NCBI GenBank assembly: GCA_964291215.2
Contig: OZ219791.1
Location: forward strand, 800,001-864,000
DNA length: 64,000 bases
Origin: Alphaproteobacteria bacterium
GTDB taxonomy: Bacteria; Pseudomonadota; Alphaproteobacteria; MPNO01; UBA830
Direction: 5' to 3'
The notes below the pieces were generated by a model. That model had not been told where the DNA came from, searched no databases, and saw only the letters and a program-made list of their open reading frames with translations. The translations under genes and the position numbers were made by a program. Each line of letters opens with the position of its first letter. Within the stretch, counting starts at the first letter, position 1. Of the stretch, positions 1 to 64,000 are shown piece by piece.

Positions 1-15
1 GGACGGCGACGGGGC

Positions 16-1623
16 ATGACGGCATATTGTGCGGCGGCCGGCGACCGGGCCGGTCCTGATGTCGAGACGATGCCGATGGGGCTGGGTGAAATTCTGAAAC
101 TTGCCGCGCAACGCGCGCCGCAGAAGCCGGCGGTGGTGGGTGACGGCCTCTCGGTGACATTTGCCGAGTACGACCGGCTGGCGAACCGGTTCGCGCATTT
201 CCTGATCTCGAACGGAGTTCGGAAGGGCGACCGCGTCGCCTGTATCCTGTTCAACGGCATCGAGTACGGGATCGTCCATTTCGGAAACGCGCGGGCGGGC
301 AGCGTGCTCGTGCACATATCGCCGATGTATGCCGCGCCGGAAATCCTGCGCATTATCAGGCGCACCAGGCCGCGCGTCATCGTGACCGACCAAATGCATG
401 CCGAGGCGATCGCCGAGGTTGCTGCCGGATCGGATCCTGTTGCTGCCGTCGTTGTCGTCGGGGATGACGGAGATGGCGGCGAGCCCGCCTTCCAGGCAGC
501 CCTCACCGGACAGCCGGAGGGCGAGCCCGGCGTGGAGATCGATTCCTCGGACCCGGTGGCGATGACGTTCACGGGCGGAACCACGGGAGAGCCGAAGGGT
601 GCCGTCGTAAGTCACGCTGCCCGCCGGGTGTCGGCCTGGACCACGGCGCTCGAGCACCGCGTGAACGGCGCGGATGTCGCTGGCGTCGTGACGCCGATGT
701 TTCACGCCGTCGGGCTGATGATCTGGTATCAGGCGACCGTGCTCGCCGGCTGCACATCGGTGATCATCAGGAAATGGAACGCGGGCGAGTTCATTGCGCA
801 GGTTGAGCGATACGGGATCTCGTCGGTGTTCCTGGTCCCGGTGCAGGTGCGGGACATCCTCGATTCGCCGGACTTCGACCCTCTGCGTCTGGCCTCACTC
901 CTGAATGTCGGCGTCGGCGGCGCACCGACGCCGGCGGGGCTGATCGCCGAATGCAGAGCGGCCCTTCCCCACTGCGACTACACCGACCATTACGGACAGT
1001 CCGAGACCGGGCCCCTGACCATTCTCAAGCCGTGGCAGGCTGATGCCCATCCGGGCTCCATCGGCCAGGCTGCGGCCGGGGTCGATCTTCGCATCGTCGA
1101 CGACGACGGCATGCCGGTTGCGGCAGGGGAGGTCGGCGAACTGATCGCGCGGGGACCGTTCATGATGGACGGGTATTTCGAGGACCGCGCCGAGACCGAA
1201 CGGTATTTCAGGAAGGGCAACGGATGGGGATGGTCCGGCGACCTGGCGGTGATGGACGAGAGTGGTTTCGTCACCCTGGTCGGGCGCTCCAAGGAGATGA
1301 TCATCTCCGGCGGGATCAACATCTATCCGAGGGAGGTAGAGCAGGTTCTCGAAGCGCGCCTCGACATCGCCGACTGCGTCGTGTTCGGGGTGCCGGACGA
1401 GCGCTGGGGAGAGGCGCTGGTCGCCTATGTGGTCAGGGCGCCTAGAGCGGACGTCTCGGAAGAGGATCTGGGCCAGTACTGCACGGAGCAATTGGCCCGC
1501 TACAAGCGGCCGCGCGAGATCTCGTTCGTCGAGAGCATTCCGAAGACGCCGTCGGGCAAGGTGCAGAAGCCGCTCCTCCGCGAAGCCTATCAGGAGGACC
1601 GGCGGCGCGCCGTCGAGACCTGA
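16..1623 (+). CDS. AMP-binding acyl-CoA synthetase (long-chain fatty acid-CoA ligase family)
   Basis: Adenylate-forming motifs FTGGTTGEPKG, YGQSE, GDLA, GRSKEMIISGGINIYPREVE and PKTPSGK; start could be the ATG at 70. Confidence 0.9.
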   Translation: MTAYCAAAGDRAGPDVETMPMGLGEILKLAAQRAPQKPAVVGDGLSVTFAEYDRLANRFAHFLISNGVRKGDRVACILFNGIEYGIVHFGNARAGSVLVHISPMYAAPEILRIIRRTRPRVIVTDQMHAEAIAEVAAGSDPVAAVVVVGDDGDGGEPAFQAALTGQPEGEPGVEIDSSDPVAMTFTGGTTGEPKGAVVSHAARRVSAWTTALEHRVNGADVAGVVTPMFHAVGLMIWYQATVLAGCTSVIIRKWNAGEFIAQVERYGISSVFLVPVQVRDILDSPDFDPLRLASLLNVGVGGAPTPAGLIAECRAALPHCDYTDHYGQSETGPLTILKPWQADAHPGSIGQAAAGVDLRIVDDDGMPVAAGEVGELIARGPFMMDGYFEDRAETERYFRKGNGWGWSGDLAVMDESGFVTLVGRSKEMIISGGINIYPREVEQVLEARLDIADCVVFGVPDERWGEALVAYVVRAPRADVSEEDLGQYCTEQLARYKRPREISFVESIPKTPSGKVQKPLLREAYQEDRRRAVET

Positions 1624-1755
1624 TCGCCGGACATCGGCGCGGTTTCCTGCGGCACCGCCGCAGATGCGGTTCCGGCTGTTCCAAAAAGTTGCGATGTCAA
1701 CTATATATGGCGCCTTCGCCTTGTTGCTCGACGCTGCCGCTTTACGAGACCGCCG

Positions 1756-3288
1756 TTGCAGAATTCACCGAACATCCTCCTGATCACATCGGACCAGCAT
1801 CGCTGGGACTGCTTTGGATTCGAAGGGCGCCGGATCCGTACGCCGCATCTCGACCGCATGGCCGCGAACGGCACACGGTTTTCTGCCGCGATCACGCCGA
1901 ACCTGGTGTGCCAGCCGGCCCGCGCATCTATTCTCACCGGGTTGTTGCCGCTGAGCCACGGCGTCTACGACAATCATGTGAGCCTTGACGCCCGGACGGG
2001 CGAACGAGGTTGGGCCGGGCGGCTTTCAGCCGCCGGTTACCGGAGTCATTTCATTGGCAAGGGGCATTTCGGCGAAGATCCGGCCGCCACCCCCCACGGT
2101 CCGCCAGAGAGCCGCACGGAATCCGCATCGTTTCCTGACGACTGGTCCGGCCCGTACATGGGATTCGAGACCGTGGAGATGATGATTCTGGGGCACTGGC
2201 ATGATCTGCTGCCCTGTGAAGAACCGCCGCGCGGTCAGCACTTCGAACGCTGGTTCTGGGGACACGGCGGGAACGGCGAGGCATGGAGGTTGTGGGCCGA
2301 GGATTTCGGGCCGAAGCCGGCGGCGGCCCAGACCTGGTTTTCCAGGTTGCCGGCCCTGTGGCATTCGACGACCTGGGTGACCGACCGCACGCTGGCCTTC
2401 CTCGACCGGCAGCAGGGCGAACCGCCGTTCTGCCTGTGGGCCTCCTATCCTGACCCGCATCATCCGTTCGACTGTCCCGAGCCGTGGAGTCGGCTGCATG
2501 GAGCCGATGACGTCGACATTTCCCGGACCCATCGGCGCGACCTCGATCGCCGGCCCTGGTGGCACCGCGAGGCGCTCGAACGCGAACCCCTGGGCAGGAC
2601 GGAACGGGCCCGCATCCTGCGGCGGGAATACAGCCGGATCGAGCCCCAGACGGACAGGCAGCTCGCCGAGATGACCGCCAACTACTATGGCGAGATATCG
2701 TTCGTCGACGATGGCGTCGGGCGCATCCTCGAACGCCTGCGCCTGCTTGGGCTCGACAGGGACACGTTGGTCGTGTTCACGACGGACCATGGCGATCTTC
2801 TCGGAGACCACGGTCTCTACCTCAAGGGCCCGACCCCCTATGAAGGCCTGCTCCGTGTCGGGATGATCATGGCCGGACCCAGTATCCCCGAAGGTCATGT
2901 CGTCGCGGACCCCGTCTCCACGCTGGACCTCGCTGCCACCTTCTACGATCTTGTGGGCATCGATCAGCCTGAGGACATCCAGAGCCGGTCGTTGCGCCCG
3001 GTGATTGCGGGCATGCATGGCCGCGATGTGGCCTACAGCGAATGGAACATGCATCCCAGCCGCACCGGGGTCGAGCTGCAACTCCGGACCGTCCGCACCG
3101 GATCCGCGAAGCTGACGCTCGACCTGATTTCCGGCGTCGGCGAAATGTATGATCTGAAAGACGATCCGGACGAGATGGAGAACCTGTTCGACGATACCGG
3201 CCATCGGCTGCTTCGGCGCCATCTCATGGAATTGATTCGCGCGCGCCCGGGCCCGATCCTCGACCAGTTCCCCGAACACCTCGAGTGA
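1756..3288 (+). CDS. Formylglycine-dependent sulfatase
   Basis: PNILLITSDQ, CQPAR (CxPxR), GKGH, DPHHP and TDHG motifs; TTG start. Confidence 0.88.
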   Translation: MQNSPNILLITSDQHRWDCFGFEGRRIRTPHLDRMAANGTRFSAAITPNLVCQPARASILTGLLPLSHGVYDNHVSLDARTGERGWAGRLSAAGYRSHFIGKGHFGEDPAATPHGPPESRTESASFPDDWSGPYMGFETVEMMILGHWHDLLPCEEPPRGQHFERWFWGHGGNGEAWRLWAEDFGPKPAAAQTWFSRLPALWHSTTWVTDRTLAFLDRQQGEPPFCLWASYPDPHHPFDCPEPWSRLHGADDVDISRTHRRDLDRRPWWHREALEREPLGRTERARILRREYSRIEPQTDRQLAEMTANYYGEISFVDDGVGRILERLRLLGLDRDTLVVFTTDHGDLLGDHGLYLKGPTPYEGLLRVGMIMAGPSIPEGHVVADPVSTLDLAATFYDLVGIDQPEDIQSRSLRPVIAGMHGRDVAYSEWNMHPSRTGVELQLRTVRTGSAKLTLDLISGVGEMYDLKDDPDEMENLFDDTGHRLLRRHLMELIRARPGPILDQFPEHLE

Positions 3289-3782
3289 GGCGCGCCTTGG
3301 CAGATCACCAACCGTCGACCGGGATCGAACCGTACAACCTCGGCGGCATTACGGGCTTCCGGATATCGCGGCTTTCCAACAGGCTCACGCGCTGGGCGGC
3401 CCGGGTCTATGACCGCGAGTTCGGGGTCAGCGTGCTGGAATGGAGGATCACGGCCTCGCTCGGGTTGCTTGGCCAGGCGACCGCCAGCGAAATTGCCGAC
3501 CTCGCCGTGCTCGACAAGAGCAACGTAAGCCGCACCGTTCGCCGGCTGCTCGAACGCGGGTTCGTCGAGCGGTCTGATCATCCGGACGACAGCCGCAAGA
3601 AGGTTCTCTCGCTGACCCCGGAAGGACGGGCCTTGCACGAACGCATCGCGCGGCGGTCACAAGAGCGCGAGACCCTGCTGTTCGAGGGTTGGAGCGAGGC
3701 CGATCGCGGGAAGTTCCTGTCTCTTGCCGAACGGCTGGACGCACGGGCCACAGAACTCGTCGAAAGCACACAGGGCCGGTAA
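3285..3782 (+). CDS. MarR family transcriptional regulator
   Basis: wHTH pattern DKSNVSRTVRRL...DDSRKKVLSLTPEG; overlaps the sulfatase stop (GTGA). Confidence 0.88.
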   Translation: MRRALADHQPSTGIEPYNLGGITGFRISRLSNRLTRWAARVYDREFGVSVLEWRITASLGLLGQATASEIADLAVLDKSNVSRTVRRLLERGFVERSDHPDDSRKKVLSLTPEGRALHERIARRSQERETLLFEGWSEADRGKFLSLAERLDARATELVESTQGR

Positions 3783-3833
3783 GGCGAGGCTCGGACTGCG
3801 GTCATGGTGCGGGCCGGATGACGAACGGCGACG

Positions 3834-5468
3834 TCAGGTCGTTACCGCTTCGATCTCGTGCGATTCGAGGTCGAAGGCGGCGGCCATGAGCGCCCGGGTG
3901 TAGTCCTCTCGGGGGGCCTCGAAGATCTCGGCGGCCGGTCCCTGCTCCACCACCCGGCCATCCTTCAGCACGATCAGTTCGTCGGCCAGGGCGCGCACCA
4001 CTTTCAGATCGTGGCTGATGAACAGATAGGCCAACCGATAGCGCTCCTGCAGGTCGGAAAGAAGTTCGATGATTTGTGCTTGGACCGAGACATCGAGCGC
4101 CGAGGTCGGCTCGTCGAGTACGACGAGCTTCGGTTTCAGGGCCATCGCCCGGGCGATGGCGATCCGCTGGCGCTGCCCTCCGGAGAATTCGTGCGGATAG
4201 CGGTCTTGGGTAACGGGGTCGAGCCCGACTTCGCGCAGGGTTTCTCCGATCACGCCACGCCGTGCCTCGTAGTCTTCGGCGACGAGGCTGTGGACCTGCA
4301 GACCCTCCTCGATGATCTGGCCGACGGACATCCGGGGCGAGAGCGAGGAGAATGGATCCTGGAACACGATCTGCATCTCGCGGCGCAGCGGACGCATGGC
4401 TTTCCAGCCGTTGGCGTCGATGCGCTGTCCGCGAAAGCTGATCGCGCCTTCGCTGCGTTCTAGCCGCAGGAGCCCCATAGCGAGCGTGGTCTTGCCGGAG
4501 CCCGACTCGCCAACGACCCCGATCGTCTGGCCCTCGCATATCCGGATGTCGACGCCGTCCACGGCCCGGACATGCCCGACCGTGCGCCGCAATATTCCCC
4601 TGCGGATCGGAAACCATATGCGCAGGCCGTCGGCCCGGATCACGTCCGGCGCCCCGTCGCGGGCAGGGGTCTGGCGCCGTTTCGGTTCGGAGGCGATCAG
4701 GTGGCGCGTGTAGGCGTGTTCCGGGCTCCCGAATATCCGCGCCGTGCCGCCGGTCTCGACGATTTCGCCGTCGGTCATCACGCAGACGCGGTCGGCGGTT
4801 TTCCGGACGATGCCGAGGTCATGCGTGATCAGGAGCATCGACATTCCGCGCTCGCGCTGGAGGCGCCGCAGCAGCGCCAGGATCTGGGCTTGGATGGTCA
4901 CGTCGAGCGCCGTCGTCGGCTCGTCGGCGATGAGCAGATCGGGATCGTTGGCCAGCGCCATCGCGATCATGACGCGCTGGCGCTGGCCGCCGGAGAGTTG
5001 GTGGGGATAGGAACGCAGCCGGGTCTCGGCATCGGGAAGGCCGACCTCTTCGAGAAGTTCCACGATACGGTCCCGCGCCGAGGTCCTGCCGAGCTTCTTG
5101 TGAACCGCGAGGATCTCGCCGACCTGCTTTTCGATGGTGTGCAGCGGGTTGAGCGAACTCAGCGGCTCCTGAAAGATGATCGCGACCCGGTTGCCGCGTA
5201 TCTCGCGCATCCGCGAAGCCGGGGCGCCTACGATCTCTTCGTCCTCGAGCCTGACCGAACCCGAGGGATGATGCGCCGTCGGATAGGGCAGAAGTTGAAG
5301 CAGCGAGAGCGCGGTCACCGTTTTTCCCGAACCCGACTCGCCGACCAGGGCCACTGTCTCTCCCTTGCCGATGTCGAAGGAGATATGCCGCACTGCGCGC
5401 ACCTCGTTGCCCCCGTGTCCGAACGATACCGACAGGTCGTCCACCTCGACGAGGGCGCGGTCAGTCAC
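3834..5468 (-). CDS. yejF: Peptide/microcin C ABC transporter, duplicated ATPase
   Basis: Two GESGSGKT Walker A motifs, SGGQRQR signatures, operon position. Confidence 0.88.
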
Positions 5469-6552
5469 CGAACGTCTTCCTCGGATCGAATACGTCGCGC
5501 ACGGCTTCGCCGACGAAGATCAGCAGCATGAGGGTAAGTGAGATGCTGACCGTGGAAGTCAGGCCCAGCCATGGCGCCTGCAGGTTGGACTTCCCCTGCT
5601 GCAGCAGCTCGCCAAGTGAAGGCGCGCCGGGCGGCATGCCGAGCCCTAGGAAGTCGAGTGCCGTCAGGCTGGTGATCGAGCCGGTGAGGATCAGCGGCAG
5701 AAAGGTCAGGGTCGCCACCATCGCGTTCGGAAGAACGTGGCGGTACATGATGGCGGCATTGCTCACACCGAGCGCGCGGGCGGCCTTGACGAATTCGAAG
5801 TTCCGCGCCCGCAGGAACTCGGCCCGGACCACTCCGACCAGCGCCGTCCAGCCGAACAGCAGCAGGATCAGGAGCAAGGTCCAGAAGCCGGGAATGATCA
5901 CGCTGGAAAGGATGATCAGGATGTAGAGCTGCGGCAGCCCGCCCCAGATCTCGATGAAGCGCTGAAAGAAGAGATCGAGCCGGCCACCGAAATAACCCTG
6001 GACGGCGCCGGCGGTGACGCCGATGGCGGACCCCAGCGCCGTCAGGATCAGGCCGAACAGGACCGACAGGCGAAAGCCGTAGATCACGCGGGCAAGAACA
6101 TCCCGGCCCTGGTCGTCGGTGCCAAGCACGTTGTCCGCCGAGGGCGGCGCCGGCGCGGGCACGCGCAGATTGAGGTTCACGGTGTTGTGGCTGTAGGCGA
6201 TCAGCGGCCAGACCGTCCAGCCGCCCTTTCCCGCAATCAGTTCCTGTACCTCGGGCTCCCGGTATTCGGCCTCGGTCTCGAACACGCCGCCGAATTCGGT
6301 CTCGGGATAGGTCTGGAGCACCGGCAGGTAGAGCCTGCCATCATACCAGACCACGAGCGGGCGGTCATTGGCGATGAATTCGGCGGGCAGTGTCAGGATG
6401 AACAGGGCGAGGAATATCCAGAGCGACCAGAAGCCTCGTCGGTTGCGGCGGAAATTCTGAAGGCGCCGCCGGTTCAGCGGAGACAGGCCGATGCCAAACA
6501 GGCGACGGCCGGTCCGGTGCGGCCACACGGATGTGGACGGCGCGCTAGACAT
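5461..6552 (-). CDS. yejE: Peptide ABC transporter permease
   Basis: GTDDQGRDVLARVIYGFR; EFLRARNFEFVKAARALG (EAA loop). Confidence 0.88.
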   Translation of the reverse strand: MSSAPSTSVWPHRTGRRLFGIGLSPLNRRRLQNFRRNRRGFWSLWIFLALFILTLPAEFIANDRPLVVWYDGRLYLPVLQTYPETEFGGVFETEAEYREPEVQELIAGKGGWTVWPLIAYSHNTVNLNLRVPAPAPPSADNVLGTDDQGRDVLARVIYGFRLSVLFGLILTALGSAIGVTAGAVQGYFGGRLDLFFQRFIEIWGGLPQLYILIILSSVIIPGFWTLLLILLLFGWTALVGVVRAEFLRARNFEFVKAARALGVSNAAIMYRHVLPNAMVATLTFLPLILTGSITSLTALDFLGLGMPPGAPSLGELLQQGKSNLQAPWLGLTSTVSISLTLMLLIFVGEAVRDVFDPRKTFGD

Positions 6553-7654
6553 TGCGACTCTCGAAATCGATGCGCGGATCGATAATGGTATAGGTCAGGT
6601 CGCCGATCAGGTTCATCACCAGTCCGAGCAGCGTGAAGAAATAGACCGTGGCGAACATGATCGGATAGTCGCGCTTGATCGCCGCCTCGAAGCCCAGAAG
6701 GCCGAGCCCGTCGAGGGAGAAGATGATCTCGATCAGCATGGCGCCGGTGAACAGGATGCCGACGAACGCCGACGGGAAGCCGGCAATGACGATCAGCATG
6801 GCGTTGCGGAACACGTGGCCGTAAAGCACCCGCCGTTCGGTCAGTCCCTTGGCGCGCGCCGTCTGCACGTAGAGCATGTTGACCTGGTCGAGGTAGGAGT
6901 TCTTGGTCAGCATCGTTAGCGACAGGAACCCGCCAAGAACAAGGGCCGTGACCGGCAGGACAAGATGCCAGAGATAGTCGACGACCTTGGCGGCCAGCGA
7001 AAGCTCGTGAAAGTTCTCTGACGTAAGTCCGCGAAGCGGGAACCAGTCGAGGAACGTGCCGCCGGCAAAGAACATGATCAGCACGATCGCAAGCACGAAT
7101 GACGGGATGGCGAAACCGACCGTCAGCACCGTCGTGGTCCAGGCGTCGAACCGTGTGCCGTCGAGGACGGCCTTTCGGATGCCGAGCGGAATGCAGACCA
7201 GGTAGACAAGCAGCGTGGTCCACAACCCGAGCGAGATCGAGACCGGCATCTTCGACAGCACGAGATCGACCACGGTCTCGTCGCGGAAATAGCTGGTGCC
7301 GAAATCGAAGCGGATGAAGTTGCCCATCATGAGCAGGAACCGCTCGTGCAACGGCTTGTCAAAGCCGAACTGCTGCTCGAGTTCCCTGATGAAATCGGGA
7401 TCGAGGCCCTGGGCGCCGCGGTAGCCGCTGTCCGCTGCCGGCTCTCCCGAGACGGCCGCCGTCGCGGCGCTCGACACCTCGCTGCCGGATCCGCTTATGC
7501 GTCCGGTGGTGCCGCTGTCGATGCCTGTAAGCTCTGCGATTATCTGTTCGATCGGTCCGCCGGGCGCGAGCTGCACTACCGCGAAATTGATGATCATAAT
7601 CCCGATCAGCGTCGGAACCATGAGCAGCAGACGGCGCACGATGTAGGCAAGCAT
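6545..7654 (-). CDS. yejB: Peptide ABC transporter permease
   Basis: MLAYIVRRLLLMVPTL, YRGAQGLDPDFI, TARAKGL. Confidence 0.9.
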   Translation of the reverse strand: MLAYIVRRLLLMVPTLIGIMIINFAVVQLAPGGPIEQIIAELTGIDSGTTGRISGSGSEVSSAATAAVSGEPAADSGYRGAQGLDPDFIRELEQQFGFDKPLHERFLLMMGNFIRFDFGTSYFRDETVVDLVLSKMPVSISLGLWTTLLVYLVCIPLGIRKAVLDGTRFDAWTTTVLTVGFAIPSFVLAIVLIMFFAGGTFLDWFPLRGLTSENFHELSLAAKVVDYLWHLVLPVTALVLGGFLSLTMLTKNSYLDQVNMLYVQTARAKGLTERRVLYGHVFRNAMLIVIAGFPSAFVGILFTGAMLIEIIFSLDGLGLLGFEAAIKRDYPIMFATVYFFTLLGLVMNLIGDLTYTIIDPRIDFESRNV

Positions 7655-7674
7655 GCGTCAGTGGTCGGGGAGAG

Positions 7675-9549
7675 TCACGGCGGCGGCAGCGCGCCGGGCG
7701 GTTTCGGCGGCGCCGCGCCGCGCGCGATCATCCGGGCCTTGGCGGGGTCACGCCACCAGGTGTCGAGCACCCCCATGCCGCTGTCGAAACCTGGTGCGAT
7801 TGCGGGACGGCCGAACTTGTTCCAGTAGGCGAAGTTGTGCCGGTCGTTGTACCACTGGGTCACGACATAGCGGTTCCACATCAGCGCTCGATCGAGGGCG
7901 CGGATCGCCGTCACGAGTTCCTTCCGGGTTGCGGCCGCGATTGCCGTCTCGATCAGCGCGTCGACGGCCGGATCCCTTATACCGCCGATGTTGAGGGACC
8001 CCTCGACGCTGGCGGCCGCAGAGCCGAAATAGCTGCGCTGCTCGAGACCCGGCGTCAGCGGCTGGAGGAGGCGGTGGACGACGACATCGAAGTCGAACGT
8101 GTCCTGACGCCGCTTGAAATTCGCGACATCGACGATGCGGATCGTGGCCTGGATGCCGAGGCGCTTGAGATTGGCGATGTAGGGATTGATGATGCGGGTG
8201 AAGGTCGTCTCGTAGAGGAGAAACTCGATGGTGAGCGGCCGGTCGTCGCCGTCGTGCAGTACGCCGTCCCTGATCCTGTATCCGGCCTCCTTCAGCAGAC
8301 GTGCCGCCTTCCTGAGGTTGGTGCGGGTGTTTCCCGAACCGTCGGTGACGGGTGCGCGAAAGGGCGTCGTGAAAACCTCGTCCGGCACCTTGCCGCGAAA
8401 CGGCTCGAGGAGTGCGAGTTCGGCTTCGGACGGCGGCTGCCGCGCAGCCATGCCCGAGTTCTCGAACATCGAGTTGGTGCGCTTGTAGAGGCCGAAGAAC
8501 AGCGTCCGATTGGTCCATTCGAAATCGAACGCGAGATCGAGCGCTTGGCGGACGCGGATATCGCCAAATTTGAACCGGCGCAGGTTCAGAATGAAGGCCT
8601 GGGTGCCCGACGGCGTATTGTCGGGCAGCGTCTCGCGAACGATCAGGCCCTTGCGGACCGGCGGCTTGCCGTACTGGGTGGCCCATTGCCGCGAGGTGAA
8701 TTCCATGCGGAAGTCGTATTGTTGCGAGAAGAAGGCTTGGAAGGCGACTTCGCGATCCCGGTAGTAGTCGACGATGATCCTGTCGAAGTTGTACCGCCCG
8801 CGATTCACGGGGAGATCGCGCGCCCAATAGTCCGGGACGCGCACATAGGCGACAGAGCGGCCCGGCTCGAGGCGGTCGATCCGGTAGGGGCCGCTCGAGA
8901 GCGGTGCATCGAACGTCGTCCGGTCGAAGGCATGCCGGCTGTAATAGGCCTTCGACAGGACCGGGAGCAGCGCGAGCCTCGTCGGGAGATCGCGGTGGCG
9001 GCCCGGCCTGAAGACGAAGCGCACGCGCAGCGGCGCCGTGACCTCGGCGTGCGCCACGTCGCGGTAGAGCGTGCGGTAGCGGGGGTGCCCCTTGGTGCGC
9101 AGGATGTCGAACGTGAACGCGATGTCCTTGGCGGTCACGGCCGAACCGTCGTTGAAGCGGGCCGACGGATCGATGTTGAACGCGACCCACCGGCCGTCGT
9201 CGGGGAGCTCCACCGTCCTCGCGACCAGCCCGTAGAGGGCATCGGGCTCGTCATAGGCGCGCGTCATCAGCGTATCGAAGAGTAACTGCTCCGCGAACAC
9301 CTCTTCCCGCCCCTTCAGGATGAAGGGGTTGACGGTCTCGAAAGTGTCGAGGCCGGCGACCCTGATCTCTCCGCCCTTCGGCGCGGCCGGGTCGGCATAC
9401 GCGAAATGCCGGAAACCGGGCGGGTACTTCAGGCTGCCGAATACGCTGAGGCCATGCCGCGGAGCCGGGCCGTCCGCGGCGGCCGGCGCCGTGACCGCTG
9501 CAGCGGCGATGAGCAAGCAGGCGAGGAAAGCTGTCGGTCGAAGTCTCAT
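7675..9549 (-). CDS. yejA: Peptide ABC transporter substrate-binding protein (family 5)
   Basis: Signal peptide MRLRPTAFLACLLIAAAAVTAPAAA; KYPPGFRHFAYADPAAPKGG; start reassigned from the 757-aa ORF. Confidence 0.85.
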   Translation of the reverse strand: MRLRPTAFLACLLIAAAAVTAPAAADGPAPRHGLSVFGSLKYPPGFRHFAYADPAAPKGGEIRVAGLDTFETVNPFILKGREEVFAEQLLFDTLMTRAYDEPDALYGLVARTVELPDDGRWVAFNIDPSARFNDGSAVTAKDIAFTFDILRTKGHPRYRTLYRDVAHAEVTAPLRVRFVFRPGRHRDLPTRLALLPVLSKAYYSRHAFDRTTFDAPLSSGPYRIDRLEPGRSVAYVRVPDYWARDLPVNRGRYNFDRIIVDYYRDREVAFQAFFSQQYDFRMEFTSRQWATQYGKPPVRKGLIVRETLPDNTPSGTQAFILNLRRFKFGDIRVRQALDLAFDFEWTNRTLFFGLYKRTNSMFENSGMAARQPPSEAELALLEPFRGKVPDEVFTTPFRAPVTDGSGNTRTNLRKAARLLKEAGYRIRDGVLHDGDDRPLTIEFLLYETTFTRIINPYIANLKRLGIQATIRIVDVANFKRRQDTFDFDVVVHRLLQPLTPGLEQRSYFGSAAASVEGSLNIGGIRDPAVDALIETAIAAATRKELVTAIRALDRALMWNRYVVTQWYNDRHNFAYWNKFGRPAIAPGFDSGMGVLDTWWRDPAKARMIARGAAPPKPPGALPPP

Positions 9550-9665
9550 GCCGGGCGGGTCTTCGATCTGGTCCGGGGCGCGCCGGCCAGCGCGCCGGGC
9601 TGGTTCCATCCTAGTCGCAACCGTGTCCGAAGTCACAGCCATGCGTGGCATGCCGGTGCCTCGAT

Positions 9666-11183
9666 TCAGGTCTCCTTCGCACGGATGGGTGCTGCGAGAG
9701 CCCGCTCGCGGGCTGCGGCATGATCGACAATCGGTGCGGGGTAGGTCTCGCCCAGGGTGCCGCCGCTGGCGGCAAGCCGGTCGGGAGGCGCCGTCCAAGG
9801 TTTGTGAATCCACCGGTCCGGGAGGGCGGCGATCTCGGGAATCCAGCGGCGCACATAGGCGCCTTCGGGATCGAATTTCTGTCCCTGCACGACCGGGTTG
9901 AAGATACGATGGTACGGGGCTGCGTCCGCTCCCGAACCGGCGACCCACTGCCAGTTTCCGGGGTTGTTCGCCGGATCCGCGTCGACCAGCATGTCCCAGA
10001 ACCAGGCCTCGCCCTCGCGCCAGTCAATGAGCAGGTGCTTGACCAGGAAGGATGCGGCCACCATACGGGCGCGGTTGTGCATCCAGCATGTATGCCGGAG
10101 TTCCCGCATGCCGGCATCGACCATCGGGTAGCCGGTCAGGCCCCGCCGCCAGGCATCTAGGCCGTGCGGATCGGAACGCCACGGAAACGAATCGAACCGG
10201 CCGCGCCAGTTCCGGGTCGCGATCTCCGGCCAATGAAACATCAGGTGATGGTTGAATTCGCGCCATGCGAGTTCGCGCAGGAACGCTTCGGCCGCCTTGG
10301 CGTGGGGCCCCGAACATATCCGAAGGGCCGCTGTCGCGCGCCACACCTCGGCCGGAGCGATCTCGCCCCAATGCAGATGCGGCGAAAGCCTCGAGGTGCC
10401 GATTCGGTCGGGGCGATCGCGGTCGTCGGGATAGGAGATCAACCCGTTGGCCAGGAACTGCCCGAGGCGCGCATGCGCCGCCGCTTCGCCGGGCGTCCAG
10501 GTTTCCGCAAGCCCGGCTGTCCGGTCCGGTGGCGAGGCAAGCAGTCCGAGATCGTCGAGCCTGCCGTCCTCGATGCCGTCAAGCGGCCTGATCGCGGTTA
10601 CTGCGCGCGTCGCCGGCGGCGGCCGGTACATCTTTCGCAGGCAATTCCAGAAGGGTGTGAAGACGCGGTACGGGGTGCCTGCGCCAGTGAGTACTGCGCC
10701 GGGTTCCGTCAGGAGGAAGCTGTTGAAGGTCCGGACTTCGACGCCGTCTGACGCGAGTGCGGTTTCGAGGGCAGCATCCTTGGCGGCCACTGCCGGTTCC
10801 GGGCTGCGGTTCCAGAACACTGTCCGTGCGCCGGTCTCGCGGGCGAGCTTCCTGATGGCCGCCGGCCCGCGCCGTAGCACGAGGCTGGTGCCTGCTGCCC
10901 GGAGGTCGTCGCCGAGCGCACGGAGGCTGTGATGCAGCCACCAGCGCGAGGCGCCGCCGGGCGGTCGGCCGCCGTCTCCGTCGAGAACGAACAGCGGGAT
11001 CACCGGCGCACCGGAGGTGGTGGCGGCCGTCAGCGCCGGATTGTCGCGCAGCCTCAGATCCCGGCGGAACCGGACGATGGCCGCGTTTCGGGAACCGATC
11101 TCTGCTACTCCTTCTTCGTGGACTGCTGCTTTACCGTTTTCGGCGACAGCCGTCACGCTCGGGAACGAAATTCCGGAGCGCAC
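9666..11183 (-). CDS. phrB: Class I CPD DNA photolyase, possibly decaying; start uncertain
   Basis: RRDLRLRDNPAL, TSRLSPHLHWGE, TGYPMVDAGMREL, MHNRARM, DADPANN, WQWVAG, RIFNP. Confidence 0.85.
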   Translation of the reverse strand: MRSGISFPSVTAVAENGKAAVHEEGVAEIGSRNAAIVRFRRDLRLRDNPALTAATTSGAPVIPLFVLDGDGGRPPGGASRWWLHHSLRALGDDLRAAGTSLVLRRGPAAIRKLARETGARTVFWNRSPEPAVAAKDAALETALASDGVEVRTFNSFLLTEPGAVLTGAGTPYRVFTPFWNCLRKMYRPPPATRAVTAIRPLDGIEDGRLDDLGLLASPPDRTAGLAETWTPGEAAAHARLGQFLANGLISYPDDRDRPDRIGTSRLSPHLHWGEIAPAEVWRATAALRICSGPHAKAAEAFLRELAWREFNHHLMFHWPEIATRNWRGRFDSFPWRSDPHGLDAWRRGLTGYPMVDAGMRELRHTCWMHNRARMVAASFLVKHLLIDWREGEAWFWDMLVDADPANNPGNWQWVAGSGADAAPYHRIFNPVVQGQKFDPEGAYVRRWIPEIAALPDRWIHKPWTAPPDRLAASGGTLGETYPAPIVDHAAARERALAAPIRAKET

Positions 11184-11222
11184 GGGCGCGAAGGCGAGGG
11201 GTCGCCGTTCAGCCGACGGCGA

Positions 11223-11783
11223 TCAGTCCTGTTCCAGCTCGCTGTCCCAGTAGAGGAAATCCCGCCAGCTCTCGTGCAGGTAATTCGGCGGGAACGCCCG
11301 TCCGTTCCGCTGCAATGCATGATTAGTCGGCTCGCGCGGCGGCGGCGACGGGACCATCCCGCATTCCTGCGGCATGCGGTCTCCCTTGAGAAGGTTGCAG
11401 TCCGAACACGCGGTGACGACGTTGGTCCAGGCGGTCTGACCGCCGCGCGACTTCGGGATGACATGGTCGAAGGTCAACTCCGAGGTTGACGGCGCGTCGC
11501 CGCAATACAGGCAAGCGAACCGGTCGCGCAGGAACACGTTGAAACGGGTGAAGGCCGGGCGTCGCGACAGCGGCACGTAACGTTTGAGCGCAATGACGCT
11601 CGGAAGGCGCATGGCGCAACTCGGCGAGCGGATCTCGCGTTCGTATTCCGAGACGATGTTCACGCGTCCGAGGAACACGGCCTTCACTGCATCCTGCCAG
11701 CACCACAGCGACAGGGGGAAGTAGCTCAGCGGCCGGAAATCGGCGTTGAGGACCAATGCAGGACAATCTTGCGCCGCAGACAT
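11223..11783 (-). CDS. HNH endonuclease (conserved alphaproteobacterial type)
   Basis: PALVLNADFRPLSYFPLSLW, RDRFACLYCG, DHVIP, NVVTACSDCNLLKG. Confidence 0.9.
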   Translation of the reverse strand: MSAAQDCPALVLNADFRPLSYFPLSLWCWQDAVKAVFLGRVNIVSEYEREIRSPSCAMRLPSVIALKRYVPLSRRPAFTRFNVFLRDRFACLYCGDAPSTSELTFDHVIPKSRGGQTAWTNVVTACSDCNLLKGDRMPQECGMVPSPPPREPTNHALQRNGRAFPPNYLHESWRDFLYWDSELEQD

Positions 11784-12370
11784 CGTTCCGGCTGTCCCCA
11801 AGCACTTTCGGCGGGAAGTGCCCGCCACAACAGGCAGATTATCCCGAACTCCGGCGACAGGCAATGCGGCCACGCACAGTTTCCGGGCACAATGCGTTCT
11901 CTGCATGCGCGCCGGCTGTTCGGGCGAGCGGGTGTTGCGGCGTCTCGACGGCGACGGTCGCGCCGAAGAAAATCCTGCCGTCATCGGAATACTGCCCGCT
12001 CACACGCAGGCGCAAACTTCCGTGCAGCATGCGTCTTGTCCGGGAGTCGGCTCGGACGGCCACGGTGCGGATTGCTGCGAACATTGGCTGCAATCCGGCG
12101 ATCAGTAACCGTTCCAGTCTGAGGACACTGCCGAGCTCGACATGACCGGCGCGGGCTTCACCCTCAAAACACGTTGGCGGCCCCATAGCAGACCTGAACG
12201 GCTGGCAGTCGCCGAAGCATTGGTCTGTATGCGTTCTTGAAGGGGGGTAACTGCTCACCCCCTGGTTCCGGCTTGATGTCGGGGTAGAGCAACGAACGGG
12301 TTTTCGTGGAGATTTGACACTGCATGCCGATTCGTTTAGTGGTGGTAATCGAGAACGACGGGGACCGCCA

Positions 12371-12499
12371 GTGAACTACTTTGGATCGAAGGCGACGAGC
12401 GGGCTGTGCCAGCTGCTTCCGGGGCTCCAGCCTCCGCATGATCTGTATGTGGAAACGCATCTCGGAGGCGGCGCGCTGATGAAGCGCAAGGCCGGGTGA
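12371..12499 (+). pseudogene. N-terminal fragment of a Dam/D12-class adenine methyltransferase inside the IS66 left end
   Basis: VNYFGSKATSGLCQ...PPHDLYVETHLGGGALMKRK; its TGA overlaps the transposase ATG. Confidence 0.65.
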
Positions 12500-13432
12500 T
12501 GGCGACGGTCAACGCGGCGCGCGAGGAGTTCGAAGCGGCCAAGACCGCGGCGCTGCCGGCAAGGTGCCGAAAGAGGCCGTGATCCGCGTCTTCGTCATCC
12601 TGCTCGACATCCTCATCGTCGTCCTTCTGGAGAAAACCACGCACGAGCCGGAACTCCGGTCTGCCGCCGTCACAGACGGACGAGAGCGTGCCGGAAGCAA
12701 GGGCCCGAAGCCGAACCAGCAGATGGGCGACAACCTGCCATCGTCGAGGAGACGGTCGCGGCCTGCGACGCCTGCGGCGCCGACGGCCCCGTCGAGCGCC
12801 GCACGACATCGTGTTCGAGGTCGTCGAGCGCCGCGCCGAGATCAAGGAATGCCCGAAGTGCAAGGCCCGGTTCCCCGACAACATCCCGTGCAGTACGGCA
12901 TCCAGGCCCTTGTCCCTGCTGGTCGCCCGGATGCTGTCCCTGCGCCGTCGCGCTCGTGCAGGCGATATCAAGCTCTCCGAGGCCTCGGCCATGCTTTCAC
13001 GATGCGTCATGGGAGGAGGCCGCCGTGGCGCACCTCCTGCAACGCCCGATGTCGACGATTTCGGATCAACAGCAAGTGGCTCCATGTCGTCGGGACGTGC
13101 AAGTTCCCGCACCGCAAGCAAGAGATCGGCCCGTGCTACAAGGGCGTCCTGGGCCTCGTACATGGCAGTGTAGCCACCAGCGGCAGCCACCTGCTGCGCG
13201 AACTGACCTTTGTCGTCGAGGCTGCCGCGCGACTGATGAAGAGCCTGCTCCCTGCCACAAGGTCAACAAGAGCGCATCCAAAACCCTGAACGACGCCGGG
13301 CGCAAGCGCTACCGCACCATCAGGGCGCCAGGGAACTGCCCGACATCCCGCCGAAAGGAAAACGCATCGCAAACGCGCACAACCTGCACGAACGTCTCGT
13401 GAAACACGAAAACCTGCGCTTCACAGACGACC

Positions 13433-15130
13433 ATCGCGGTAGGGAACCGGGTTACCCCCCGCACAGAACCGGACGTGCGCTGTTCGCATCCGGCTCCTCC
13501 CCTGACGACAAGGCGCTGGTTTGGCCACGGGTGGCGGATGCTGGCTCAGTGGGCAGCGGTGAGGGTGTCTATGTCCCCGGTGAAGTCCTTTTGGGAGCGT
13601 CGCCGAAGGGCACGCAGCTGTTTGCATTGGTGTATGAACTTCTGCAGGCTGCTTCCTGGAACGGCGTAGTAGCAGCCGTTGATAACTCACCACTTGGCCG
13701 TTTCGTGCCGGTTATCGTGCCACCGCCTGCGCAAGGCCTCCTTGATCCGCCGCAGGGTGCGGCGGATCCGTTTGCGAGATGGTTTGCGACCGACCCTGAA
13801 CCTGCCTTTCCTCGTCTGTTCGCAGAAGTGCGTCATGCCGAGGAAGTCGAACGTCTTGCCCACGCTTCCGGCGGTTTGCTCTGGCAAACCGACCGAACTC
13901 GATGATTTTCCGGGTGCAGTTCAAGTGGGCCAGTCTCTCCCCAAGGTCTCAGCGCCGCGCGTCGCCCAGACGCTGAAAGCCGCACACGAAGTCATCCGCA
14001 TAGCGGACAATGATCGTGTCGCCTCCAGCCATCCGCTTGCGCCAGTGGTTCTGGAACCAGTCGCACGTAGTGCAGGTAGACGTTCGCAAGGCATGGCGAT
14101 ACAATCGCCCCTTGCGGTGTTCCCTTGCCCGTATCCGACCAGTCGGTCCCTTCCATGACGCCGGCGTTCAGCCACTTGATGATCAGACCCCCCGATCCGT
14201 TTCCCGAGCATCGCGACCAGATGGTCGCGGTCGAGATTGTCGAAGAACCCACGGATGTCGGCGTCAACGATCCAGTTGACCTTCCGCCGTTCCACCGTGA
14301 CGGCATCGAGCGCATGATGCGCCCTGGCCGGAAGCCGTAACTAAACCCGAGGAACTCCGTCTCGTAGAGCGGCACCAGAATCACACCGCCCGCTGAAGAA
14401 TCTTGTCCTCCAGCGAGGCAATGCCAAGCGGTCGTTGCCCTCCATCCTCCTTGGGTATGTAAACCCCGGAGGCGCCCGGTACGCACCCCTGTGCACACGG
14501 GCGTGCAGGCAGTTCCACACCCTCCGCATACGCTTGCCACACAACGCCGTCCACGCCCGCCGCCGCGTCCTTCCTCAAGGAATGGAACGCATCGTGCAGA
14601 GTGTCGACCGTCACGTGGTGGAGTAAAGACGCTCTTCCGGGTTCCTCTTCGCTACCTGCGTTCAGCCGCCTGTGACCCCCGCTTCTGCGCGCGGCGCGGG
14701 CTTTGGCCAACCGCATTGCCCTTCCCTCCAGCAACTCCGCAGGCTCCGAAGAACCCTTGTTCGCCGCCTTCAACGGTACTATGGCCGAATCTGACTTCTC
14801 GTTCATCATCGGTTTACGGATTAGTTCCTTTCCTCTGCGGCCCCTCCACGACAGAGGGGCAATTGGAAGACCTCCCAGGTCCCTGCTTCGGCGCGTGCCA
14901 TGGTTCTCGGACCCCGCGGAGCCCCCCTCACCAACGCGGCTCGTTGCCTTCGGCCACGACCTCGGCACTCCGGTTTCAAAGCATCTCGTGGCTCAATAGC
15001 CTGCCGCTCCCCAACGCTTCGCCTGGCGCCTCACGACGCCCGACGCATGGTTCACGGAGAAAGTGGTGGTTAGCCTCTCTTCCTACCGGGACTTGCACCT
15101 GGCCACATTCCACCAGTTAGCCTGGCGCAC
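13433..15130 (-). mobile_element. Group II intron (IIB-like) with frameshifted RT/maturase and no En domain
   Basis: 5' GTGCGCCAGG; domain V GAGCCGGATGCG...CGCACGTCCGGTTC; 3' CCCTACCGCGAT; RT remnants RPLGIA, FSYGFRPG, TPQG, FDFLG; removal restores the IS66 reading frame FTDDPDVSFTNN. Confidence 0.92.
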
Positions 15131-15385
15131 CCGATGTCAGCTTCACCAACAATGCCGGAGAACAGAAGATCAGGATGGCAAAGGTCAGGGTATCCGGATG
15201 CTTCCGCTCCACGCAAAAGCATGGTGCCGGGGCTCAAGCTACCCCACCTCCATGGCCGCACTCGGCTACAACCCACTCGTCGCCACCCAGATCGCCCTCG
15301 ACGGAAAAGCCGCAGACATCATCAACGAGCACCACGACCAATCAGAACCCAACTAGGAGTGAGTAGATACGAAGGGGGATCAATT

Positions 15386-15970
15386 ATGCCGATCACCGCC
15401 GATTTAACGATTCGCGAAACCGCGGCTCTGTCGGGGTTTTCGAAGATAACCGTGGCAAAGTCCCTGGAAGTAGGCATTTTGTGCGCTGTAGATGCTCCGG
15501 CCCGCCTTCGCGGCGGGGCGACACGCTACCTCCCAATTCGTGCCGTGGCCTATTTCAGCTCCCTCAAGGCCGCCAGTCTCACTGACTTTCTCATGCGCCA
15601 CAAGCGGGTTATCCGGGAGCATCTGGTTAGCCTTGAGCTTCTACGCCTTGAAGTGATCGAATTCGCGCGCGGTACGGTGCTCGACCTGAAGTACCTGGCC
15701 GCAGACTCGCTGTGCGAAGGCGAGCGCTACCGCGAAGCCCGGAAGCGCTACATCACCTCCGATGCGGACATTCTGGGAGGCACGCCGGTAATCAGGGGAA
15801 CCCGCCTGACGGTCTATGCGATCTTGGCACGGCTGCAGGGCGGCGATACCGTCGACGATCTCGAAGCGGACTACCCGGAGCTGCCTCGCGAGGCGTTCAT
15901 GGCCGCCGCACTCTACGCCCATCCGCTTCTGGGACGTCCGTCGGGCAGGCCTTGGCGAAACGTCGCCTGA
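15386..15970 (+). CDS. DUF433-domain antitoxin-like protein with N-terminal HTH
   Basis: ITSDADILGGTPVIRGTRLTVYAIL...LEADYPEL; directly upstream of a PIN toxin. Confidence 0.8.
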   Translation: MPITADLTIRETAALSGFSKITVAKSLEVGILCAVDAPARLRGGATRYLPIRAVAYFSSLKAASLTDFLMRHKRVIREHLVSLELLRLEVIEFARGTVLDLKYLAADSLCEGERYREARKRYITSDADILGGTPVIRGTRLTVYAILARLQGGDTVDDLEADYPELPREAFMAAALYAHPLLGRPSGRPWRNVA

Positions 15971-16112
15971 ATTCCGACCCCCAACGGGCACATGCGCCTG
16001 CTTCTTGACGAGTGCCTGTTGCCGAGTATCGGTCAAGTACTTATGCCCGGGGCTTGCATGTCGCCATGAATCCGCGGGATTTCGGTGGTCTGGGTGCGTC
16101 GGACCACGTGGT

Positions 16113-17362
16113 CACATCCATCCCATGCTAATCACCTGAATCTAAAGTTCGTGGCATAAGTTTTGTTCGACGCGGAGACAGAAGCGCTTGACGGCGGCGA
16201 GGATTTCGTCGGCTGATTTGGTCCACTTGAAGGGCTTGGGATTTTCGTTGTGGGTTGAAGGCCCGAATGTCGGTTTCGAGTTGCAAGGTCGAGCGGCCAC
16301 GTTGCAACTGCTTGCGGGTCAGTTCGGCGAACCAGCGCTCGACCTGCACGAGGCGGATGTCGGCGTGAAGTGGACGTGCCAGTGCGGCCGCCGCGCCAGC
16401 CAGACCGCGGCGGTTTTGTGGGTGGCGTAGTTGTCCATGACGATGTCGAGGCCGTCCGGGACATTGCAGTCGATCACCTTGAGGAAGTCGAGGAACTCCT
16501 TGGCCCGGTGGCGTCTGTTGCCGATGACCGCGCCGGTGGCGATGTCGAGCGCAGCGAACAGCGAGGTCGTTCCGTTGCGCTTGTAGTCATGGGTGCGCCG
16601 CTCAGGGATGCCGGGCAGGACCGGCTGGGTGCGGGCCTGGCTCTTTTCGTCGACGCCCAGCGCGCGATCCGGCGGCGAGAGGCCGACGATGTGCGGACCT
16701 TATCGACGAAGTGCGGATCACGGGAGAGCTTGAACGTCTCGGCCCGTTGCGGCTGCAGGCGCCCCAGATGCGCCAGATCGACGTCAGCCCCGCCTCCTTC
16801 GCCATCGAGCGCAGCGACCAGTGGGTCGCGGGCGTCGAGGTGAGCGTGCGCTCGATCACTTCCGCCACCTTCTCGTCCGCGATGCTCCGCGGGCGTCTCG
16901 GCTCAGCCCCTCGATGCGGTCCTTGACAAAGCGCCTGCGCCACTTGCCGACGGTGTGCACGCCGATCTCTGCGGCCACCGCCTTGTTGCCAAGCCCGTCC
17001 GCGCAACGCAGGATTATGCGGCCGACAGCGAGCGCGCCACACGGTGGCGGCGAACCTGCGCCTCCAGATACGACCGATCACTCAAGACCAGCACCGCCAA
17101 GGGCCGTCCCGTGGCATCGCCATGACCTCCGTGTTCACACTCCGACCGCCATCATACAATCATACTTACTTCAGTTCCAGATGACTAATTCGGAGACGCG
17201 AAATCCGAATGTGTTGGGGTTCGGCTCATCACAGATCGCCTCCTTGATCGCAATTTTCGTGTCAAGAAGGCCCCATCGAGTCTTGGGAACGCGATTGCAG
17301 CGCGACGCAAACTGGAAAAATCTCGCCAGTCGTCGCTGGATTGGCAGCGTGGGATCATCGTG
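16113..17362. mobile_element. MITE copy 1 (ISAs1-type ends), interrupted by IS630
   Basis: TIRs CACATCCATCCCATGCT / revcomp CACGATGATCCCACGCT; 9-bp TSD CCACG(T/A)GGT; homologous to 17693-17884. Confidence 0.8.
16128..17188 (-). mobile_element. IS630-family element, degenerate
   Basis: CTAA at both ends; remnants [43 protein letters not shown]. Confidence 0.85.
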
Positions 17363-17692
17363 CCACGAGGTCCTGGAACGATGCGTGGAGATGGACCATG
17401 TGCTGGTAGCGGAGACTGCCAAGGACTTTCGTGCGCTGGTTGTCGTGCAGGATGTGCACCACGGCTTGATCGTGCTGTCGTGCGTCGGCCAAGCGCACTC
17501 GGAGAAATTGCCGAGCGCTGCGATCGATTTTCTTGTCCGACAGGACGACTCGATGGGCATCATGGTGAACCATGTTCTTGAAGTATTCACAGACGCGGAT
17601 ATGACGCTGTATCCGTTGCCAACGCGCGAGTAGCAGGCGACTTGCGCGATGCTGTCCACTCCCTTGTAACTTGAAGGAACGGGGGCTGGAGC

Positions 17693-17884
17693 CACGGCGA
17701 TCCCATGCTGATTCCGAAACGCGAAATCCGAGTGCGTTGGGGCTCGCGTCATCACAGGTTGCCCCTTGATCGCAATTTTTCGCGCCGAGAAGGTCTCATT
17801 GAGTCTTGGCGGCACGATTGCAGCGCGACGCAGACCGAAAAATCTCGCCGGTCGCCGCTGGATTAGCAGCGTGGGATCGTCGTG
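17693..17884. mobile_element. MITE copy 2 (192 bp)
   Basis: TIRs CACGGCGATCCCATGCTG / revcomp CACGACGATCCCACGCTG; perfect 10-bp TSD GGGCTGGAGC. Confidence 0.88.
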
Positions 17885-18096
17885 GGGCTGGAGCGCCCGA
17901 TCCGCGTCGCCGCGACGCGATGCGGGCGCAGTCTCGGGCCTGATCCGCTCAATGATGGCGAAGGCCTCTCCGGCGGCGGCAACGCCCGAATCCCGGGTTG
18001 TCGCTCGAAGGAGACGGAAATTTGGCCTCGGTCGCGGCGACTGAAAGACCGCGCATCGATTGGTTTGCCGCGCCTGTCTGCCGCCGTCGCGGCCCT

Positions 18097-18759
18097 TCAG
18101 CTGCCGAGGACGCGCGTCGCGAACTCGAGGCCGATCCCGATCCCCTCTTCGTCGATGCCGTGTCCGAGTCGGGGTCGGACATGCATGTCGGTGGCGACGC
18201 CGCACTGGCGCAGTATTGCCGCCGCCTTTTCCGTTTCGGAGACGTGGACCAGGGGGTCGTCGGCTCCATGCACGAGGGTGATCGGCGGTTTCGAGCGGAT
18301 TTCGTCGGCGAGCAGATCAGCCCCTTCCAAGCGTCCCGAATAGCCGAGTATGCCCGCGACCGCCGTTGCGCGCCGCGGTCCGACGAACAGCGACATCATC
18401 GTGCCTTGCGAGAACCCGACGAGGAGAAGGTTCTCCTCGCCGAGATCATGCGCCGCCAGCTGGCCAGTAATGAAATCGTCGAGAATCGCGGCGGCCGACC
18501 GGATCTCCGCGAGGCGCTCGGCCCGGCCCTGCTGCCACACGTCGTACCACTGGAAGCCGAAGGGCTGGGCGGCACAGCGTGCAGGAGCGTTGGGCGCCAC
18601 GAATGCGGCGTCCGGGACGACGGACGCAAAGGTCTGGCTCAGCGAGATCAGATCGTTGCCGTCGGCGCCGTAGCCGTGCAGGAACATGACGAGGTGGCGG
18701 GCGGTGCCGCCCGAAGCCGGTCCTGCCTGGGGTCCCGCGAGTCGAACCTCTCCGTTCAC
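18097..18759 (-). CDS. Phospholipase/carboxylesterase (alpha/beta hydrolase)
   Basis: LHGYGADG, GFSQG, HGADDPLV, GHGI. Confidence 0.88.
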   Translation of the reverse strand: MNGEVRLAGPQAGPASGGTARHLVMFLHGYGADGNDLISLSQTFASVVPDAAFVAPNAPARCAAQPFGFQWYDVWQQGRAERLAEIRSAAAILDDFITGQLAAHDLGEENLLLVGFSQGTMMSLFVGPRRATAVAGILGYSGRLEGADLLADEIRSKPPITLVHGADDPLVHVSETEKAAAILRQCGVATDMHVRPRLGHGIDEEGIGIGLEFATRVLGS

Positions 18760-18796
18760 CGGACTCGCCCTTCCGGCCTGATGGCTGACCTTGCGT

Positions 18797-19435
18797 TCAT
18801 TCTGCGTTTCCCTTCCTTGTCCGGACGGTGTTGAGGTAATGATGCCAAAGGATGCGCGCCGCAACGCTTCGCCACGGCCGCCAGGCTTCGCCGATCCCGG
18901 TCAGTTCGGCCGGGCCGGGGCGTGCGTCCAGCTCCTTTACGTCCTTCGCGGCGGCCTGGAGCGCGATGTCGCCGACCGGCCAGACATCGGGCCGCATCAG
19001 GCATGTCAGCAAGTAGACATCCGCGGTCCACGAGCCTATGCCCTTGATGCGCGTGAGTTCGCTGCGCACGTCGTCGTCTATCTTGCGGCCGAGGCGGTCG
19101 ATGCGAAGCGAACGGTCGAGAACGCTGTCTCCCAGATGGCGGATATAGCGGGTTTTCTGGCGGCTGACGCCGGCCGCCCGGAACTCCTGGTCCGACAGCT
19201 GTCCGACCCGTTCCGGTGTCAGGGATCCGGCAGTGGCGGTGAGACGCCGATAGGCTGCTTGCGCCGAACTCAGCGAGACCTGCTGTTCGAGAATCAGCAG
19301 GACCAGCGTCGCGTAGCCACCGGTTCGGCGCCACATCTTCGGGCGGCCGAACCGGCTGACGATCGCGCCGAGATCGGCATCCCGTTCGGCAAGCGTCGCG
19401 ACTGCGTCGTTGAAAGTCTTGTTGGTCAGGCGCAC
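18797..19435 (-). CDS. alkA: DNA-3-methyladenine glycosylase II family
   Basis: ILEQQVS, HhH motif IKGIGSWTA, WPVGD, WRPWRS. Confidence 0.85.
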   Translation of the reverse strand: MRLTNKTFNDAVATLAERDADLGAIVSRFGRPKMWRRTGGYATLVLLILEQQVSLSSAQAAYRRLTATAGSLTPERVGQLSDQEFRAAGVSRQKTRYIRHLGDSVLDRSLRIDRLGRKIDDDVRSELTRIKGIGSWTADVYLLTCLMRPDVWPVGDIALQAAAKDVKELDARPGPAELTGIGEAWRPWRSVAARILWHHYLNTVRTRKGNAE

Positions 19436-19514
19436 AATCGCTTCGCCGTCCTGCGATCAACATCGAAATCGTCGTGTTTCTGCTGATCGGACCTTATCCC
19501 ACACGCGTGTCGCC

Positions 19515-20372
19515 ATGGCAAAATTCCGTACTGAGGCCGAGGTCACCCGGTTCGCTCCCAGCCCGACCGGCCATCTCCACATCGGCCACGCCTATTCGGC
19601 GTTGAAGGCCTACCGGGGGCGCGGCCCGGGCGGAAGTTTCCTGCTCCGCATCGAGGACATAGATCCCGGGCGCTGCCGCGACGAGTTCGTGGAAGCGATC
19701 TGCGAGGATCTGCGCTGGCTCGGCCTCGGTTGGGAAGAACCGGTGCGGCGGCAGTCGGAGCACATGGACGATTATCTGCGGGCCGCCGCCGCGCTCAAGC
19801 GCGGCGGCCTCGTCTATCCCTGCTTCTGCACGAGATCGGATATCCGCCTTGAGATCGAGCGGTCCGGCCAGGCGCCGCACGGGCCGGAGGGCCCGGTGTA
19901 TCCGGGCCTCTGCCGCGGGCTCTCGCCGGCGGAACGGACGGCGGCGTTCGCGGACAGCAGGCCTTATGCGCGTCGTCTCGATGTCGTTCGCGCCGCCGCC
20001 ACGGCCGGGCCGCTGGCATGGCGCGATCTTGGAAGGGGCGACATTGCGGCCCGTCCGGAGCACTTCGGCGATATCGTTCTCGCCCGCAAGGATGTTCCCA
20101 CAAGCTACCATCTCTCGGTTGTCGTCGACGACCATCTGCAGGGAGTTACTCTGGTAACCCGCGGAGAAGATCTGGCGCCGCTCACGGACATCCACAGGTT
20201 GTTGCAGGTGCTTCTGGATTACGAGCCGCCGGAATACCTGCACCATCGGCTGATCACAGATCCCGGCGGCCGGCGGCTTGCGAAGCGCGACAGCGCGATG
20301 ACGATCCGCAGCCTGCGCATGAGCGGCCACACGCCGTCCGACGTGATCGCCATGACGGGACTCGAGACCTGA
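19515..20372 (+). CDS. gluQ: Glutamyl-Q tRNA(Asp) synthetase
   Basis: RFAPSPTGHLHIGH, RIEDID, YPCFCTR, RLAKR; no anticodon-binding domain. Confidence 0.88.
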   Translation: MAKFRTEAEVTRFAPSPTGHLHIGHAYSALKAYRGRGPGGSFLLRIEDIDPGRCRDEFVEAICEDLRWLGLGWEEPVRRQSEHMDDYLRAAAALKRGGLVYPCFCTRSDIRLEIERSGQAPHGPEGPVYPGLCRGLSPAERTAAFADSRPYARRLDVVRAAATAGPLAWRDLGRGDIAARPEHFGDIVLARKDVPTSYHLSVVVDDHLQGVTLVTRGEDLAPLTDIHRLLQVLLDYEPPEYLHHRLITDPGGRRLAKRDSAMTIRSLRMSGHTPSDVIAMTGLET

Positions 20373-20488
20373 CCGCCGCCCGCAACCGCGGCGTCGCACG
20401 GCGGGGCGGCGCAGGCGCGAGCCCAGACGCTTTCTCGCCTGACCAGAATCATGTTGTCAACGGGCGGTTTTGAAACCATATTTCCCGC

Positions 20489-20686
20489 ATGTTCGCCGTG
20501 CTGCCGATCCTGATCGCGCTTGCCGTGTTCCTCACGCTTGGCGCGCTTGCCTTCGGCGTCTTCACGATGGCGCGGGGCGGGCAGGCCAATGCCCGCAATT
20601 CCAACCGGCTGATGCGCGCCCGGGTGATCCTGCAGTTCATCGCCATCACGTTGATCCTGATAGCGTTCCTCGTCTCGTCCGACTGA
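20489..20686 (+). CDS. HIG1-like twin transmembrane helix small protein
   Basis: Two hydrophobic helices around SNRLMRARVILQ; usual position upstream of etfB. Confidence 0.8.
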   Translation: MFAVLPILIALAVFLTLGALAFGVFTMARGGQANARNSNRLMRARVILQFIAITLILIAFLVSSD

Positions 20687-20949
20687 GACCTCGCCCGCCT
20701 GCGGTGTCCGTTTGAAGGCCACGCGTGTTTTCGGCTATATAGCGTCCCGTCCGCGTCCCGTGCCCGGCGGACGCCTGCCGGGATGCACGGCCCCGGTCCG
20801 GGGCTGAGTTTTTCGGTATTGCTGGCTTGGCGGCGGTCGTCCCGGACGCCGGGATGCAGTTTCCGGACGGTGGCGGATCGGTCCCGGCGGGCCGGCACCG
20901 GGCGCCCGGCCCATGGCGGGTCCCGCTTTTAGCTGGAGGACTTCGAGCG

Positions 20950-21699
20950 ATGAAAATTCTGGTCGCCGTCAAACGGGTGATCGACTACAACGTCAAGATC
21001 CGAGTCAAGACGGACGAGACTGGCGTCGAAACCGCCAACGTCAAGATGTCGATGAATCCCTTCGACGAGATTGCCGTCGAAGAGGCCCTGCGCCTGCGCG
21101 AAAAGGGCGCCGCGACCGAGATCGTCGTCGTCTCCATGGGAGTGCAGCAGTGCCAGGAGACGATCCGTACGGCCCTTGCGATGGGCGCCGACCGCGGCAT
21201 TCACGTCAAGACGAACTCCGAACTCCAGCCGCTTGCGGTGGCCAAGCTTCTGGCGCGGATCATCGAGAACGAGACGCCGGACGTTGTCATTCTGGGCAAG
21301 CAGGCGATCGATGACGATGCCGGCCAGACCGGCCAGATGCTGGCCGGCCTCCTGAACCGGCCTCAGGGAACGTTCGCGTCGAAACTCGACCTTGTCGACG
21401 GCAAGGCGGCCGTAACCCGCGAGGTCGATGGCGGCCTCGAGACCGTGCTCCTCGGTCTGCCGGCAATCGTGACGACGGATCTCCGCCTGAACGAGCCGCG
21501 ATACGCTTCGCTGCCAAATATCATGAAAGCCCGGAAGAAGCCGATCGAGGAACTCACCCCGGAGGAGATGGGCGTTGACGTCGCGCCGCGGCTGACGACG
21601 CTGAAGGTGACCGAGCCGCCGCAGCGCCAAGCTGGCGTCAAGGTGGAGACCGTGGCCGAACTCGTGGACAAGCTGAAGACCGAGGCAGGAGTGATCTGA
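20950..21699 (+). CDS. etfB: Electron transfer flavoprotein beta subunit
   Basis: [40 protein letters not shown]. Confidence 0.95.
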
Positions 21700-22649
21700 T
21701 GGCAGTTCTTGTCGTTTCCGACCACGACAATTCGGCGCTGGTGCCGATCACCCTGAACACGGTCACGGCGGCGTCCGGGCTTTCCGATGACATACATATG
21801 CTGGTGGCCGGCAGTGATGCCGGCGCCGCGGCCGAGGCCGCGGCGAGGATCGGCGGCGTGACAAAGGTCATTCATGCCGAACATCCGGCTTACGGCAACC
21901 ATCTGGCCGAAGCCGTCGCTCCGATCGTTGTCGGGCTCGCGCCGGGCTACAGCCATATCTTCTTTCCGTCGAACACGACCGGCAAGAACATCGCCCCGAG
22001 AGTTGCCGCCCAGCTCGATGCGGCGCAGATCTCTGACATCGTCGAAATCGTCTCGGAGGATACGTTCGTGCGCCCGATCTATGCCGGCAACGCGCTCGCC
22101 ACCGTGCGCTCCTCCGATGCGATCAGGGTCATCACCGTGCGCGGCACCGCGTTCGCGGCGGCGGAAGAGGGCGGCGCGGCGGCGATCGAGAAGATCGATG
22201 CCGCGGAAGATCCCGGACTTTCCAGCTTTGTCGGACATGAACTCACGAAGTCGGAACGGCCGGAGCTTACGTCGGCTCGGGTGATCATCTCCGGTGGGCG
22301 TGGCATGCAGTCCGGAGACAATTTCGCGCTGATCGACAAGGTGGCGGATCGCCTCGGTGCCGCCGTGGGCGCCTCGCGTGCCGCGGTCGACGCCGGTTTC
22401 AAGCCCAATGACTACCAGGTCGGGCAGACCGGCAAGGTGGTGGCGCCGGAACTCTATATCGCGGTCGGAATTTCCGGTGCGATCCAGCATCTTGCCGGCA
22501 TGAAGGATTCGAAGGTGATCGTCGCCATCAACAAGGACGAGGAAGCCCCGATCTTTTCCGTTGCCGACTACGGAATCGTCGGTGATCTGTTCAAGTTGCT
22601 TCCCGAATTCGACGCCGAGCTGGAAAAGAACGAGATAGCGCCGCGCTGA
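21699..22649 (+). CDS. etfA: Electron transfer flavoprotein alpha subunit
   Basis: [33 protein letters not shown]. Confidence 0.95.
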
Positions 22650-22752
22650 ACCGGGCGGCTCCGATCCCCGACACAGTGGCGGGCCGGGTCCCGCCGCTCC
22701 GGAGTGCAGCTGGCCGGGCTGCATCTGACGCAAATTCGCAGGAGCAGGATTC

Positions 22753-23667
22753 ATGGCAGAAATACAGGATCCGGGCGTGACCCCGGAAGCGATGAGCGTG
22801 AACGCGGTCGGCGTCATCGGCGCGGGCCAGATGGGTTCCGGCATCGCGCATGTTGCCGCCACGGCGGGGCTCTCGGCCGTCATGATCGATGTCGGGCAGG
22901 AGCAGCTCGATCGGGCGCGCGCCGGCATTGCGAGGAACATGGAACGGCAGGTGCGGCGCGAACGCATGTCAGAGGACGAGATGAACGCCGCGCTCGAACG
23001 CATTTCGGGATCACTGGAATTCGAGGCGCTTGCGGATTGCGATGTCGTGATCGAAGCCGTGACCGAGAACGAGGCCGTCAAGCGCGGGCTCTACGAAAGG
23101 ATCCTCCCGGTCATGAGGGCCGATGCGATCCTCGCCAGCAACACGTCGTCGATCTCGATAACGCGCCTCGCCGCGACAACCGACCGGCCCCACCGGTTCA
23201 TGGGCATGCATTTCATGAATCCGGTTCCGATCATGCAACTGGTCGAACTGATTCCGGGGCTTGCCACCGACGGCCATACCCGCGCGGTCATCGAGGGTCT
23301 TACGTGGCGCCTCGGCAAGACGCCGGTAACCTCGGAGGATTTTCCCGCCTTCATCGTCAACCGGATCCTGCTGCCGATGATCAACGAAGCGGTGTACACG
23401 CTTCACGAAAGCATCGGGTCCGTGCGCGACATAGACGCCGCGATGCGTCTCGGCGCCAATCACCCCATGGGGCCACTCGAGCTTGCCGATTTCATCGGCC
23501 TCGACACCTGCCTCGCCGTCATGCAGGTCCTCCATGACGGGTTGGCTGACACCAAGTACCGTCCGTGTCCCCTCCTGGTGAAGTATGTCGAGGCGGGTTG
23601 GCTGGGGCGCAAGTCGGGCAAGGGGTTCTACGATTATTCCGGCGACACACCCGAACCCACGCGCTGA
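22753..23667 (+). CDS. hbd: 3-hydroxybutyryl-CoA dehydrogenase
   Basis: GAGQMGSG, SNTSS, GMHFMNP, HPMGPL, GRKSGKGFY. Confidence 0.9.
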   Translation: MAEIQDPGVTPEAMSVNAVGVIGAGQMGSGIAHVAATAGLSAVMIDVGQEQLDRARAGIARNMERQVRRERMSEDEMNAALERISGSLEFEALADCDVVIEAVTENEAVKRGLYERILPVMRADAILASNTSSISITRLAATTDRPHRFMGMHFMNPVPIMQLVELIPGLATDGHTRAVIEGLTWRLGKTPVTSEDFPAFIVNRILLPMINEAVYTLHESIGSVRDIDAAMRLGANHPMGPLELADFIGLDTCLAVMQVLHDGLADTKYRPCPLLVKYVEAGWLGRKSGKGFYDYSGDTPEPTR

Positions 23668-23674
23668 CACGGCC

Positions 23675-24565
23675 GTGCCGGAGACGCCCGGGACCGTACC
23701 TCACTTCGAAGGCGTGTCGGCGATCGCCGGCCGGTATGACGGTTTCATTCTCGACGTGTGGGGCGTCCTGCATGACGGCGTGACGCTGTACCCCGGTGCC
23801 GTGGGCGCGCTCGACCGGCTCGCCGATGCGGGCAAGCGGTTCGTCATGCTGACCAATGCGCCGCGACGCAGCGCGGCGGTGGTCGAGGCCATGATCGCGA
23901 TGGGAATGCCCGAGCGCCATTGCCGGAACATTCTCTCCTCGGGCGAGGCGACGTTCTCGGATCTCGTCGAGGGGAGCGCACCCTTCTATGCCGACGCCGG
24001 CAATTGTTTCATTCATATCGGGCCCGATCGCGACCGCGGGCTGTTTGAGGGCGTCGGCTGGGCTGAAACGGCGGTGATCGAAGAGGCGGGGTTGATCGTC
24101 AATACCGGCCCATGGGAGGACGACGAGACGGTCTCCGACTATGAACGGTTGCTTGCGGACGCAGCTGCGCGGCGACTTCCGATGGTCTGCGCCAATCCGG
24201 ATATGATGGTGGTCCGTGGCGGTCGGCGCATCATCTGTGCAGGGGCTCTGGCCGAAAGATACGAGGAGCTTGGTGGCGCCGTGCGTTATCTCGGCAAGCC
24301 GAAAGCGGAGATCTACGACTACTGCTTCCGGGCCTTGCCCGGCATCGAGCGGTCATGTATTGCCGCCATTGGCGATTCGTTTCGCACCGATCTCGTCGGC
24401 GCCCGTAACGTCGGCGTTGACCCCGTCCTGGTCGTCGGCGGGATGCATGCGCCCGAGCTGCTGGCAGGCGATCCAGGAGATGCGCCTGATACGCAGGTAA
24501 TGATGCGGTTGTGCGAACGATGGAACGTGCAGCCAGCAGCGTCGCTTGCGTCTTTCAGCTGGTAA
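23675..24565 (+). CDS. HAD-IIA family hydrolase (TIGR01459-like)
   Basis: DVWGVLHDG, TNAPR, CANPD, GKP, GDSFRTD. Confidence 0.85.
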   Translation: MPETPGTVPHFEGVSAIAGRYDGFILDVWGVLHDGVTLYPGAVGALDRLADAGKRFVMLTNAPRRSAAVVEAMIAMGMPERHCRNILSSGEATFSDLVEGSAPFYADAGNCFIHIGPDRDRGLFEGVGWAETAVIEEAGLIVNTGPWEDDETVSDYERLLADAAARRLPMVCANPDMMVVRGGRRIICAGALAERYEELGGAVRYLGKPKAEIYDYCFRALPGIERSCIAAIGDSFRTDLVGARNVGVDPVLVVGGMHAPELLAGDPGDAPDTQVMMRLCERWNVQPAASLASFSW

Positions 24566-24641
24566 CCTTTCAGCCCCACACCGTTAACTCTTGGTTCATG
24601 AGGTCGTGCATAGTGGCCCATGAGAATTGGCTTTCGACATC

Positions 24642-25334
24642 GTAACTGCTCACCGCTGCTGGTCATGGATTGCCGTTCCTGACGGCGTTCGGGGTCAAGC
24701 ATCTTTTCTCGTCCCCTTCCCTCGCTGATTGCCGGAAACCGGAGGTGCGGGTTCCGATGGGCAAGAACCGTTCCGGTCTTCGGCCGGTCTTGCTTTCCGG
24801 CCGGTGTCGCCGGGTCTGCAATGCGGTACCGAGCCCGCGGTGCGGGTTCCATCGTGCCGGCTGAGGAATCCGGCGGTGCAGCTTCAGATATCCTGACCTC
24901 TGGAGAATTGGCAGGCAAGGCCCTCCGGCGGCCGTTCAGGCGGGCTTCGGAGGCAGTTCGTAGATCATGCGGAGCTCGGTTCCGAGAACGCAGGTGCCGG
25001 TTTCATTGAGTTCCTTCAGCAGTCCTGCGATGGCGGCGTTGCAGGCGGATCCGGGGATGCGCACCCGGAGGATCCCCGGTTCAGGTTCGGGGAGGATGTC
25101 GGCGTCGGCCTGCAGGAGGGTGCGGAGGGGTTTTCGCGGGCGCGGTTTCCTGCCCTGCTCCTTCGCCACGGCCGCCATCGTCCGGGTTTCGGCGCGGTAG
25201 GCGATCATGCGCAGGATGTCGAGCCGGTGCTTCTCCCGGAACGGAAGAGCATCGAGGGCCGGATCGGCGGCGAGTTCCCGGATGCGAACGCCGTCAGGAA
25301 AGGCGGCCAATGATCAGCAGGGGCGAGCAGTTAC
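24642..25334. mobile_element. Non-autonomous IS66-derived element with a captured transposase fragment
   Basis: About 50-bp imperfect TIRs starting GTAACTGCTC; perfect 8-bp TSD TCGACATC. Confidence 0.85.
24884..25284 (-). pseudogene. 3' fragment of an unclassified (ISNCY-like) transposase
   Basis: RMIAYRAET...ADADILP...LKELNETG...TELRMIYEL. Confidence 0.6.
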
Positions 25335-26302
25335 TCGACATCTGTCCACGACGACGGTTGATTGGCTGAAGGTGGCGTCGGTTGCCGAGAGCAGCACGCC
25401 CTGGCGCAGGGATTGTGCGAGCGCGAGGACTGGCGCAACGCGAAGGGCGAGCTGTGCCTTGCCGCGTGCGGCACTACCTGGTCTTGTCTCGGAGCTCGGC
25501 ATCGTCCTTCCTGCACCAGGGCCTCATGGCCTCGACACCCTTGAGCGGAACTGTCCCGACAAGGCACTCGCATGTTCTCCGGAGGAGCTTGGAGAGGTCA
25601 CCGTGGAGCCGGTCGGCGACGGCGAGGACAAGCGCCTGGCGATGATGGCGACCTGGCATCCCGAGGGCGAGGCGCCCGGATGAGCTACCGGATCACCTCG
25701 TCGCGCTACGGCCGCCTCGGCGGCCTGGTGTTCCGTGCGGCCAGTTGGCATCAGAAGGCGCGCGACGACTTCCGGTCCCGGGGAGCGCGTGACGTCCACC
25801 TCGCCAAGGTCGTCAACAACGCTCGCTTGCTGATACTTCCATCGCTCACCGTCCCGAACCTCCGCTCCCACATCCTCTCGCTTGTCCGCAAGCGGCTGCC
25901 CGGGGACTGAACCGAGCGCTACGGCACCACGCCCGTGCCCTGCGAGACCCTGGTCGAGGTCCCGTGCCACGGCGGCGTCTGCCGGATCCGCGTCGGAATA
26001 ACCAGCGGCCGCTACGACCGACATGACAGAAGTCGAAGAAGGACATCTGGCCCGCTCCGCAAGGACTGGAAGCTGACCCTCGATCGCTGAACCCTGCAAC
26101 TGGCACAGGATGGCGTTCAGCTCCTCCTCCGCAGCGCCGGGACAAAACCGCAACCAATGCGGAAAACACGGCATGGCACCAGTGCCCCTCACCGCGCATC
26201 CCGCCCAGCCGTCCACGAAACCGCTCCGGGTGACGCTGGAACTCCCTGACAAGAGCCCGTCAAACGGACAAAAACAACAACACCTCACCGCACGAACGCT
26301 TA

Positions 26303-27442
26303 GGTCCCGCGCCAAAATAGATTGTTTTTTGGTGTGGATCTGCCATCGATGATGTCATGGAAGCGATGGTCGATACGCTGCGATCCAAATTTGTGGTGTT
26401 GCGTCCGGTTCTGGACGAACGTGCGCGGCGCCTGTGGGCGGCGGCCCGTGCCATCGGGCGAGTGGTCGAGGCGACGGGGATGGGCACCGTTCGCGCCGGA
26501 GGAGCTTGATTCGGAGTCTTTGAGTGAGATTCCTTCAGGACGTTTGCGTCGCCCCGGCGGCGGGCGCAACGGATCCGGGGTTGGTGGTGGCGCGCGAGCT
26601 TGAACCGATGACGCGCGGCGATCCGGAGAGCTCGTTGCGGTGTCACAGTGCCGCACGGCTGGCGGACCGTCTTGCGGGGCCACCGCGTCAGCGAGCGCAC
26701 GATGAACCGGCTGCTCCACGATCCGGGGTACAGCCTCCAGGCCAACCGCAAGACGCTGGAAGGTCGCCAGCCCGGGATGCGCAGTTCCGACGCGCCGGGT
26801 GCGCGCGTTCCGGAGTCTGGGCCAGCCTGTGGTGACACGAAGAAGAAGGAAATCCAGTACCGCAATGGCGGCCGGGCCCCAAGGGCGACCCTGAGGCCGT
26901 CAACGTGCATGACTTCCCCGATCCGGAGCTCGGATCCCCTGCGGGGTCTACGATCTCACCGCCAATGCCGGCCGGGTCAGCGTCGGGCACGACACGGCGG
27001 TGTTCGCGGTCGAGACCCTGCTGGTGGCGGCAGATGGGCCGGCTGCTCTGTCCCGATGCCTGCTGATCACCGCCGACGGCAGCAGCCGCAACCGGCTGTG
27101 GAAGCTGCAGCACCTCGCCGACGAACTCGGGTTGAAGGTGTCGGTGGCCCACTTCCCGCCCGGAAAGTGGAACAAGATCGAGCACCGGATGTTCTGCCAC
27201 ATCACCCGGAACTGGCGCGGCCGGCCCCTCGTCAGCTACCAGGTGATCGTCAAGCTGATCGCCGCGACCACCACCGGTCTCACCATACGCTCGCACCTCG
27301 ACGAGAACAGCTATCCGCTCGGGGTCAAGGTCAGCGACGATCAGATGGGCGGCCTCGCCATCCGCAGAGACCCGTTCCACGGCGAGTGGAACTACACCCT
27401 CACGCCACGGACATAACAATCAATTTATTTTGGCGAGATACC
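26303..27442 (+). mobile_element. ISAzo13-family element, degenerate
   Basis: TIRs GGTCCCGCGCCAAAATAGATTG / revcomp GGTATCTCGCCAAAATAAATTG; 3-bp TSD TTA; KWNKIEHRMFCHITRNWRGRPL, FHGEWNY. Confidence 0.9.
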
Positions 27443-27530
27443 TTACCAAGTGCGATGATGAACTCAAGTCCGTCATCCTTCTGATCTCGTAGCAGCTTCA
27501 TCGCTGCACGTCCATTCCGCTACTGTCCAG

Positions 27531-27959
27531 CTACTGACCCGATTTCCGGAGGGCGTCGGCGACCTCCGGCGGCATGTAGTTTTCGTCGTGCTTCGCGAGC
27601 ACTTGGTCGGCAAGGAAGCTGCCGTTCGTGGCGAGGCGTCCTTCCGCGACGATTCCCTGCCCCTCGCGGAAGAGGTCCGGAAGTATGCCCCGATACTGCA
27701 CGCGCACCTCGTTTTCGAGATCCGTGATCACGAAAGAGACCCGGACGCCGCCGTCTTCACGGCGCAGGCTCTCCTCCTTGACGAGTCCGCCGATCCGCAT
27801 CCGCCTGTCCTTTTGAAGGTCGTCGCGTGTGGCGATGTCGGTTGGACTGTGAAAGAAGACCACGCTTTCCTCAAGCGCCGTCAGTGTCAGCGCCATGGCG
27901 GTGCTGAGAATCAGGAGCATGAGCATGATGCCCGCCAGCCGGCGGTGTTTTGGCATCAT
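27531..27959 (-). CDS. ccmE: Cytochrome c maturation heme chaperone
   Basis: PDLFREGQG, LAKHDENYMPPEV. Confidence 0.93.
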   Translation of the reverse strand: MMPKHRRLAGIMLMLLILSTAMALTLTALEESVVFFHSPTDIATRDDLQKDRRMRIGGLVKEESLRREDGGVRVSFVITDLENEVRVQYRGILPDLFREGQGIVAEGRLATNGSFLADQVLAKHDENYMPPEVADALRKSGQ

Positions 27960-27972
27960 CGGCCGCCGGGTC

Positions 27973-28143
27973 TCAGCGTTTGTGGCGCCGCGGCGTCTTA
28001 GCCTCAAGCGCGGCAAGTTCGCGTTCGCGCGCGCGCATCGCGCGGAGGCTCGACGCCGTAAGCGCGACGAGGACGGCCGCGGCGATTCCCCACGCCGCCC
28101 AGACATAGACTCCGTACCCGTCCAGATGCAGAAGCGTGGTCAT
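27973..28143 (-). CDS. ccmD: Heme exporter protein D (56 aa, absent from the ORF track)
   Basis: MTTLLHLDGYGVYVWGGVGIAAAVLVAL followed by a basic tail; GGAGG RBS; lies between ccmC and ccmE. Confidence 0.85.
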   Translation of the reverse strand: MTTLLHLDGYGVYVWAAWGIAAAVLVALTASSLRAMRARERELAALEAKTPRRHKR

Positions 28144-28156
28144 CGGGCCTCCCCGT

Positions 28157-28999
28157 TCAAGCCGCCGGCGTGTTCATGGCTCGGTGCGCCGGATCCGTTC
28201 CCTCTGCCGGGCCGTCGGGAACGGTGGCGCGAAGGGCGCGTATGCGCTTCGCCGCGAGCTCGCTTCTCATGCGTATCAGGACCAGCGAGATGAAGAGCGC
28301 CGTGACGCCCGCGGCCATCAGCAGCAGCGGCACCAGCATGGATGCGTGAATTGACGGCGCGCCGATCCTGCTCACGCTTGCGGGCTGGTGCAGAGTGTTC
28401 CACCAGTCGACCGAGAACTTGATCACCGGGAGGTTGACCGCGCCAGCAAGGGCCAGGATCGCCGCTGCCTTTTCACCGCGCGTCTCGTTCTCGAAGGCAT
28501 TAGTCAGCGCGATGAAGCCGAGATAGAGAAACAGCAGGATGAGGACAGAGGTCAGCCGCGCGTCCCATACCCACCATGCCCCCCACATCGGCTTGCCCCA
28601 CAGAGACCCGGTGGCAAGACAGACCAGGGTGAAGCACGCGCCGACCGGCGCGATGGCGCGGGCGCCGACATGGGCGACCGGATGTCTCCAGATCAGTCCC
28701 GTGGCCGCGGCCAGCGCGAGACACGCGTAGGCCGCCATCGCGACCCAGGCGGCGGGCACATGCACATACATAATTCGCACCGACTCGCCCTGCTGGTAGT
28801 CCGGGGGCGACGCGCCGAAGGCGAAGAAGATACCCGCGCCCAGGAGAAGAACGGCAAGCACGGACGATATCGGCAGGACGGCCCGGGCGAGGCGAAGAAA
28901 GCGCACGGGGTTGGCCAGCCGGTGCAGGGCCGCGGCGCTTGTCGGGATCGAACCGCGGGATGCGGTGGCGCGAGGTGGGGGTTTGTCTTGCCGCGTCAT
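28157..28999 (-). CDS. ccmC: Heme exporter protein C
   Basis: YVHVP, WGKPMWGAWWVWDARLT, WWNTLHQ. Confidence 0.93.
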   Translation of the reverse strand: MTRQDKPPPRATASRGSIPTSAAALHRLANPVRFLRLARAVLPISSVLAVLLLGAGIFFAFGASPPDYQQGESVRIMYVHVPAAWVAMAAYACLALAAATGLIWRHPVAHVGARAIAPVGACFTLVCLATGSLWGKPMWGAWWVWDARLTSVLILLFLYLGFIALTNAFENETRGEKAAAILALAGAVNLPVIKFSVDWWNTLHQPASVSRIGAPSIHASMLVPLLLMAAGVTALFISLVLIRMRSELAAKRIRALRATVPDGPAEGTDPAHRAMNTPAA

Positions 29000-29096
29000 G
29001 ATGCCTCAAATCTAGCGCCACCGGCGGCGCTGTTGAAGGTCCGGTGCCGTCGTTCGTGGCGGCCTGCGGAACTTGAGTATCGGCCAAGCATCGACA

Positions 29097-29762
29097 CTAC
29101 TCCGCCGCTGCCCGCAGTGCTGCTGCTGCCGCCCACGGACAGAGGCCGAGGCTGCCGAGCAGCAGCGCTCCGAGGAGCATGAGGTGCGGCCCCGAGGCGT
29201 ATCCGCCGATGGCCGCGTCGACCGCCGCCGTTCCGAAGATCAGCACCGGCACCAGGAGCGGCAGGAGCAGGAGCGAGAGAAGGACGCCGCTTCGCCGGGC
29301 GCCGAGGACGAGCGCTGCTCCGAGAGCGCCGACGAGGCTGATCGTCGCGGTTCCGAGGGTCATGGCTGCAACCAGGATGCCGTAGCCCTCCGCGTCAAGG
29401 CGAAGCATGACCGCGATCACCGGTACCGCCACCAGCACGGGCACGCCGGTCGTCAGCCAGTGGGCGGAGATCTTGGCCAGCACCGACAGCCACAGCGGAT
29501 GCGGCGCGGTTATCAGAAGGTCGAGCGTTCCGTCCTCAAAATCCGCGAGAAACAGCCTGTCGAGGGACAGCATCGCCGCCAGCAGGGCCGTCACCCACAG
29601 CACCCCCGGGGCCATGCGGGACAGGAGCGCCGGCTCGGGCCCGACGCTGAGCGGAAACAGCGCGGCTGCAATCACGAAGAAACCGACAAGCATGAGCGTA
29701 TCGGCCGGCCGGCGGAGCGCGATGCGCACGTCGCGCCGGACTATGGCGGCGAGGCCCTTCAC
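29097..29762 (-). CDS. ccmB: Heme exporter protein B
   Basis: DFEDGTLD, LLPLLVPVLIFG. Confidence 0.92.
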   Translation of the reverse strand: MKGLAAIVRRDVRIALRRPADTLMLVGFFVIAAALFPLSVGPEPALLSRMAPGVLWVTALLAAMLSLDRLFLADFEDGTLDLLITAPHPLWLSVLAKISAHWLTTGVPVLVAVPVIAVMLRLDAEGYGILVAAMTLGTATISLVGALGAALVLGARRSGVLLSLLLLPLLVPVLIFGTAAVDAAIGGYASGPHLMLLGALLLGSLGLCPWAAAAALRAAAE

Positions 29763-30403
29763 GGGCTTGCAACCGGGCTTTCGCCGCCGCCCATGTCGAG
29801 CTGGCCGGCGCCGGGCAGTTCGAACGGTATGTTGGTCGACACCACGGCCATGCCGCCGTCGGAGCAGTGCTCCGACACTGTTGCTGCCAGCGCGGCGGTT
29901 GACGCCGCATCGAGTGTCGCAGCGGGCTCGTCGAGAAGCCAGAGCCGGGCGGGGGTCGCCAACATCCGCGCCAGCGCGAGGCGCCGCGACTGGCCGGTGG
30001 ACAGCAGTCCCGCGGGCATGGTCGCGGCCGTGAGCAGGCCGGTTTGCTCGAGGGCACTCTCGAGTCGCTCCGTCGCAACCCGGCCGGACATCCTCAACTG
30101 TGCGTGAAACGTCAGGTTCTCGATCACCGTAAGTGCAGAATTTACCGCGTCGCGATGGCCGACATAGGCCATGGCAGCATGGAATTCCTCGCGGATATCG
30201 CCGAGGGGAACACCGCGCCAGCGGATTTCTCCGGCGGCCGGCCGGGTGAGCCCGGCCATGATCCGCAACAGGCTGGTCTTGCCCGACGCGTTGGGGCCCG
30301 AGACCACAAGCGCCCCCCCGGGCCCGAGATCGAAATCTAGGGTCCCGAACAGCAGCCGATCACCGCGCCGGCAGGCAAGGTCATGTCCGCTGAAGCCTTC
30401 CAT
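29759..30403 (-). CDS. ccmA: Heme export ABC ATPase
   Basis: LACRRGDRLLF, GPNASGKT, LSTGQSRR, WLLDEP. Confidence 0.9.
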   Translation of the reverse strand: MEGFSGHDLACRRGDRLLFGTLDFDLGPGGALVVSGPNASGKTSLLRIMAGLTRPAAGEIRWRGVPLGDIREEFHAAMAYVGHRDAVNSALTVIENLTFHAQLRMSGRVATERLESALEQTGLLTAATMPAGLLSTGQSRRLALARMLATPARLWLLDEPAATLDAASTAALAATVSEHCSDGGMAVVSTNIPFELPGAGQLDMGGGESPVASP

Positions 30404-30557
30404 CGCCGACCGGGCGCCTCCCTCCGAGGGGCAGGGATTCCGCCCCGGAATTGCAGTTTTCCCGCTTTCCGTCAATGCCACGGGCGCCGCCCGGCTTGGA
30501 AATCGTCGCCCTAGCGTTTAGATTGCTGGACAGAAACGTGGTCGACAGGAGGCAGAT

Positions 30558-33257
30558 GTGAGCGCAACCGGACAGGATACCATCGGAGCATGTCGAACCC
30601 TTGACGTGAACGGCCGATCCTACGAGTACTACAGTCTCGACGCCATCGGGAAGGCCGGATTCGGTGATATCTCGCGCTTGCCGTTTTCGCTGAAGATTCT
30701 GGTCGAGAACCTGCTGCGCCACGAGGACGGGCGCTCGGTAACCGTCGACGACATTCGCAACGCCGCCGGCTGGCTGGAGTCGCGGACCTCCGACCTCGAG
30801 ATCGCCTACCGGCCCGCGCGCATCCTGTTGCAGGATTTCACCGGCGTTCCCGCCGTCGTCGACCTGGCGGCGATGCGCCAAGCCATGGTCGATCTCGGCG
30901 GCGATCCGCAGAGGATCAACCCGCTCAGCGCCGTCGACCTGGTCATCGACCATTCGGTCATGATCGACGAATTCGGCACCAATGACGCCTTCGTCCGCAA
31001 TGTCGAGAATGAGTTCGAACGCAACCGCGAACGCTACGAATTCCTGCGCTGGGGCTCCAACGCGTTCGACAATTTCCGCGTCGTGCCCCCGGGCACCGGT
31101 ATCTGCCACCAGGTCAATCTCGAATACCTGTCCCAGACCGTGTGGACGAGCGAGGACGCGAACGGCCGCACCGTCGCCTATCCCGACACCGCGGTCGGCA
31201 CCGACAGCCACACGACGATGGTCAACGGGCTCGCCGTGCTCGCATGGGGCGTCGGCGGCATCGAGGCCGAGGCGGCGATGCTCGGACAGCCCATCTCGAT
31301 GCTGCTGCCGGACGTGGTCGGCGTCAAGCTGATCGGGGAGCTCCGCGAAGGCATGACCGCGACCGACCTAGTGCTCACGGTCACGCAGATGTTGCGTGCC
31401 CGCGGCGTTGTCGGGAAGTTCGTCGAGTTCTTCGGGCCCGGCGTCGGACAGCTGTCGCTGCCGGACCGCGCGACCATTGGCAACATGGCGCCTGAATATG
31501 GCGCTACATGTGGTTTCTTCCCCGTGGACGCGGAAACCTGCGACTATCTCCGCTTCACCGGTCGCGATCCGGAACGGGTGGCCCTGGTCGAGGCCTACGC
31601 GAAGGCTCAGGGCATGTGGCGCGGCGACGACATGCCGGAGCCGCTGTTCACCGACACGCTCGATCTCGATCTCGGCACTGTCGAACCGTCGCTAGCCGGC
31701 CCCAAGCGCCCGCAGGACAGGGTTGTCCTCTCGGAGGTTCGGTCAGTAGCCATAAATGCGATTCGCGAACACCGAAACTCCGAGCCCGCGGAGAGCGACC
31801 AGCTCGCCCGCGCTGTCGGCGACGACTTCGAGGTCGAGGACGGCGATGTGGTCATTGCCGCGATCACCAGCTGTACCAACACATCCAACCCCTCGGTCCT
31901 GGTGGCCGCGGGGCTGCTGGCGCAGAACGCGAGGGCCCGGGGGCTGAAGACCAAGCCGTGGGTCAAGACATCGCTGGCGCCGGGGAGCCAGGTCGTGCGC
32001 GACTATCTCGAGCGCGCCGGGCTGCAGGAGGATCTCGACGCGCTCGGCTTCAATATTGTCGGCTTCGGGTGCACGACATGCATCGGCAATTCCGGCCCCC
32101 TGCCCGAAAAGGTTGCCGATGCGGTTGAGAGCGCAGACCTCGTGGCCGGCGCCGTGCTTTCGGGCAACCGCAATTTCGAGGGACGGGTCCACGCCCAGGT
32201 GCGGGCGAATTTCCTCGCTTCGCCGCCGCTTGTGGTCGCCTACGCCCTTGCCGGCTCGCTCAGGACCGACATGACGTCGGATCCGCTCGGGCTCGATTCG
32301 GAAGGCGAGCCGGTGTATCTTGCGGACATCTGGCCCAGCAACGGCGAGGTTCGCGACACAATCCGCGACTGCCTGACCGACGAGATGTACCGCACCCGCT
32401 ATGCCGACGTGTTCCAGGGCCCCGAACAGTGGAAGGCGATCGAAAGCCCTGGCAGCGAGACCTACAGCTGGCAGGATTCCAGCACCTACGTGAAGTATCC
32501 AACCTTCTTTTCCGGGATGACGCGCGAGCCCGGCGAGGTTGCCGACATCGTTGGTGCGCGGCCGCTTCTCATGCTCGGCGATTCGGTGACGACGGATCAC
32601 ATCTCCCCCGCCGGGAGCATCCAGCGCCAGAGTCCGGCCGGCGAATACCTGCTTGAGCGCCAGATCCGCCCGGCCCAGTTCAATTCCTACGGATCCCGCC
32701 GCGGCAACCACGAAGTGATGATGCGGGGCACCTTCGCCAATATCCGGATACGCAACGAGATGACCCCGGGCATCGAGGGCGGTGTCACCGTCCATCAGCC
32801 CTCGGGCGAGCAGATGCCGGTCTATGACGCGGCCATGAAATACCAGGCCTCCGGCACGCCGCTGGTTATCGTCGGCGGCAAGGAATACGGAACCGGCTCA
32901 TCGCGCGACTGGGCGGCGAAGGGGACCGTGCTTCTCGGCGTGAAGGTGGTGATCACCGAGAGCTTCGAACGGATTCATCGCTCCAACCTGATCGGGATGG
33001 GAGTGCTTCCGCTGCAGTTCAAGCCTGGCGAGACGCGGCGGACGCTGAACCTCGACGGTACCGAGACCTTCGACATTTCCGGCATCGCGTCGGGCATGGA
33101 GCCGCGCTGCGAGCTTCGCTGCACAATCCGCCGGACCGATGGCTCGCACCAGGAAATCGCGCTTGACTGCCGCATCGACACGCTCGACGAACTTGACTAC
33201 TACCGCCACGGCGGAATTCTCCGCTATGTCGTGCGCAACATGCTCGAGGCCGCCTGA
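30558..33257 (+). CDS. acnA: Aconitate hydratase A
   Basis: QDFTGVP, DSHTTM, AAITSCTNTSNP, GCTTCIGNSG, GSSRDWAAKG. Confidence 0.97.
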   Translation: MSATGQDTIGACRTLDVNGRSYEYYSLDAIGKAGFGDISRLPFSLKILVENLLRHEDGRSVTVDDIRNAAGWLESRTSDLEIAYRPARILLQDFTGVPAVVDLAAMRQAMVDLGGDPQRINPLSAVDLVIDHSVMIDEFGTNDAFVRNVENEFERNRERYEFLRWGSNAFDNFRVVPPGTGICHQVNLEYLSQTVWTSEDANGRTVAYPDTAVGTDSHTTMVNGLAVLAWGVGGIEAEAAMLGQPISMLLPDVVGVKLIGELREGMTATDLVLTVTQMLRARGVVGKFVEFFGPGVGQLSLPDRATIGNMAPEYGATCGFFPVDAETCDYLRFTGRDPERVALVEAYAKAQGMWRGDDMPEPLFTDTLDLDLGTVEPSLAGPKRPQDRVVLSEVRSVAINAIREHRNSEPAESDQLARAVGDDFEVEDGDVVIAAITSCTNTSNPSVLVAAGLLAQNARARGLKTKPWVKTSLAPGSQVVRDYLERAGLQEDLDALGFNIVGFGCTTCIGNSGPLPEKVADAVESADLVAGAVLSGNRNFEGRVHAQVRANFLASPPLVVAYALAGSLRTDMTSDPLGLDSEGEPVYLADIWPSNGEVRDTIRDCLTDEMYRTRYADVFQGPEQWKAIESPGSETYSWQDSSTYVKYPTFFSGMTREPGEVADIVGARPLLMLGDSVTTDHISPAGSIQRQSPAGEYLLERQIRPAQFNSYGSRRGNHEVMMRGTFANIRIRNEMTPGIEGGVTVHQPSGEQMPVYDAAMKYQASGTPLVIVGGKEYGTGSSRDWAAKGTVLLGVKVVITESFERIHRSNLIGMGVLPLQFKPGETRRTLNLDGTETFDISGIASGMEPRCELRCTIRRTDGSHQEIALDCRIDTLDELDYYRHGGILRYVVRNMLEAA

Positions 33258-33289
33258 CCGGGCCGGCGCGTCATGGCCGTCGGGACGGA

Positions 33290-34696
33290 TCAGACGTGAA
33301 TCGCCGCCCCGCCGACGCCGAGGGCGGCTTCCTTCACGGCCTCGTTGAGGGTCGGATGTGCGTGGCAGGTGTGCGCGATGTCTTCTGCCGAAGCTCTGAA
33401 TTCCATCGCCAGCGCAATCTCGGCAATCAATGTCCCGGCGTCGGCGCCGAGCACATGCGCGCCCAGGACCTCGTCGCTTGAGGCGTCGGTGAGAATCTTG
33501 ACGAAGCCGGCGGTCTCGCCGGCGGTGCGCGCCCGTGAATTGGCGGCAAGCGGAAACTTCCCTGACAGGTAGTCGATGCCGGCGTCCTTGAGCTGCTGCT
33601 CGGTCCTGCCCACGGACGCAGCCTCGGGCCAGGTGTAGACGACGGCGGGGATGGCGTTGTAATTCACATGCGCCGCCATTCCGGCCATGCGCTCGACGCA
33701 GGCGATTCCTTCCTCCTCGGCCTTGTGAGCGAGCATCGCGCCCGGTATCGCATCGCCGACCGCGTGGATTCCCTCGATGCTGGTCGCGTAGTGCTCGTCG
33801 ACGAGGATGGCGCCCCGTTCGTCGCGCCTGACGCCGAGTTCGTCGAGGCCGAGTCCGTCGGTGAACGGTACCCGTCCGATGGACACGAGCACGGCGTCTC
33901 CCGCGACCGTTTCCGCTGTGCCGCCGCCGGCCGGCTCGATGTCGAGGGTCACGCCGCCGTCCGCGGTTCGGGCGTCGGCAACCTTGGTGCCGAGCCGGAA
34001 TTCCATTCCCTGGGCCTTGAGGAGCCGGTGCAGGTGACGGCTGATCTCGGCGTCCATGCCGGGCACGATGGCGTCGAGAAACTCGATCACGGTCACGCGT
34101 GCGCCGAGGCGCAGCCATATGGAGCCCATCTCGAGTCCGATATAGCCGCCGCCGATGACGATCAGGTGGCCCGGAACCTCGCCGAGCGCGAGCGCTCCGG
34201 TTGAGGACAGGATGCGGTCCTCGTCGATCTCGATCCCGGGCAGCGGGGCGGGCACGGAGCCGGTGGCGACAAGGACCCGCGCGGTCTCGATCATCGTTGT
34301 CTCGTCGCCGGCGGATACCTCGACCCGGTCCGGCGCGGCGATCCTGGCGGTGCCGGCCATACCGTCGACGCCGTTCTTTTTGAACAGGAAGCCGATGCCG
34401 TTGCAGAGGTCCGCGACCACCTTATCCTTGCGCGCCATCATGACGGCAAGATCGAGTCCGACCTCGCCGGTCGTGATGCCGTGGTCCGCAAGATCGCGCC
34501 GGGCCTTGTCGAACAGGTGCGAGGAGTGAAGGAGCGCCTTCGACGGGATGCAGCCGATATTGAGGCAAGTTCCACCCCAGGTGCCGCGACTGTCGATGCA
34601 GGCTGTCCGCATGCCGAGCTGCGCGGCGCGGATCGCTGCGACGTAGCCGCCCGGCCCGGCGCCGATGACGACGAGATCGTATCCGTTTTCTGCCAT
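33290..34696 (-). CDS. lpdA: Dihydrolipoamide dehydrogenase
   Basis: GAGPGG, GGTCLNIGCIPSK, HAHPT. Confidence 0.95.
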   Translation of the reverse strand: MAENGYDLVVIGAGPGGYVAAIRAAQLGMRTACIDSRGTWGGTCLNIGCIPSKALLHSSHLFDKARRDLADHGITTGEVGLDLAVMMARKDKVVADLCNGIGFLFKKNGVDGMAGTARIAAPDRVEVSAGDETTMIETARVLVATGSVPAPLPGIEIDEDRILSSTGALALGEVPGHLIVIGGGYIGLEMGSIWLRLGARVTVIEFLDAIVPGMDAEISRHLHRLLKAQGMEFRLGTKVADARTADGGVTLDIEPAGGGTAETVAGDAVLVSIGRVPFTDGLGLDELGVRRDERGAILVDEHYATSIEGIHAVGDAIPGAMLAHKAEEEGIACVERMAGMAAHVNYNAIPAVVYTWPEAASVGRTEQQLKDAGIDYLSGKFPLAANSRARTAGETAGFVKILTDASSDEVLGAHVLGADAGTLIAEIALAMEFRASAEDIAHTCHAHPTLNEAVKEAALGVGGAAIHV

Positions 34697-34710
34697 CGCT
34701 TCCGCGCCCG

Positions 34711-35874
34711 TCACAGTGCGAGCAGGATCCGTTCGGGATCCTCGACGCACTGCTTGACCCGCACCAGGAACGTCACTGCTTCGCGGCCGTCGACGATGCG
34801 GTGATCGTAGCTGAGCGCGACATACATCATCGGTCTGATCGCGATGGCGTCGCCGACGGCGACCGGGCGGCGGTCGATCCTGTGCATGCCGAGAATGCCC
34901 GACTGCGGCGGGTTGAGTATCGGGGTCGACATCATCGAGCCGTAGATGCCGCCGTTGGTGATCGTGAAGGTGCCGCCGGAAAGATCTTCCATCGTCAGCT
35001 TGCCGTCGCGTGCCCGCGCCCCGAAATCGCCGATCGCCTTCTCGATCTCGGCAAAGGCAAGCCGGTCAACGTCGCGCAGCACCGGCACCACGAGGCCCTG
35101 CTCGGTGCCGACGGCAACGCCGATGTCGTAATGGTTCTTGTACACCAGGTCGTTGCCGTCGATCTCGGCGTTGACCGCCGGAAGCTCCCTGAGCGCAACC
35201 ACGCAGGCCTTGACAAAGAACGACATGAATCCGAGGCGGCAACCATGGCGTTCCTCGAACTCTCCACGGTATTTCTCGCGACAGGCCATGACGTTGGTCA
35301 TGTCGATCTCGTTGAAGGTTGTCAGCATCGCCGCCGTGTTCTGGGCCTCCTTGAGCCGCTCGGCGATGCGTCGGCGAAGGCGGGTCATGGGCACCCGTTC
35401 CTCGCGCGGATCATCGGCCCGCACCGCCGCCACGGATGGCGGCGGTTCAGGTTCAGCCGCGGCCTCCCGGTTCTTCAGATGGGCCAGCACGTCACCCTTG
35501 GTGAGGCGGCTGTTCCTGCCGGTAGCCGGAATTGTTGCGGGATCGAGGCCCTTCTCCTTGACCAGCCGGCGCACAGCCGGCGACAGCCGGTCGCTACTGT
35601 CCGCGTCGGGCGTCGCCGGCCGGCCGGCTGCCGGCGCGCCGTCGCTGATGGTGCCGAGCAGAGCGCCCACCTCCACATTGTCGCCTTCGTGCGCGACGAT
35701 CTCGGCGAGGGTGCCAGCGCTTGCCGCGGGAATCTCCAGCGTGACCTTGTCGGTTTCGAGCTCGACGACCGGTTCGTCCCGGGCGATGTTGTCGCCGACG
35801 GATTTGATCCACTTGCTGACGGTGGCCTCGGTAATCGATTCGCCGAGAACCGGAACGAGGATCTGGATGGTCAT
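34711..35874 (-). CDS. sucB: 2-oxoglutarate dehydrogenase E2
   Basis: Lipoyl motif ETDKV; DHRIVDGRE; start reassigned to MTIQILVP. Confidence 0.95.
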
Positions 35875-35894
35875 TCTGCGCCTCCCGATAAACG

Positions 35895-38747
35895 TCAGGC
35901 GGTAAGGGCCTGCGCGACCAGCTTCGCCTGTTCGCGGTTGTGCTTGCCGAACGAACCGGTCGCCGGAGCCGCCGCTTCCGGCCGCCCGGCATAGGAGGGG
36001 CGTCGCGCGGCGACATCCAGCCCGTCGAGAACTCTCTCGATGCGGCGGTCGACGAAGCTCCATGCCCCCATGTTCTCCGGCTCCTCCTGGCACCACACCA
36101 CGGCGGCTGCGGGATATTTCCGGAGTTCCTTGGCCAGCGAGGCTTCCGGGAACGGGTAGAGCTGTTCGAGGCGGATCAGTGCGACATCGTCGATACCCTG
36201 TTCTTCTCGTGCCGCCAGTAGGTCGAAATAGACCTTGCCCGAACACAGGACTGCCCGTTTCACGCGGTCGTCCGGCGCCAGCGCGGCGGTTTCGGGAAGG
36301 ACGCGGCTGAACGCGGTCCCGGCCCCCAGATCGTCGAGCGCTGAAATGCACCGCTTGTGCCGGAGCAACGATTTCGGGCTCATGATGACCAGCGGCTTGC
36401 GGAAGTTGCGCAGGACCTGGCGCCGCAGCGCGTGGAAGTAGTTGGCGGGGCTGGTAAGGTTGCAGATCTGCCAGTTGTCCTCGGCGCACAGCTGCAGGTA
36501 GCGTTCGAGCCGGGCCGACGAATGTTCCGGCCCCTGGCCCTCGAAGCCGTGCGGCAGGAGCATCACCAGCCCCGACATGCGCAGCCATTTGGATTCGCCC
36601 GACGATATGAACTGGTCGAAAATGAACTGGGCGCCGTTCGCGAAATCGCCGAACTGCGCTTCCCAGACCACCAGCACGTTGGGATCGGCGAGGCTGTAGC
36701 CGTACTCGAATCCGAGCACCGCGGCTTCGGAGAGCGTGCTGTTGCGGGCGATCATCTTCTCCTGGTTGCCCGGCCGGATCTGCTCGAGGGGGATGTAGGG
36801 CTGCTCGGTTTCCTGGTCGATGACAACCGCGTGGCGCTGCGAGAAGGTGCCTCGCGCCACGTCCTGTCCGCTGATGCGCACCAGGAACCCCTCGGTAAGC
36901 AGGGTTCCGAAGGCGAGCGCCTCCGCCGTCGCCCAGTCGATGTCCTGGCCGGTCTCAATGGCCTTGCGGCGATTGTCGAAGAAGCGCTTCAGCTTGGGAT
37001 TGAGGTTGATGGCCCCGGGAATGGTGGAGATCGCCATCCCGACCTCGTTGAGGTGGTCGGCCGCAACTCCGCTCTCGCCCTTGCGCTGCTCCATGGACGG
37101 GGCGGTCGTTAATCCTGACCACACGCCCTCGAGCCAGTCCGCCTTGTTGGGCCGGTAGGATGTGGCGGCCGCAAAATCCGCGTCGAGCCGGCCGCGTATC
37201 TCCGCCTCGATGTCGGCCAGCCACTTCTCGGTGACGAGGGATTCCCCGAGCAGCTTCTCGGCGTAGATCTCGCGCGTGCTCGGATGGTTCGAGATGGCGT
37301 TGTACATGCGCGGCTGCGTGAAGGCGGGTTCGTCGCCCTCGTTGTGTCCGAAGCGCCGGTAACACCACATGTCGATCACCACATCCTTGCGGAAGCGCTG
37401 GCGGAATTCGGTGGCGATGCGGCAGACATGGACGACCGCTTCGACATCGTCGCCGTTGACGTGGAAGATCGGCGCCTGCGCCATCTTGGCGATCTCGGTC
37501 GGATAGCGCGAGGCGCGGGTGGCGCTCGGGTTGGTGGTGAAGCCGATCTGGTTGTTGACCACGAAATGAATCGTGCCGCCGGTCCGGTAGCCCTTGATGT
37601 CCGACAGCCCGAACGTCTCAGCGACGATGCCTTGCCCCCCGAACGCCGCGTCGCCGTGCATCAGCAGCCCAAGAACCTTCTTGCGTTCCCGGTCTCGGTG
37701 CTGGCGTTGCTTCGCGCGTACCTTGCCGACGACAACAGGGTCGACCGATTCGAGATGCGACGGGTTGGCCGCCAGCGAGATGTGGACGGGTTCGCCGTCG
37801 AACTCGCGGTCGGTGGAGGTTCCGAGGTGGTACTTGACGTCGCCCGACCCTTGCACATCGTCGGGCAGGACGACGCCACCCTGAAACTCGGAGAAAACGG
37901 CGGCGAATGGCTTCTTCATCACGTTGGCGAGCACGTTCAGGCGGCCGCGATGGGGCATGCCGACGACCACCTCCCTGATGCCGAGCTGGCTGCCGCGTTT
38001 GAGTATCTGTTCGATGCCTGGCACCAGCGACTCACCGCCGTCGAGCCCGAACCGCTTGGTCCCCGGATGCTTGACGTGGAGGAACTGCTCGAAGAGTTCG
38101 GCCTCCGCCAGCCGTTCGTAGATCGTCGCCTTGCCGAGATCGGTGAACTGCGTCTGGTTGTGGATGCCCTCGATTCGTTCCTGGATCCAGGTCCGTTCCT
38201 CGGTCGAGGTGATGTGCATGTATTCGACACCGATATGGCCGCAATAGGTCTCGCGCACGCGGGTGACGATGTCACGGAGCGTCGCCTTCTCCCCGAGCCC
38301 CAGCCGGTCGTGAATGTAGATCTCGCGGTCTTGATCGCGTTCGCTGAAGCCCCAGGACTCGGGATCAAGTTCGGTGTGGTTCAGCGGCCCCTCGATCCCG
38401 AGGGGATCGAGCCGGGCGTAGAGATGCCCGCGCACGCGGTGCGAGCGGATCAGCATCAGGACTTGGATGGAGTCGCGCGATGCGTCCGAGAGGCTTTGGG
38501 CGGTGCTGTTGGCGGGCGCCGCCGGGCGGGCGCCGCCGGCGCCAATGACCTTGGTGTCGCGCGGTGCCCAGCTGGCGCCTGCGAGATCCCTCAGGATCTC
38601 GGGCGCCTCGTCCTCGATTTCGGCGAAGAAGTCCGCCCATTCGGCATCCACCGCGCCACGGTTCTCGAGATAGCGCGCATGAAGCTCGGCCACGAAAGCG
38701 CCGTTGGCGCCTGTGAGCGCGGTGTTCCGGACAGGGTGATCGGTCAT
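35895..38747 (-). CDS. sucA: 2-oxoglutarate dehydrogenase E1
   Basis: [33 protein letters not shown]. Confidence 0.96.
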
Positions 38748-38815
38748 GGTCTCGGCAGCCTCTCCGTGCGCCCGGTCTACTGGAGCAACAGTGCTGCAAC
38801 TATAGCTCCGCCAGC

Positions 38816-39691
38816 CTAGCCGTTCATCGCTTTCAGCATCGTCGTACCGATTTCCGCGGGCGACGCCGATACCGTGATTCCGGCGCTCTTCATTGCCTCG
38901 ATCTTGTCGCCGGCACTGCCCTTGCCGCCCGAGATGATCGCGCCTGCATGTCCCATGCGGCGGCCGGGTGGCGCGGAGATGCCGGCGATGAAGCCGACGA
39001 CCGGCTTCCTCACCGGCGATGTCCTGATAAGGTCGGCGGCGTCTTCCTCGGCCGATCCGCCGATTTCACCAATCATCACGATGCCCTCGGTCTCGTCGTC
39101 ATCGAGGAACATCTCGATGCAGTCGACGAAGTTCATGCCCTGGACGGGATCGCCGCCGATGCCGACACAGGTGCTCTGGCCGAGCCCGATCCCGGTGGTC
39201 TGCGCGACCGCCTCGTAGGTCAGGGTCCCCGATCGCGAGACGATGCCGATCCTGCCGCGCATGTGGATGTGACCGGGCATGATGCCGATCTTGCATTCGT
39301 CGGGCGTGATCACGCCGGGACAGTTGGGACCGATCAGCCGGCTGGCGGAACCCGACAGCGCGCGTTTGACGCGGACCATGTCGAGTACCGGTATGCCCTC
39401 GGTGATGCAGACGACGAGCGGGATGCAGGCGTCGACGGCTTCGAGGATGGCGTCGGCCGCGAACGGTGGCGGCACGTAGATCACCGAGGCGTTGGCGCCG
39501 GTCACCGCCGCCGCCTCGGCAACGGTGTCGAAAACCGGGAGGTCGAGATGCGCCGTGCCACCCTTGCCGGGCGTCACCCCGCCCGCCATTGCGGTGCCGT
39601 AGGCAATCGCCTGTTCCGAATGGAACGTGCCCTGGGCGCCCGTGAACCCCTGGCAGATGGCCTTGGTGTTCCTGTCGACCAAAACCGACAT
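38816..39691 (-). CDS. sucD: Succinyl-CoA synthetase alpha subunit
   Basis: QGFTG, GPNCPG, RMGHAGA. Confidence 0.96.
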
Positions 39692-40860
39692 CAGACGCCC
39701 TCCCCCGCGACCCGGACAGCCTTCTCCGCGGCGTCTCCGAGATCGTCCGCAGACACGATGGGCAGCCCGGACTCCTCCAGGATTTTCTTGCCGAGATCGA
39801 CATTGGTGCCCGCCAGCCTGACGACCAGGGGCACTCCGAGGCTGACCTCGCGCGCCGCTGCGACCACCCCCTCGGCGATCACGTCGCAGCGCATGATGCC
39901 GCCAAAGATGTTGACGAGGATGGCCTCGACGCTGCTGTCCGACAGTATGAGCTTGAATGCGGTGGTAACCCGTTCCCTGGTCGCCCCGCCGCCGACATCG
40001 AGGAAGTTGGCGGGCGCACCGCCGCACAGCTTTATGATGTCCATGGTGGCCATCGCAAGACCGGCGCCGTTGACCATGCAGCCGATATTGCCGTCGAGCT
40101 TGATGTAGTTGAGTTCATGGTGCGTGGCCTCAAGCTCCATCGGGTCCTCTTCCACCTCGTCCCTGAGTTCGAGAACCGCTTCGTGGCGGAACAGCGCGTT
40201 GTCGTCGAAATTCATCTTCGCGTCGAGCGCCAGCACCTCGCCGCCGCCGGTGACTACGAGCGGGTTGATCTCGATCACCGAGGCGTCGAGATCGGTGAAG
40301 GCGTCATACATTGCCATCACGAACCGCGAGACCGATCTAATCTGCTGGCTCGTGAATCCGAGCGCGAATGCCAGCCGGCGGGCATGGAAGGGCTGGAGGC
40401 CGGTGGCCGGATCGATGGCGAGCTGGTGGATCTTCTCGGGCGACATCGCCGCGACCTCCTCGATCTCCATGCCGCCTTCCGTCGATGCTATCACGGTGAT
40501 GCGGCTCGCGGCGCGGTCGACGAGCATGCCGAGATAGAGTTCCCGGGAGATGTTGCACCCGTCCTCGACATAGACCCGCTGGACGACGCGTCCCTCTGGG
40601 CCGGTCTGGTGGGTGACCAGCGTCATGCCGAGCATGGCACGCGCCGTCTCGCGGACCTCCTCGACCGACCGCACCACCTTGACGCCGCCGCCCTTGCCGC
40701 GTCCGCCGGCATGAATCTGCGCCTTGACCACCCAGACGGGGCCGCCGAGTTCCGCCGCCGCCTCGGCGGCTGCGTCTGCCTCGGTGGCCATCCGGCCACG
40801 CGGCACGGCAACGCCGTATCCGGCCAGGAGTTCCTTGGCCTGGTATTCGTGAACGTTCAT
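39691..40860 (-). CDS. sucC: Succinyl-CoA synthetase beta subunit
   Basis: [29 protein letters not shown]. Confidence 0.96.
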
Positions 40861-40914
40861 CTGCTGTTCCGTTTCCTCGATCCGCCGTCGGGGCAGTCGG
40901 AAGGCGGCCGCCAG

Positions 40915-41949
<1,035 letters not shown>

Positions 41950-42164
41950 CTACAGGGCGGCTAGTTAACGCAGATCAGGACTCAATACAAGGGCATGCGC
42001 GTCGCCGTCAGGACTTTCCCACGCTGCACTCGATCTTGCCGACTGCTGATGGAGGGAGGTTGTACAGCCTGCCGGGTTTTCTGGCTTTGGGGCCGTCCAC
42101 GGGTCGCCGCAGCCGAAAAACCTGGCAAGAATGCAGAAATTTGTGCCCTATTCAGCGGTCATTG

Positions 42165-42265
42165 GTAACTGCCCCCCCTGGTTTCGACTTGATGTCGGGG
42201 TGGAGCAACGAATGGGTTTTCGTTGAGATCTGACACTGCAGATCGATTCGGTTAGTGTGAACTTC
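42165..42265 (+). mobile_element. IS66 left-end remnant
   Basis: Aligns with the starts of the elements at 12247 and 49819; truncated at IS630. Confidence 0.8.
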
Positions 42266-43516
42266 CTAGTAGTATAACATTATTGGATTGACGAATATAG
42301 TGACTTCAGTTTCGTTCGGGCATCCTTCGTCGTGAAACGCCAGTCGACAGTGACATCGGCCGCATTGCGCCGTTCCGCCCACGCCGCCGTCTCCTGCCGC
42401 ATGGTGTCTCTGTCGGGAATGCGTCGCCGAAGGCATTGCCGCGACAGCGCACCGATCTCGATTTCGGCCATGTTGAGCCAGCTTCGGCGTGTAGCGAAAC
42501 TCGAACCGCTTTCGCACCCGCCTCCTCGGGCTCGAAGGCTTCATACAGCGACTGTGCGTGTTCAGATTGTCCAGCACGATCTTCCTGTCGGGGAAATGGA
42601 TGTCGGCAAGCTCCCGGATGAAGTGCGCCCAGTCCCGCGGCGGTCGGTGACTTTCACCGTGCGCCAGTTCTCGTTGGGCGCAAAGGCCATGAAGAGGTTG
42701 GCCGTGCCGTTGCGCTCATATTCATAGTCGACCACCTCCGGCTGACCGGGGGATGCGGGTTTCCTGCTGCCGGCTGGCCTCGCACACCAGCACCTCATCC
42801 CCGGCAAAGTCCCGCTGATAAATGTCAAGTACGTCCGCCGCTACGAACTGTGCGCTCCGGTGCGGTGGAATGCACCAGTACTGCTTCAGCCACGGTTTGA
42901 TCTCTTTTTTTAGCGTCTTCCTGACCGTCTCTTCCGAAATGCGCTCGACAATCTCCATCTCCACCAGACGGCCGGCGAGCAGCTTCAGCGTCCACAGCCC
43001 TCGGGCGGGGACGAACAGGGCGACCAGCTTCGCCTCCATCGCCCCGTCCAGCCGTTTTGGCCGGCGGTTCACCTGCTCCTTGCGGCTGAGGGCGGCGTCC
43101 AGCCCCTCCAGGACGCAGCGCTTGCGCAAACGCTCGACCGTCGCCGTGCCCAGCCCTTGCGCAATGTCGGCATCGACAAGCCGAGCGCCGTCGCGCCCCT
43201 AGTCGGCCAACATCAGGATTTGTGCCCGGCGCCAGGCAGCCCCGGTGCCGTCGACAATTGCCTTCAGATCCTGGCGCTCCTGCGCTGAAAGGGTCACGCG
43301 GTAGAGCTTCCTGCCCCGAGAGTTGGCCATATGCGCCGCTCCTGTCATTGCGCCGAAGACCTGCGGGCATGCCCGTTGTCCGGACCTGCGCATGGGGCTG
43401 CCTGCCTGTTCGGCATCTGCCCGTGTGGATATCGACACTGTCCGGATTCCAACGGATGCCGACACGGAAATACTACCCACAAAAAAACCATCAATACAAT
43501 GCCGGTGGACTACTAG
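42266..43516 (-). mobile_element. IS630-family element copy A, degenerate
   Basis: CTAG at both ends; WTLKLLA, DYEYERNGTANLF, MAEIEIG; paralog of 59527-60752. Confidence 0.9.
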
Positions 43517-43770
43517 GCTAGCTCCGCCAAGTCCTGATCCTGGCTGAATATTACGGCTACATCGAGAGCGCCGTTGCGCGCGATTCGCACCATGTCGAGA
43601 CCAATCCGAAGGTCTGTTTCCTTCTCGCGCTGTGCCGGCACACCATGCGTCGTACCGTCCGGAAGCGGGACCCGCTCGGAGCGCGGTTTCCGGGAGGTCG
43701 CGAGAATCCCGACGCGGCTCATTGCGGTCGGGCACCGCGCCCGGCACGCCGGATCTTTCCTGGCGTCGGG
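43517..43770 (-). pseudogene. Internal fragment of an NYN-domain protein
   Basis: EKETDLRIGLDMVR...DVAVIFSQDQDLAE; cut by IS ends on both sides. Confidence 0.65.
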
Positions 43771-45872
43771 GTATCTCCTCACCCCTCCGCAGAGGCGGGT
43801 TTGGCGTTGTGCATCTTGATCATGTCGGCGGCGAGTGCGATCCGGATGGCGGCTGTAGCCGAGTGCGGCCATGGAGGTGAGATAGCTTGAGCTTCGGCAC
43901 CAGGCCTCGGCGTGGAGCCGGGTTCGGAAGCATCCGGACATCTTGACCTTTGCCATCCGGATTTTCTGCTCGCCGGTGTTGTTGGTGAAGCTGACGTCCG
44001 GGTGCGCCAGGCTAACTGGTGGAATGTTGCCGGGTGCAAGTCCCGGCAGGAAGAGAGGCTAACCACCACTTTCTCCGTGAACCATGCGTCGTGAGGCGTC
44101 AGGCGAAGCGTTGGGGAGCGGCAGGCGTGGGCCGGGCTATTGAGCCACGAGATGCTTTGAAACCGGAGTGCCGAGGTCGTGGCCGAAGGCAACACCCCGC
44201 GAGCCGCGTTGGTGAGGCGAGCGGGGGCTCCGCGGGGTCCGAGAACCATGGCCGAAGCAGGGACCTGGGAGGTCTTGCCCCTCTGTCGTGGAGGGGCCGC
44301 AGAGGAAAGGAACTATTCCGTAAACCGATGATGAACGAGAAGTCAGATTCGGCCATAGTACCGCTGAAGGCAGCGAACAAAGGTTCTCCGGAGCCTGCGG
44401 AGTTGCTGGAGGGAAGGGCAATGCGATTGGCCCGCGCCGCGCGCAGAAGCGGGGGTCACAGGCGGCTGAACGCAGGTAGCGAAGAGGAACCCGGAAGAGC
44501 GTCTTTACTCCACCACGTGATGTCCTGCACGACGCGTTCCATTCCTTGAGGAAGGACGCGGCGGCGGGGCGTTGTGTGGCAAGCGTACGCGGAAGGGGTG
44601 GAACTGGTTGACCTACACGACCGTGTGCACAGGGGTGCGTACCGAGCGCCTCCAGGGTCTACATTCCCAAGGAGGATGGAGGGCAACGACCGCTTGGCAT
44701 TGCCTCGCTGGAGGACAAGATTCTTCAGCGGGCAGTGTGATTCTGGTGCCGCTCTACGAAACGGAGTTCCTCGGTTTCAGCTACGGTTTCCGGCCGGGGC
44801 GCATCACGCGCTCGACGCCGTCACGGTGGAACGGCGGAAGGTCAACTGGATCGTTGACGCCGACATCCGTGGGTTCTTCGACAATCTCGACCGCGACCAT
44901 CTGATTGCGATGCTCGAGAAACGGATCGGGGGGTTATCCGGCTGATCATCAAGTGGCTGAACGCCGGCGTCATGGAAGGGACCGACTGGCAAGGGAACAC
45001 CGCAGGGGGCGATTGTATCGCCCTGCCTCGCGAACGTTTACCTGCACTACGTGCGACTGGTTCCAGAACCACTGGCGCAAGCGGATGGCTGGAGGCGACA
45101 CGATCATTATGCGGACGACTTCGTGTGCGGCTTTCAGCATCTGGGCGATGCGCAGCGCTTTCTCCGGGACCTTGGGGAGAGGCTGGCCCACTTGAACTGC
45201 ACCCGGAAAATCATCGAGTTCGGTCGGTTTGCCAGAGCGAACCGCCGGAAGCAGGGCAAGACGTTCGACTTCCTCGGCATGACGCACTTCTGCGAACAGA
45301 CGAGGAAAGGCAGGTTCAGGGTCGGTCGCAAACCGTCTCGCAAACGGGCACCCTGCGGCGGATCAAGGGGGCCTTGCGCATGCGATGGCACGACAACCGG
45401 CACGAAACGGCCAAGTGGTGAGTTATCAACGGCTGCTACTACGCCGTCCCGGGAAGCAGTCAATCCCTGCAGGGGTTCATACACCAATGCAAACGGCTGC
45501 TCATGCGTGCCCTTCGGCGACGCTCCCAAAAGGACTTCACCGGGGACATAGACACCCTTGCCACCGCCCACTGAGCCAGCATCCGCCACCCGTGGCCAAA
45601 CCAGCGCCTTGTCGTCAGGGGAGGAGCCGGATGCGAACAGCGCATGTCCGGTTCTGTGCGGGGGGACCGGGGCAACCCGGTTCCCTACCGCAATGTCGCT
45701 CATGAAGCGCAGGACGGACTCTTCGTGCCTTGCGAGACGCTCCTGGAGGTTGTGCGCGTTCGCAATCCGTCCGCGTTTTTCTTTCTGTCGGGGCGGGATT
45801 TCAGGCAGTTCCTTCGCCCCCCTCCCCGGTCAGGATGGTCCGGTATCGCTTGATGACGCTGCGACGGTCGGC
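43771..45872 (-). mobile_element. IS66-family 3' portion (divergent variant) containing a group II intron
   Basis: TIR GTATCTCCTCACCCC at 43771; VLRFMSD|PDVSFTNN...SGCFRT. Confidence 0.85.
44002..45694 (+). mobile_element. Group II intron copy 2, frameshifted RT
   Basis: Starts GTGCGCCAGG; YADD; domain V at about 45622-45657; ends CCCTACCGCAAT. Confidence 0.92.
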
Positions 45873-45876
45873 CTTA

Positions 45877-45882
45877 TATGAT
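45877..45882 (+). promoter_or_regulatory. -10 box (TATGAT) of the IS110 circle-junction promoter
   Basis: Joining the ends at CT places TTGCCT (47475-47480) exactly 17 bp upstream. Confidence 0.7.
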
Positions 45883-45887
45883 CAGGT

Positions 45888-46174
45888 TTTGTCCCCGTGA
45901 TGATGCAATCATCCACAGCGGTCGGGGGCGGGAAAATGTGGATAACCTCGACTATGGGAGAGCGCCCGGTCCATGGTTGCAGAGAGATTCCGCTCCCTTG
46001 TGCGAGAACGTACAGGGGAGCGGGGATCAAACGATCTCCGCGGAGGTTGCCGTTTCGCCCCTGGCCTTGCAGAGTCGTTCCCGAGCGTGGTCGGCCAACC
46101 TCCTTTGGCGTCCCTTGCGTCCTGAATGGATGCTTGGGTTTGAACCGTATCATCACAAGGCGAGGAGCAAGGGA
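45888..46174 (+). ncRNA. Predicted IS110 bridge RNA (copy 1)
   Basis: Target loop 46042-46103 and donor loop 46111-46174 contain guides matching the target and donor junctions. Confidence 0.78.
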
Positions 46175-46983
46175 TGATGGTCAAGGTAGTAGCAGGGGTC
46201 AGCAAGGCCAGTCTGGACATCTGGCGCGTCGTTTTGCGAACGACGCCACGGGCGCGTGGCTTCGCAGCCTCGAGGTGACCCGTGTGGTGATGGAGGCGAC
46301 AGGTCGCTATCACCGCAGGGTTCACCAGTGTCTTCATGACCGGGGCTTCGAGGTTGTCTTGGTCAACCCGTTGCGGGCTCGGCGCTTCGCCGAGGCGATG
46401 GGCCATCTGGCCAACCGCGTTGACGCCAAGATCGGCACGGTGCGATCTCGAGCCTGTGGCCCCTCAGGAAGCCTTCCTCAAGAGCCTAGGGGATCTCCTG
46501 GTGCCGCGCTTGTCGACGCCAGGCAAGTGGCCAAATGAGGTGGATGGCGAGACCGTCACAAGGGCCTCGGCGGCCGATCTCGATGACCGCATTGCCGGCG
46601 CGGCGATCAAAGCGGTGATCGCCGGTGATCCCGAGCAGAGGTACGCCATCCTGACCTCGATCCCCGGTCCAGTGACCGCCGCAGCCCTTCTTTGTTGGAT
46701 GCCCGAACTCGGCAGTCTCGACCGTCGTCAGGCGGCAGCCTTGATCGGGGTGGCGCCGATAGCCAACGACCACGGCGCTCGGCATATCCGAGGCGGGCGC
46801 CGGAGGCCACGTGATCTCCTGTTCATGGCCGCGACCTCGGCTGCACGCTTCAACGCGGATCTGGTGTTCGAACGCCACAAGACCGCCGGCAAGGCCCACA
46901 AGGTCGCCATTGTCGCCGTGATGCGCAAGCTCTGGCGAACACCTTGCTGCGACAGCAGCGTTGCCCGAAGCACCGGTGAGTGA
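46174..46983 (+). pseudogene. IS110 recombinase pseudogene
   Basis: MMVKVVAGV-SKASLDI (first Asp deleted); several frameshifts. Confidence 0.85.
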
Positions 46984-47000
46984 GCGAAGGAGACCCCCTC

Positions 47001-47265
47001 ATGGCCCTCACCTCTGCCGAGAAACAGCGCCGTTATCGGGAACGCCGCAAATCTCTGCCCACGGAAAGCCTCGTCGTTCCCGTGCGCAACGCTGGCGCGA
47101 TGCGGTGGCTCGGTGCAGTGCAGGAGCACTGTCGGGACTGTCTCGACAGTCTCCCCGACGCCCTGCGCGACACGGCTTGCGGAGAACGTCTGCAGATCAT
47201 CGTCGAGGCTGACATCGCGGATCTTGAGGACATCGAACCGCCGCGCGGCTACGGACGGGACACTT
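47001..47265 (+). pseudogene. Small conserved hypothetical cargo ORF inside IS110
   Basis: MALTSAEKQRRYRERRK...LDSLPDALRDT...IEPPRGYGRD; homologous remnant at about 58300-58427. Confidence 0.6.
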
Positions 47266-47495
47266 GGAACCCCATTGAACATGATAACGTTACCATGCAC
47301 GGGGACGCTGGACGGCAAGGTGGCCGCGCTCACGTGACCGTGAGCAATGGACGGCAACCCGCCGCCGGGACCACAAGCTGCATGTCGCCTCACTCGCAGG
47401 ACATCGACAAGGCGGAACCCCGGACCGCCTGTGGATAACCACAGAAAAAATTACCGCGGACACCCGCAAAAACCTTGCCTGGAAACATGGATGCT

Positions 47496-47868
47496 CGGGA
47501 TGGTGCGATGCCATCATCGACCGCGCCAGCGACTTGTCCTCGTCGGCAACCGGAACCACGCCGATCTCGCCAAGACGGCACGACAGGTGCCTGTCGGGAT
47601 AATCCGGCGACGGGGCCAGGGACTCCGGGGTCACCGAGCCTCCGGCAGGCCGAGTGCGGCGGAGAACTTCGGAAGCGCGGTCGAGGCACAGTTCTCCCTT
47701 CGCGTTCCGCCAGTCCTCACGCTCGCAGAGCTCACGTGCCAGGAAGGTCCGCGTGCAATCCCCGGCGCCAAGCCGTGCCTTCAGCCAGTCAACCGTCTCG
47801 CCGCCATAATGTCGCAGGCCGATTCTCATGGAACCGTATATACGGCGTCAGTTGCTTCGAGTATACAG
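47496..47868 (-). pseudogene. 5' fragment of a DUF4338-type transposase, cut at the IS110 junction
   Basis: MRIGLRHYGGETVDWLK...LCEREDWRNAKGELCL...MMASHHPE. Confidence 0.7.
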
Positions 47869-47869
47869 T

Positions 47870-49777
47870 GTTCGGTTGAAAGGATGTGGACGGCGGTGAC
47901 GGCGTCGAAGGCGAGGCACTTCTTCAGATCGTCGGCCCTGTTGAGCCGGCGGTTTTTGATCCGGGTCCCGGTCTTCAGCGTGCGGAACTAGGTCTCGATG
48001 CTCCATCGCGTCCGGTACCAGCGCAGGACGGTCGCCGCGTGCACGGCCTCCGCTTGCGCCGGGCGCTCAGCAGCAGCAGCGCCTCGTCGCCGTCATCGGT
48101 CTTGCTGGCCGAGACCGCGAACATGGACACAGGTTCCGCGTCGCCCTCGCGTTGCGGCGGCGCCACCTCGACCTGTGCCGTGCGGATCTCGAGATGGACA
48201 ACGCGCTTCTTGCGGGCGCACGGGCCGGCGGCGGCCGGGATCGTCAGCTCCGTCACCGCCACGGGCCGCCGGGCCGCGACATGCTCCCACAGGCACTCCT
48301 CGTTGCCGTTGGGCGTCCGCACGCGCTGTCTCGCCGAGCGGCTCGCCCGCACCAGCAGCGCAGCCCCGGTGTCCACGGCATGGGCGAGCAGCTCCCGGAA
48401 GTCGCCCTCGCGGTCGCAGACCGAGACCACCCGCGTGTCCGGGCAGGCCGTCGCGAGCTCTCGTGCCCGCTCGAGACCGGCGACCCGGCGCCGGCTGTCC
48501 TCCCCGGGCTCCTGCCGGAAGGCCGCGTCCATCGTGAACAGGCCCAGGGGCCGGCCCTCCGGCGTCACCGCCAGACCGGCATGGGCGAGAATGTCGACGC
48601 TCCCCTTGTCGCCCCCGCCGATCCCGTCAGGACCCTTCGTCGACCCCGGGCCGCTGTAGTCGAGTGCCGTCGTGTCCTGTATCGCAAGGACAAGAGGCCC
48701 TGTCCGACAACGCTCGACTCGACATGCGCCTCCAGAACGTGCTCCATGGAGACCCTCGGGTTCGACAACAACCGGCAGGCGGCCTTCTGCTCCGCCTTCT
48801 CCGAAAAGATGACCGGCAGGTCCTCCCCCATGTTCTCCATCCAGGCCCGGCCCATGTCAACGATGCGCCGCCGCATTCGCCCGTCGGTATGGCGCGTGCG
48901 CCCGTACTCCCGCTCCGCCCAGTCCGCGTCAGTGCCGTCATAGGCGCCCGCCAAGGCGCCGAGTGGACGTCGCTGTGTCCCGTGGAGCGCCGCCCGCCAG
49001 CCGCTCTCCAGCGCCAGGACCCGCACCGTGCGAACCTCGCCGCGGCGCCCGCTGGTCCGCCCGGCCACGGTCCAGCCGGCGCAGTGGTAGCAGTAACCGC
49101 TGTGCTCCCACCGGACGCACCGCATAACGGGCCTCCCAGTCGTCGGCGATGCGCTCCGTCGCCATGCGCAGGACCCGGGAGGCCAGCCCGTAGACCCGGA
49201 CGCCGGGAAGCAGGAGAAACCGATGATGGCAGATCACGCGCCTGATGTTGGCGGCGCGGGCGTCGGCAGACCATCCGATCCACTTGTCCCGCGCCCGCAG
49301 CTGCCAGGTCGCGGACCCGAAGCCGATCCCGCCGAGCGTGCCGTGGTGCTGCGAGCGGACCCAGTAGCGCATCTGGCCGCCGGGCGAGCGCGCCCATCCC
49401 AGCGGGTGGTGCGTCGCCATCATCGCCTCCCAGAGCCGGCGATCGTCGGTGCCGCCCACCAGTTCGAGCGAGACCGGGCCGAGATCCTGCAGCAGGCAGG
49501 CGAGCTTGGTGTCGGGCACGTCATCGGACGGGACGGCGGGCACGACGGTCGGATCGGGGGTGCTCCGCGGCGGCGGAAGCTCGAGACCCACGCGCTCGGC
49601 GAGCGCCGGCAGCACCTTCGCTGCCGCCGACAGGCACGGACGACCAAGCGCGTTGCGCCAGCCGGTGCGCTCGCAAAGCTCGCGAGCCAAATCGTGACGG
49701 GTGGCGGCGGCGGAGCGCAACGCGCCAGCGAACCAGTCAAGTGTCTGTGAATCGAAATGGCGGAGACCGACCTGCAT
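47870..49777 (-). pseudogene. DUF4338 plus IS4/IS50(Tn5)-like transposase pseudogene
   Basis: WQLRARDKWIGW, RFLLLP...LASRVL, then DWAEREYG, VCDREGD, WSIET. Confidence 0.8.
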
Positions 49778-49818
49778 GCCCGCAAGCATGCACGAAACGA
49801 ATTACCTATACAAATCTG

Positions 49819-51299
49819 GTAACTGTTCACCCCCTGGTTCCGGCTTGATGTCGGGGTAGAGTAACGAACGGGTTTACGTGGAGATTTGACATTGCAGGCC
49901 GATTCGCTTAGTGGTGGTCATCGAGAACGACGGGGACCGCCAGTGGGCTACTTTGGATCGAAGGCGACGAGCGGGCTGTGCCAGCTGCTTCCGGGGCTCC
50001 AGCCCCCGCATGATCTGTATGTGGAAACGCATCTCGGAGGCGGCGTGCTGATGAAGCGCAAGGCCGGGTGATGGCGACGGGCGGCGCGCGAGGAGTTCGA
50101 AGCGGCCAAGACCGCGGCGCTGCCGGCAAGGTGGCGGAAGAGGCCGTCATCCGCGTCTTCGTCATCCTGCTCGACATCCTCATCGTCGTCCTTCTGGAGA
50201 AGACCACGCACGAGCCGGAACTCCGGTCTGCCGCCGTCACAGACGGACAAGAGCGTGCCGGGAGCAACGGCCCGAAGCCGAACCAGCAGATGGGCGACAA
50301 CCTGCGCAAGATCATCGTCGAGGAGACGGTCGCGGCCTGCGACGCCTGCGGCGCCGACGGCCCCGTCGATCGGGAGCGCCGCACGACATCGTGTTCGAGG
50401 TCGTCGAGCGTCGACGCCGAGGAATGCCCGAAGTGCAAGGCCCGGGGCCGGTTCCCCGACAACATCCCGTGCAGTACGGCATCCAGGCCCTCGTCATCAA
50501 CCTGCTGGTCGCCCAGATGCTGTCCCTGCGCCGTGCCGTTGCGTTCGTGCAGGCGATCTCTGGCATCAAGCTCTCCGAGGCCTCGGCTATGCTTTCACGA
50601 TGTGTCATGGGAGGAAGCCGCCGTGGCGCACCTCCTGCAACGCCCGATGTCGATGATTTCGGATCAACAGTAAGTGGCTCCATGTCGTGGGGCCCTGACG
50701 TGCAAGTTCCCGCACCGCAAGCGCGGGCAAGAGATCGGCCCGTGCTACAAGGGCGTCCTGGGCCTCGTATATGGCAGTGTAGCCACCAGCTGTGCGGTAG
50801 CCACCAGCTGCGCGAACTGACCTTTGTCGTCGAGGCTACCGCGCGACTGATGAAGGGCCTGCTCCGCGAGGTCTGCCACAAGGTCAACAAGAGCGCATCC
50901 AAGACCCTGAACGACGCCGGGCGCAAGCGCTACCGCACCATCAGGGCGCCAAGGAACTGCCCGACATCCCGACGAAAGGAAAACGTGGACGCAAGTCCGA
51001 CGCGCACAACCTGCACGAACGTCTCGTGAAACACGAAAACCTGCGCTTCATAGACAACCCCGACGTCAGCTTCACCAACAATGCCGGAGAACAGAAGATC
51101 AGGATGGCAAAGGTCAAGGTGTCCGGATGCTTCCGCTCCACGCAAAAGCATGGTGCCGGGGCTCAAGCTACCTCACCTCCATGGCCGCACTCGGCTACAA
51201 CCCACTCGTCGCCACCCAGATCGCCCTCGACGGAAAAGCCGCAGACATCATCAACGAGCACTATGGCCAATCAGAACCCAACAAGGGGTTAGTAGATAC
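49819..51299 (+). mobile_element. IS66-family element, intron-free paralog of 12247-15370, degenerate
   Basis: TIRs GTAACTGTTCACCCC / ...GGGGTTAGTAGATAC; perfect 8-bp TSD CAAATCTG; methyltransferase fragment at 49943-50071. Confidence 0.92.
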
Positions 51300-51329
51300 C
51301 AAATCTGATACTTTGAAAGGGTCCTGACC

Positions 51330-52040
51330 CGCGGAGCCCCGGGGCTGTTTGCCCGGCTGCGCGCCTGCCGGGGCACCCTGCAGATCGACATTCCCCGCCT
51401 GACGTCCCGGCCGAAGTCCTCGGGGCGGAAGAAGCAGCCCGGCCGCACGCTGCGCCGGAACGCGGTACTCGAATTGCGCTGGTCACGCTGCCGGCGACTG
51501 CCAACTACCCCGATGCCGCGCCCGTGACCGCGCTGCATCTCCTCGAGACGGACCCGCCGACCGGGGAGTTCCCGGTGGAATGGTTCCTGCTGACCGACCT
51601 TCCGGTGGACCACGCGGCGCGGGAGACCGTCGGCTGGTATGCGCTGCGCTGGCGGATGCTGGTTCCGGGTGCTGAAGTCCGGTTGCCGGGCGGAACACCT
51701 GGCGACGCGCAAGGCCTGCCGGCTGGAACGGCAGATCACGATCCACGCCGTGATCGCCTGGCGTCTTTTCGGGCGGGACGTTCCGACGATCGAGCCCGAC
51801 TGCCTGTTCTCTGACCTGGAACTCCGCTTCCTCTCCGACTATGCCCGCCGATACCGGCTGGACCCACACTCGGGGCGGCGGTGACACTGGTGGCGATCCT
51901 CGGCGGATATCTGAACCGCAAGCATGATCCGCTACCGGGCGACCAGACGATGTGGCTATCCGCGACTGGCCACCGCCACGCTGGCCTATGAATGCCTGCT
52001 TGAGGCTCTCGGCCTGGATCCGACATCGGAAGGATACAAT
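51330..52040 (+). pseudogene. 3' fragment of an IS4/IS50-like transposase
   Basis: VEWFLLT, WYALRWR, FRVLKSGC, AVIAWR, LGGYLNRKHDP. Confidence 0.8.
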
Positions 52041-52066
52041 CAAGCTCTGCGCAATTTATGCCCTCG

Positions 52067-53255
52067 TTCCATAGTGAAGTGCAACACATGATGGGTTGTG
52101 GTCATGTGTTTTTAGACGCATGATGTTGCGGAGCGGTAGCGGCGAGAGTTTCTGTGCAAGATGAAGGGAGCTTGTTCATGTCCAAAGGCTACCGTCACCT
52201 ACGAAGAGCGATGCCAGATTGAGGCGTTACAGAAAAGGGGTCTTTCACAAGGTGCGATTGCTCGGCAGCTGGGCCGATCAACAATTTTCCGGGAGATCAA
52301 GCGCAACACCGGGGGACGGGGTTACCGTCACAAGCAGGCGCAAAGGATGGCAGAAACGCGCCGCAGGGCCGCCTCGTCTGTTTCCTGGCGGTTGACGCCT
52401 CGGGTTGAGGCTCAGAAAAAGCTGCGGGAGGGCCCCGAGCAGCGGCCGTTTTCGACTGGAGGGCCGTGGGTCGGCAACGGATCCATGATCGCCGAAGATC
52501 GGAGAGCCGGGGGCGTCTTGTGGAAGAAGCTTCGGCGGCGCGGCAAGAAGCCGAACTGGAAGGGTGGATGCCATTCCGGCCGGGTGGACATTTCCGAGCG
52601 CCCTGCGGAGGCAAAGGAACGGGTTGGCGACCGGGAGCCATCATCGGCAAAGCTCACAGTGGAGCTGTCGTGTCGATCGTGCCACGAAATACGCCTTGCT
52701 GGGTGGACAGAAAGACACGGTTGGTATGATCCGCCTGCTCGGCTCTGGTGCGCTATTGGTCCACACAATCACAACGGCAAGGAGTTCGCAGACCACAGGC
52801 GTGTCGCTGAAGCATTTGACGCAGATTTCTTCTTCGCCTTTCCATTCTTGAGAGCGCGGCTTGAATGAGCACACCAACGGCCTGGTGCGGGAGTACTTCC
52901 CGAAGGGCACGGACTTTCGCGCGACATGCAACGAAGATGTTCAGAAGGTGCAGGATCGGCTCAACACTCGGAAAGTCCCGGGATCGCCGACGGAGGTAAT
53001 CTTGAAGTGAAACCGCCCTGACCATCTGCGTTCCGAAGCCGCAACGTGCAGCAGGGTCCATGCCGCGCGACGGCGAAATAGTGGCTTGAAGCCGACAAAG
53101 GCGTTGCATAAGCTTGATGTTGAAGGAACTGAAGCTGTTCCTAGGCGGAATCGAGAGTGGCAGAGGGGGAAAATTTGTGCAACATCCGGCCCTCATCGCA
53201 GTGAGGGCGTAGCCCGAACGGAGATGAGGGCCGGATGTTGCACTTCAGACTGGAA
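52067..53255 (+). mobile_element. IS30-family element, degenerate
   Basis: TIRs TTCCATAGTGAAGTGCAACA / revcomp TTCCAGTCTGAAGTGCAACA; ERCQIEAL, NGKEF, NEHTNGLVREYFPKG. Confidence 0.85.
53177..53243. repeat. Perfect 21-bp inverted repeat (25-nt loop) in the IS30 right end
   Basis: GTGCAACATCCGGCCCTCATC ... GATGAGGGCCGGATGTTGCAC. Confidence 0.9.
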
Positions 53256-53395
53256 GTGGGGATATATAAAAGCTGACGGTGCTTTCGCTACGCGTGGTGT
53301 CGGACGGAGCGACGTTCTTCGAGGGTGTCGACCCGAGATGGCGGATCGCGCTTGGGAGGACTTCATGACCGAGATCGGGACATAAGGGCCGGACG

Positions 53396-54181
53396 ATGCG
53401 CATTGGGGTGATCGGATATGGTTTTATCGGGCGCTCCATCGTGGAACGGATCGATGGCAGCGGCGGGCTGTTCGAGACTGCCTTCGTCTACAATCGAAGC
53501 GCCGATGCCCTGGTCGGGCTAGATCCCGCGCTCCGGCTCGACGACCTTGGCGGAGCGCGCGAACATCGTCCCTCGCTGATCCTTGAATGCGCCCATCCGT
53601 CCTTTACCGCCCGCTTCGGTGCGGAATTTCTGGAATTCGCCGACTACATGCCACTCTCGGTCACAGCGCTCGCCGATGACGGGCTCAGGACCCGGCTTGA
53701 AGAAGCGGCGAACGCGCATGGCACGCGGTTGTTCGTACCGAGCGGCGCACTCCTCGGCGGAGACGAGCTGTTGTCGCGGTCCGGGCAGTGGCAACGGGTT
53801 AGGATTACCTTCCGTAAGCACCCCGACAATATCGACTTCGCCGACAGCGGCGTGGATCCGGCGACGATCGACGGCGAGACGGTGATCTACGAGGGCTCGG
53901 TCCGCGGTGTCGCGCGACTTTACCCGCGCAATGTCAACACCATGGTGACTTGTGCGCTGGTTGCGACCGGCCTCGATGAATGCGAGGCGCGCCTGGTTTG
54001 TGATCCCGGGCTCGATTGCGCGGTAGCCGAGGTCGAGGCCTGGGACCACCAGGGCGGTATGTTCCGCACCGAGAAACGCCAGCCCGCCGTCGGCGTCTCC
54101 GGCACCGAAATGGTGCATTCCATCTGGTATTCCATCTTGCGCATGAGCGGCAGCCGGAGTCATGCGATAGAGTTGGTGTAA
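53396..54181 (+). CDS. Aspartate dehydrogenase-like (DUF108) oxidoreductase
   Basis: GYGFIG Rossmann motif, ECAHP, PSGALLG, RKHP, YPRNVN. Confidence 0.75.
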   Translation: MRIGVIGYGFIGRSIVERIDGSGGLFETAFVYNRSADALVGLDPALRLDDLGGAREHRPSLILECAHPSFTARFGAEFLEFADYMPLSVTALADDGLRTRLEEAANAHGTRLFVPSGALLGGDELLSRSGQWQRVRITFRKHPDNIDFADSGVDPATIDGETVIYEGSVRGVARLYPRNVNTMVTCALVATGLDECEARLVCDPGLDCAVAEVEAWDHQGGMFRTEKRQPAVGVSGTEMVHSIWYSILRMSGSRSHAIELV

Positions 54182-54227
54182 CGGTATGCTTGGAGTCGAA
54201 AAATCGAAACCGATAATGGAGGATATT

Positions 54228-55208
54228 ATGTCCATGCTGAAATCGTGGTCCGTGGTGGCCACCCTCGCCCTGGCTGCCCTGGTTCTGTTATCTCAACCCG
54301 GATCGGCCGCGGACAAGAAGGTCGCGATCGCGAACCTCGGTCCCCATTCCGTCCTCAAGCTGGTGATCGACGGCTTCAAGGCGGGCTTGGAGAGCGGCGG
54401 CTTCAAGGAAGGGGCGGGGGTCGAGTACATTTACAAGGATGCGAATTTCGATCCGGCACTGGTAGCACAGGTGCTGACTGCGCTGGAGGCGTCCGATCCC
54501 GATCTGTTGTTGACCATCACGACACCCATCACCCAGGCGTCCAAGCGGGTGATCCGCAACAAGTCGCTGCCGATCGTTTTCGCGCCCGTCACCGATCCGG
54601 TGGACGCGGGGCTGGTTAAATCCTGGGACAAAGGGAGCGCGCGTTTCGTCGGCGCCTCCAATCTTCAGGACATGGATACGGTCATCGCGAAGGCCAAGAC
54701 GATCCTGGGCAAGGTGTCGACGATGGGGCTCCTGTTCAATCCGGGCGACGCGAACGACCGGGTGAACGTCAAATACGCCGAAGCCGCGGCGAAGAAGGCC
54801 GGCGTGAAACTCAGGACGGTCAGCGTGGAGACGGTCAACGATATTCCGAGCCGGGTGGCGGGGCTGAAGGGGGTGGACTTCATCTACCTAATCCCGTCGA
54901 GCATGCTGCAGCCCTCTGTCGCGGTCATTGCCGCATCGGCCAAGCGCAACAGGATACCGGTGATCAACGCCAGCCCCGGCGGCGTGAAGGACGGGCATGT
55001 TCTGGCGGCGGTCTCGGTCTCGTGGCGGGATGTCGGCTTTCAGGCCGGATTGCTTGGCGCGAAGATTCTGAAGGGAGCCAAGCTGTCCGATCTACCGATC
55101 TTCAGGCCCAAGCCGAAGGATCACCGCGTGCTTCTGAGCGGCAAACGGTTCGGCGAGATGAAATTGCCGATACCGGCCGCGCTCAAGGACTGCAAATGCG
55201 TGATGTGA
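54228..55208 (+). CDS. ABC transporter substrate-binding protein (ABC_sub_bind family)
   Basis: Signal peptide; PIVFAPVTDPVDAGLV; GGAGGA RBS. Confidence 0.85.
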   Translation: MSMLKSWSVVATLALAALVLLSQPGSAADKKVAIANLGPHSVLKLVIDGFKAGLESGGFKEGAGVEYIYKDANFDPALVAQVLTALEASDPDLLLTITTPITQASKRVIRNKSLPIVFAPVTDPVDAGLVKSWDKGSARFVGASNLQDMDTVIAKAKTILGKVSTMGLLFNPGDANDRVNVKYAEAAAKKAGVKLRTVSVETVNDIPSRVAGLKGVDFIYLIPSSMLQPSVAVIAASAKRNRIPVINASPGGVKDGHVLAAVSVSWRDVGFQAGLLGAKILKGAKLSDLPIFRPKPKDHRVLLSGKRFGEMKLPIPAALKDCKCVM

Positions 55209-56008
55209 CCGGCCGCCGGCAAGGTCCGGCGTCGATCCGCGTTTACAACGCAAGCAAGGTTTTCGCGCCCGGCACGCAGAACGAAAAGACCGCCCTGAAC
55301 AAGGTGGCTTTCGCACTGGAGGACGGCGAATTCGCCGTCGTCATCGGCAGTAACGGTGCGGGCAAGAGTACGCTTCTGAACGCCCTTGCCGGCGAAATCC
55401 TGCTCGATTCGGGGGGAATCCTGATCGACGGACAGGATGTCCGAAGCCAGCCTGTCTACAAGCGGGCGAAGCTTATTTCGCGTGTGTTCCAGGACCCGAT
55501 GTTGGGCACGGCACCGGAACTCAGCATCGAGGAAAACCTCGCTGTCGCCGTCAGGCGCGGCAAGCGGAAGACCTTCAGGCTGGGGCTCAACCGACGTAAC
55601 CGGGAGTATTTTCGGGAGCGGATTTCCGTCCTCGGGCTCGGGCTGGAGAACCGCCTGTCAGAGAAGGTTCGGTCGCTCTCGGGTGGCCAGCGCCAGTCCC
55701 TGGCCCTGATCATGGCGGCCCTTCTCGCACCGCGGCTGATGCTGCTCGACGAGCACACGTCCGCCCTCGATCCGCGCGCGGCCGAGCTCGTGCTCAAGCT
55801 GACATCGGAGGTGGTGACCGGAGACAAGATCACCACCCTCATGGTCACCCACAATATGCAGCATGCGCTGCGCTTCGGCACAAGGCTTTTCATGATGCAC
55901 GAGGGCGGGATCGTCCTCGACGCGCCGGAGGAGGAGAAGGCGGGTCTCACCGTGAACGACCTAGTCGGGCGGTTCCTCGTCACCGACGACAAGATGCTTC
56001 TGGGCTGA
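55205..56008 (+). CDS. ABC transporter ATP-binding protein
   Basis: GSNGAGKS, LSGGQRQ, LLDEHTSALDP. Confidence 0.88.
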   Translation: MTGRRQGPASIRVYNASKVFAPGTQNEKTALNKVAFALEDGEFAVVIGSNGAGKSTLLNALAGEILLDSGGILIDGQDVRSQPVYKRAKLISRVFQDPMLGTAPELSIEENLAVAVRRGKRKTFRLGLNRRNREYFRERISVLGLGLENRLSEKVRSLSGGQRQSLALIMAALLAPRLMLLDEHTSALDPRAAELVLKLTSEVVTGDKITTLMVTHNMQHALRFGTRLFMMHEGGIVLDAPEEEKAGLTVNDLVGRFLVTDDKMLLG

Positions 56009-56016
56009 GCGCCGCG

Positions 56017-56898
56017 ATGGACTTCGTCGAGATTTATTTCAACCTGTTCGCGGTGAGCCTCGTCCAGGGCGCGATCTTCGCTTTTCCCGCGCTCGCCGTG
56101 ATGATCCCCTTCCGCATGCTGGGGCTGCCCGACCTGACCTCGGAGGGTGCCTTTCCCTTCGGCGCGGCGATCGTGGCAACGGTCACGGTTGCGGGCTTCG
56201 ATCCGGTGCTCAGCCTGTCGGCGGCGGTCCTGTTCGGCTTCGTCGTAGGCGCCGCCACCGCGTTGATCCATATTTTTCTGCGGGTACCCTCACTGCTCGC
56301 CGGGATCATCGTGCTGACCATGCTGTTCAGCATCAATATCCGGGTTATGGGAAAACCAAATACCGCGCTCTTCGACAACGATTCGATCTTCACCCTGGCG
56401 CTCGGCGCCGACGGGGGCGAGCCGTGGACCCAATTCGTGCTGATCCTCGCCTTGGCACTTGTCTTTGTCGTCGTCTTCTACTGGTTCCTTAACACCGAAC
56501 TCGGCATGGCGCTCCGCTGCGTCGGCGCCAACCAGACGATGTCCCGCGCGCAGGGTATCCCAACGAACTGTTACATCGTCGCCGGGATCGCCATGGCCGG
56601 CGGGTTCAGCGCCTTCGGCGGCGCGGTGATGGCCCAGCACCAAGCTTATGCCGACGTCAATATGGGGGTCGGTGTGCTGATCGTCGGCCTGGCGGCGACG
56701 ATCCTGGGCGAGACCTTGGTCGGGCGCAGTACCCTGACCCGCCAGCTTGCCGCTCCGGTGATTGGATCGCTAGCCTATTTCCAGGTGGTGGCGGTGGCGC
56801 TCGCGCTCGGCCTGAAACCCTCCGACCTCAAGCTGCTCACCGGCCTATTCGTGCTGATCACGCTCGCCACTCCCATCCTCATGCGCGCGAAACGGTAG
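56017..56898 (+). CDS. ABC transporter permease
   Basis: PDLTSEGAFPFG; multiple TM helices. Confidence 0.88.
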   Translation: MDFVEIYFNLFAVSLVQGAIFAFPALAVMIPFRMLGLPDLTSEGAFPFGAAIVATVTVAGFDPVLSLSAAVLFGFVVGAATALIHIFLRVPSLLAGIIVLTMLFSINIRVMGKPNTALFDNDSIFTLALGADGGEPWTQFVLILALALVFVVVFYWFLNTELGMALRCVGANQTMSRAQGIPTNCYIVAGIAMAGGFSAFGGAVMAQHQAYADVNMGVGVLIVGLAATILGETLVGRSTLTRQLAAPVIGSLAYFQVVAVALALGLKPSDLKLLTGLFVLITLATPILMRAKR

Positions 56899-56939
56899 AC
56901 TTTATCCCGGCACGACATGACCTTGTATGATCGGGGCCC

Positions 56940-57626
56940 TCGGCGGGTATGCCGATGTCCTGTTGGTGGCAGCTCCCCAACAGCGCTTTTAATTTACCCT
57001 GCCGTGGATTCCATAAGCCGGGCCGTTGTTCAGGTATCGGCTGTTTTCCGGGCCGGCCGCCGTTCCAAATCGCGTCCCGCCACTTCCAGATAATCGGCGC
57101 CGTGAAGACCAGCCCGACGGCGAAGAAGTCTCTTGCGCTGGAGCAGGAGGTTGCGCCTTTGGGCCGGCTTCTTGCCGAGGCTGGCGTTGACGCGCGGAAG
57201 TTGTCGGCATGTCTCGTGTTGTTCCCGATCAGGTGCAACCGCTCAAACCGTTCCTCGCGGCGCCAGCCAATTCAATGGTCCCGCGGCGCACAGCTGAAGG
57301 CGCCCGTCTGCCAGCCCGCAGCGCCAATCCACCGTCCGCGCCAGGTGAACACGTAGCGCAGACCTCGACCGGCAAACTGCTTGAAACCAAGATAGTGATG
57401 ACGGTCAACCACACGGTTCCAGCGACACACCTCATCGGGTCGCGCAAGGCCCACAACCACATCCCGGAGCGTAAAACTCTCCGGCGTCGCCTCGAACAAA
57501 CCCGTTCACTGTCCCTCTATCACAACACCGGATGTCACGGCGCTTCACAAAAAGTCAACGAAAATGCGAATCATCCGGAACAAGCGGAACCAATCCTTCC
57601 AATAAACCCAGCGTGGGATAGTTTTG
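56940..57626 (-). mobile_element. ISAs1-type element A, 5' (DUF4338) remnant; left limit approximate
   Basis: End CAAAACTATCCCACGCT; HHYLGFKQFAGRGLRYV...WIGAAGW; paralog of about 61330-62030. Confidence 0.7.
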
Positions 57627-58101
57627 CCGCTGTCGCAAGGTGATCCCATGCTTGTTGATGTGATGTGATCGGAGTCCTGATCGCGGCGCGGGTTGACGCG
57701 TTCGAGGCTGCGATTTTGAGATTTGCTGACGCGCTGTTGCGGCGCGGGGTGCGATTGGTCGACCTATCCGGGGCGAGCGAGAGGCCTTGGTTGCCGGGCT
57801 CGAAAGCTTGCGGTTTCTGTCGGGGAGAGAGGCGCGGTCAGCCTGGTCTCGTGATTGCGTGCAGGACCTGCTTGCGCTTGTCCGCATGGTTGTGTCGACG
57901 AAGCTGTTGAAGGGTTTGGTCAGCTTGCGCTTGTTGTGGATGATGACGGCGATTGCGAGGGTGATCGCGTTGTTTGCGAACGCGTTCGGAGCATGGAGTC
58001 GTCTTCGCGGAAGGTGGCATCGCGGACATGATGATGGCTCTCGACTACCCAGTGTCCGCGATTCCATGCGAGCAACTGTTGCGGCGAGGCGCGTTCGACC
58101 G

Positions 58102-59457
58102 AGCATCCATGTTTCTTGGCAAGGTTTTTGCGGGTGTCTGTGGTGATGTTTTCTGTGGTTGTCCACAAGCGGTATGGGATTTGCTCTGCGATCGAGGCGA
58201 CATGAAGCTTGTGGTCCCGGCGGCGGGTTGCCGTCCATTGGTCACGTGAACGCGGCTACCTTGCCGTCCCCGGGCACGTGACCGTCCGGGTTCCAGGTGT
58301 CCCAAGGCGGTTCGATCTCCTTGATGTCGACCTCGACGATGATCTGCAGACATTCTCCCCAAGTCGTGTCGTAGAGGGAGACTGTCGATACAGTCCCGAT
58401 CGCGCTCTCGGCAGGGGTGAGGGCCATGAGGGTGGTCTCCTTCGCTCACTCACCGGTGCTTCAGGCAACGCTGCTGTCGCAGCAAGGTGTTCGCCAGAGC
58501 TTGCGCATCACGGCGACAATCGCGACCTTGCTTGCCGGCAGTCTTGAGGCGCTCGAACACGCTTGCCAGGTCCGCGTTGAAGCGGGCCGGTTGCGGCCAG
58601 GAGATCGCGTGGCCTTCGGCGCCCGCCACGGATGTGCCGAGCACCGTGGTCGTTGGCGCCACCCCGATCAAGGCTGCCGACGCTGCCGAGTTCGGGCATC
58701 CAGAAGGGCCGCGGCGGTCACCGGACCGGGGTCAGGATGACGTAGCTCTGCTCGGGATCACCGGCGATCACCGCTTTGATCGCCGCGCCGGCAATGCGGT
58801 CATCGAGATCGGCCGCTAAGGCCCTTGTGACGGTCTCGCCATCCACCTCATCTGCCACCTGCTTGGCGTCGACAAGCGCGGCACCAGGAGATCCTCCAGG
58901 CTCTTGAGGAAGGCGGAGCCACAGGCTCACCGTGCCGATCTTGGCGTCGAAGCGGTTGGCCCATCGCCTCGGCGAAGCGCCCGCAACGGGTTGACGAGAA
59001 TAACCTCGAAGCCCCGGTCATGAAGACACTGGTGAACCTTGCGGTGATAGCGGCCTGTCGCCCACCACCCGGCTCACCCCGAGGCCGCGAAGCCACCTGC
59101 CCGTGGCGTCGTCCGCAAAACAATGCGCCAGATGTCCAGACTGGCTGACCCCTGCTACTACCTTGACCATCGTCCCTTGCTCCTCGCCTTACGATGGGTT
59201 CAAACCCAAGCATCCATTCAGGACGCGAGGGACGTCAAGGGAGGTTGGCCGACCACACTCGGTCGCGGCTCTGTCAAGGTCGAAATGGCAACCTCCGCGG
59301 AGATCGTTTGATCTCCGCTCCCCTGTGCGTGTTCGCTCAGGGAAGCGGAATCTCTCTGCAACCATAAACCGGACGCTCTCCCACAGATCCACATTTCCCC
59401 GCCCCCAACTGCTGTGGATGATTTCATCATCAAGGGGACAAAACCTGGTCATATAAG
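58102..59457 (-). mobile_element. IS110-family element copy 2 (CT core)
   Basis: Removal restores the ISAs1 frame ATGAC-CT-CGGTCGAAC (M-T-S-V-E-R). Confidence 0.9.
59173..59442 (-). ncRNA. Predicted IS110 bridge RNA (copy 2)
   Basis: Same stems as copy 1; donor guide ATGGATGCT; target guide CGACCGAG complementary to its own flank. Confidence 0.78.
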
Positions 59458-59526
59458 GTCATGGCGTGTTCGGTTTTCCGGATTTCTTGAATTCGACGTG
59501 CCGAGTGACGCGGAAGATCTGCTTGA

Positions 59527-60752
59527 CTAGTAGTCCACCGGCATTGTATTGATGGTTTTTGGTGGGTAGTATTCCTGTGTCGGCATCCGTTGGAATCTGG
59601 ACAGTGTCGATATCCACACGGGCAAGATGCCGAACAGGCAGGCAGCCGCAGCCCCATGTGCAGGTCCGGACAACGGGAGCGGCGCAATGACAGGAGCAAC
59701 GTATATGGCCAACTCTCGGGGCAGGAAGCTCTACCGGGTGACCCTTTCAGCGCAGGAGCGCCGGGATCTGAAGGCGATTGTCGACGGCACCGGGGCTGCC
59801 TGGCGTCGGCGCCGGGCACAAATCCTGATGCTGAGGGGGCGCTTGTCGATGCCGACATTGCGCAAGGGCTGGGCACGGCGACGATTGAGCGCTTGCGCAA
59901 GCGCTGCGTCCTGGAGGGGCTGGACGCCGCCCTCAGCCGCAAGGAGCAGGTGAACCGTCGGCCGAAACGGCTGGACGGGGCGATGGAGGCGAAGCTGGTC
60001 TCGTCCCCGCCCGAGGGCTGTGGACGCTGAAGCTGCTCGCCAGCCGTCTGGTGGAGATCGTCGAGCGCATTTCGGAAGAGACGGTCAGGAAGACGCTAAA
60101 AAAAAGAGATCAAGCCGTGGCTGAACTGGTGCATTCCACCGCACCGGAGCGCACAGTTCGTGGCGGCGGACGTGCTTGACATTTATCAGCGGGACTTTGC
60201 CAGGGACGAGGTGCTGAGACCAGCCGGCAGCAGACGAAGGAAACCCGCATCCCTCGTCCCCCGGTCAGCCGGAGGTGGTCGACCATGAATATGAGCGCAA
60301 CGGCACGGCCAACCTCTTCATGGCCTTTGCGCCCAACGAGAACTGGCGCACGGTGAAAGTCACCGACCGCCGCGGGACTGGGCACACTTCATCCGGGAGC
60401 TTGCCGACGACCATTTCCCCGACAGGAAGATCGTGCTGGTCAATTTGAACACGCACAGTCACTGTATGAAGCCTTCGAGCCCGAGGAGGCGGGTGCGAAA
60501 GCGGTTCGAGTTTCGCTATACGCCGAAGCACGGAAGCTGGCTCAACATGGCCGAAATCGAGATCGGTGCGCTGTCGCGGCAGTGCCTTCGGCGACGCATT
60601 CCCGACCGCGACAGCATGCTGCGGGAGACCGTGGCGTGGGTCGAGCGCCGCAATGCGGCCGATGTCACTGTCGACTGGCGTTTCACGACGAAGGATGCCC
60701 GGACGAAACTGAAGTCACTATATCCATCAATATAATAATGCTAGACTACTAG
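59527..60752 (+). mobile_element. IS630-family element copy B, degenerate
   Basis: CTAG at both ends; YTPKHGSWLNMAEIE, WRFTTKDARTKL. Confidence 0.9.
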
Positions 60753-62120
60753 TTGATCATCTTCGCCAGCGGGCTGAAGATGGTGCGCTGGCGGCCATGG
60801 GCGGGCTTTTCGCTGTAGCGTCCCGTGCTCGCGGTCTTCCAGTTGATGCTCTCGAAGGTGCGTTGCCCTTGACCATCAGTCCGCGCGATGGGTCTCGATG
60901 ATCAGCCTCGCGGGTGGTGTGGAGCGCGTCGAGGGTGAGCAGACGGCCGGCAACCGGTGCCGTCTCGAGCGCGGCGTGGACGGCAGCGATCTCCCCGTCG
61001 TGATAGTTGAAGATCGAATACCGGCCAGCGAGACCGTCTCGTAATGATCCTCGCCGGTGCGGCCGCGCTTGCCGTCGACCGCGTTGCCGACCTGCGGCTG
61101 CGCGCCGCATCCTCGATCCATCCCGGGTCGGTGTTCTGCAGCACCCGGTGCACGGTCGATCTGGAGACCGGCTTGTCCCTGTTCTTCCATGCTGCTCCAG
61201 CTCCTTCTGCGTCGTAGTGCGCCGCCGCAACCGCACCGTGCCGGTTCGCAAGCCAGCAAAATCACGCACAGCACCGAGGCGATGCGGTGCCCCTGCGCGC
61301 GCCGGAAAGCGCCGCTGATAAATCGAGCGCAACTCCTGCGCCGACCAGCGGCGCCCGCAACTCCCACGCCACAGGAAGCGGCGAACGATCCCGCGTCACG
61401 ACGCAACGGAAACACGTAAAGATCCTTCGCCTCCCCGGTCGGCGCCCGCTGGCGCGCGCATGGCCCCTGCCAACGCACTCCCGGTTCGCCGCCTTGTACA
61501 TGGTGCCGCTGAACTTCGTCGGCGAAACAAACGACTCCGCAACAAGTAACGGATGGCCGTACGCAGCCTCCCAGTCGCCACCGAGACGCCGCACCATCCG
61601 CGACAACGCAAACGAGGCAAGGCCCGGAAACGACCACCAGGAACAACAAACCTCGTGTTGTTCCCGGCAACCGCCTGAACTGTTCCTCGCGGCGCCAGCC
61701 AATCCAACGGGTGCGCAGCTGAGGGCGCCCGTCTGCCAGCCCGCAGCACCAATCCACCGCCCGCGCCAGGTGAACACGTAGCGCAGATCCCGACCGGCAA
61801 ACTGCTTGAAACCAAGGATGACGGTCAACGACACGATTCCAGCGACATCAGGCCGCGCAAGGCGCACAACCACATCCCGGAGCACAAAACCCTCTGGAGT
61901 CGTCTCAAAAAAATCCGCTGCCTCCACGACAACGGATACTACGCCGCTTCACAAAAAGTCAGCGAAAATGCGAATCATCCTGAACAAGCAAAACCGACCC
62001 TTCCAACAAACCTGGCGTGGGATCGCCGTGCCGCCGTCGTCATGGAGGTTGCGCGCCATGGCCCGCTGCGGCATGGTGTGCAGATTCACCCCTCTGTCGG
62101 CAGAATTGGGCGTTCAGGCC

Positions 62121-62645
62121 ATGAAGTCCGTCGATCTGAAAGAGCACATCAGGACGATACCGGACTTCCCCAAGCCCGGAATACTCTTCTATGACATCTC
62201 GACGCTGCTTCGCCACCCGGGTGCCTGGCGAGCGGCTGTCCGCGACCTGTCGCGGGTGGTCGGAGCAGATACCCCCGACATGCTCGCCGGTATCGAGGCG
62301 CGTGGCTTTCTCGTCGCCGGGGCGGTCGCTGTTGATCTCGGCGTCGGACTCGCCATGGTGCGCAAGACCGGCAAGTTGCCCGGCGCGACGCTGTCCCACA
62401 GCTACGAGCTCGAATACCGGGTCGACTCGGTGGAAATCCAGACAGATGCCGTGGAATCCGGCCGGAGCGTCGTTGTCGTCGACGACGTGCTGGCCACCGG
62501 CGGCACTGCGGCGGCGGCCATCGAATTGTTGCGCCGCGCCGGCGCTCGTGTCGTGGCGGCCGCCTTCGTCATCGAACTCGGTTTTCTCGACGGCCGCGAC
62601 TATCTCGACATCCCCGTGGTCTCGCTCGTCCGGTACGATCGGTAG
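62121..62645 (+). CDS. apt: Adenine phosphoribosyltransferase
   Basis: IPDFPKPGILFYD, EARGF, RKTGKLP, VDDVLATGGT. Confidence 0.92.
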   Translation: MKSVDLKEHIRTIPDFPKPGILFYDISTLLRHPGAWRAAVRDLSRVVGADTPDMLAGIEARGFLVAGAVAVDLGVGLAMVRKTGKLPGATLSHSYELEYRVDSVEIQTDAVESGRSVVVVDDVLATGGTAAAAIELLRRAGARVVAAAFVIELGFLDGRDYLDIPVVSLVRYDR

Positions 62646-62747
62646 CCAGCCACGCTACGGCCCGGGACGTGCACGACTACCGGGCTCACCTGCCATGCGG
62701 ATCTCGATGGAGGCGTGTTTTACCCGTGGCGGCGGAAGGCGGCCCCT

Positions 62748-64000
62748 CTAGCGTTCCGGGGGCTGCGCGGCGAACTCCGAATCCTTGAGACAGAAGCGCC
62801 CTTCCGGATCCTGCCACAGCGTCTCGTCCGCGTGGAGGATGCCGAGCGCGCGGGTCACGGCCTGGAATCCGCGGTCGGCGAATTTCTCGCAGAGCTCGGC
62901 GAAATAGAGTGGCCGTTCGGAGATCACGTGTCTGATCTCGGCGGCCAGCGCCTCGGGCGCGACATCGGCGACCGACGGGCTTGCGCCGTCGGCGGAGCCG
63001 AGGAAATCCTCCAGCCTCGCGTCGTCGGCATAGGCATAGCTTATCCGGTGGAACCGTTCGTGTGGCACGTTGTCGGGAATGGTCGCGTCGATGCCCATCT
63101 TCGCCGTCGTCGGCACTCGCGAATAGGGCCCGGGCGGGGGCAGGCTGGGATCGAGGGGTTTCGACCGCGCGCCGGAAATGATGGTCACATCGCGGTCTGC
63201 CTGGACCCGGGTTGCCACTGCCCATTCGACGTCGGTCGCGTCGAAGACGTCGATGTCGTCGTTGACCACCGTCACGTGCTTCATGTCGGCGACCGAGAGC
63301 GCGGCGAGGATGGCGTTCTTGCCGTCGCCGGCGAGCGGCCGGATCGCGATCACGGCATGCCAGTGGCAGCATCCGCCGGGTGTGATGTTGACCGCGGTGA
63401 CGTTCACGCCGGCCTCCGCCAGCACCCTGCGAACGGCGGCCTCGTAGATCGGGCCCGAAGGCCAGATGTTCTCCCACGGCATGTGCAGGGCGTAATAGAC
63501 TGGGTCCCGACGCATGGATACCGCCTTGATCCGGACCAGCGGGTTCCAGTGCAGTCCGCCCATGAGCCGTGTGAACTCGCCGAACCTTCCCTCGGGCCGG
63601 GTCCACCCCGTGGGCAGGATTTCCGCCTCGAGCACGATCTCGGCATCGGCGATGCACGGCAGGTCGACGGTGCCGCACTGTGTCAGCTTGACTCCTTCGC
63701 CGCGCATGCCGCCGGCGATACCGAGCTCGCTGACCCCGTCGCGCGCCTTGTAGGTCGCCGAGATCAACTCGAACGGATGCGTGCCGATATTGATCGAGAT
63801 GGGCAGCGGCCTGCCCTTAGCGAGGGCCTTCTCGACGTAGCGGTGGAGGTTGTTGGGCGTGACGATGTCGATGCCCGTCAGGTTGCGTTCCTTGACGAGA
63901 AATCGGTAGATCCCGGCGTTCAGCGGGGCGTCATCGTCGTCGGGGTCACGCGAGATCGTAACTCCCGCCGTGATCATGGGGCCGCCGTCGAGCACCGAGA
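62748..64000 (-). CDS. UbiD-family (prFMN) decarboxylase; 5' end lies outside the window
   Basis: NAGIYR, EGRFGEF, DDIDVFD..DVEWAVATR, KMGIDAT. Confidence 0.88.
   Translation of the reverse strand, partial: SVLDGGPMITAGVTISRDPDDDDAPLNAGIYRFLVKERNLTGIDIVTPNNLHRYVEKALAKGRPLPISINIGTHPFELISATYKARDGVSELGIAGGMRGEGVKLTQCGTVDLPCIADAEIVLEAEILPTGWTRPEGRFGEFTRLMGGLHWNPLVRIKAVSMRRDPVYYALHMPWENIWPSGPIYEAAVRRVLAEAGVNVTAVNITPGGCCHWHAVIAIRPLAGDGKNAILAALSVADMKHVTVVNDDIDVFDATDVEWAVATRVQADRDVTIISGARSKPLDPSLPPPGPYSRVPTTAKMGIDATIPDNVPHERFHRISYAYADDARLEDFLGSADGASPSVADVAPEALAAEIRHVISERPLYFAELCEKFADRGFQAVTRALGILHADETLWQDPEGRFCLKDSEFAAQPPER

What the first reader, a model, noticed from the sequence alone, without database searches (positions are those of the whole stretch)
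10095..61484. CCGG versus CTGG/CCAG substitution hotspot: footprint of a CCGG methylase with Vsr-like repair
Seen: paralog pairs repeatedly differ at this one motif. IS66: 12927 CCGG vs 50513 CCAG. IS630: 43442/59597, 43271/59761, 42972/60040, 42801/60200. MITE: 17326/17848. Intron: 15099/44030 and several more. In unconstrained genes, codons expected to be Trp read C-CGG (Arg) at about 11070, 10521, 10095, 15613, 48395, 48485 and 61481, which points to net gain of CCGG; the expected Trp relies on my recollection of family consensus. Established: 5mC deamination converts CCGG to CTGG, and Vsr very-short-patch repair drives T to C in the cognate methylase context. Inference: an HpaII-like C5 methyltransferase and Vsr, encoded elsewhere, act as a context-specific mutator.
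Basis: partly seen in the sequence, partly recalled or inferred. Interest (0 to 1): 0.7.

Follow-up and report, generated by a model that had tools for sequence, protein, structure and literature searches.

The report
Footprints of lost methylases and repair
Dead jumping-gene copies in this bacterium mutate faster at a few short DNA words, likely because DNA-methylating enzymes and a mismatch-repair enzyme passed through its lineage and were mostly lost; this is a known effect, and the methylated word is likely CCWGG rather than the CCGG first proposed.

Summary
The cited CCGG/CTGG/CCAG differences are all in the sequence, but the bias is modest: 13 of 149 CYGG sites differ in window paralogs against 202 of 4,783 overall. 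In 1,360 repeat copies genome-wide, C→T at CCGG is not a hotspot (observed/expected 0.9–1.2; only TCCGGA is raised). The reverse T→C at CTGG is about 2.4× raised, mostly at C[T]GGG (6×) and C[T]GGA (3×), not C[T]GGC. CCGG shows a net loss (209 lost, 135 gained), and orthologs against a sister genome show no CCGG asymmetry (p=0.93). The strong C→T hotspots are C[C]WGG and GA[C]GTC, seen in both data sets. The genome holds one intact C5 methylase of unknown target and no intact vsr, but a broken vsr lies in the wreck of a methylase–vsr cassette. Best reading: footprints of several transient methylases plus likely Vsr-type T:G→C:G repair at CC(W/N)GG-type sites. This is a known kind of effect. 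More striking, in passing: site-recurrent 5–7 bp deletions in nearly all repeats, which the scan noted before in another genome (e1-9773304).

The parts
12927..12930 (.). IS66 copy A: CCGG, minority allele (9 v 117 CCAG); a T>C gain in the C[T]GGG context read on the minus strand
50513..50516 (.). IS66 copy B: CCAG, majority allele
43442..43445 (.). IS630 copy A: CCGG inside TCCGGA; 26 of 67 aligned copies carry the CCAG allele (partner 59597)
59597..59600 (.). IS630 copy B: CTGG, likely a C>T loss in TC[C]GGA
43271..43274 (.). IS630 copy A: CTGG, minority allele (20 v 47); partner 59761 has CCGG
60040..60043 (.). IS630 copy B: CCAG, rare allele (62 copies have CCGG); partner 42972
42801..42804 (.). 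IS630 site tied 28:28 among copies, direction unclear; partner 60200
17326..17329 (.).
15099..15102 (.). Group II intron copy: CTGG private to this copy (1 v 68), a C>T loss; partner 44030
9666..11183 (-). Intact photolyase/cryptochrome-family ORF with W38R (11070), W221R (10521) and W363R (10095); two of the three CGG codons are shared with sister G001
15613..15617 (+). CCGGG here, CTGGG in G001: fits the C[T]GGG>C hotspot
48395..48398 (-). Repeat site, CCGGG on the minus strand in 9 copies, T allele in 1
48485..48488 (-). Repeat site, CCGGG on the minus strand in 6 copies, T allele in 1
61481..61484 (-). Repeat site, CCGGG v CTGGG on the minus strand, 23:21 among copies

Best explanation
The repeats carry C>T hotspots at C[C]WGG and GA[C]GTC and a T>C hotspot at C[T]DGG-type sites, likely left by several C5 methylases that came and went on mobile restriction-modification cassettes and by a likely Vsr-type repair enzyme, now lost, that would turn T:G mispairs into C:G. 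Shown: the context rates, the absence of an intact vsr, one intact C5 methylase, and a vsr fragment in a cassette wreck. Inferred: (1) 5mC deamination made the C>T hotspots; (2) a Dcm/EcoRII-type CC(W/N)GG methylase was among the visitors; (3) its Vsr over-repaired T:G in C[T]NGG-like words, best at C[T]GGG and less at C[T]GGA. GACGTC is the best candidate target of the resident methylase, but that is untested.
For: De novo scan of the repeat events: the top T>C motif is C[T]nGG (108 v 36, p=3e-22) and the top C>T motifs are C[C]TGG and C[C]nGG. T>C by centre base: CTGGG 47 v 8.0, CTTGG 36 v 7.2, CTAGG 4 v 0.7, CTCGG 20 v 20.1; D[T]AGG 12 v 2.9. C>T at C[C]GGG is low where T>C is highest (17 v 31 for low-frequency alleles). 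Outgroup-polarised codons: C allele in 8 of 21 C[T]GGG columns, 0 of 19 C[T]GGC, 4 of 86 controls. Independent ortholog set: GACGTC 194:23 and CCWGG 304:111 against a background of 1.47. GACGTC count is halved against G001 (229 v 453). vsr fragment at G000:C2 about 2,870,050-2,870,290, minus strand, 53% identity over 34 aa plus 50% over 32 aa in another frame, inside a roughly 880-bp segment missing from G001. Of 46 related loci of 5 kb or more, 37 hold a C5 methylase and 33 a vsr; 15 of the 45 loci with a methylase hold a Dcm-like one by motif, and one of these hits a solved enterobacterial cytosine methylase (3lx6) at 4e-104 and scores 417 bits on the Dcm model PRK10458, below its cut-off of 710. 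Vsr-driven CTAGG>CCAGG and CTWGG>CCWGG are in print (PMC2715241 and 10.1101/070839, passages).
Against: No CCWGG-type methylase and no intact vsr is in the assembly (99.3% complete), yet the hotspots persist in the youngest copies (C[T]GGG 15 v 1.5, C[C]TGG 29 v 4.1). A contig of run X4, about 90% identical in the flank, also covers the vsr fragment and stops near the same place, so the gene may have broken long ago. The fragment's best matches sit beside methylases that are not Dcm-like (L231, L185). C[T]CGG is not raised, C[T]TGG falls to 7 v 3.7 for low-frequency alleles, and C[T]GGA lies outside CCNGG. Singletons alone give only 15 v 9.5 at CTGG (p=0.06). Orthologs show no significant CCGGG shift (74:65, p=0.14). 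Some repeat families overlap and gene conversion may blur the trees, so the p-values overstate.
Confidence: 0.55

Rival explanations
1. One reading: an HpaII-like C5 methylase marks every CCGG and a cognate Vsr repairs it so well that only the T>C over-repair shows.
For: T>C at CTGG is 2.3-2.6x raised whatever the 5' base. A Vsr that cuts a CTGG/CCGG substrate exists in Neisseria (PMC6116569, passages). TC[C]GGA is a C>T hotspot (34 v 9.1).
Against: At CCGGC neither direction is clearly raised (T>C 26 v 20.5, and 0 of 19 polarised columns; C>T 49 v 44.9). There is no ortholog asymmetry (680:468, p=0.93), a net loss of CCGG, and no such gene pair was found.
Confidence: 0.1
2. The T>C excess is an intrinsic context effect of polymerase error or MutS/MutL repair in this lineage, unrelated to Vsr. 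Only the C>T hotspots come from methylases.
For: No intact vsr, while the signal is present in the youngest copies. T>C is also raised at [T]A generally (1.5-2.3x). At fourfold sites T before GGG is low in both G000 and G001 (6.2% and 5.2% v 8-10% before GGC). mutS and mutL have open frames.
Against: The effect needs both the 5' C and the 3' GG (D[T]GGG only 1.4-1.7x) and mirrors the CCWGG word. C>T is reduced at the same CCGGG sites.
Confidence: 0.25
3. The motif is an adenine-methylation site on the other strand (YCC[A]G) from one of the many type I/IIG methylases, and m6A raises A>G.
For: G000 has 17 matches to PF02384 and 6 to PF01555. The motif is asymmetric.
Against: At GANTC, the presumed CcrM site (label inferred), transversions are raised (18 v 4.9) and T>C is not (20 v 15.8). 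At C[T]GGR transversions are not raised (5 v 6.5). In E. coli, GATC methylation gives mostly A:T>T:A (PMC13250602, part 2 of 7).
Confidence: 0.06
4. Artefact: basecalling errors at methylated motifs, or mis-polarised old subfamily alleles.
For: High-frequency alleles do inflate reverse rates (C[T]TGG 5.0x falls to 1.9x under the frequency filter).
Against: The same letters stand in contigs of two runs at four unique sites. The signal holds per column and with protein outgroups.
Confidence: 0.04

Closest known systems
E. coli Dcm + Vsr (very-short-patch repair)
   Same: C>T hotspot at the inner C of CCWGG (PMC13250602) and T>C over-repair in the T:G form of the site (PMC2715241; 10.1101/070839).
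   Different: Here the strongest T>C word is C[T]GGG, outside CCWGG. Neither gene is intact in the genome, and the system sat on a mobile cassette, not in the core genome.
Methylation-induced hypermutation by strain-specific R-M methylases (Cherry 2018, J Bacteriol; seen only as a reference in PMC10333322; text not held; content recalled)
   Same: Lineage-specific C>T excess and motif depletion at methylase targets, here CCWGG, GACGTC and the weaker TCCGGA, CTCGAG and GGCGCC.
   Different: Inferred here from IS copies in one genome and one sister genome rather than thousands of isolates; methylation itself was not observed.
HpaII/MspI-type CCGG methylase with a Vsr such as Neisseria V.NgoAXIV (PMC6116569, passages)
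   Same: Would give T>C at CTGG.
   Different: Predicts an effect at all CCGG flanks and a resident gene pair; neither is seen.
Caulobacter ScmA (YGCCGGCR) with unlinked Vsr-like VsrA, DUF559 (PMC12907096, passages)
   Same: Alphaproteobacterial C5 methylation of a CCGG-containing word with an unlinked repair gene.
   Different: No DUF559 match in G000; GC[C]GGC is only 1.4-1.7x raised.

Membership tests
HpaII-type CCGG methylase + Vsr | C>T excess at the inner C of CCGG regardless of flanks | tested here: not met
   190 v 160 overall, 104 v 95 for VC[C]GGB (no 5' T, no 3' A), 106 v 117 for low-frequency alleles; orthologs p=0.93
HpaII-type CCGG methylase + Vsr | T>C excess at CTGG regardless of flanks | tested here: not met
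   raised at GGG (6.0x) and GGA (2.8x), not at GGC (1.3x; 0 of 19 polarised columns)
HpaII-type CCGG methylase + Vsr | C5 methylase gene with an adjacent intact vsr | tested here: not met
   one C5 methylase, beside a restriction-enzyme ORF; no intact vsr in G000
HpaII-type CCGG methylase + Vsr | 5mC at CCGG | not testable with these tools
   only assembled contigs are served
Dcm/EcoRII-type CCWGG methylation footprint | C>T excess at both C[C]AGG and C[C]TGG | tested here: met
   52 v 20 and 113 v 21 in repeats; 44:14 and 260:97 in orthologs
Dcm/EcoRII-type CCWGG methylation footprint | Dcm-like gene in the genome | tested here: not met
   PF00145, tblastn and a custom HMM find only the non-Dcm-like gene at C2:3207502
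Very-short-patch repair footprint | T>C excess in the T:G form of the methylated word (C[T]WGG, N[T]WGG) | tested here: inconclusive
   C[T]TGG 5.0x overall but 1.9x (not significant) for low-frequency alleles; C[T]AGG 4 events; D[T]AGG 4.1x; D[T]TGG 1.05x; the strongest word, C[T]GGG, is non-canonical
Very-short-patch repair footprint | vsr gene in the lineage | tested here: inconclusive
   C-terminal fragment only, frameshifted; time of loss unknown

The most novel reading that the evidence does not exclude
An unrecognised T:G-to-C:G repair activity, not detectable as Vsr, DUF559 or NucS, is still acting in this genome at C[T]GGR, and it works on heteroduplexes between hundreds of IS copies. 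The same heteroduplex traffic would spread 5-7 bp deletions that mismatch repair cannot see, so that one process drives both the substitution bias and the site-recurrent deletions.
Probability: 0.1. Interest if true: 0.7.

Novelty: new member of a known kind. Interest (0 to 1): 0.3.

Why it matters
As a mechanism this is known: methylases leave C>T hotspots and Vsr leaves a T>C bias. The value is as a method and a record. A genome that is about 35% decaying repeats keeps a readable history of methylases and a repair gene that have since been lost, and it predicts testable targets (GACGTC or CCWGG) for an uncharacterised methylase family with thousands of homologs. The 5-7 bp deletion pattern seen alongside deserves more attention than the substitution bias.

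Tried and rejected
Raw per-copy counts against a simple majority consensus were dominated by subfamily alleles and were replaced by tree-based, capped, per-column and outgroup-polarised counts. Vsr searches PF03852, TIGR00632 and PF04480, and NucS PF01939, found nothing intact in G000. GT[C]GAC, the target recalled for HgiDII/BbrUII, is not hot (11 v 11.7), so the family label of the resident restriction gene (105 bits against a cut-off of 550) does not give its target. Named homologs of the resident methylase gave no specificity. Word counts in 87 kb of G042, which holds an 85% identical homolog, against three congeners were too noisy to assign a target. The class of methylase of the wrecked cassette could not be fixed. 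No fixed-distance motif or strong CCGG/CCWGG link was found at deletion sites (CCGG 105 v 88, CCTGG 16 v 24). No RNA holder was listed. A whole-genome tblastn timed out and was redone against family alignments. Cherry 2018 and 2021 are not held. Paper searches showed no report of this lineage's spectrum or of a 5-7 bp deletion peak; they cover open-access text only, and no supplements were read. Look-ups of earlier findings by place and by CCGG/Vsr words were empty.
Full report
Setting. The window is G000:C2:800001-864000 of a 6.15 Mb, 64% GC, two-contig genome, 99.3% complete. Its closest photolyase relatives are alphaproteobacterial, and small-share holders include sponge metagenomes, so a sponge-associated alphaproteobacterium is my inference. 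About 35% of the genome is repeated DNA, with up to about 270 overlapping hits per position. A sister genome, G001, is syntenic at 91-94% identity.

Observation. All cited words are present. In the window's own paralog alignments CYGG differs at 13 of 149 sites against 202 of 4,783 overall, a twofold excess with nominal p=0.0097 that does not survive correction for about 60 contexts. Among all genome copies, CCGG is the majority allele at four of the seven cited pairs, tied at one and the minority at two, so these pairs do not show a net gain. The photolyase Trp>Arg changes are real, but two are shared with G001. The other four sites (15613, 48395, 48485, 61481) all read C-C/T-GGG on the strand that gives the Arg codon. 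Contigs from runs X1 and X2 carry the same letters at four unique sites.

Repeat spectrum. I aligned 1,360 non-overlapping copies of 46 repeat families (1.36 Mb), built trees, and counted 9,092 terminal-branch changes with clean flanks; repeats not gathered into families were left out. Expected counts are per family, with events capped at three per column. C>T at CCGG is 190 v 160, driven by TCCGGA (34 v 9.1); with neither a 5' T nor a 3' A it is 104 v 95, and for alleles at 15% frequency or less it is 106 v 117. The strong C>T words are C[C]TGG (113 v 21), C[C]AGG (52 v 20) and GA[C]GTC (15 v 2.5), then CT[C]GAG (20 v 5.6) and GG[C]GCC (42 v 19). T>C at CTGG is 129 v 53, split as GGG 48 v 8, GGA 39 v 14, GGC 26 v 20.5 and GGT 16 v 11. 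Counting each column once gives 44 v 17; singletons alone give 15 v 9.5, p=0.06. With distant protein homologs as outgroup, the C allele appears in 14 of 67 C[T]GG columns (8 of 21 GGG, 3 of 15 GGA, 3 of 12 GGT, 0 of 19 GGC) against 4 of 86 control columns, p=0.002; a few of those alignments are in non-coding frames. Raw flux is 209 losses and 135 gains of CCGG. Some families overlap and gene conversion may occur, so the p-values are optimistic.

Ortholog check. I fetched 1.49 Mb of G001's roughly 5 Mb and aligned 0.955 Mb. CYGG ranks 46 of 64 contexts and splits 680:468 (T in G000 v T in G001), the same as the genome-wide 22,653:15,500 (p=0.93). GACGTC splits 194:23, CCTGG 260:97 and CCAGG 44:14. 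This comparison has no outgroup, but the GACGTC/GATGTC ratio is 0.35 in G000 against 0.78 in G001 and 0.46-0.92 in four further relatives, which points to loss in G000.

Genes. PF00145 finds one C5 methylase, intact, at C2:3207502-3208599, behind an intact ORF of about 700 aa with a weak BbrUII/HgiDII-family match. None was found in G001, which is 93% complete. Its target is unknown. No intact vsr, DUF559 or NucS was found; mutS and mutL have open frames. A search with ten relatives' Vsr proteins found the C-terminal part of a vsr in two frames at C2 about 2,870,050-2,870,290. It lies in a segment of about 880 bp missing from G001, with a small broken ORF and the first 40 or so codons of a 620-aa gene. 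In the 80 best metagenome loci for the small ORF (of 97 confirmed, from a capped list), 45 hold a C5 methylase and 41 a vsr; among the 46 loci of 5 kb or more the counts are 37 and 33. In 15 of the 45 the methylase is Dcm-like by motif, but the vsr fragment matches best the vsr genes beside the other class. A contig of run X4 also holds the fragment, so the break may be old.

Mechanism. The C>T words are best read as 5mC deamination at targets of several methylases that passed through the lineage (inferred; I put this part at about 0.85). The T>C pattern is C[T]DGG plus C[T]GGA, with C>T low at CCGGG. That is what a Vsr tuned to a CC(W/N)GG system would leave if it tolerated a central G (inferred; about 0.55). 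In E. coli, Vsr stimulates CTAGG>CCAGG (PMC2715241, passages) and has been proposed to convert CTWGG to CCWGG (10.1101/070839, passages). CCWGG is a known C>T hotspot, while GATC methylation gives A:T>T:A (PMC13250602, part 2 of 7 and passages). The internal control agrees: GANTC shows raised transversions only, and C[T]GGR raised transitions only. An HpaII-type system fails because CCGGC shows neither C>T nor T>C excess. The main weakness of my reading is timing: the hotspots persist in the youngest copies although the genes are gone. Recent loss, an unassembled replicon or gene conversion could each explain this; none was tested.

Verdict. It is a new instance of a known kind; interest 0.3. 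The 5-7 bp deletions are listed separately.

Noticed in passing
All repeats in the window (e.g. 12246-13432 v 49818-51059; 42266-43522 v 59521-60752) and genome-wide: Repeat copies are riddled with 5-7 bp deletions: 9,185 of 11,256 clean deletions in 1.47 Mb, with a sharp drop below 5 (47 at 4 bp) and a second bump at 11-13 bp. The same deletion recurs in up to 93% of a family's copies, yet sites are almost unlinked (mean r 0.03-0.10). Microhomology is only modestly raised and no fixed motif was found. Against G001, 5-7 bp gaps number 166 in G000 v 23. Bacterial pseudogene deletions are reported to follow a power law (PMC6054270, passages). From memory, MutS-type repair misses loops of 5 nt or more, which would fit the cut-off. 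Recurrent mutation v biased gene conversion is unresolved.
   Followed up: partly
G000:C2:3200933-3208599 (L171): Intact 1,481-aa ORF with a weak N6-methylase match, followed by an intact restriction-enzyme-like ORF of about 700 aa and the only C5 methylase. The methylase has over 6,000 homologs at E<=1e-60 and no named specificity in the 120 listed.
   Followed up: partly
G000:C2:2869930-2870810 (L170:9930-10810): Wreck of a cassette type made of vsr, a C5 methylase, a small protein of about 70 aa with no Pfam match, and a protein of about 620 aa weakly matching PADLOC PDC-M33A; common in metagenomes.
   Followed up: partly
window 9666-11183 (-): The photolyase/cryptochrome ORF is open but has lost three Trp residues conserved in most homologs, and has C at position 366 where 24 of 24 homologs have G; possibly relaxed selection.
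   Followed up: no
genome-wide: At least nine open ORFs with near-full matches to the type I methylase model PF02384 in G000, against one such match in G001.
   Followed up: no
genome-wide, GANTC sites in repeats: T>A and T>G changes are 3.7x raised at GAN[T]C (18 v 4.9), a likely adenine-methylation transversion hotspot.
   Followed up: partly
window 13433-15095 (-) and 44037-45694 (+): Two decayed group II intron copies inserted in IS66-type repeats.
   Followed up: no
window 12373-12480 and its paralog near 49945: The IS66-type repeat starts with a short broken ORF that by my recollection resembles the start of an adenine methylase (sequence); not tested.
   Followed up: no

What the first reader, a model, noticed from the sequence alone, without database searches (positions are those of the whole stretch)
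45873..59457. Two IS110 copies with naturally reprogrammed bridge-RNA target loops, each matching its own site inside another transposon
Seen: both left ends have a donor loop (stem TCCCTYGCGTCCT...AGGAGCAAGGGA) holding ATGGATGCT(T), identical to the joined element ends CATGGATG-CT-TATATG. Both have a target loop (stem GGAGGTTGCC...GGCCAACCTCC) whose interior differs. Copy 1 right guide TCCCGAG (46079-46085) is complementary to its flank CT-CGGGA. Copy 2 right guide CGACCGAG (59258-59265) is complementary to its flank CT-CGGTCG, and its left guide TTCGACCT shares GACCT with the left flank. Established: this is the IS621 bridge-RNA pairing logic with a CT core. Inference: guide diversification within one genome, aimed at IS4-type and ISAs1-type transposase genes, meaning an RNA-guided element that parasitises other mobile elements. 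Both recombinase genes are now pseudogenes.
Basis: partly seen in the sequence, partly recalled or inferred. Interest (0 to 1): 0.9.

Follow-up and report, generated by a model that had tools for sequence, protein, structure and literature searches.

The report
Jumping gene with eleven re-aimed guides
A known kind of RNA-guided jumping gene has left about 66 broken copies in this bacterium, and their predicted guide RNAs come in at least 11 versions that each spell a site where copies sit, mostly inside other jumping genes, so the genome likely records natural step-by-step re-aiming of the guide.

Summary
The two copies belong to an IS621-like IS110 family with 66 left ends in this genome. Of 64 readable target loops (18 guide pairs), guides track their flanks far beyond shuffles, as they do in intact relatives. 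13 of 18 distinct sites match some guide pair perfectly (0.05% by chance). 14 of 18 lie in repeats (IS1634, ISAs1, IS66, IS4-type, IS630, ISNCY).

Corrections: copy 1 is a recombinant. Its left flank (IS66) and right flank (DruA/IS4-type) come from different insertions, and its guide fits the right-hand site. Copy 2's left guide fits poorly (3 of 6). Both target loops carry deletions. The two copies are about 7% apart and may have arrived separately; single-base retargeting is clearest within one 33-copy sublineage.

Natural reprogramming and aiming at transposase genes are published, and this scan noted bridge RNAs on other DNA before. Not found in my searches: so many guides in one genome, a conserved 96-residue passenger gene, and identical 5-8-base deletions that appear to spread between repeat copies without neighbouring substitutions. 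No RNA or activity data.

The parts
45873..47495 (+). IS110 copy 1, core CT at 45873-45874 and 47494-47495; recombinant between two insertions
45877..45882 (+). -10-like hexamer in the left end; 17 bases from the -35-like hexamer once the ends are joined
   Evidence: 17-base spacing in 37 of 37 copies with both ends
47475..47480 (+). -35-like hexamer in the right end of copy 1
45985..46175 (+). predicted bridge RNA of copy 1: two 5' hairpins, target loop, donor loop
46042..46103 (+). target-binding loop of copy 1; 5' stem arm lacks 6 bases present in intact relatives
46053..46061 (+). left target guide of copy 1; fits the original left side of the right-flank site (5 of 6) better than the present left flank (4 of 6)
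46078..46085 (+). right target guide of copy 1, complementary to core plus 5 bases of the right flank
46109..46175 (+). donor-binding loop of copy 1: left donor guide 46126-46134, right donor guide 46150-46159
46177..46983 (+). broken DEDD recombinase gene of copy 1 (315 aa in intact relatives)
47001..47264 (+). broken copy of a conserved 96-aa passenger gene of no known family
45695..45872 (-). left flank of copy 1: fragment of an IS66-family transposase gene
   Evidence: empty allele L016
47496..47829 (-). right flank of copy 1: 5' part of a DruA-domain / IS4-type element
58102..59457 (-). IS110 copy 2, core CT at 59457-59456 and 58103-58102
59240..59296 (-). target-binding loop of copy 2: left guide 59285-59277 (3 of 6 match), right guide 59265-59258 (full match); central hairpin deleted
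59172..59234 (-). donor-binding loop of copy 2, left donor guide 59217-59209
58450..59170 (-). broken recombinase gene of copy 2 (approximate 3' end)
57923..58101 (-). ISAs1-family transposase gene interrupted by copy 2, downstream part
   Evidence: empty allele L015
59458..59525 (-). ISAs1-family transposase gene interrupted by copy 2, short upstream part (approximate limit)

Best explanation
These are two dead copies of an IS621-like IS110 family whose predicted bridge RNA likely chose insertion sites by base pairing, and whose target guides were likely re-aimed by point mutation at least 11 times, mostly onto other insertion sequences. Shown by sequence: the two-loop left end, one CT core with no duplication, guides that track flanks, and 58 broken copies. 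Inferred from IS621: the element circularised, the joined ends formed a promoter, and the recombinase paired the left guide with the bottom strand and the right guide with the top strand. About 4-5 bases left and 5 bases right of the core set the site, and a donor-loop handshake base fixed the base just left of the core. Inferred here: all copies share one donor sequence, so a copy with a mutated guide could still leave its old site. Guides that happened to match a multicopy IS gained dozens of harmless landing sites and multiplied. Copies whose guide fits another copy's site come from recombination between copies or from insertion directed in trans. Afterwards the family was inactivated by short deletions that appear to pass from copy to copy.
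For: 66 left ends, 64 readable target loops, 11 left and 10 right guide variants, 18 pairs. Empty alleles with a single CT for 30 of 38 copies that keep both junctions. Permutation tests in this genome and, independently, in related loci from other genomes (19 unique left pairs 3.89 vs 2.36; 13 unique right pairs 4.31 vs 1.75; 0 of 50000). Within the sublineage-B guide class alone: 65 and 94 of 20000 shuffles. 13 of 18 distinct sites match some guide pair at 9 of 9 non-core bases, against 0.05% of random CT sites. Stem covariation: 8 of 50 pairs with two-sided changes, 0 of 500 shuffles. Right donor guide follows the left-end base. Handshake G goes with target C in 63 of 63 cases; all 3 T targets have A. 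Intact relatives keep D-E-D-D and the catalytic serine and match IS621 best in the PDB. Filled and empty host copies are equally diverse in the three large classes.
Against: No RNA, circle or activity data; no intact recombinase of this family in the genome. Many copies carry a guide that fits another class's site: full match over the last 5 left bases in only 17 of 41 copies and over the first 4 right bases in 40 of 59 (before one mis-parsed row was fixed). Five of 18 sites lack a perfect guide. Perfect 11-base matches in unique DNA stay empty. Recombination among copies blurs the order of events. The three sublineages form an open polytomy with an element from another genome; monophyly of this genome's copies is neither rejected nor shown (p-AU 0.32).
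Confidence: 0.8

Rival explanations
1. The guide variety was imported: several already-programmed IS110 lineages entered this genome separately from neighbours in the same community, and little re-aiming happened here.
For: Sublineages A, B and C are about 7% apart, as far as from intact L035 of another genome (6.5-8.2%). Gap-free pieces identical to L035 occur in the same three runs. Two other genomes hold two guide types each. This may well be true for copy 1 versus copy 2.
Against: Sublineage B (2.4% mean divergence) holds five guide pairs with perfect sites, linked by single-base steps. Sublineage C and related partial copies hold five more. None of these guide pairs occurs among the related loci read.
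Confidence: 0.12
2. The covariation is pseudo-replication: a few insertions were copied together with their host IS, or homogenised by gene conversion.
For: Most copies fall in three host classes; 9 copies share one deletion across the left junction; the small ISNCY class looks clonal; conversion is rampant.
Against: The signal holds on unique guide-flank pairs (0 of 50000) and on 18 distinct sites. Filled host copies are as diverse as empty ones in the three large classes. Singleton guides match singleton sites.
Confidence: 0.04
3. Guides are rewritten from the occupied site: after an off-target landing the target loop is corrected towards its flanks by a templated process.
For: One ISAs1 host class holds copies with 2, 1 and 0 mismatches, and the ISNCY class copies with 1 and 0. 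The genome has about 80 group II intron copies.
Against: The reverse cases also exist (a guide for the ISNCY site sitting in an ISAs1 site). Mutation plus selection, or conversion from majority copies, explains both. No mechanism is known to me.
Confidence: 0.04

Closest known systems
IS621 and ISCro4 bridge recombinases, IS110 group (PMC11208160 and PMC11208158, passages read)
   Same: Non-coding left end with 5' hairpin, target loop and donor loop; left guides read the bottom strand and right guides the top strand; CT core; discontinuous right donor guide; handshake bases; junction promoter; D-E-D-D plus serine in intact relatives (28-bit-order detail: best PDB hits IS621 E 3e-28, ISCro4 E 4e-25).
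   Different: Right target guide reads about 7 bases rather than 4; 315-aa recombinase; long right end carrying a 96-aa passenger gene; at least 11 specificities in one genome instead of one REP target; all copies here are dead.
ISEc21 / ISMch6 and ISEc11 / ISXne4 (PMC11187229, passages read)
   Same: ISEc21 targets codons of IS3-family transposases; both pairs show natural redirection by changed guide bases.
   Different: Those are single redirections between different elements (72% protein identity for ISMch6). Here the steps lie among copies about 2-4% apart in one genome and reach at least six IS families.
Half-match and donor-only excision of IS621; direct transfer by CazIS110 (10.64898/2026.08.31.748434, abstract, Discussion and passages; 10.1101/2025.10.25.684509, passages)
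   Same: Gives the route by which a guide-mutant copy could leave a site that it no longer matches, and by which mismatched landings could arise.
   Different: Laboratory mechanisms; not tested for this family.
Deletion spectra of bacterial pseudogenes (PMC6054270, passages read) and gene conversion among IS copies
   Same: Small deletions, some at microhomologies, erode dead genes.
   Different: The published spectrum follows a power law with excess at multiples of three. Here sizes 2-4 are scarce, 5-7 dominate, identical scars recur across sublineages and density rises with copy number.

Membership tests
IS110 group (IS621-like bridge recombinase elements) | DEDD (PF01548) plus PF02371 recombinase | tested here: met
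   both domains over their cut-offs in fragments of copy 1; intact relative P0004 scores 208 bits on NF033542, cut-off 140
IS110 group (IS621-like bridge recombinase elements) | Catalytic D-E-D-D and serine intact (active enzyme) | tested here: not met
   present in relatives; in this genome every one of 58 copies has at least 7 frameshifting gaps and the first Asp codon is lost in 55. These are dead members.
IS110 group (IS621-like bridge recombinase elements) | Two-loop non-coding RNA upstream of the recombinase gene | tested here: met
   consensus fold and stem covariation on 12 relatives plus both copies
IS110 group (IS621-like bridge recombinase elements) | Core dinucleotide at both ends, one copy in the empty site, no further duplication | tested here: met
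   empty alleles for 30 of 38 copies with both junctions
IS110 group (IS621-like bridge recombinase elements) | Target guides covary with flanks, left with bottom strand and right with top strand | tested here: met
   with wrong-strand control
IS110 group (IS621-like bridge recombinase elements) | Donor guides match the joined element ends | tested here: met
   left donor guide in all readable loops; right donor guide identical or G-T wobble in 36 of 40 copies
IS110 group (IS621-like bridge recombinase elements) | Promoter formed at the circle junction | tested here: met
   -35-like and -10-like hexamers 17 bases apart in 37 of 37 copies with both ends; sequence only
IS110 group (IS621-like bridge recombinase elements) | RNA expressed, circle formed, recombination shown | not testable with these tools
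   needs experiments
IS1111 group | Guide RNA downstream of the transposase gene, top-strand match first | tested here: not met
   loops lie upstream and the bottom-strand guide comes first

The most novel reading that the evidence does not exclude
This one genome preserves a walk of single-base guide changes by which an RNA-guided recombinase colonised one IS family after another, and then shows how the host killed it: a copy-number-dependent process passes 5-8-base deletions, but not neighbouring substitutions, between all repeated DNA, a bacterial counterpart of fungal repeat-induced mutation.
Probability: 0.3. Interest if true: 0.85.

Novelty: new variant of a known kind. Interest (0 to 1): 0.6.

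Why it matters
How bridge RNA guides change target in nature has been seen only between different elements. Here at least 11 guide-site pairs on almost one scaffold give a ready test set: which positions matter, how many mismatches a landing tolerates, and whether re-aiming goes by single steps. Intact sister recombinases exist for the assay. The family also offers a 315-aa recombinase with a natural 7-base right guide, and an unstudied passenger gene tied to IS110s. If the deletion pattern is an active process, it would be an unrecognised way for bacteria to disable all high-copy mobile DNA at once.

Tried and rejected
Rfam: no bridge RNA family at gathering threshold in 40000-64000, only group II intron domains. 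Single-sequence folds do not give the two open loops cleanly, though they are more stable than shuffles (z -3.7 and -3.4); the alignment fold was needed. RNA runs: no RNA holder listed. Intact recombinase of this family in the genome: none; two distant full-length IS110-type frames (about 26% identity) exist. Deletions as assembly error: rejected, because four of the same deletions stand in Logan contigs of all three runs. Those runs are one study and may include the source sample. Reading the universal 6-base stem deletion as older than the guide radiation: dropped, because other deletions cross sublineages without neighbouring substitutions. GC-ward conversion drive: not seen, 108 GC-to-AT versus 28 AT-to-GC derived alleles. 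Ku and Argonaute as causes of the deletions: not found with PF02735 and PF02171; mutS is present in a 981-aa frame. Passenger protein: no Pfam family, one weak PHROG of unknown function, unnamed Atlas clusters, no PDB fold match; not found in 400 other genomes of the phylum. Plasmid searches did not name two host elements. The fourth host class did not align well enough for the filled-versus-empty test. Paper searches for deletion transfer among IS copies, for sponge-symbiont IS decay and for the MutS loop limit gave nothing that I could use.
Full report
OBSERVATION. Copy 1 runs from the core CT at 45873-45874 to the core at 47494-47495 on the + strand. Copy 2 runs from 59457 down to 58102. 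The stems, the left donor guide and both right target guides are at the quoted positions. Fragments of copy 1 score over the cut-offs of PF01548 and PF02371. The window is part of a 6.15-Mb genome in two contigs. It holds 66 left ends and 70 right-end hits of this element, of which 58 pair into full-length copies under 1.8 kb.

BOUNDARIES. Joining the two flanks of each copy and searching the genome found empty alleles with a single CT and no further duplication for 30 of the 38 copies that keep both junctions; one of the 30 matches poorly at the junction. Copy 2's site has 21 empty alleles and lies in an ISAs1 transposase gene. Of the 8 copies without an empty allele, 3 sit in unique DNA and 5 are hybrids whose two flanks belong to different places. 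Copy 1 is such a hybrid. Its left flank continues in IS66 copies and its right flank is the start of a DruA-domain, IS4-type element. A right end with the reciprocal IS66 flank exists elsewhere. Copy 1's left end carries sublineage-C substitutions while its reading frame is sister to sublineage A, which points to a crossover inside the element.

GUIDES TRACK SITES. 64 of the 66 left ends have a readable target loop: 11 left-guide hexamers, 10 right-guide pentamers, 18 pairs. 24 left ends have lost the core junction, so 41 left and 60 right flanks could be scored. Mean match was 4.29 of 6 on the left (shuffled 3.13) and 4.50 of 5 on the right (3.48), 0 of 20000 shuffles each. On unique guide-flank pairs (23 and 19) it was 0 of 50000; the wrong-strand control was null. 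Within the sublineage-B guide class alone the signal is weaker but present (65 and 94 of 20000). These figures include one row that was mis-parsed and corrected. I listed 18 distinct sites by reading; three more half-sites without a known other side were left out. 13 of the 18 match some guide pair at all 9 scored non-core bases, 1 at 8 and 4 at 7; the best of 18 pairs reaches 9 at 0.05% of random CT sites. Eleven guide pairs have a perfect site. Against this, many single copies carry the guide of another class, including copy 2's left guide (3 of 6).

INDEPENDENT CHECK. Intact 315-aa relatives exist (74% identity over the matched part). I fetched 64 loci and read the 32 closest. Their guides track their flanks as well: 19 unique left pairs 3.89 vs 2.36 and 13 unique right pairs 4.31 vs 1.75, 0 of 50000. 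Positional matches show about 4-5 effective bases left of the core and 5 right of it. Two other genomes each hold two guide types. An alignment of 12 relatives with both copies folds into two 5' hairpins, a target loop with central hairpin and a donor loop. For that structure, with my own donor stem, 8 of 50 pairs change on both sides (0 of 500 shuffles; the donor stem is nearly invariant and adds nothing). The right donor guide follows the left-end base across relatives. The base after it is G with target C in 63 of 63 cases, and all 3 sites with T have A, though 3 A cases sit at C; this fits the handshake pairing described for IS621 (PMC11208158, passages). Joined ends give -35-like and -10-like hexamers 17 bases apart in 37 of 37 copies. 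The relative P0004 keeps D-E-D-D and the serine and matches IS621 and ISCro4 in the PDB.

TARGETS. Hosts named by Pfam or NCBIfam on empty alleles are ISAs1, IS66, DruA-domain elements, IS630, ISNCY and IS1634. The largest class is assigned to IS1634 because its empty copies include the locus that hit NF033559. One host class is called ISAs1-like only from similarity to an ISAs1 copy and from a recalled motif. One ISAs1 family is hit at four positions. 14 of 18 sites lie in repeats, which cover 29% of the genome (binomial p 3e-5). Perfect 11-base matches in unique DNA remain empty for every guide, so survival bias cannot be separated from aiming. In the three large classes filled host copies are as diverse as empty ones (14 vs 14, 11 vs 20, 20 vs 23 copies). 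That argues against one composite being cloned, though the hosts are themselves mosaic. The small ISNCY class looks more clonal.

HISTORY. Substitutions split the 58 copies into A (19 copies, 1.3% mean divergence, one guide), B (33, 2.4%) and a looser group C. The groups are about 7% apart, and the intact element L035 from another genome is 6.5-8.2% from each. All form one supported clade with an open polytomy; holding this genome's copies together is not rejected (p-AU 0.32, 21 of 64 rows used). Pieces identical to L035 occur in the same three runs that hold this element. So copy 1 and copy 2 (6.9% apart) may have arrived separately. Within B the guide pairs form a chain of single-base changes, each with a matching site, and one host class holds copies at 2, 1 and 0 mismatches. 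I read this as mutation followed by colonisation of a newly matching IS family. Donor-only excision would allow that (10.64898/2026.08.31.748434; abstract, Discussion and passages). The order is inferred, not shown.

DECAY. No intact recombinase of this family is in the genome. Each copy has at least 7 frameshifting gaps (median 15). Against L035, distinct deletions of 5, 6 and 7 bases number 21, 25 and 21, and those of 2, 3 and 4 bases number 0, 1 and 4. Four of them stand in independently assembled contigs of all three runs (one study, possibly including the source sample). Deletions are not inherited like substitutions: r2 is about 0.09 at all distances and most pairs fail the four-gamete test, against 0.30-0.43 for substitutions. 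19 of 32 scored deletions leave the same scar in A and B. Several are polymorphic in both while diagnostic substitutions 2-10 bases away stay own-type, for example 14 of 14 and 28 of 29 at 2 bases. One A copy did take a B deletion together with the adjacent substitution, and some deletions have 3-7-base microhomology and could recur. The same size spectrum holds in nine other repeat families. Its density rises with copy number in a sample of 2462 tiles, 819 of them repeated; low-copy duplicates may be under selection, which could produce part of that trend. My working reading is loop removal in heteroduplexes between copies, with loops over four bases escaping MutS. That size limit is recalled, not read (one search gave no usable paper). 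mutS is present; Ku and Argonaute were not found. Published pseudogene deletions follow a power law with excess at multiples of three (PMC6054270, passages).

SECOND GENE. A 96-aa frame follows the recombinase in 9 of 11 relatives and is broken here. It has 573 homologues, no Pfam family and no fold match. In a distant genome it again follows an IS110 recombinase in 7 of 10 loci scanned. Its role is untested.

COMPARISON WITH WHAT IS KNOWN. The element works like, and by every sequence test is a dead member of, the IS621-type IS110 group. Guide-target concordance across orthologues is published (PMC11208160, passages). Natural redirection between relatives and targeting of IS3 transposase codons by ISEc21 are published (PMC11187229, passages). 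I also saw the abstract and outline of PMC13626964 and passages of 10.64898/2026.08.14.744561 and 10.1101/2025.10.25.684509. Searches listed no paper on many guide variants within one genome. Searches listed none on deletion-only transfer among IS copies; I judged those from titles and abstract starts. I opened no supplements: the guide and target tables of PMC11208160 and PMC11187229 may hold within-genome cases. Earlier notes of this scan cover bridge RNAs on other DNA, a junction promoter in a relative, an IS600 deletion spread by conversion and a GC-ward drive among IS copies. The last was tested here and not seen.

VERDICT. A real feature; new variant of a known kind; interest 0.6. The mechanism is known. 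The value lies in the dense natural series of guide-site pairs and in the unexplained deletion pattern that killed the family.

Noticed in passing
whole genome G000; nine repeat families incl. window 44000-45700: Indels in repeats peak at 5-7 bases (615, 1461, 1287) with few of 2-4 (138, 80, 25). 5-8-base gaps per 100 substitutions rise from 2.5 to 17.9 with copy number. In the IS110 family, 19 of 32 scored deletions leave the same scar in two sublineages while diagnostic substitutions 2-10 bases away mostly stay own-type.
   Followed up: partly
L045-L051, L074 (one other genome): All 8 related IS110 copies aligned carry the same 7-base frameshift, although 7 of them have readable flanks of 5 different types; it may be an early stage of the same sweep.
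   Followed up: partly
window 47001-47264; L026:2479-2769; G334 loci L096-L119: A 96-aa helical protein follows the recombinase in 9 of 11 relatives; 573 homologues. In G334 it lies downstream of a distant, about 400-aa IS110 recombinase in 7 of 10 loci scanned.
   Followed up: partly
TBL stem of 32 of 58 copies: A 5-base deletion on the 3' arm lies opposite the universal 6-base deletion on the 5' arm and would restore a continuous 10-pair stem. Chance or selection is unresolved.
   Followed up: no
L105 (G334:C1): The IS110 recombinase frame is open but looks heavily altered at otherwise conserved residues (read by eye); possibly the GC-ward decay noted by the scan elsewhere.
   Followed up: no
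window 47886-49789 (-) and 47496-47829 (-): IS4-type elements with an N-terminal DruA (PF14236) domain occur in several multicopy families.
   Followed up: no
window 44037-45694: Broken group II intron (Rfam D1-D4-6 and domain V-VI), about 80 copies in the genome.
   Followed up: no
G001:C47 (L004): A same-genus genome holds a distant, apparently intact IS110 with the same donor guide and right end, and a right guide matching its own flank (read by eye).
   Followed up: no
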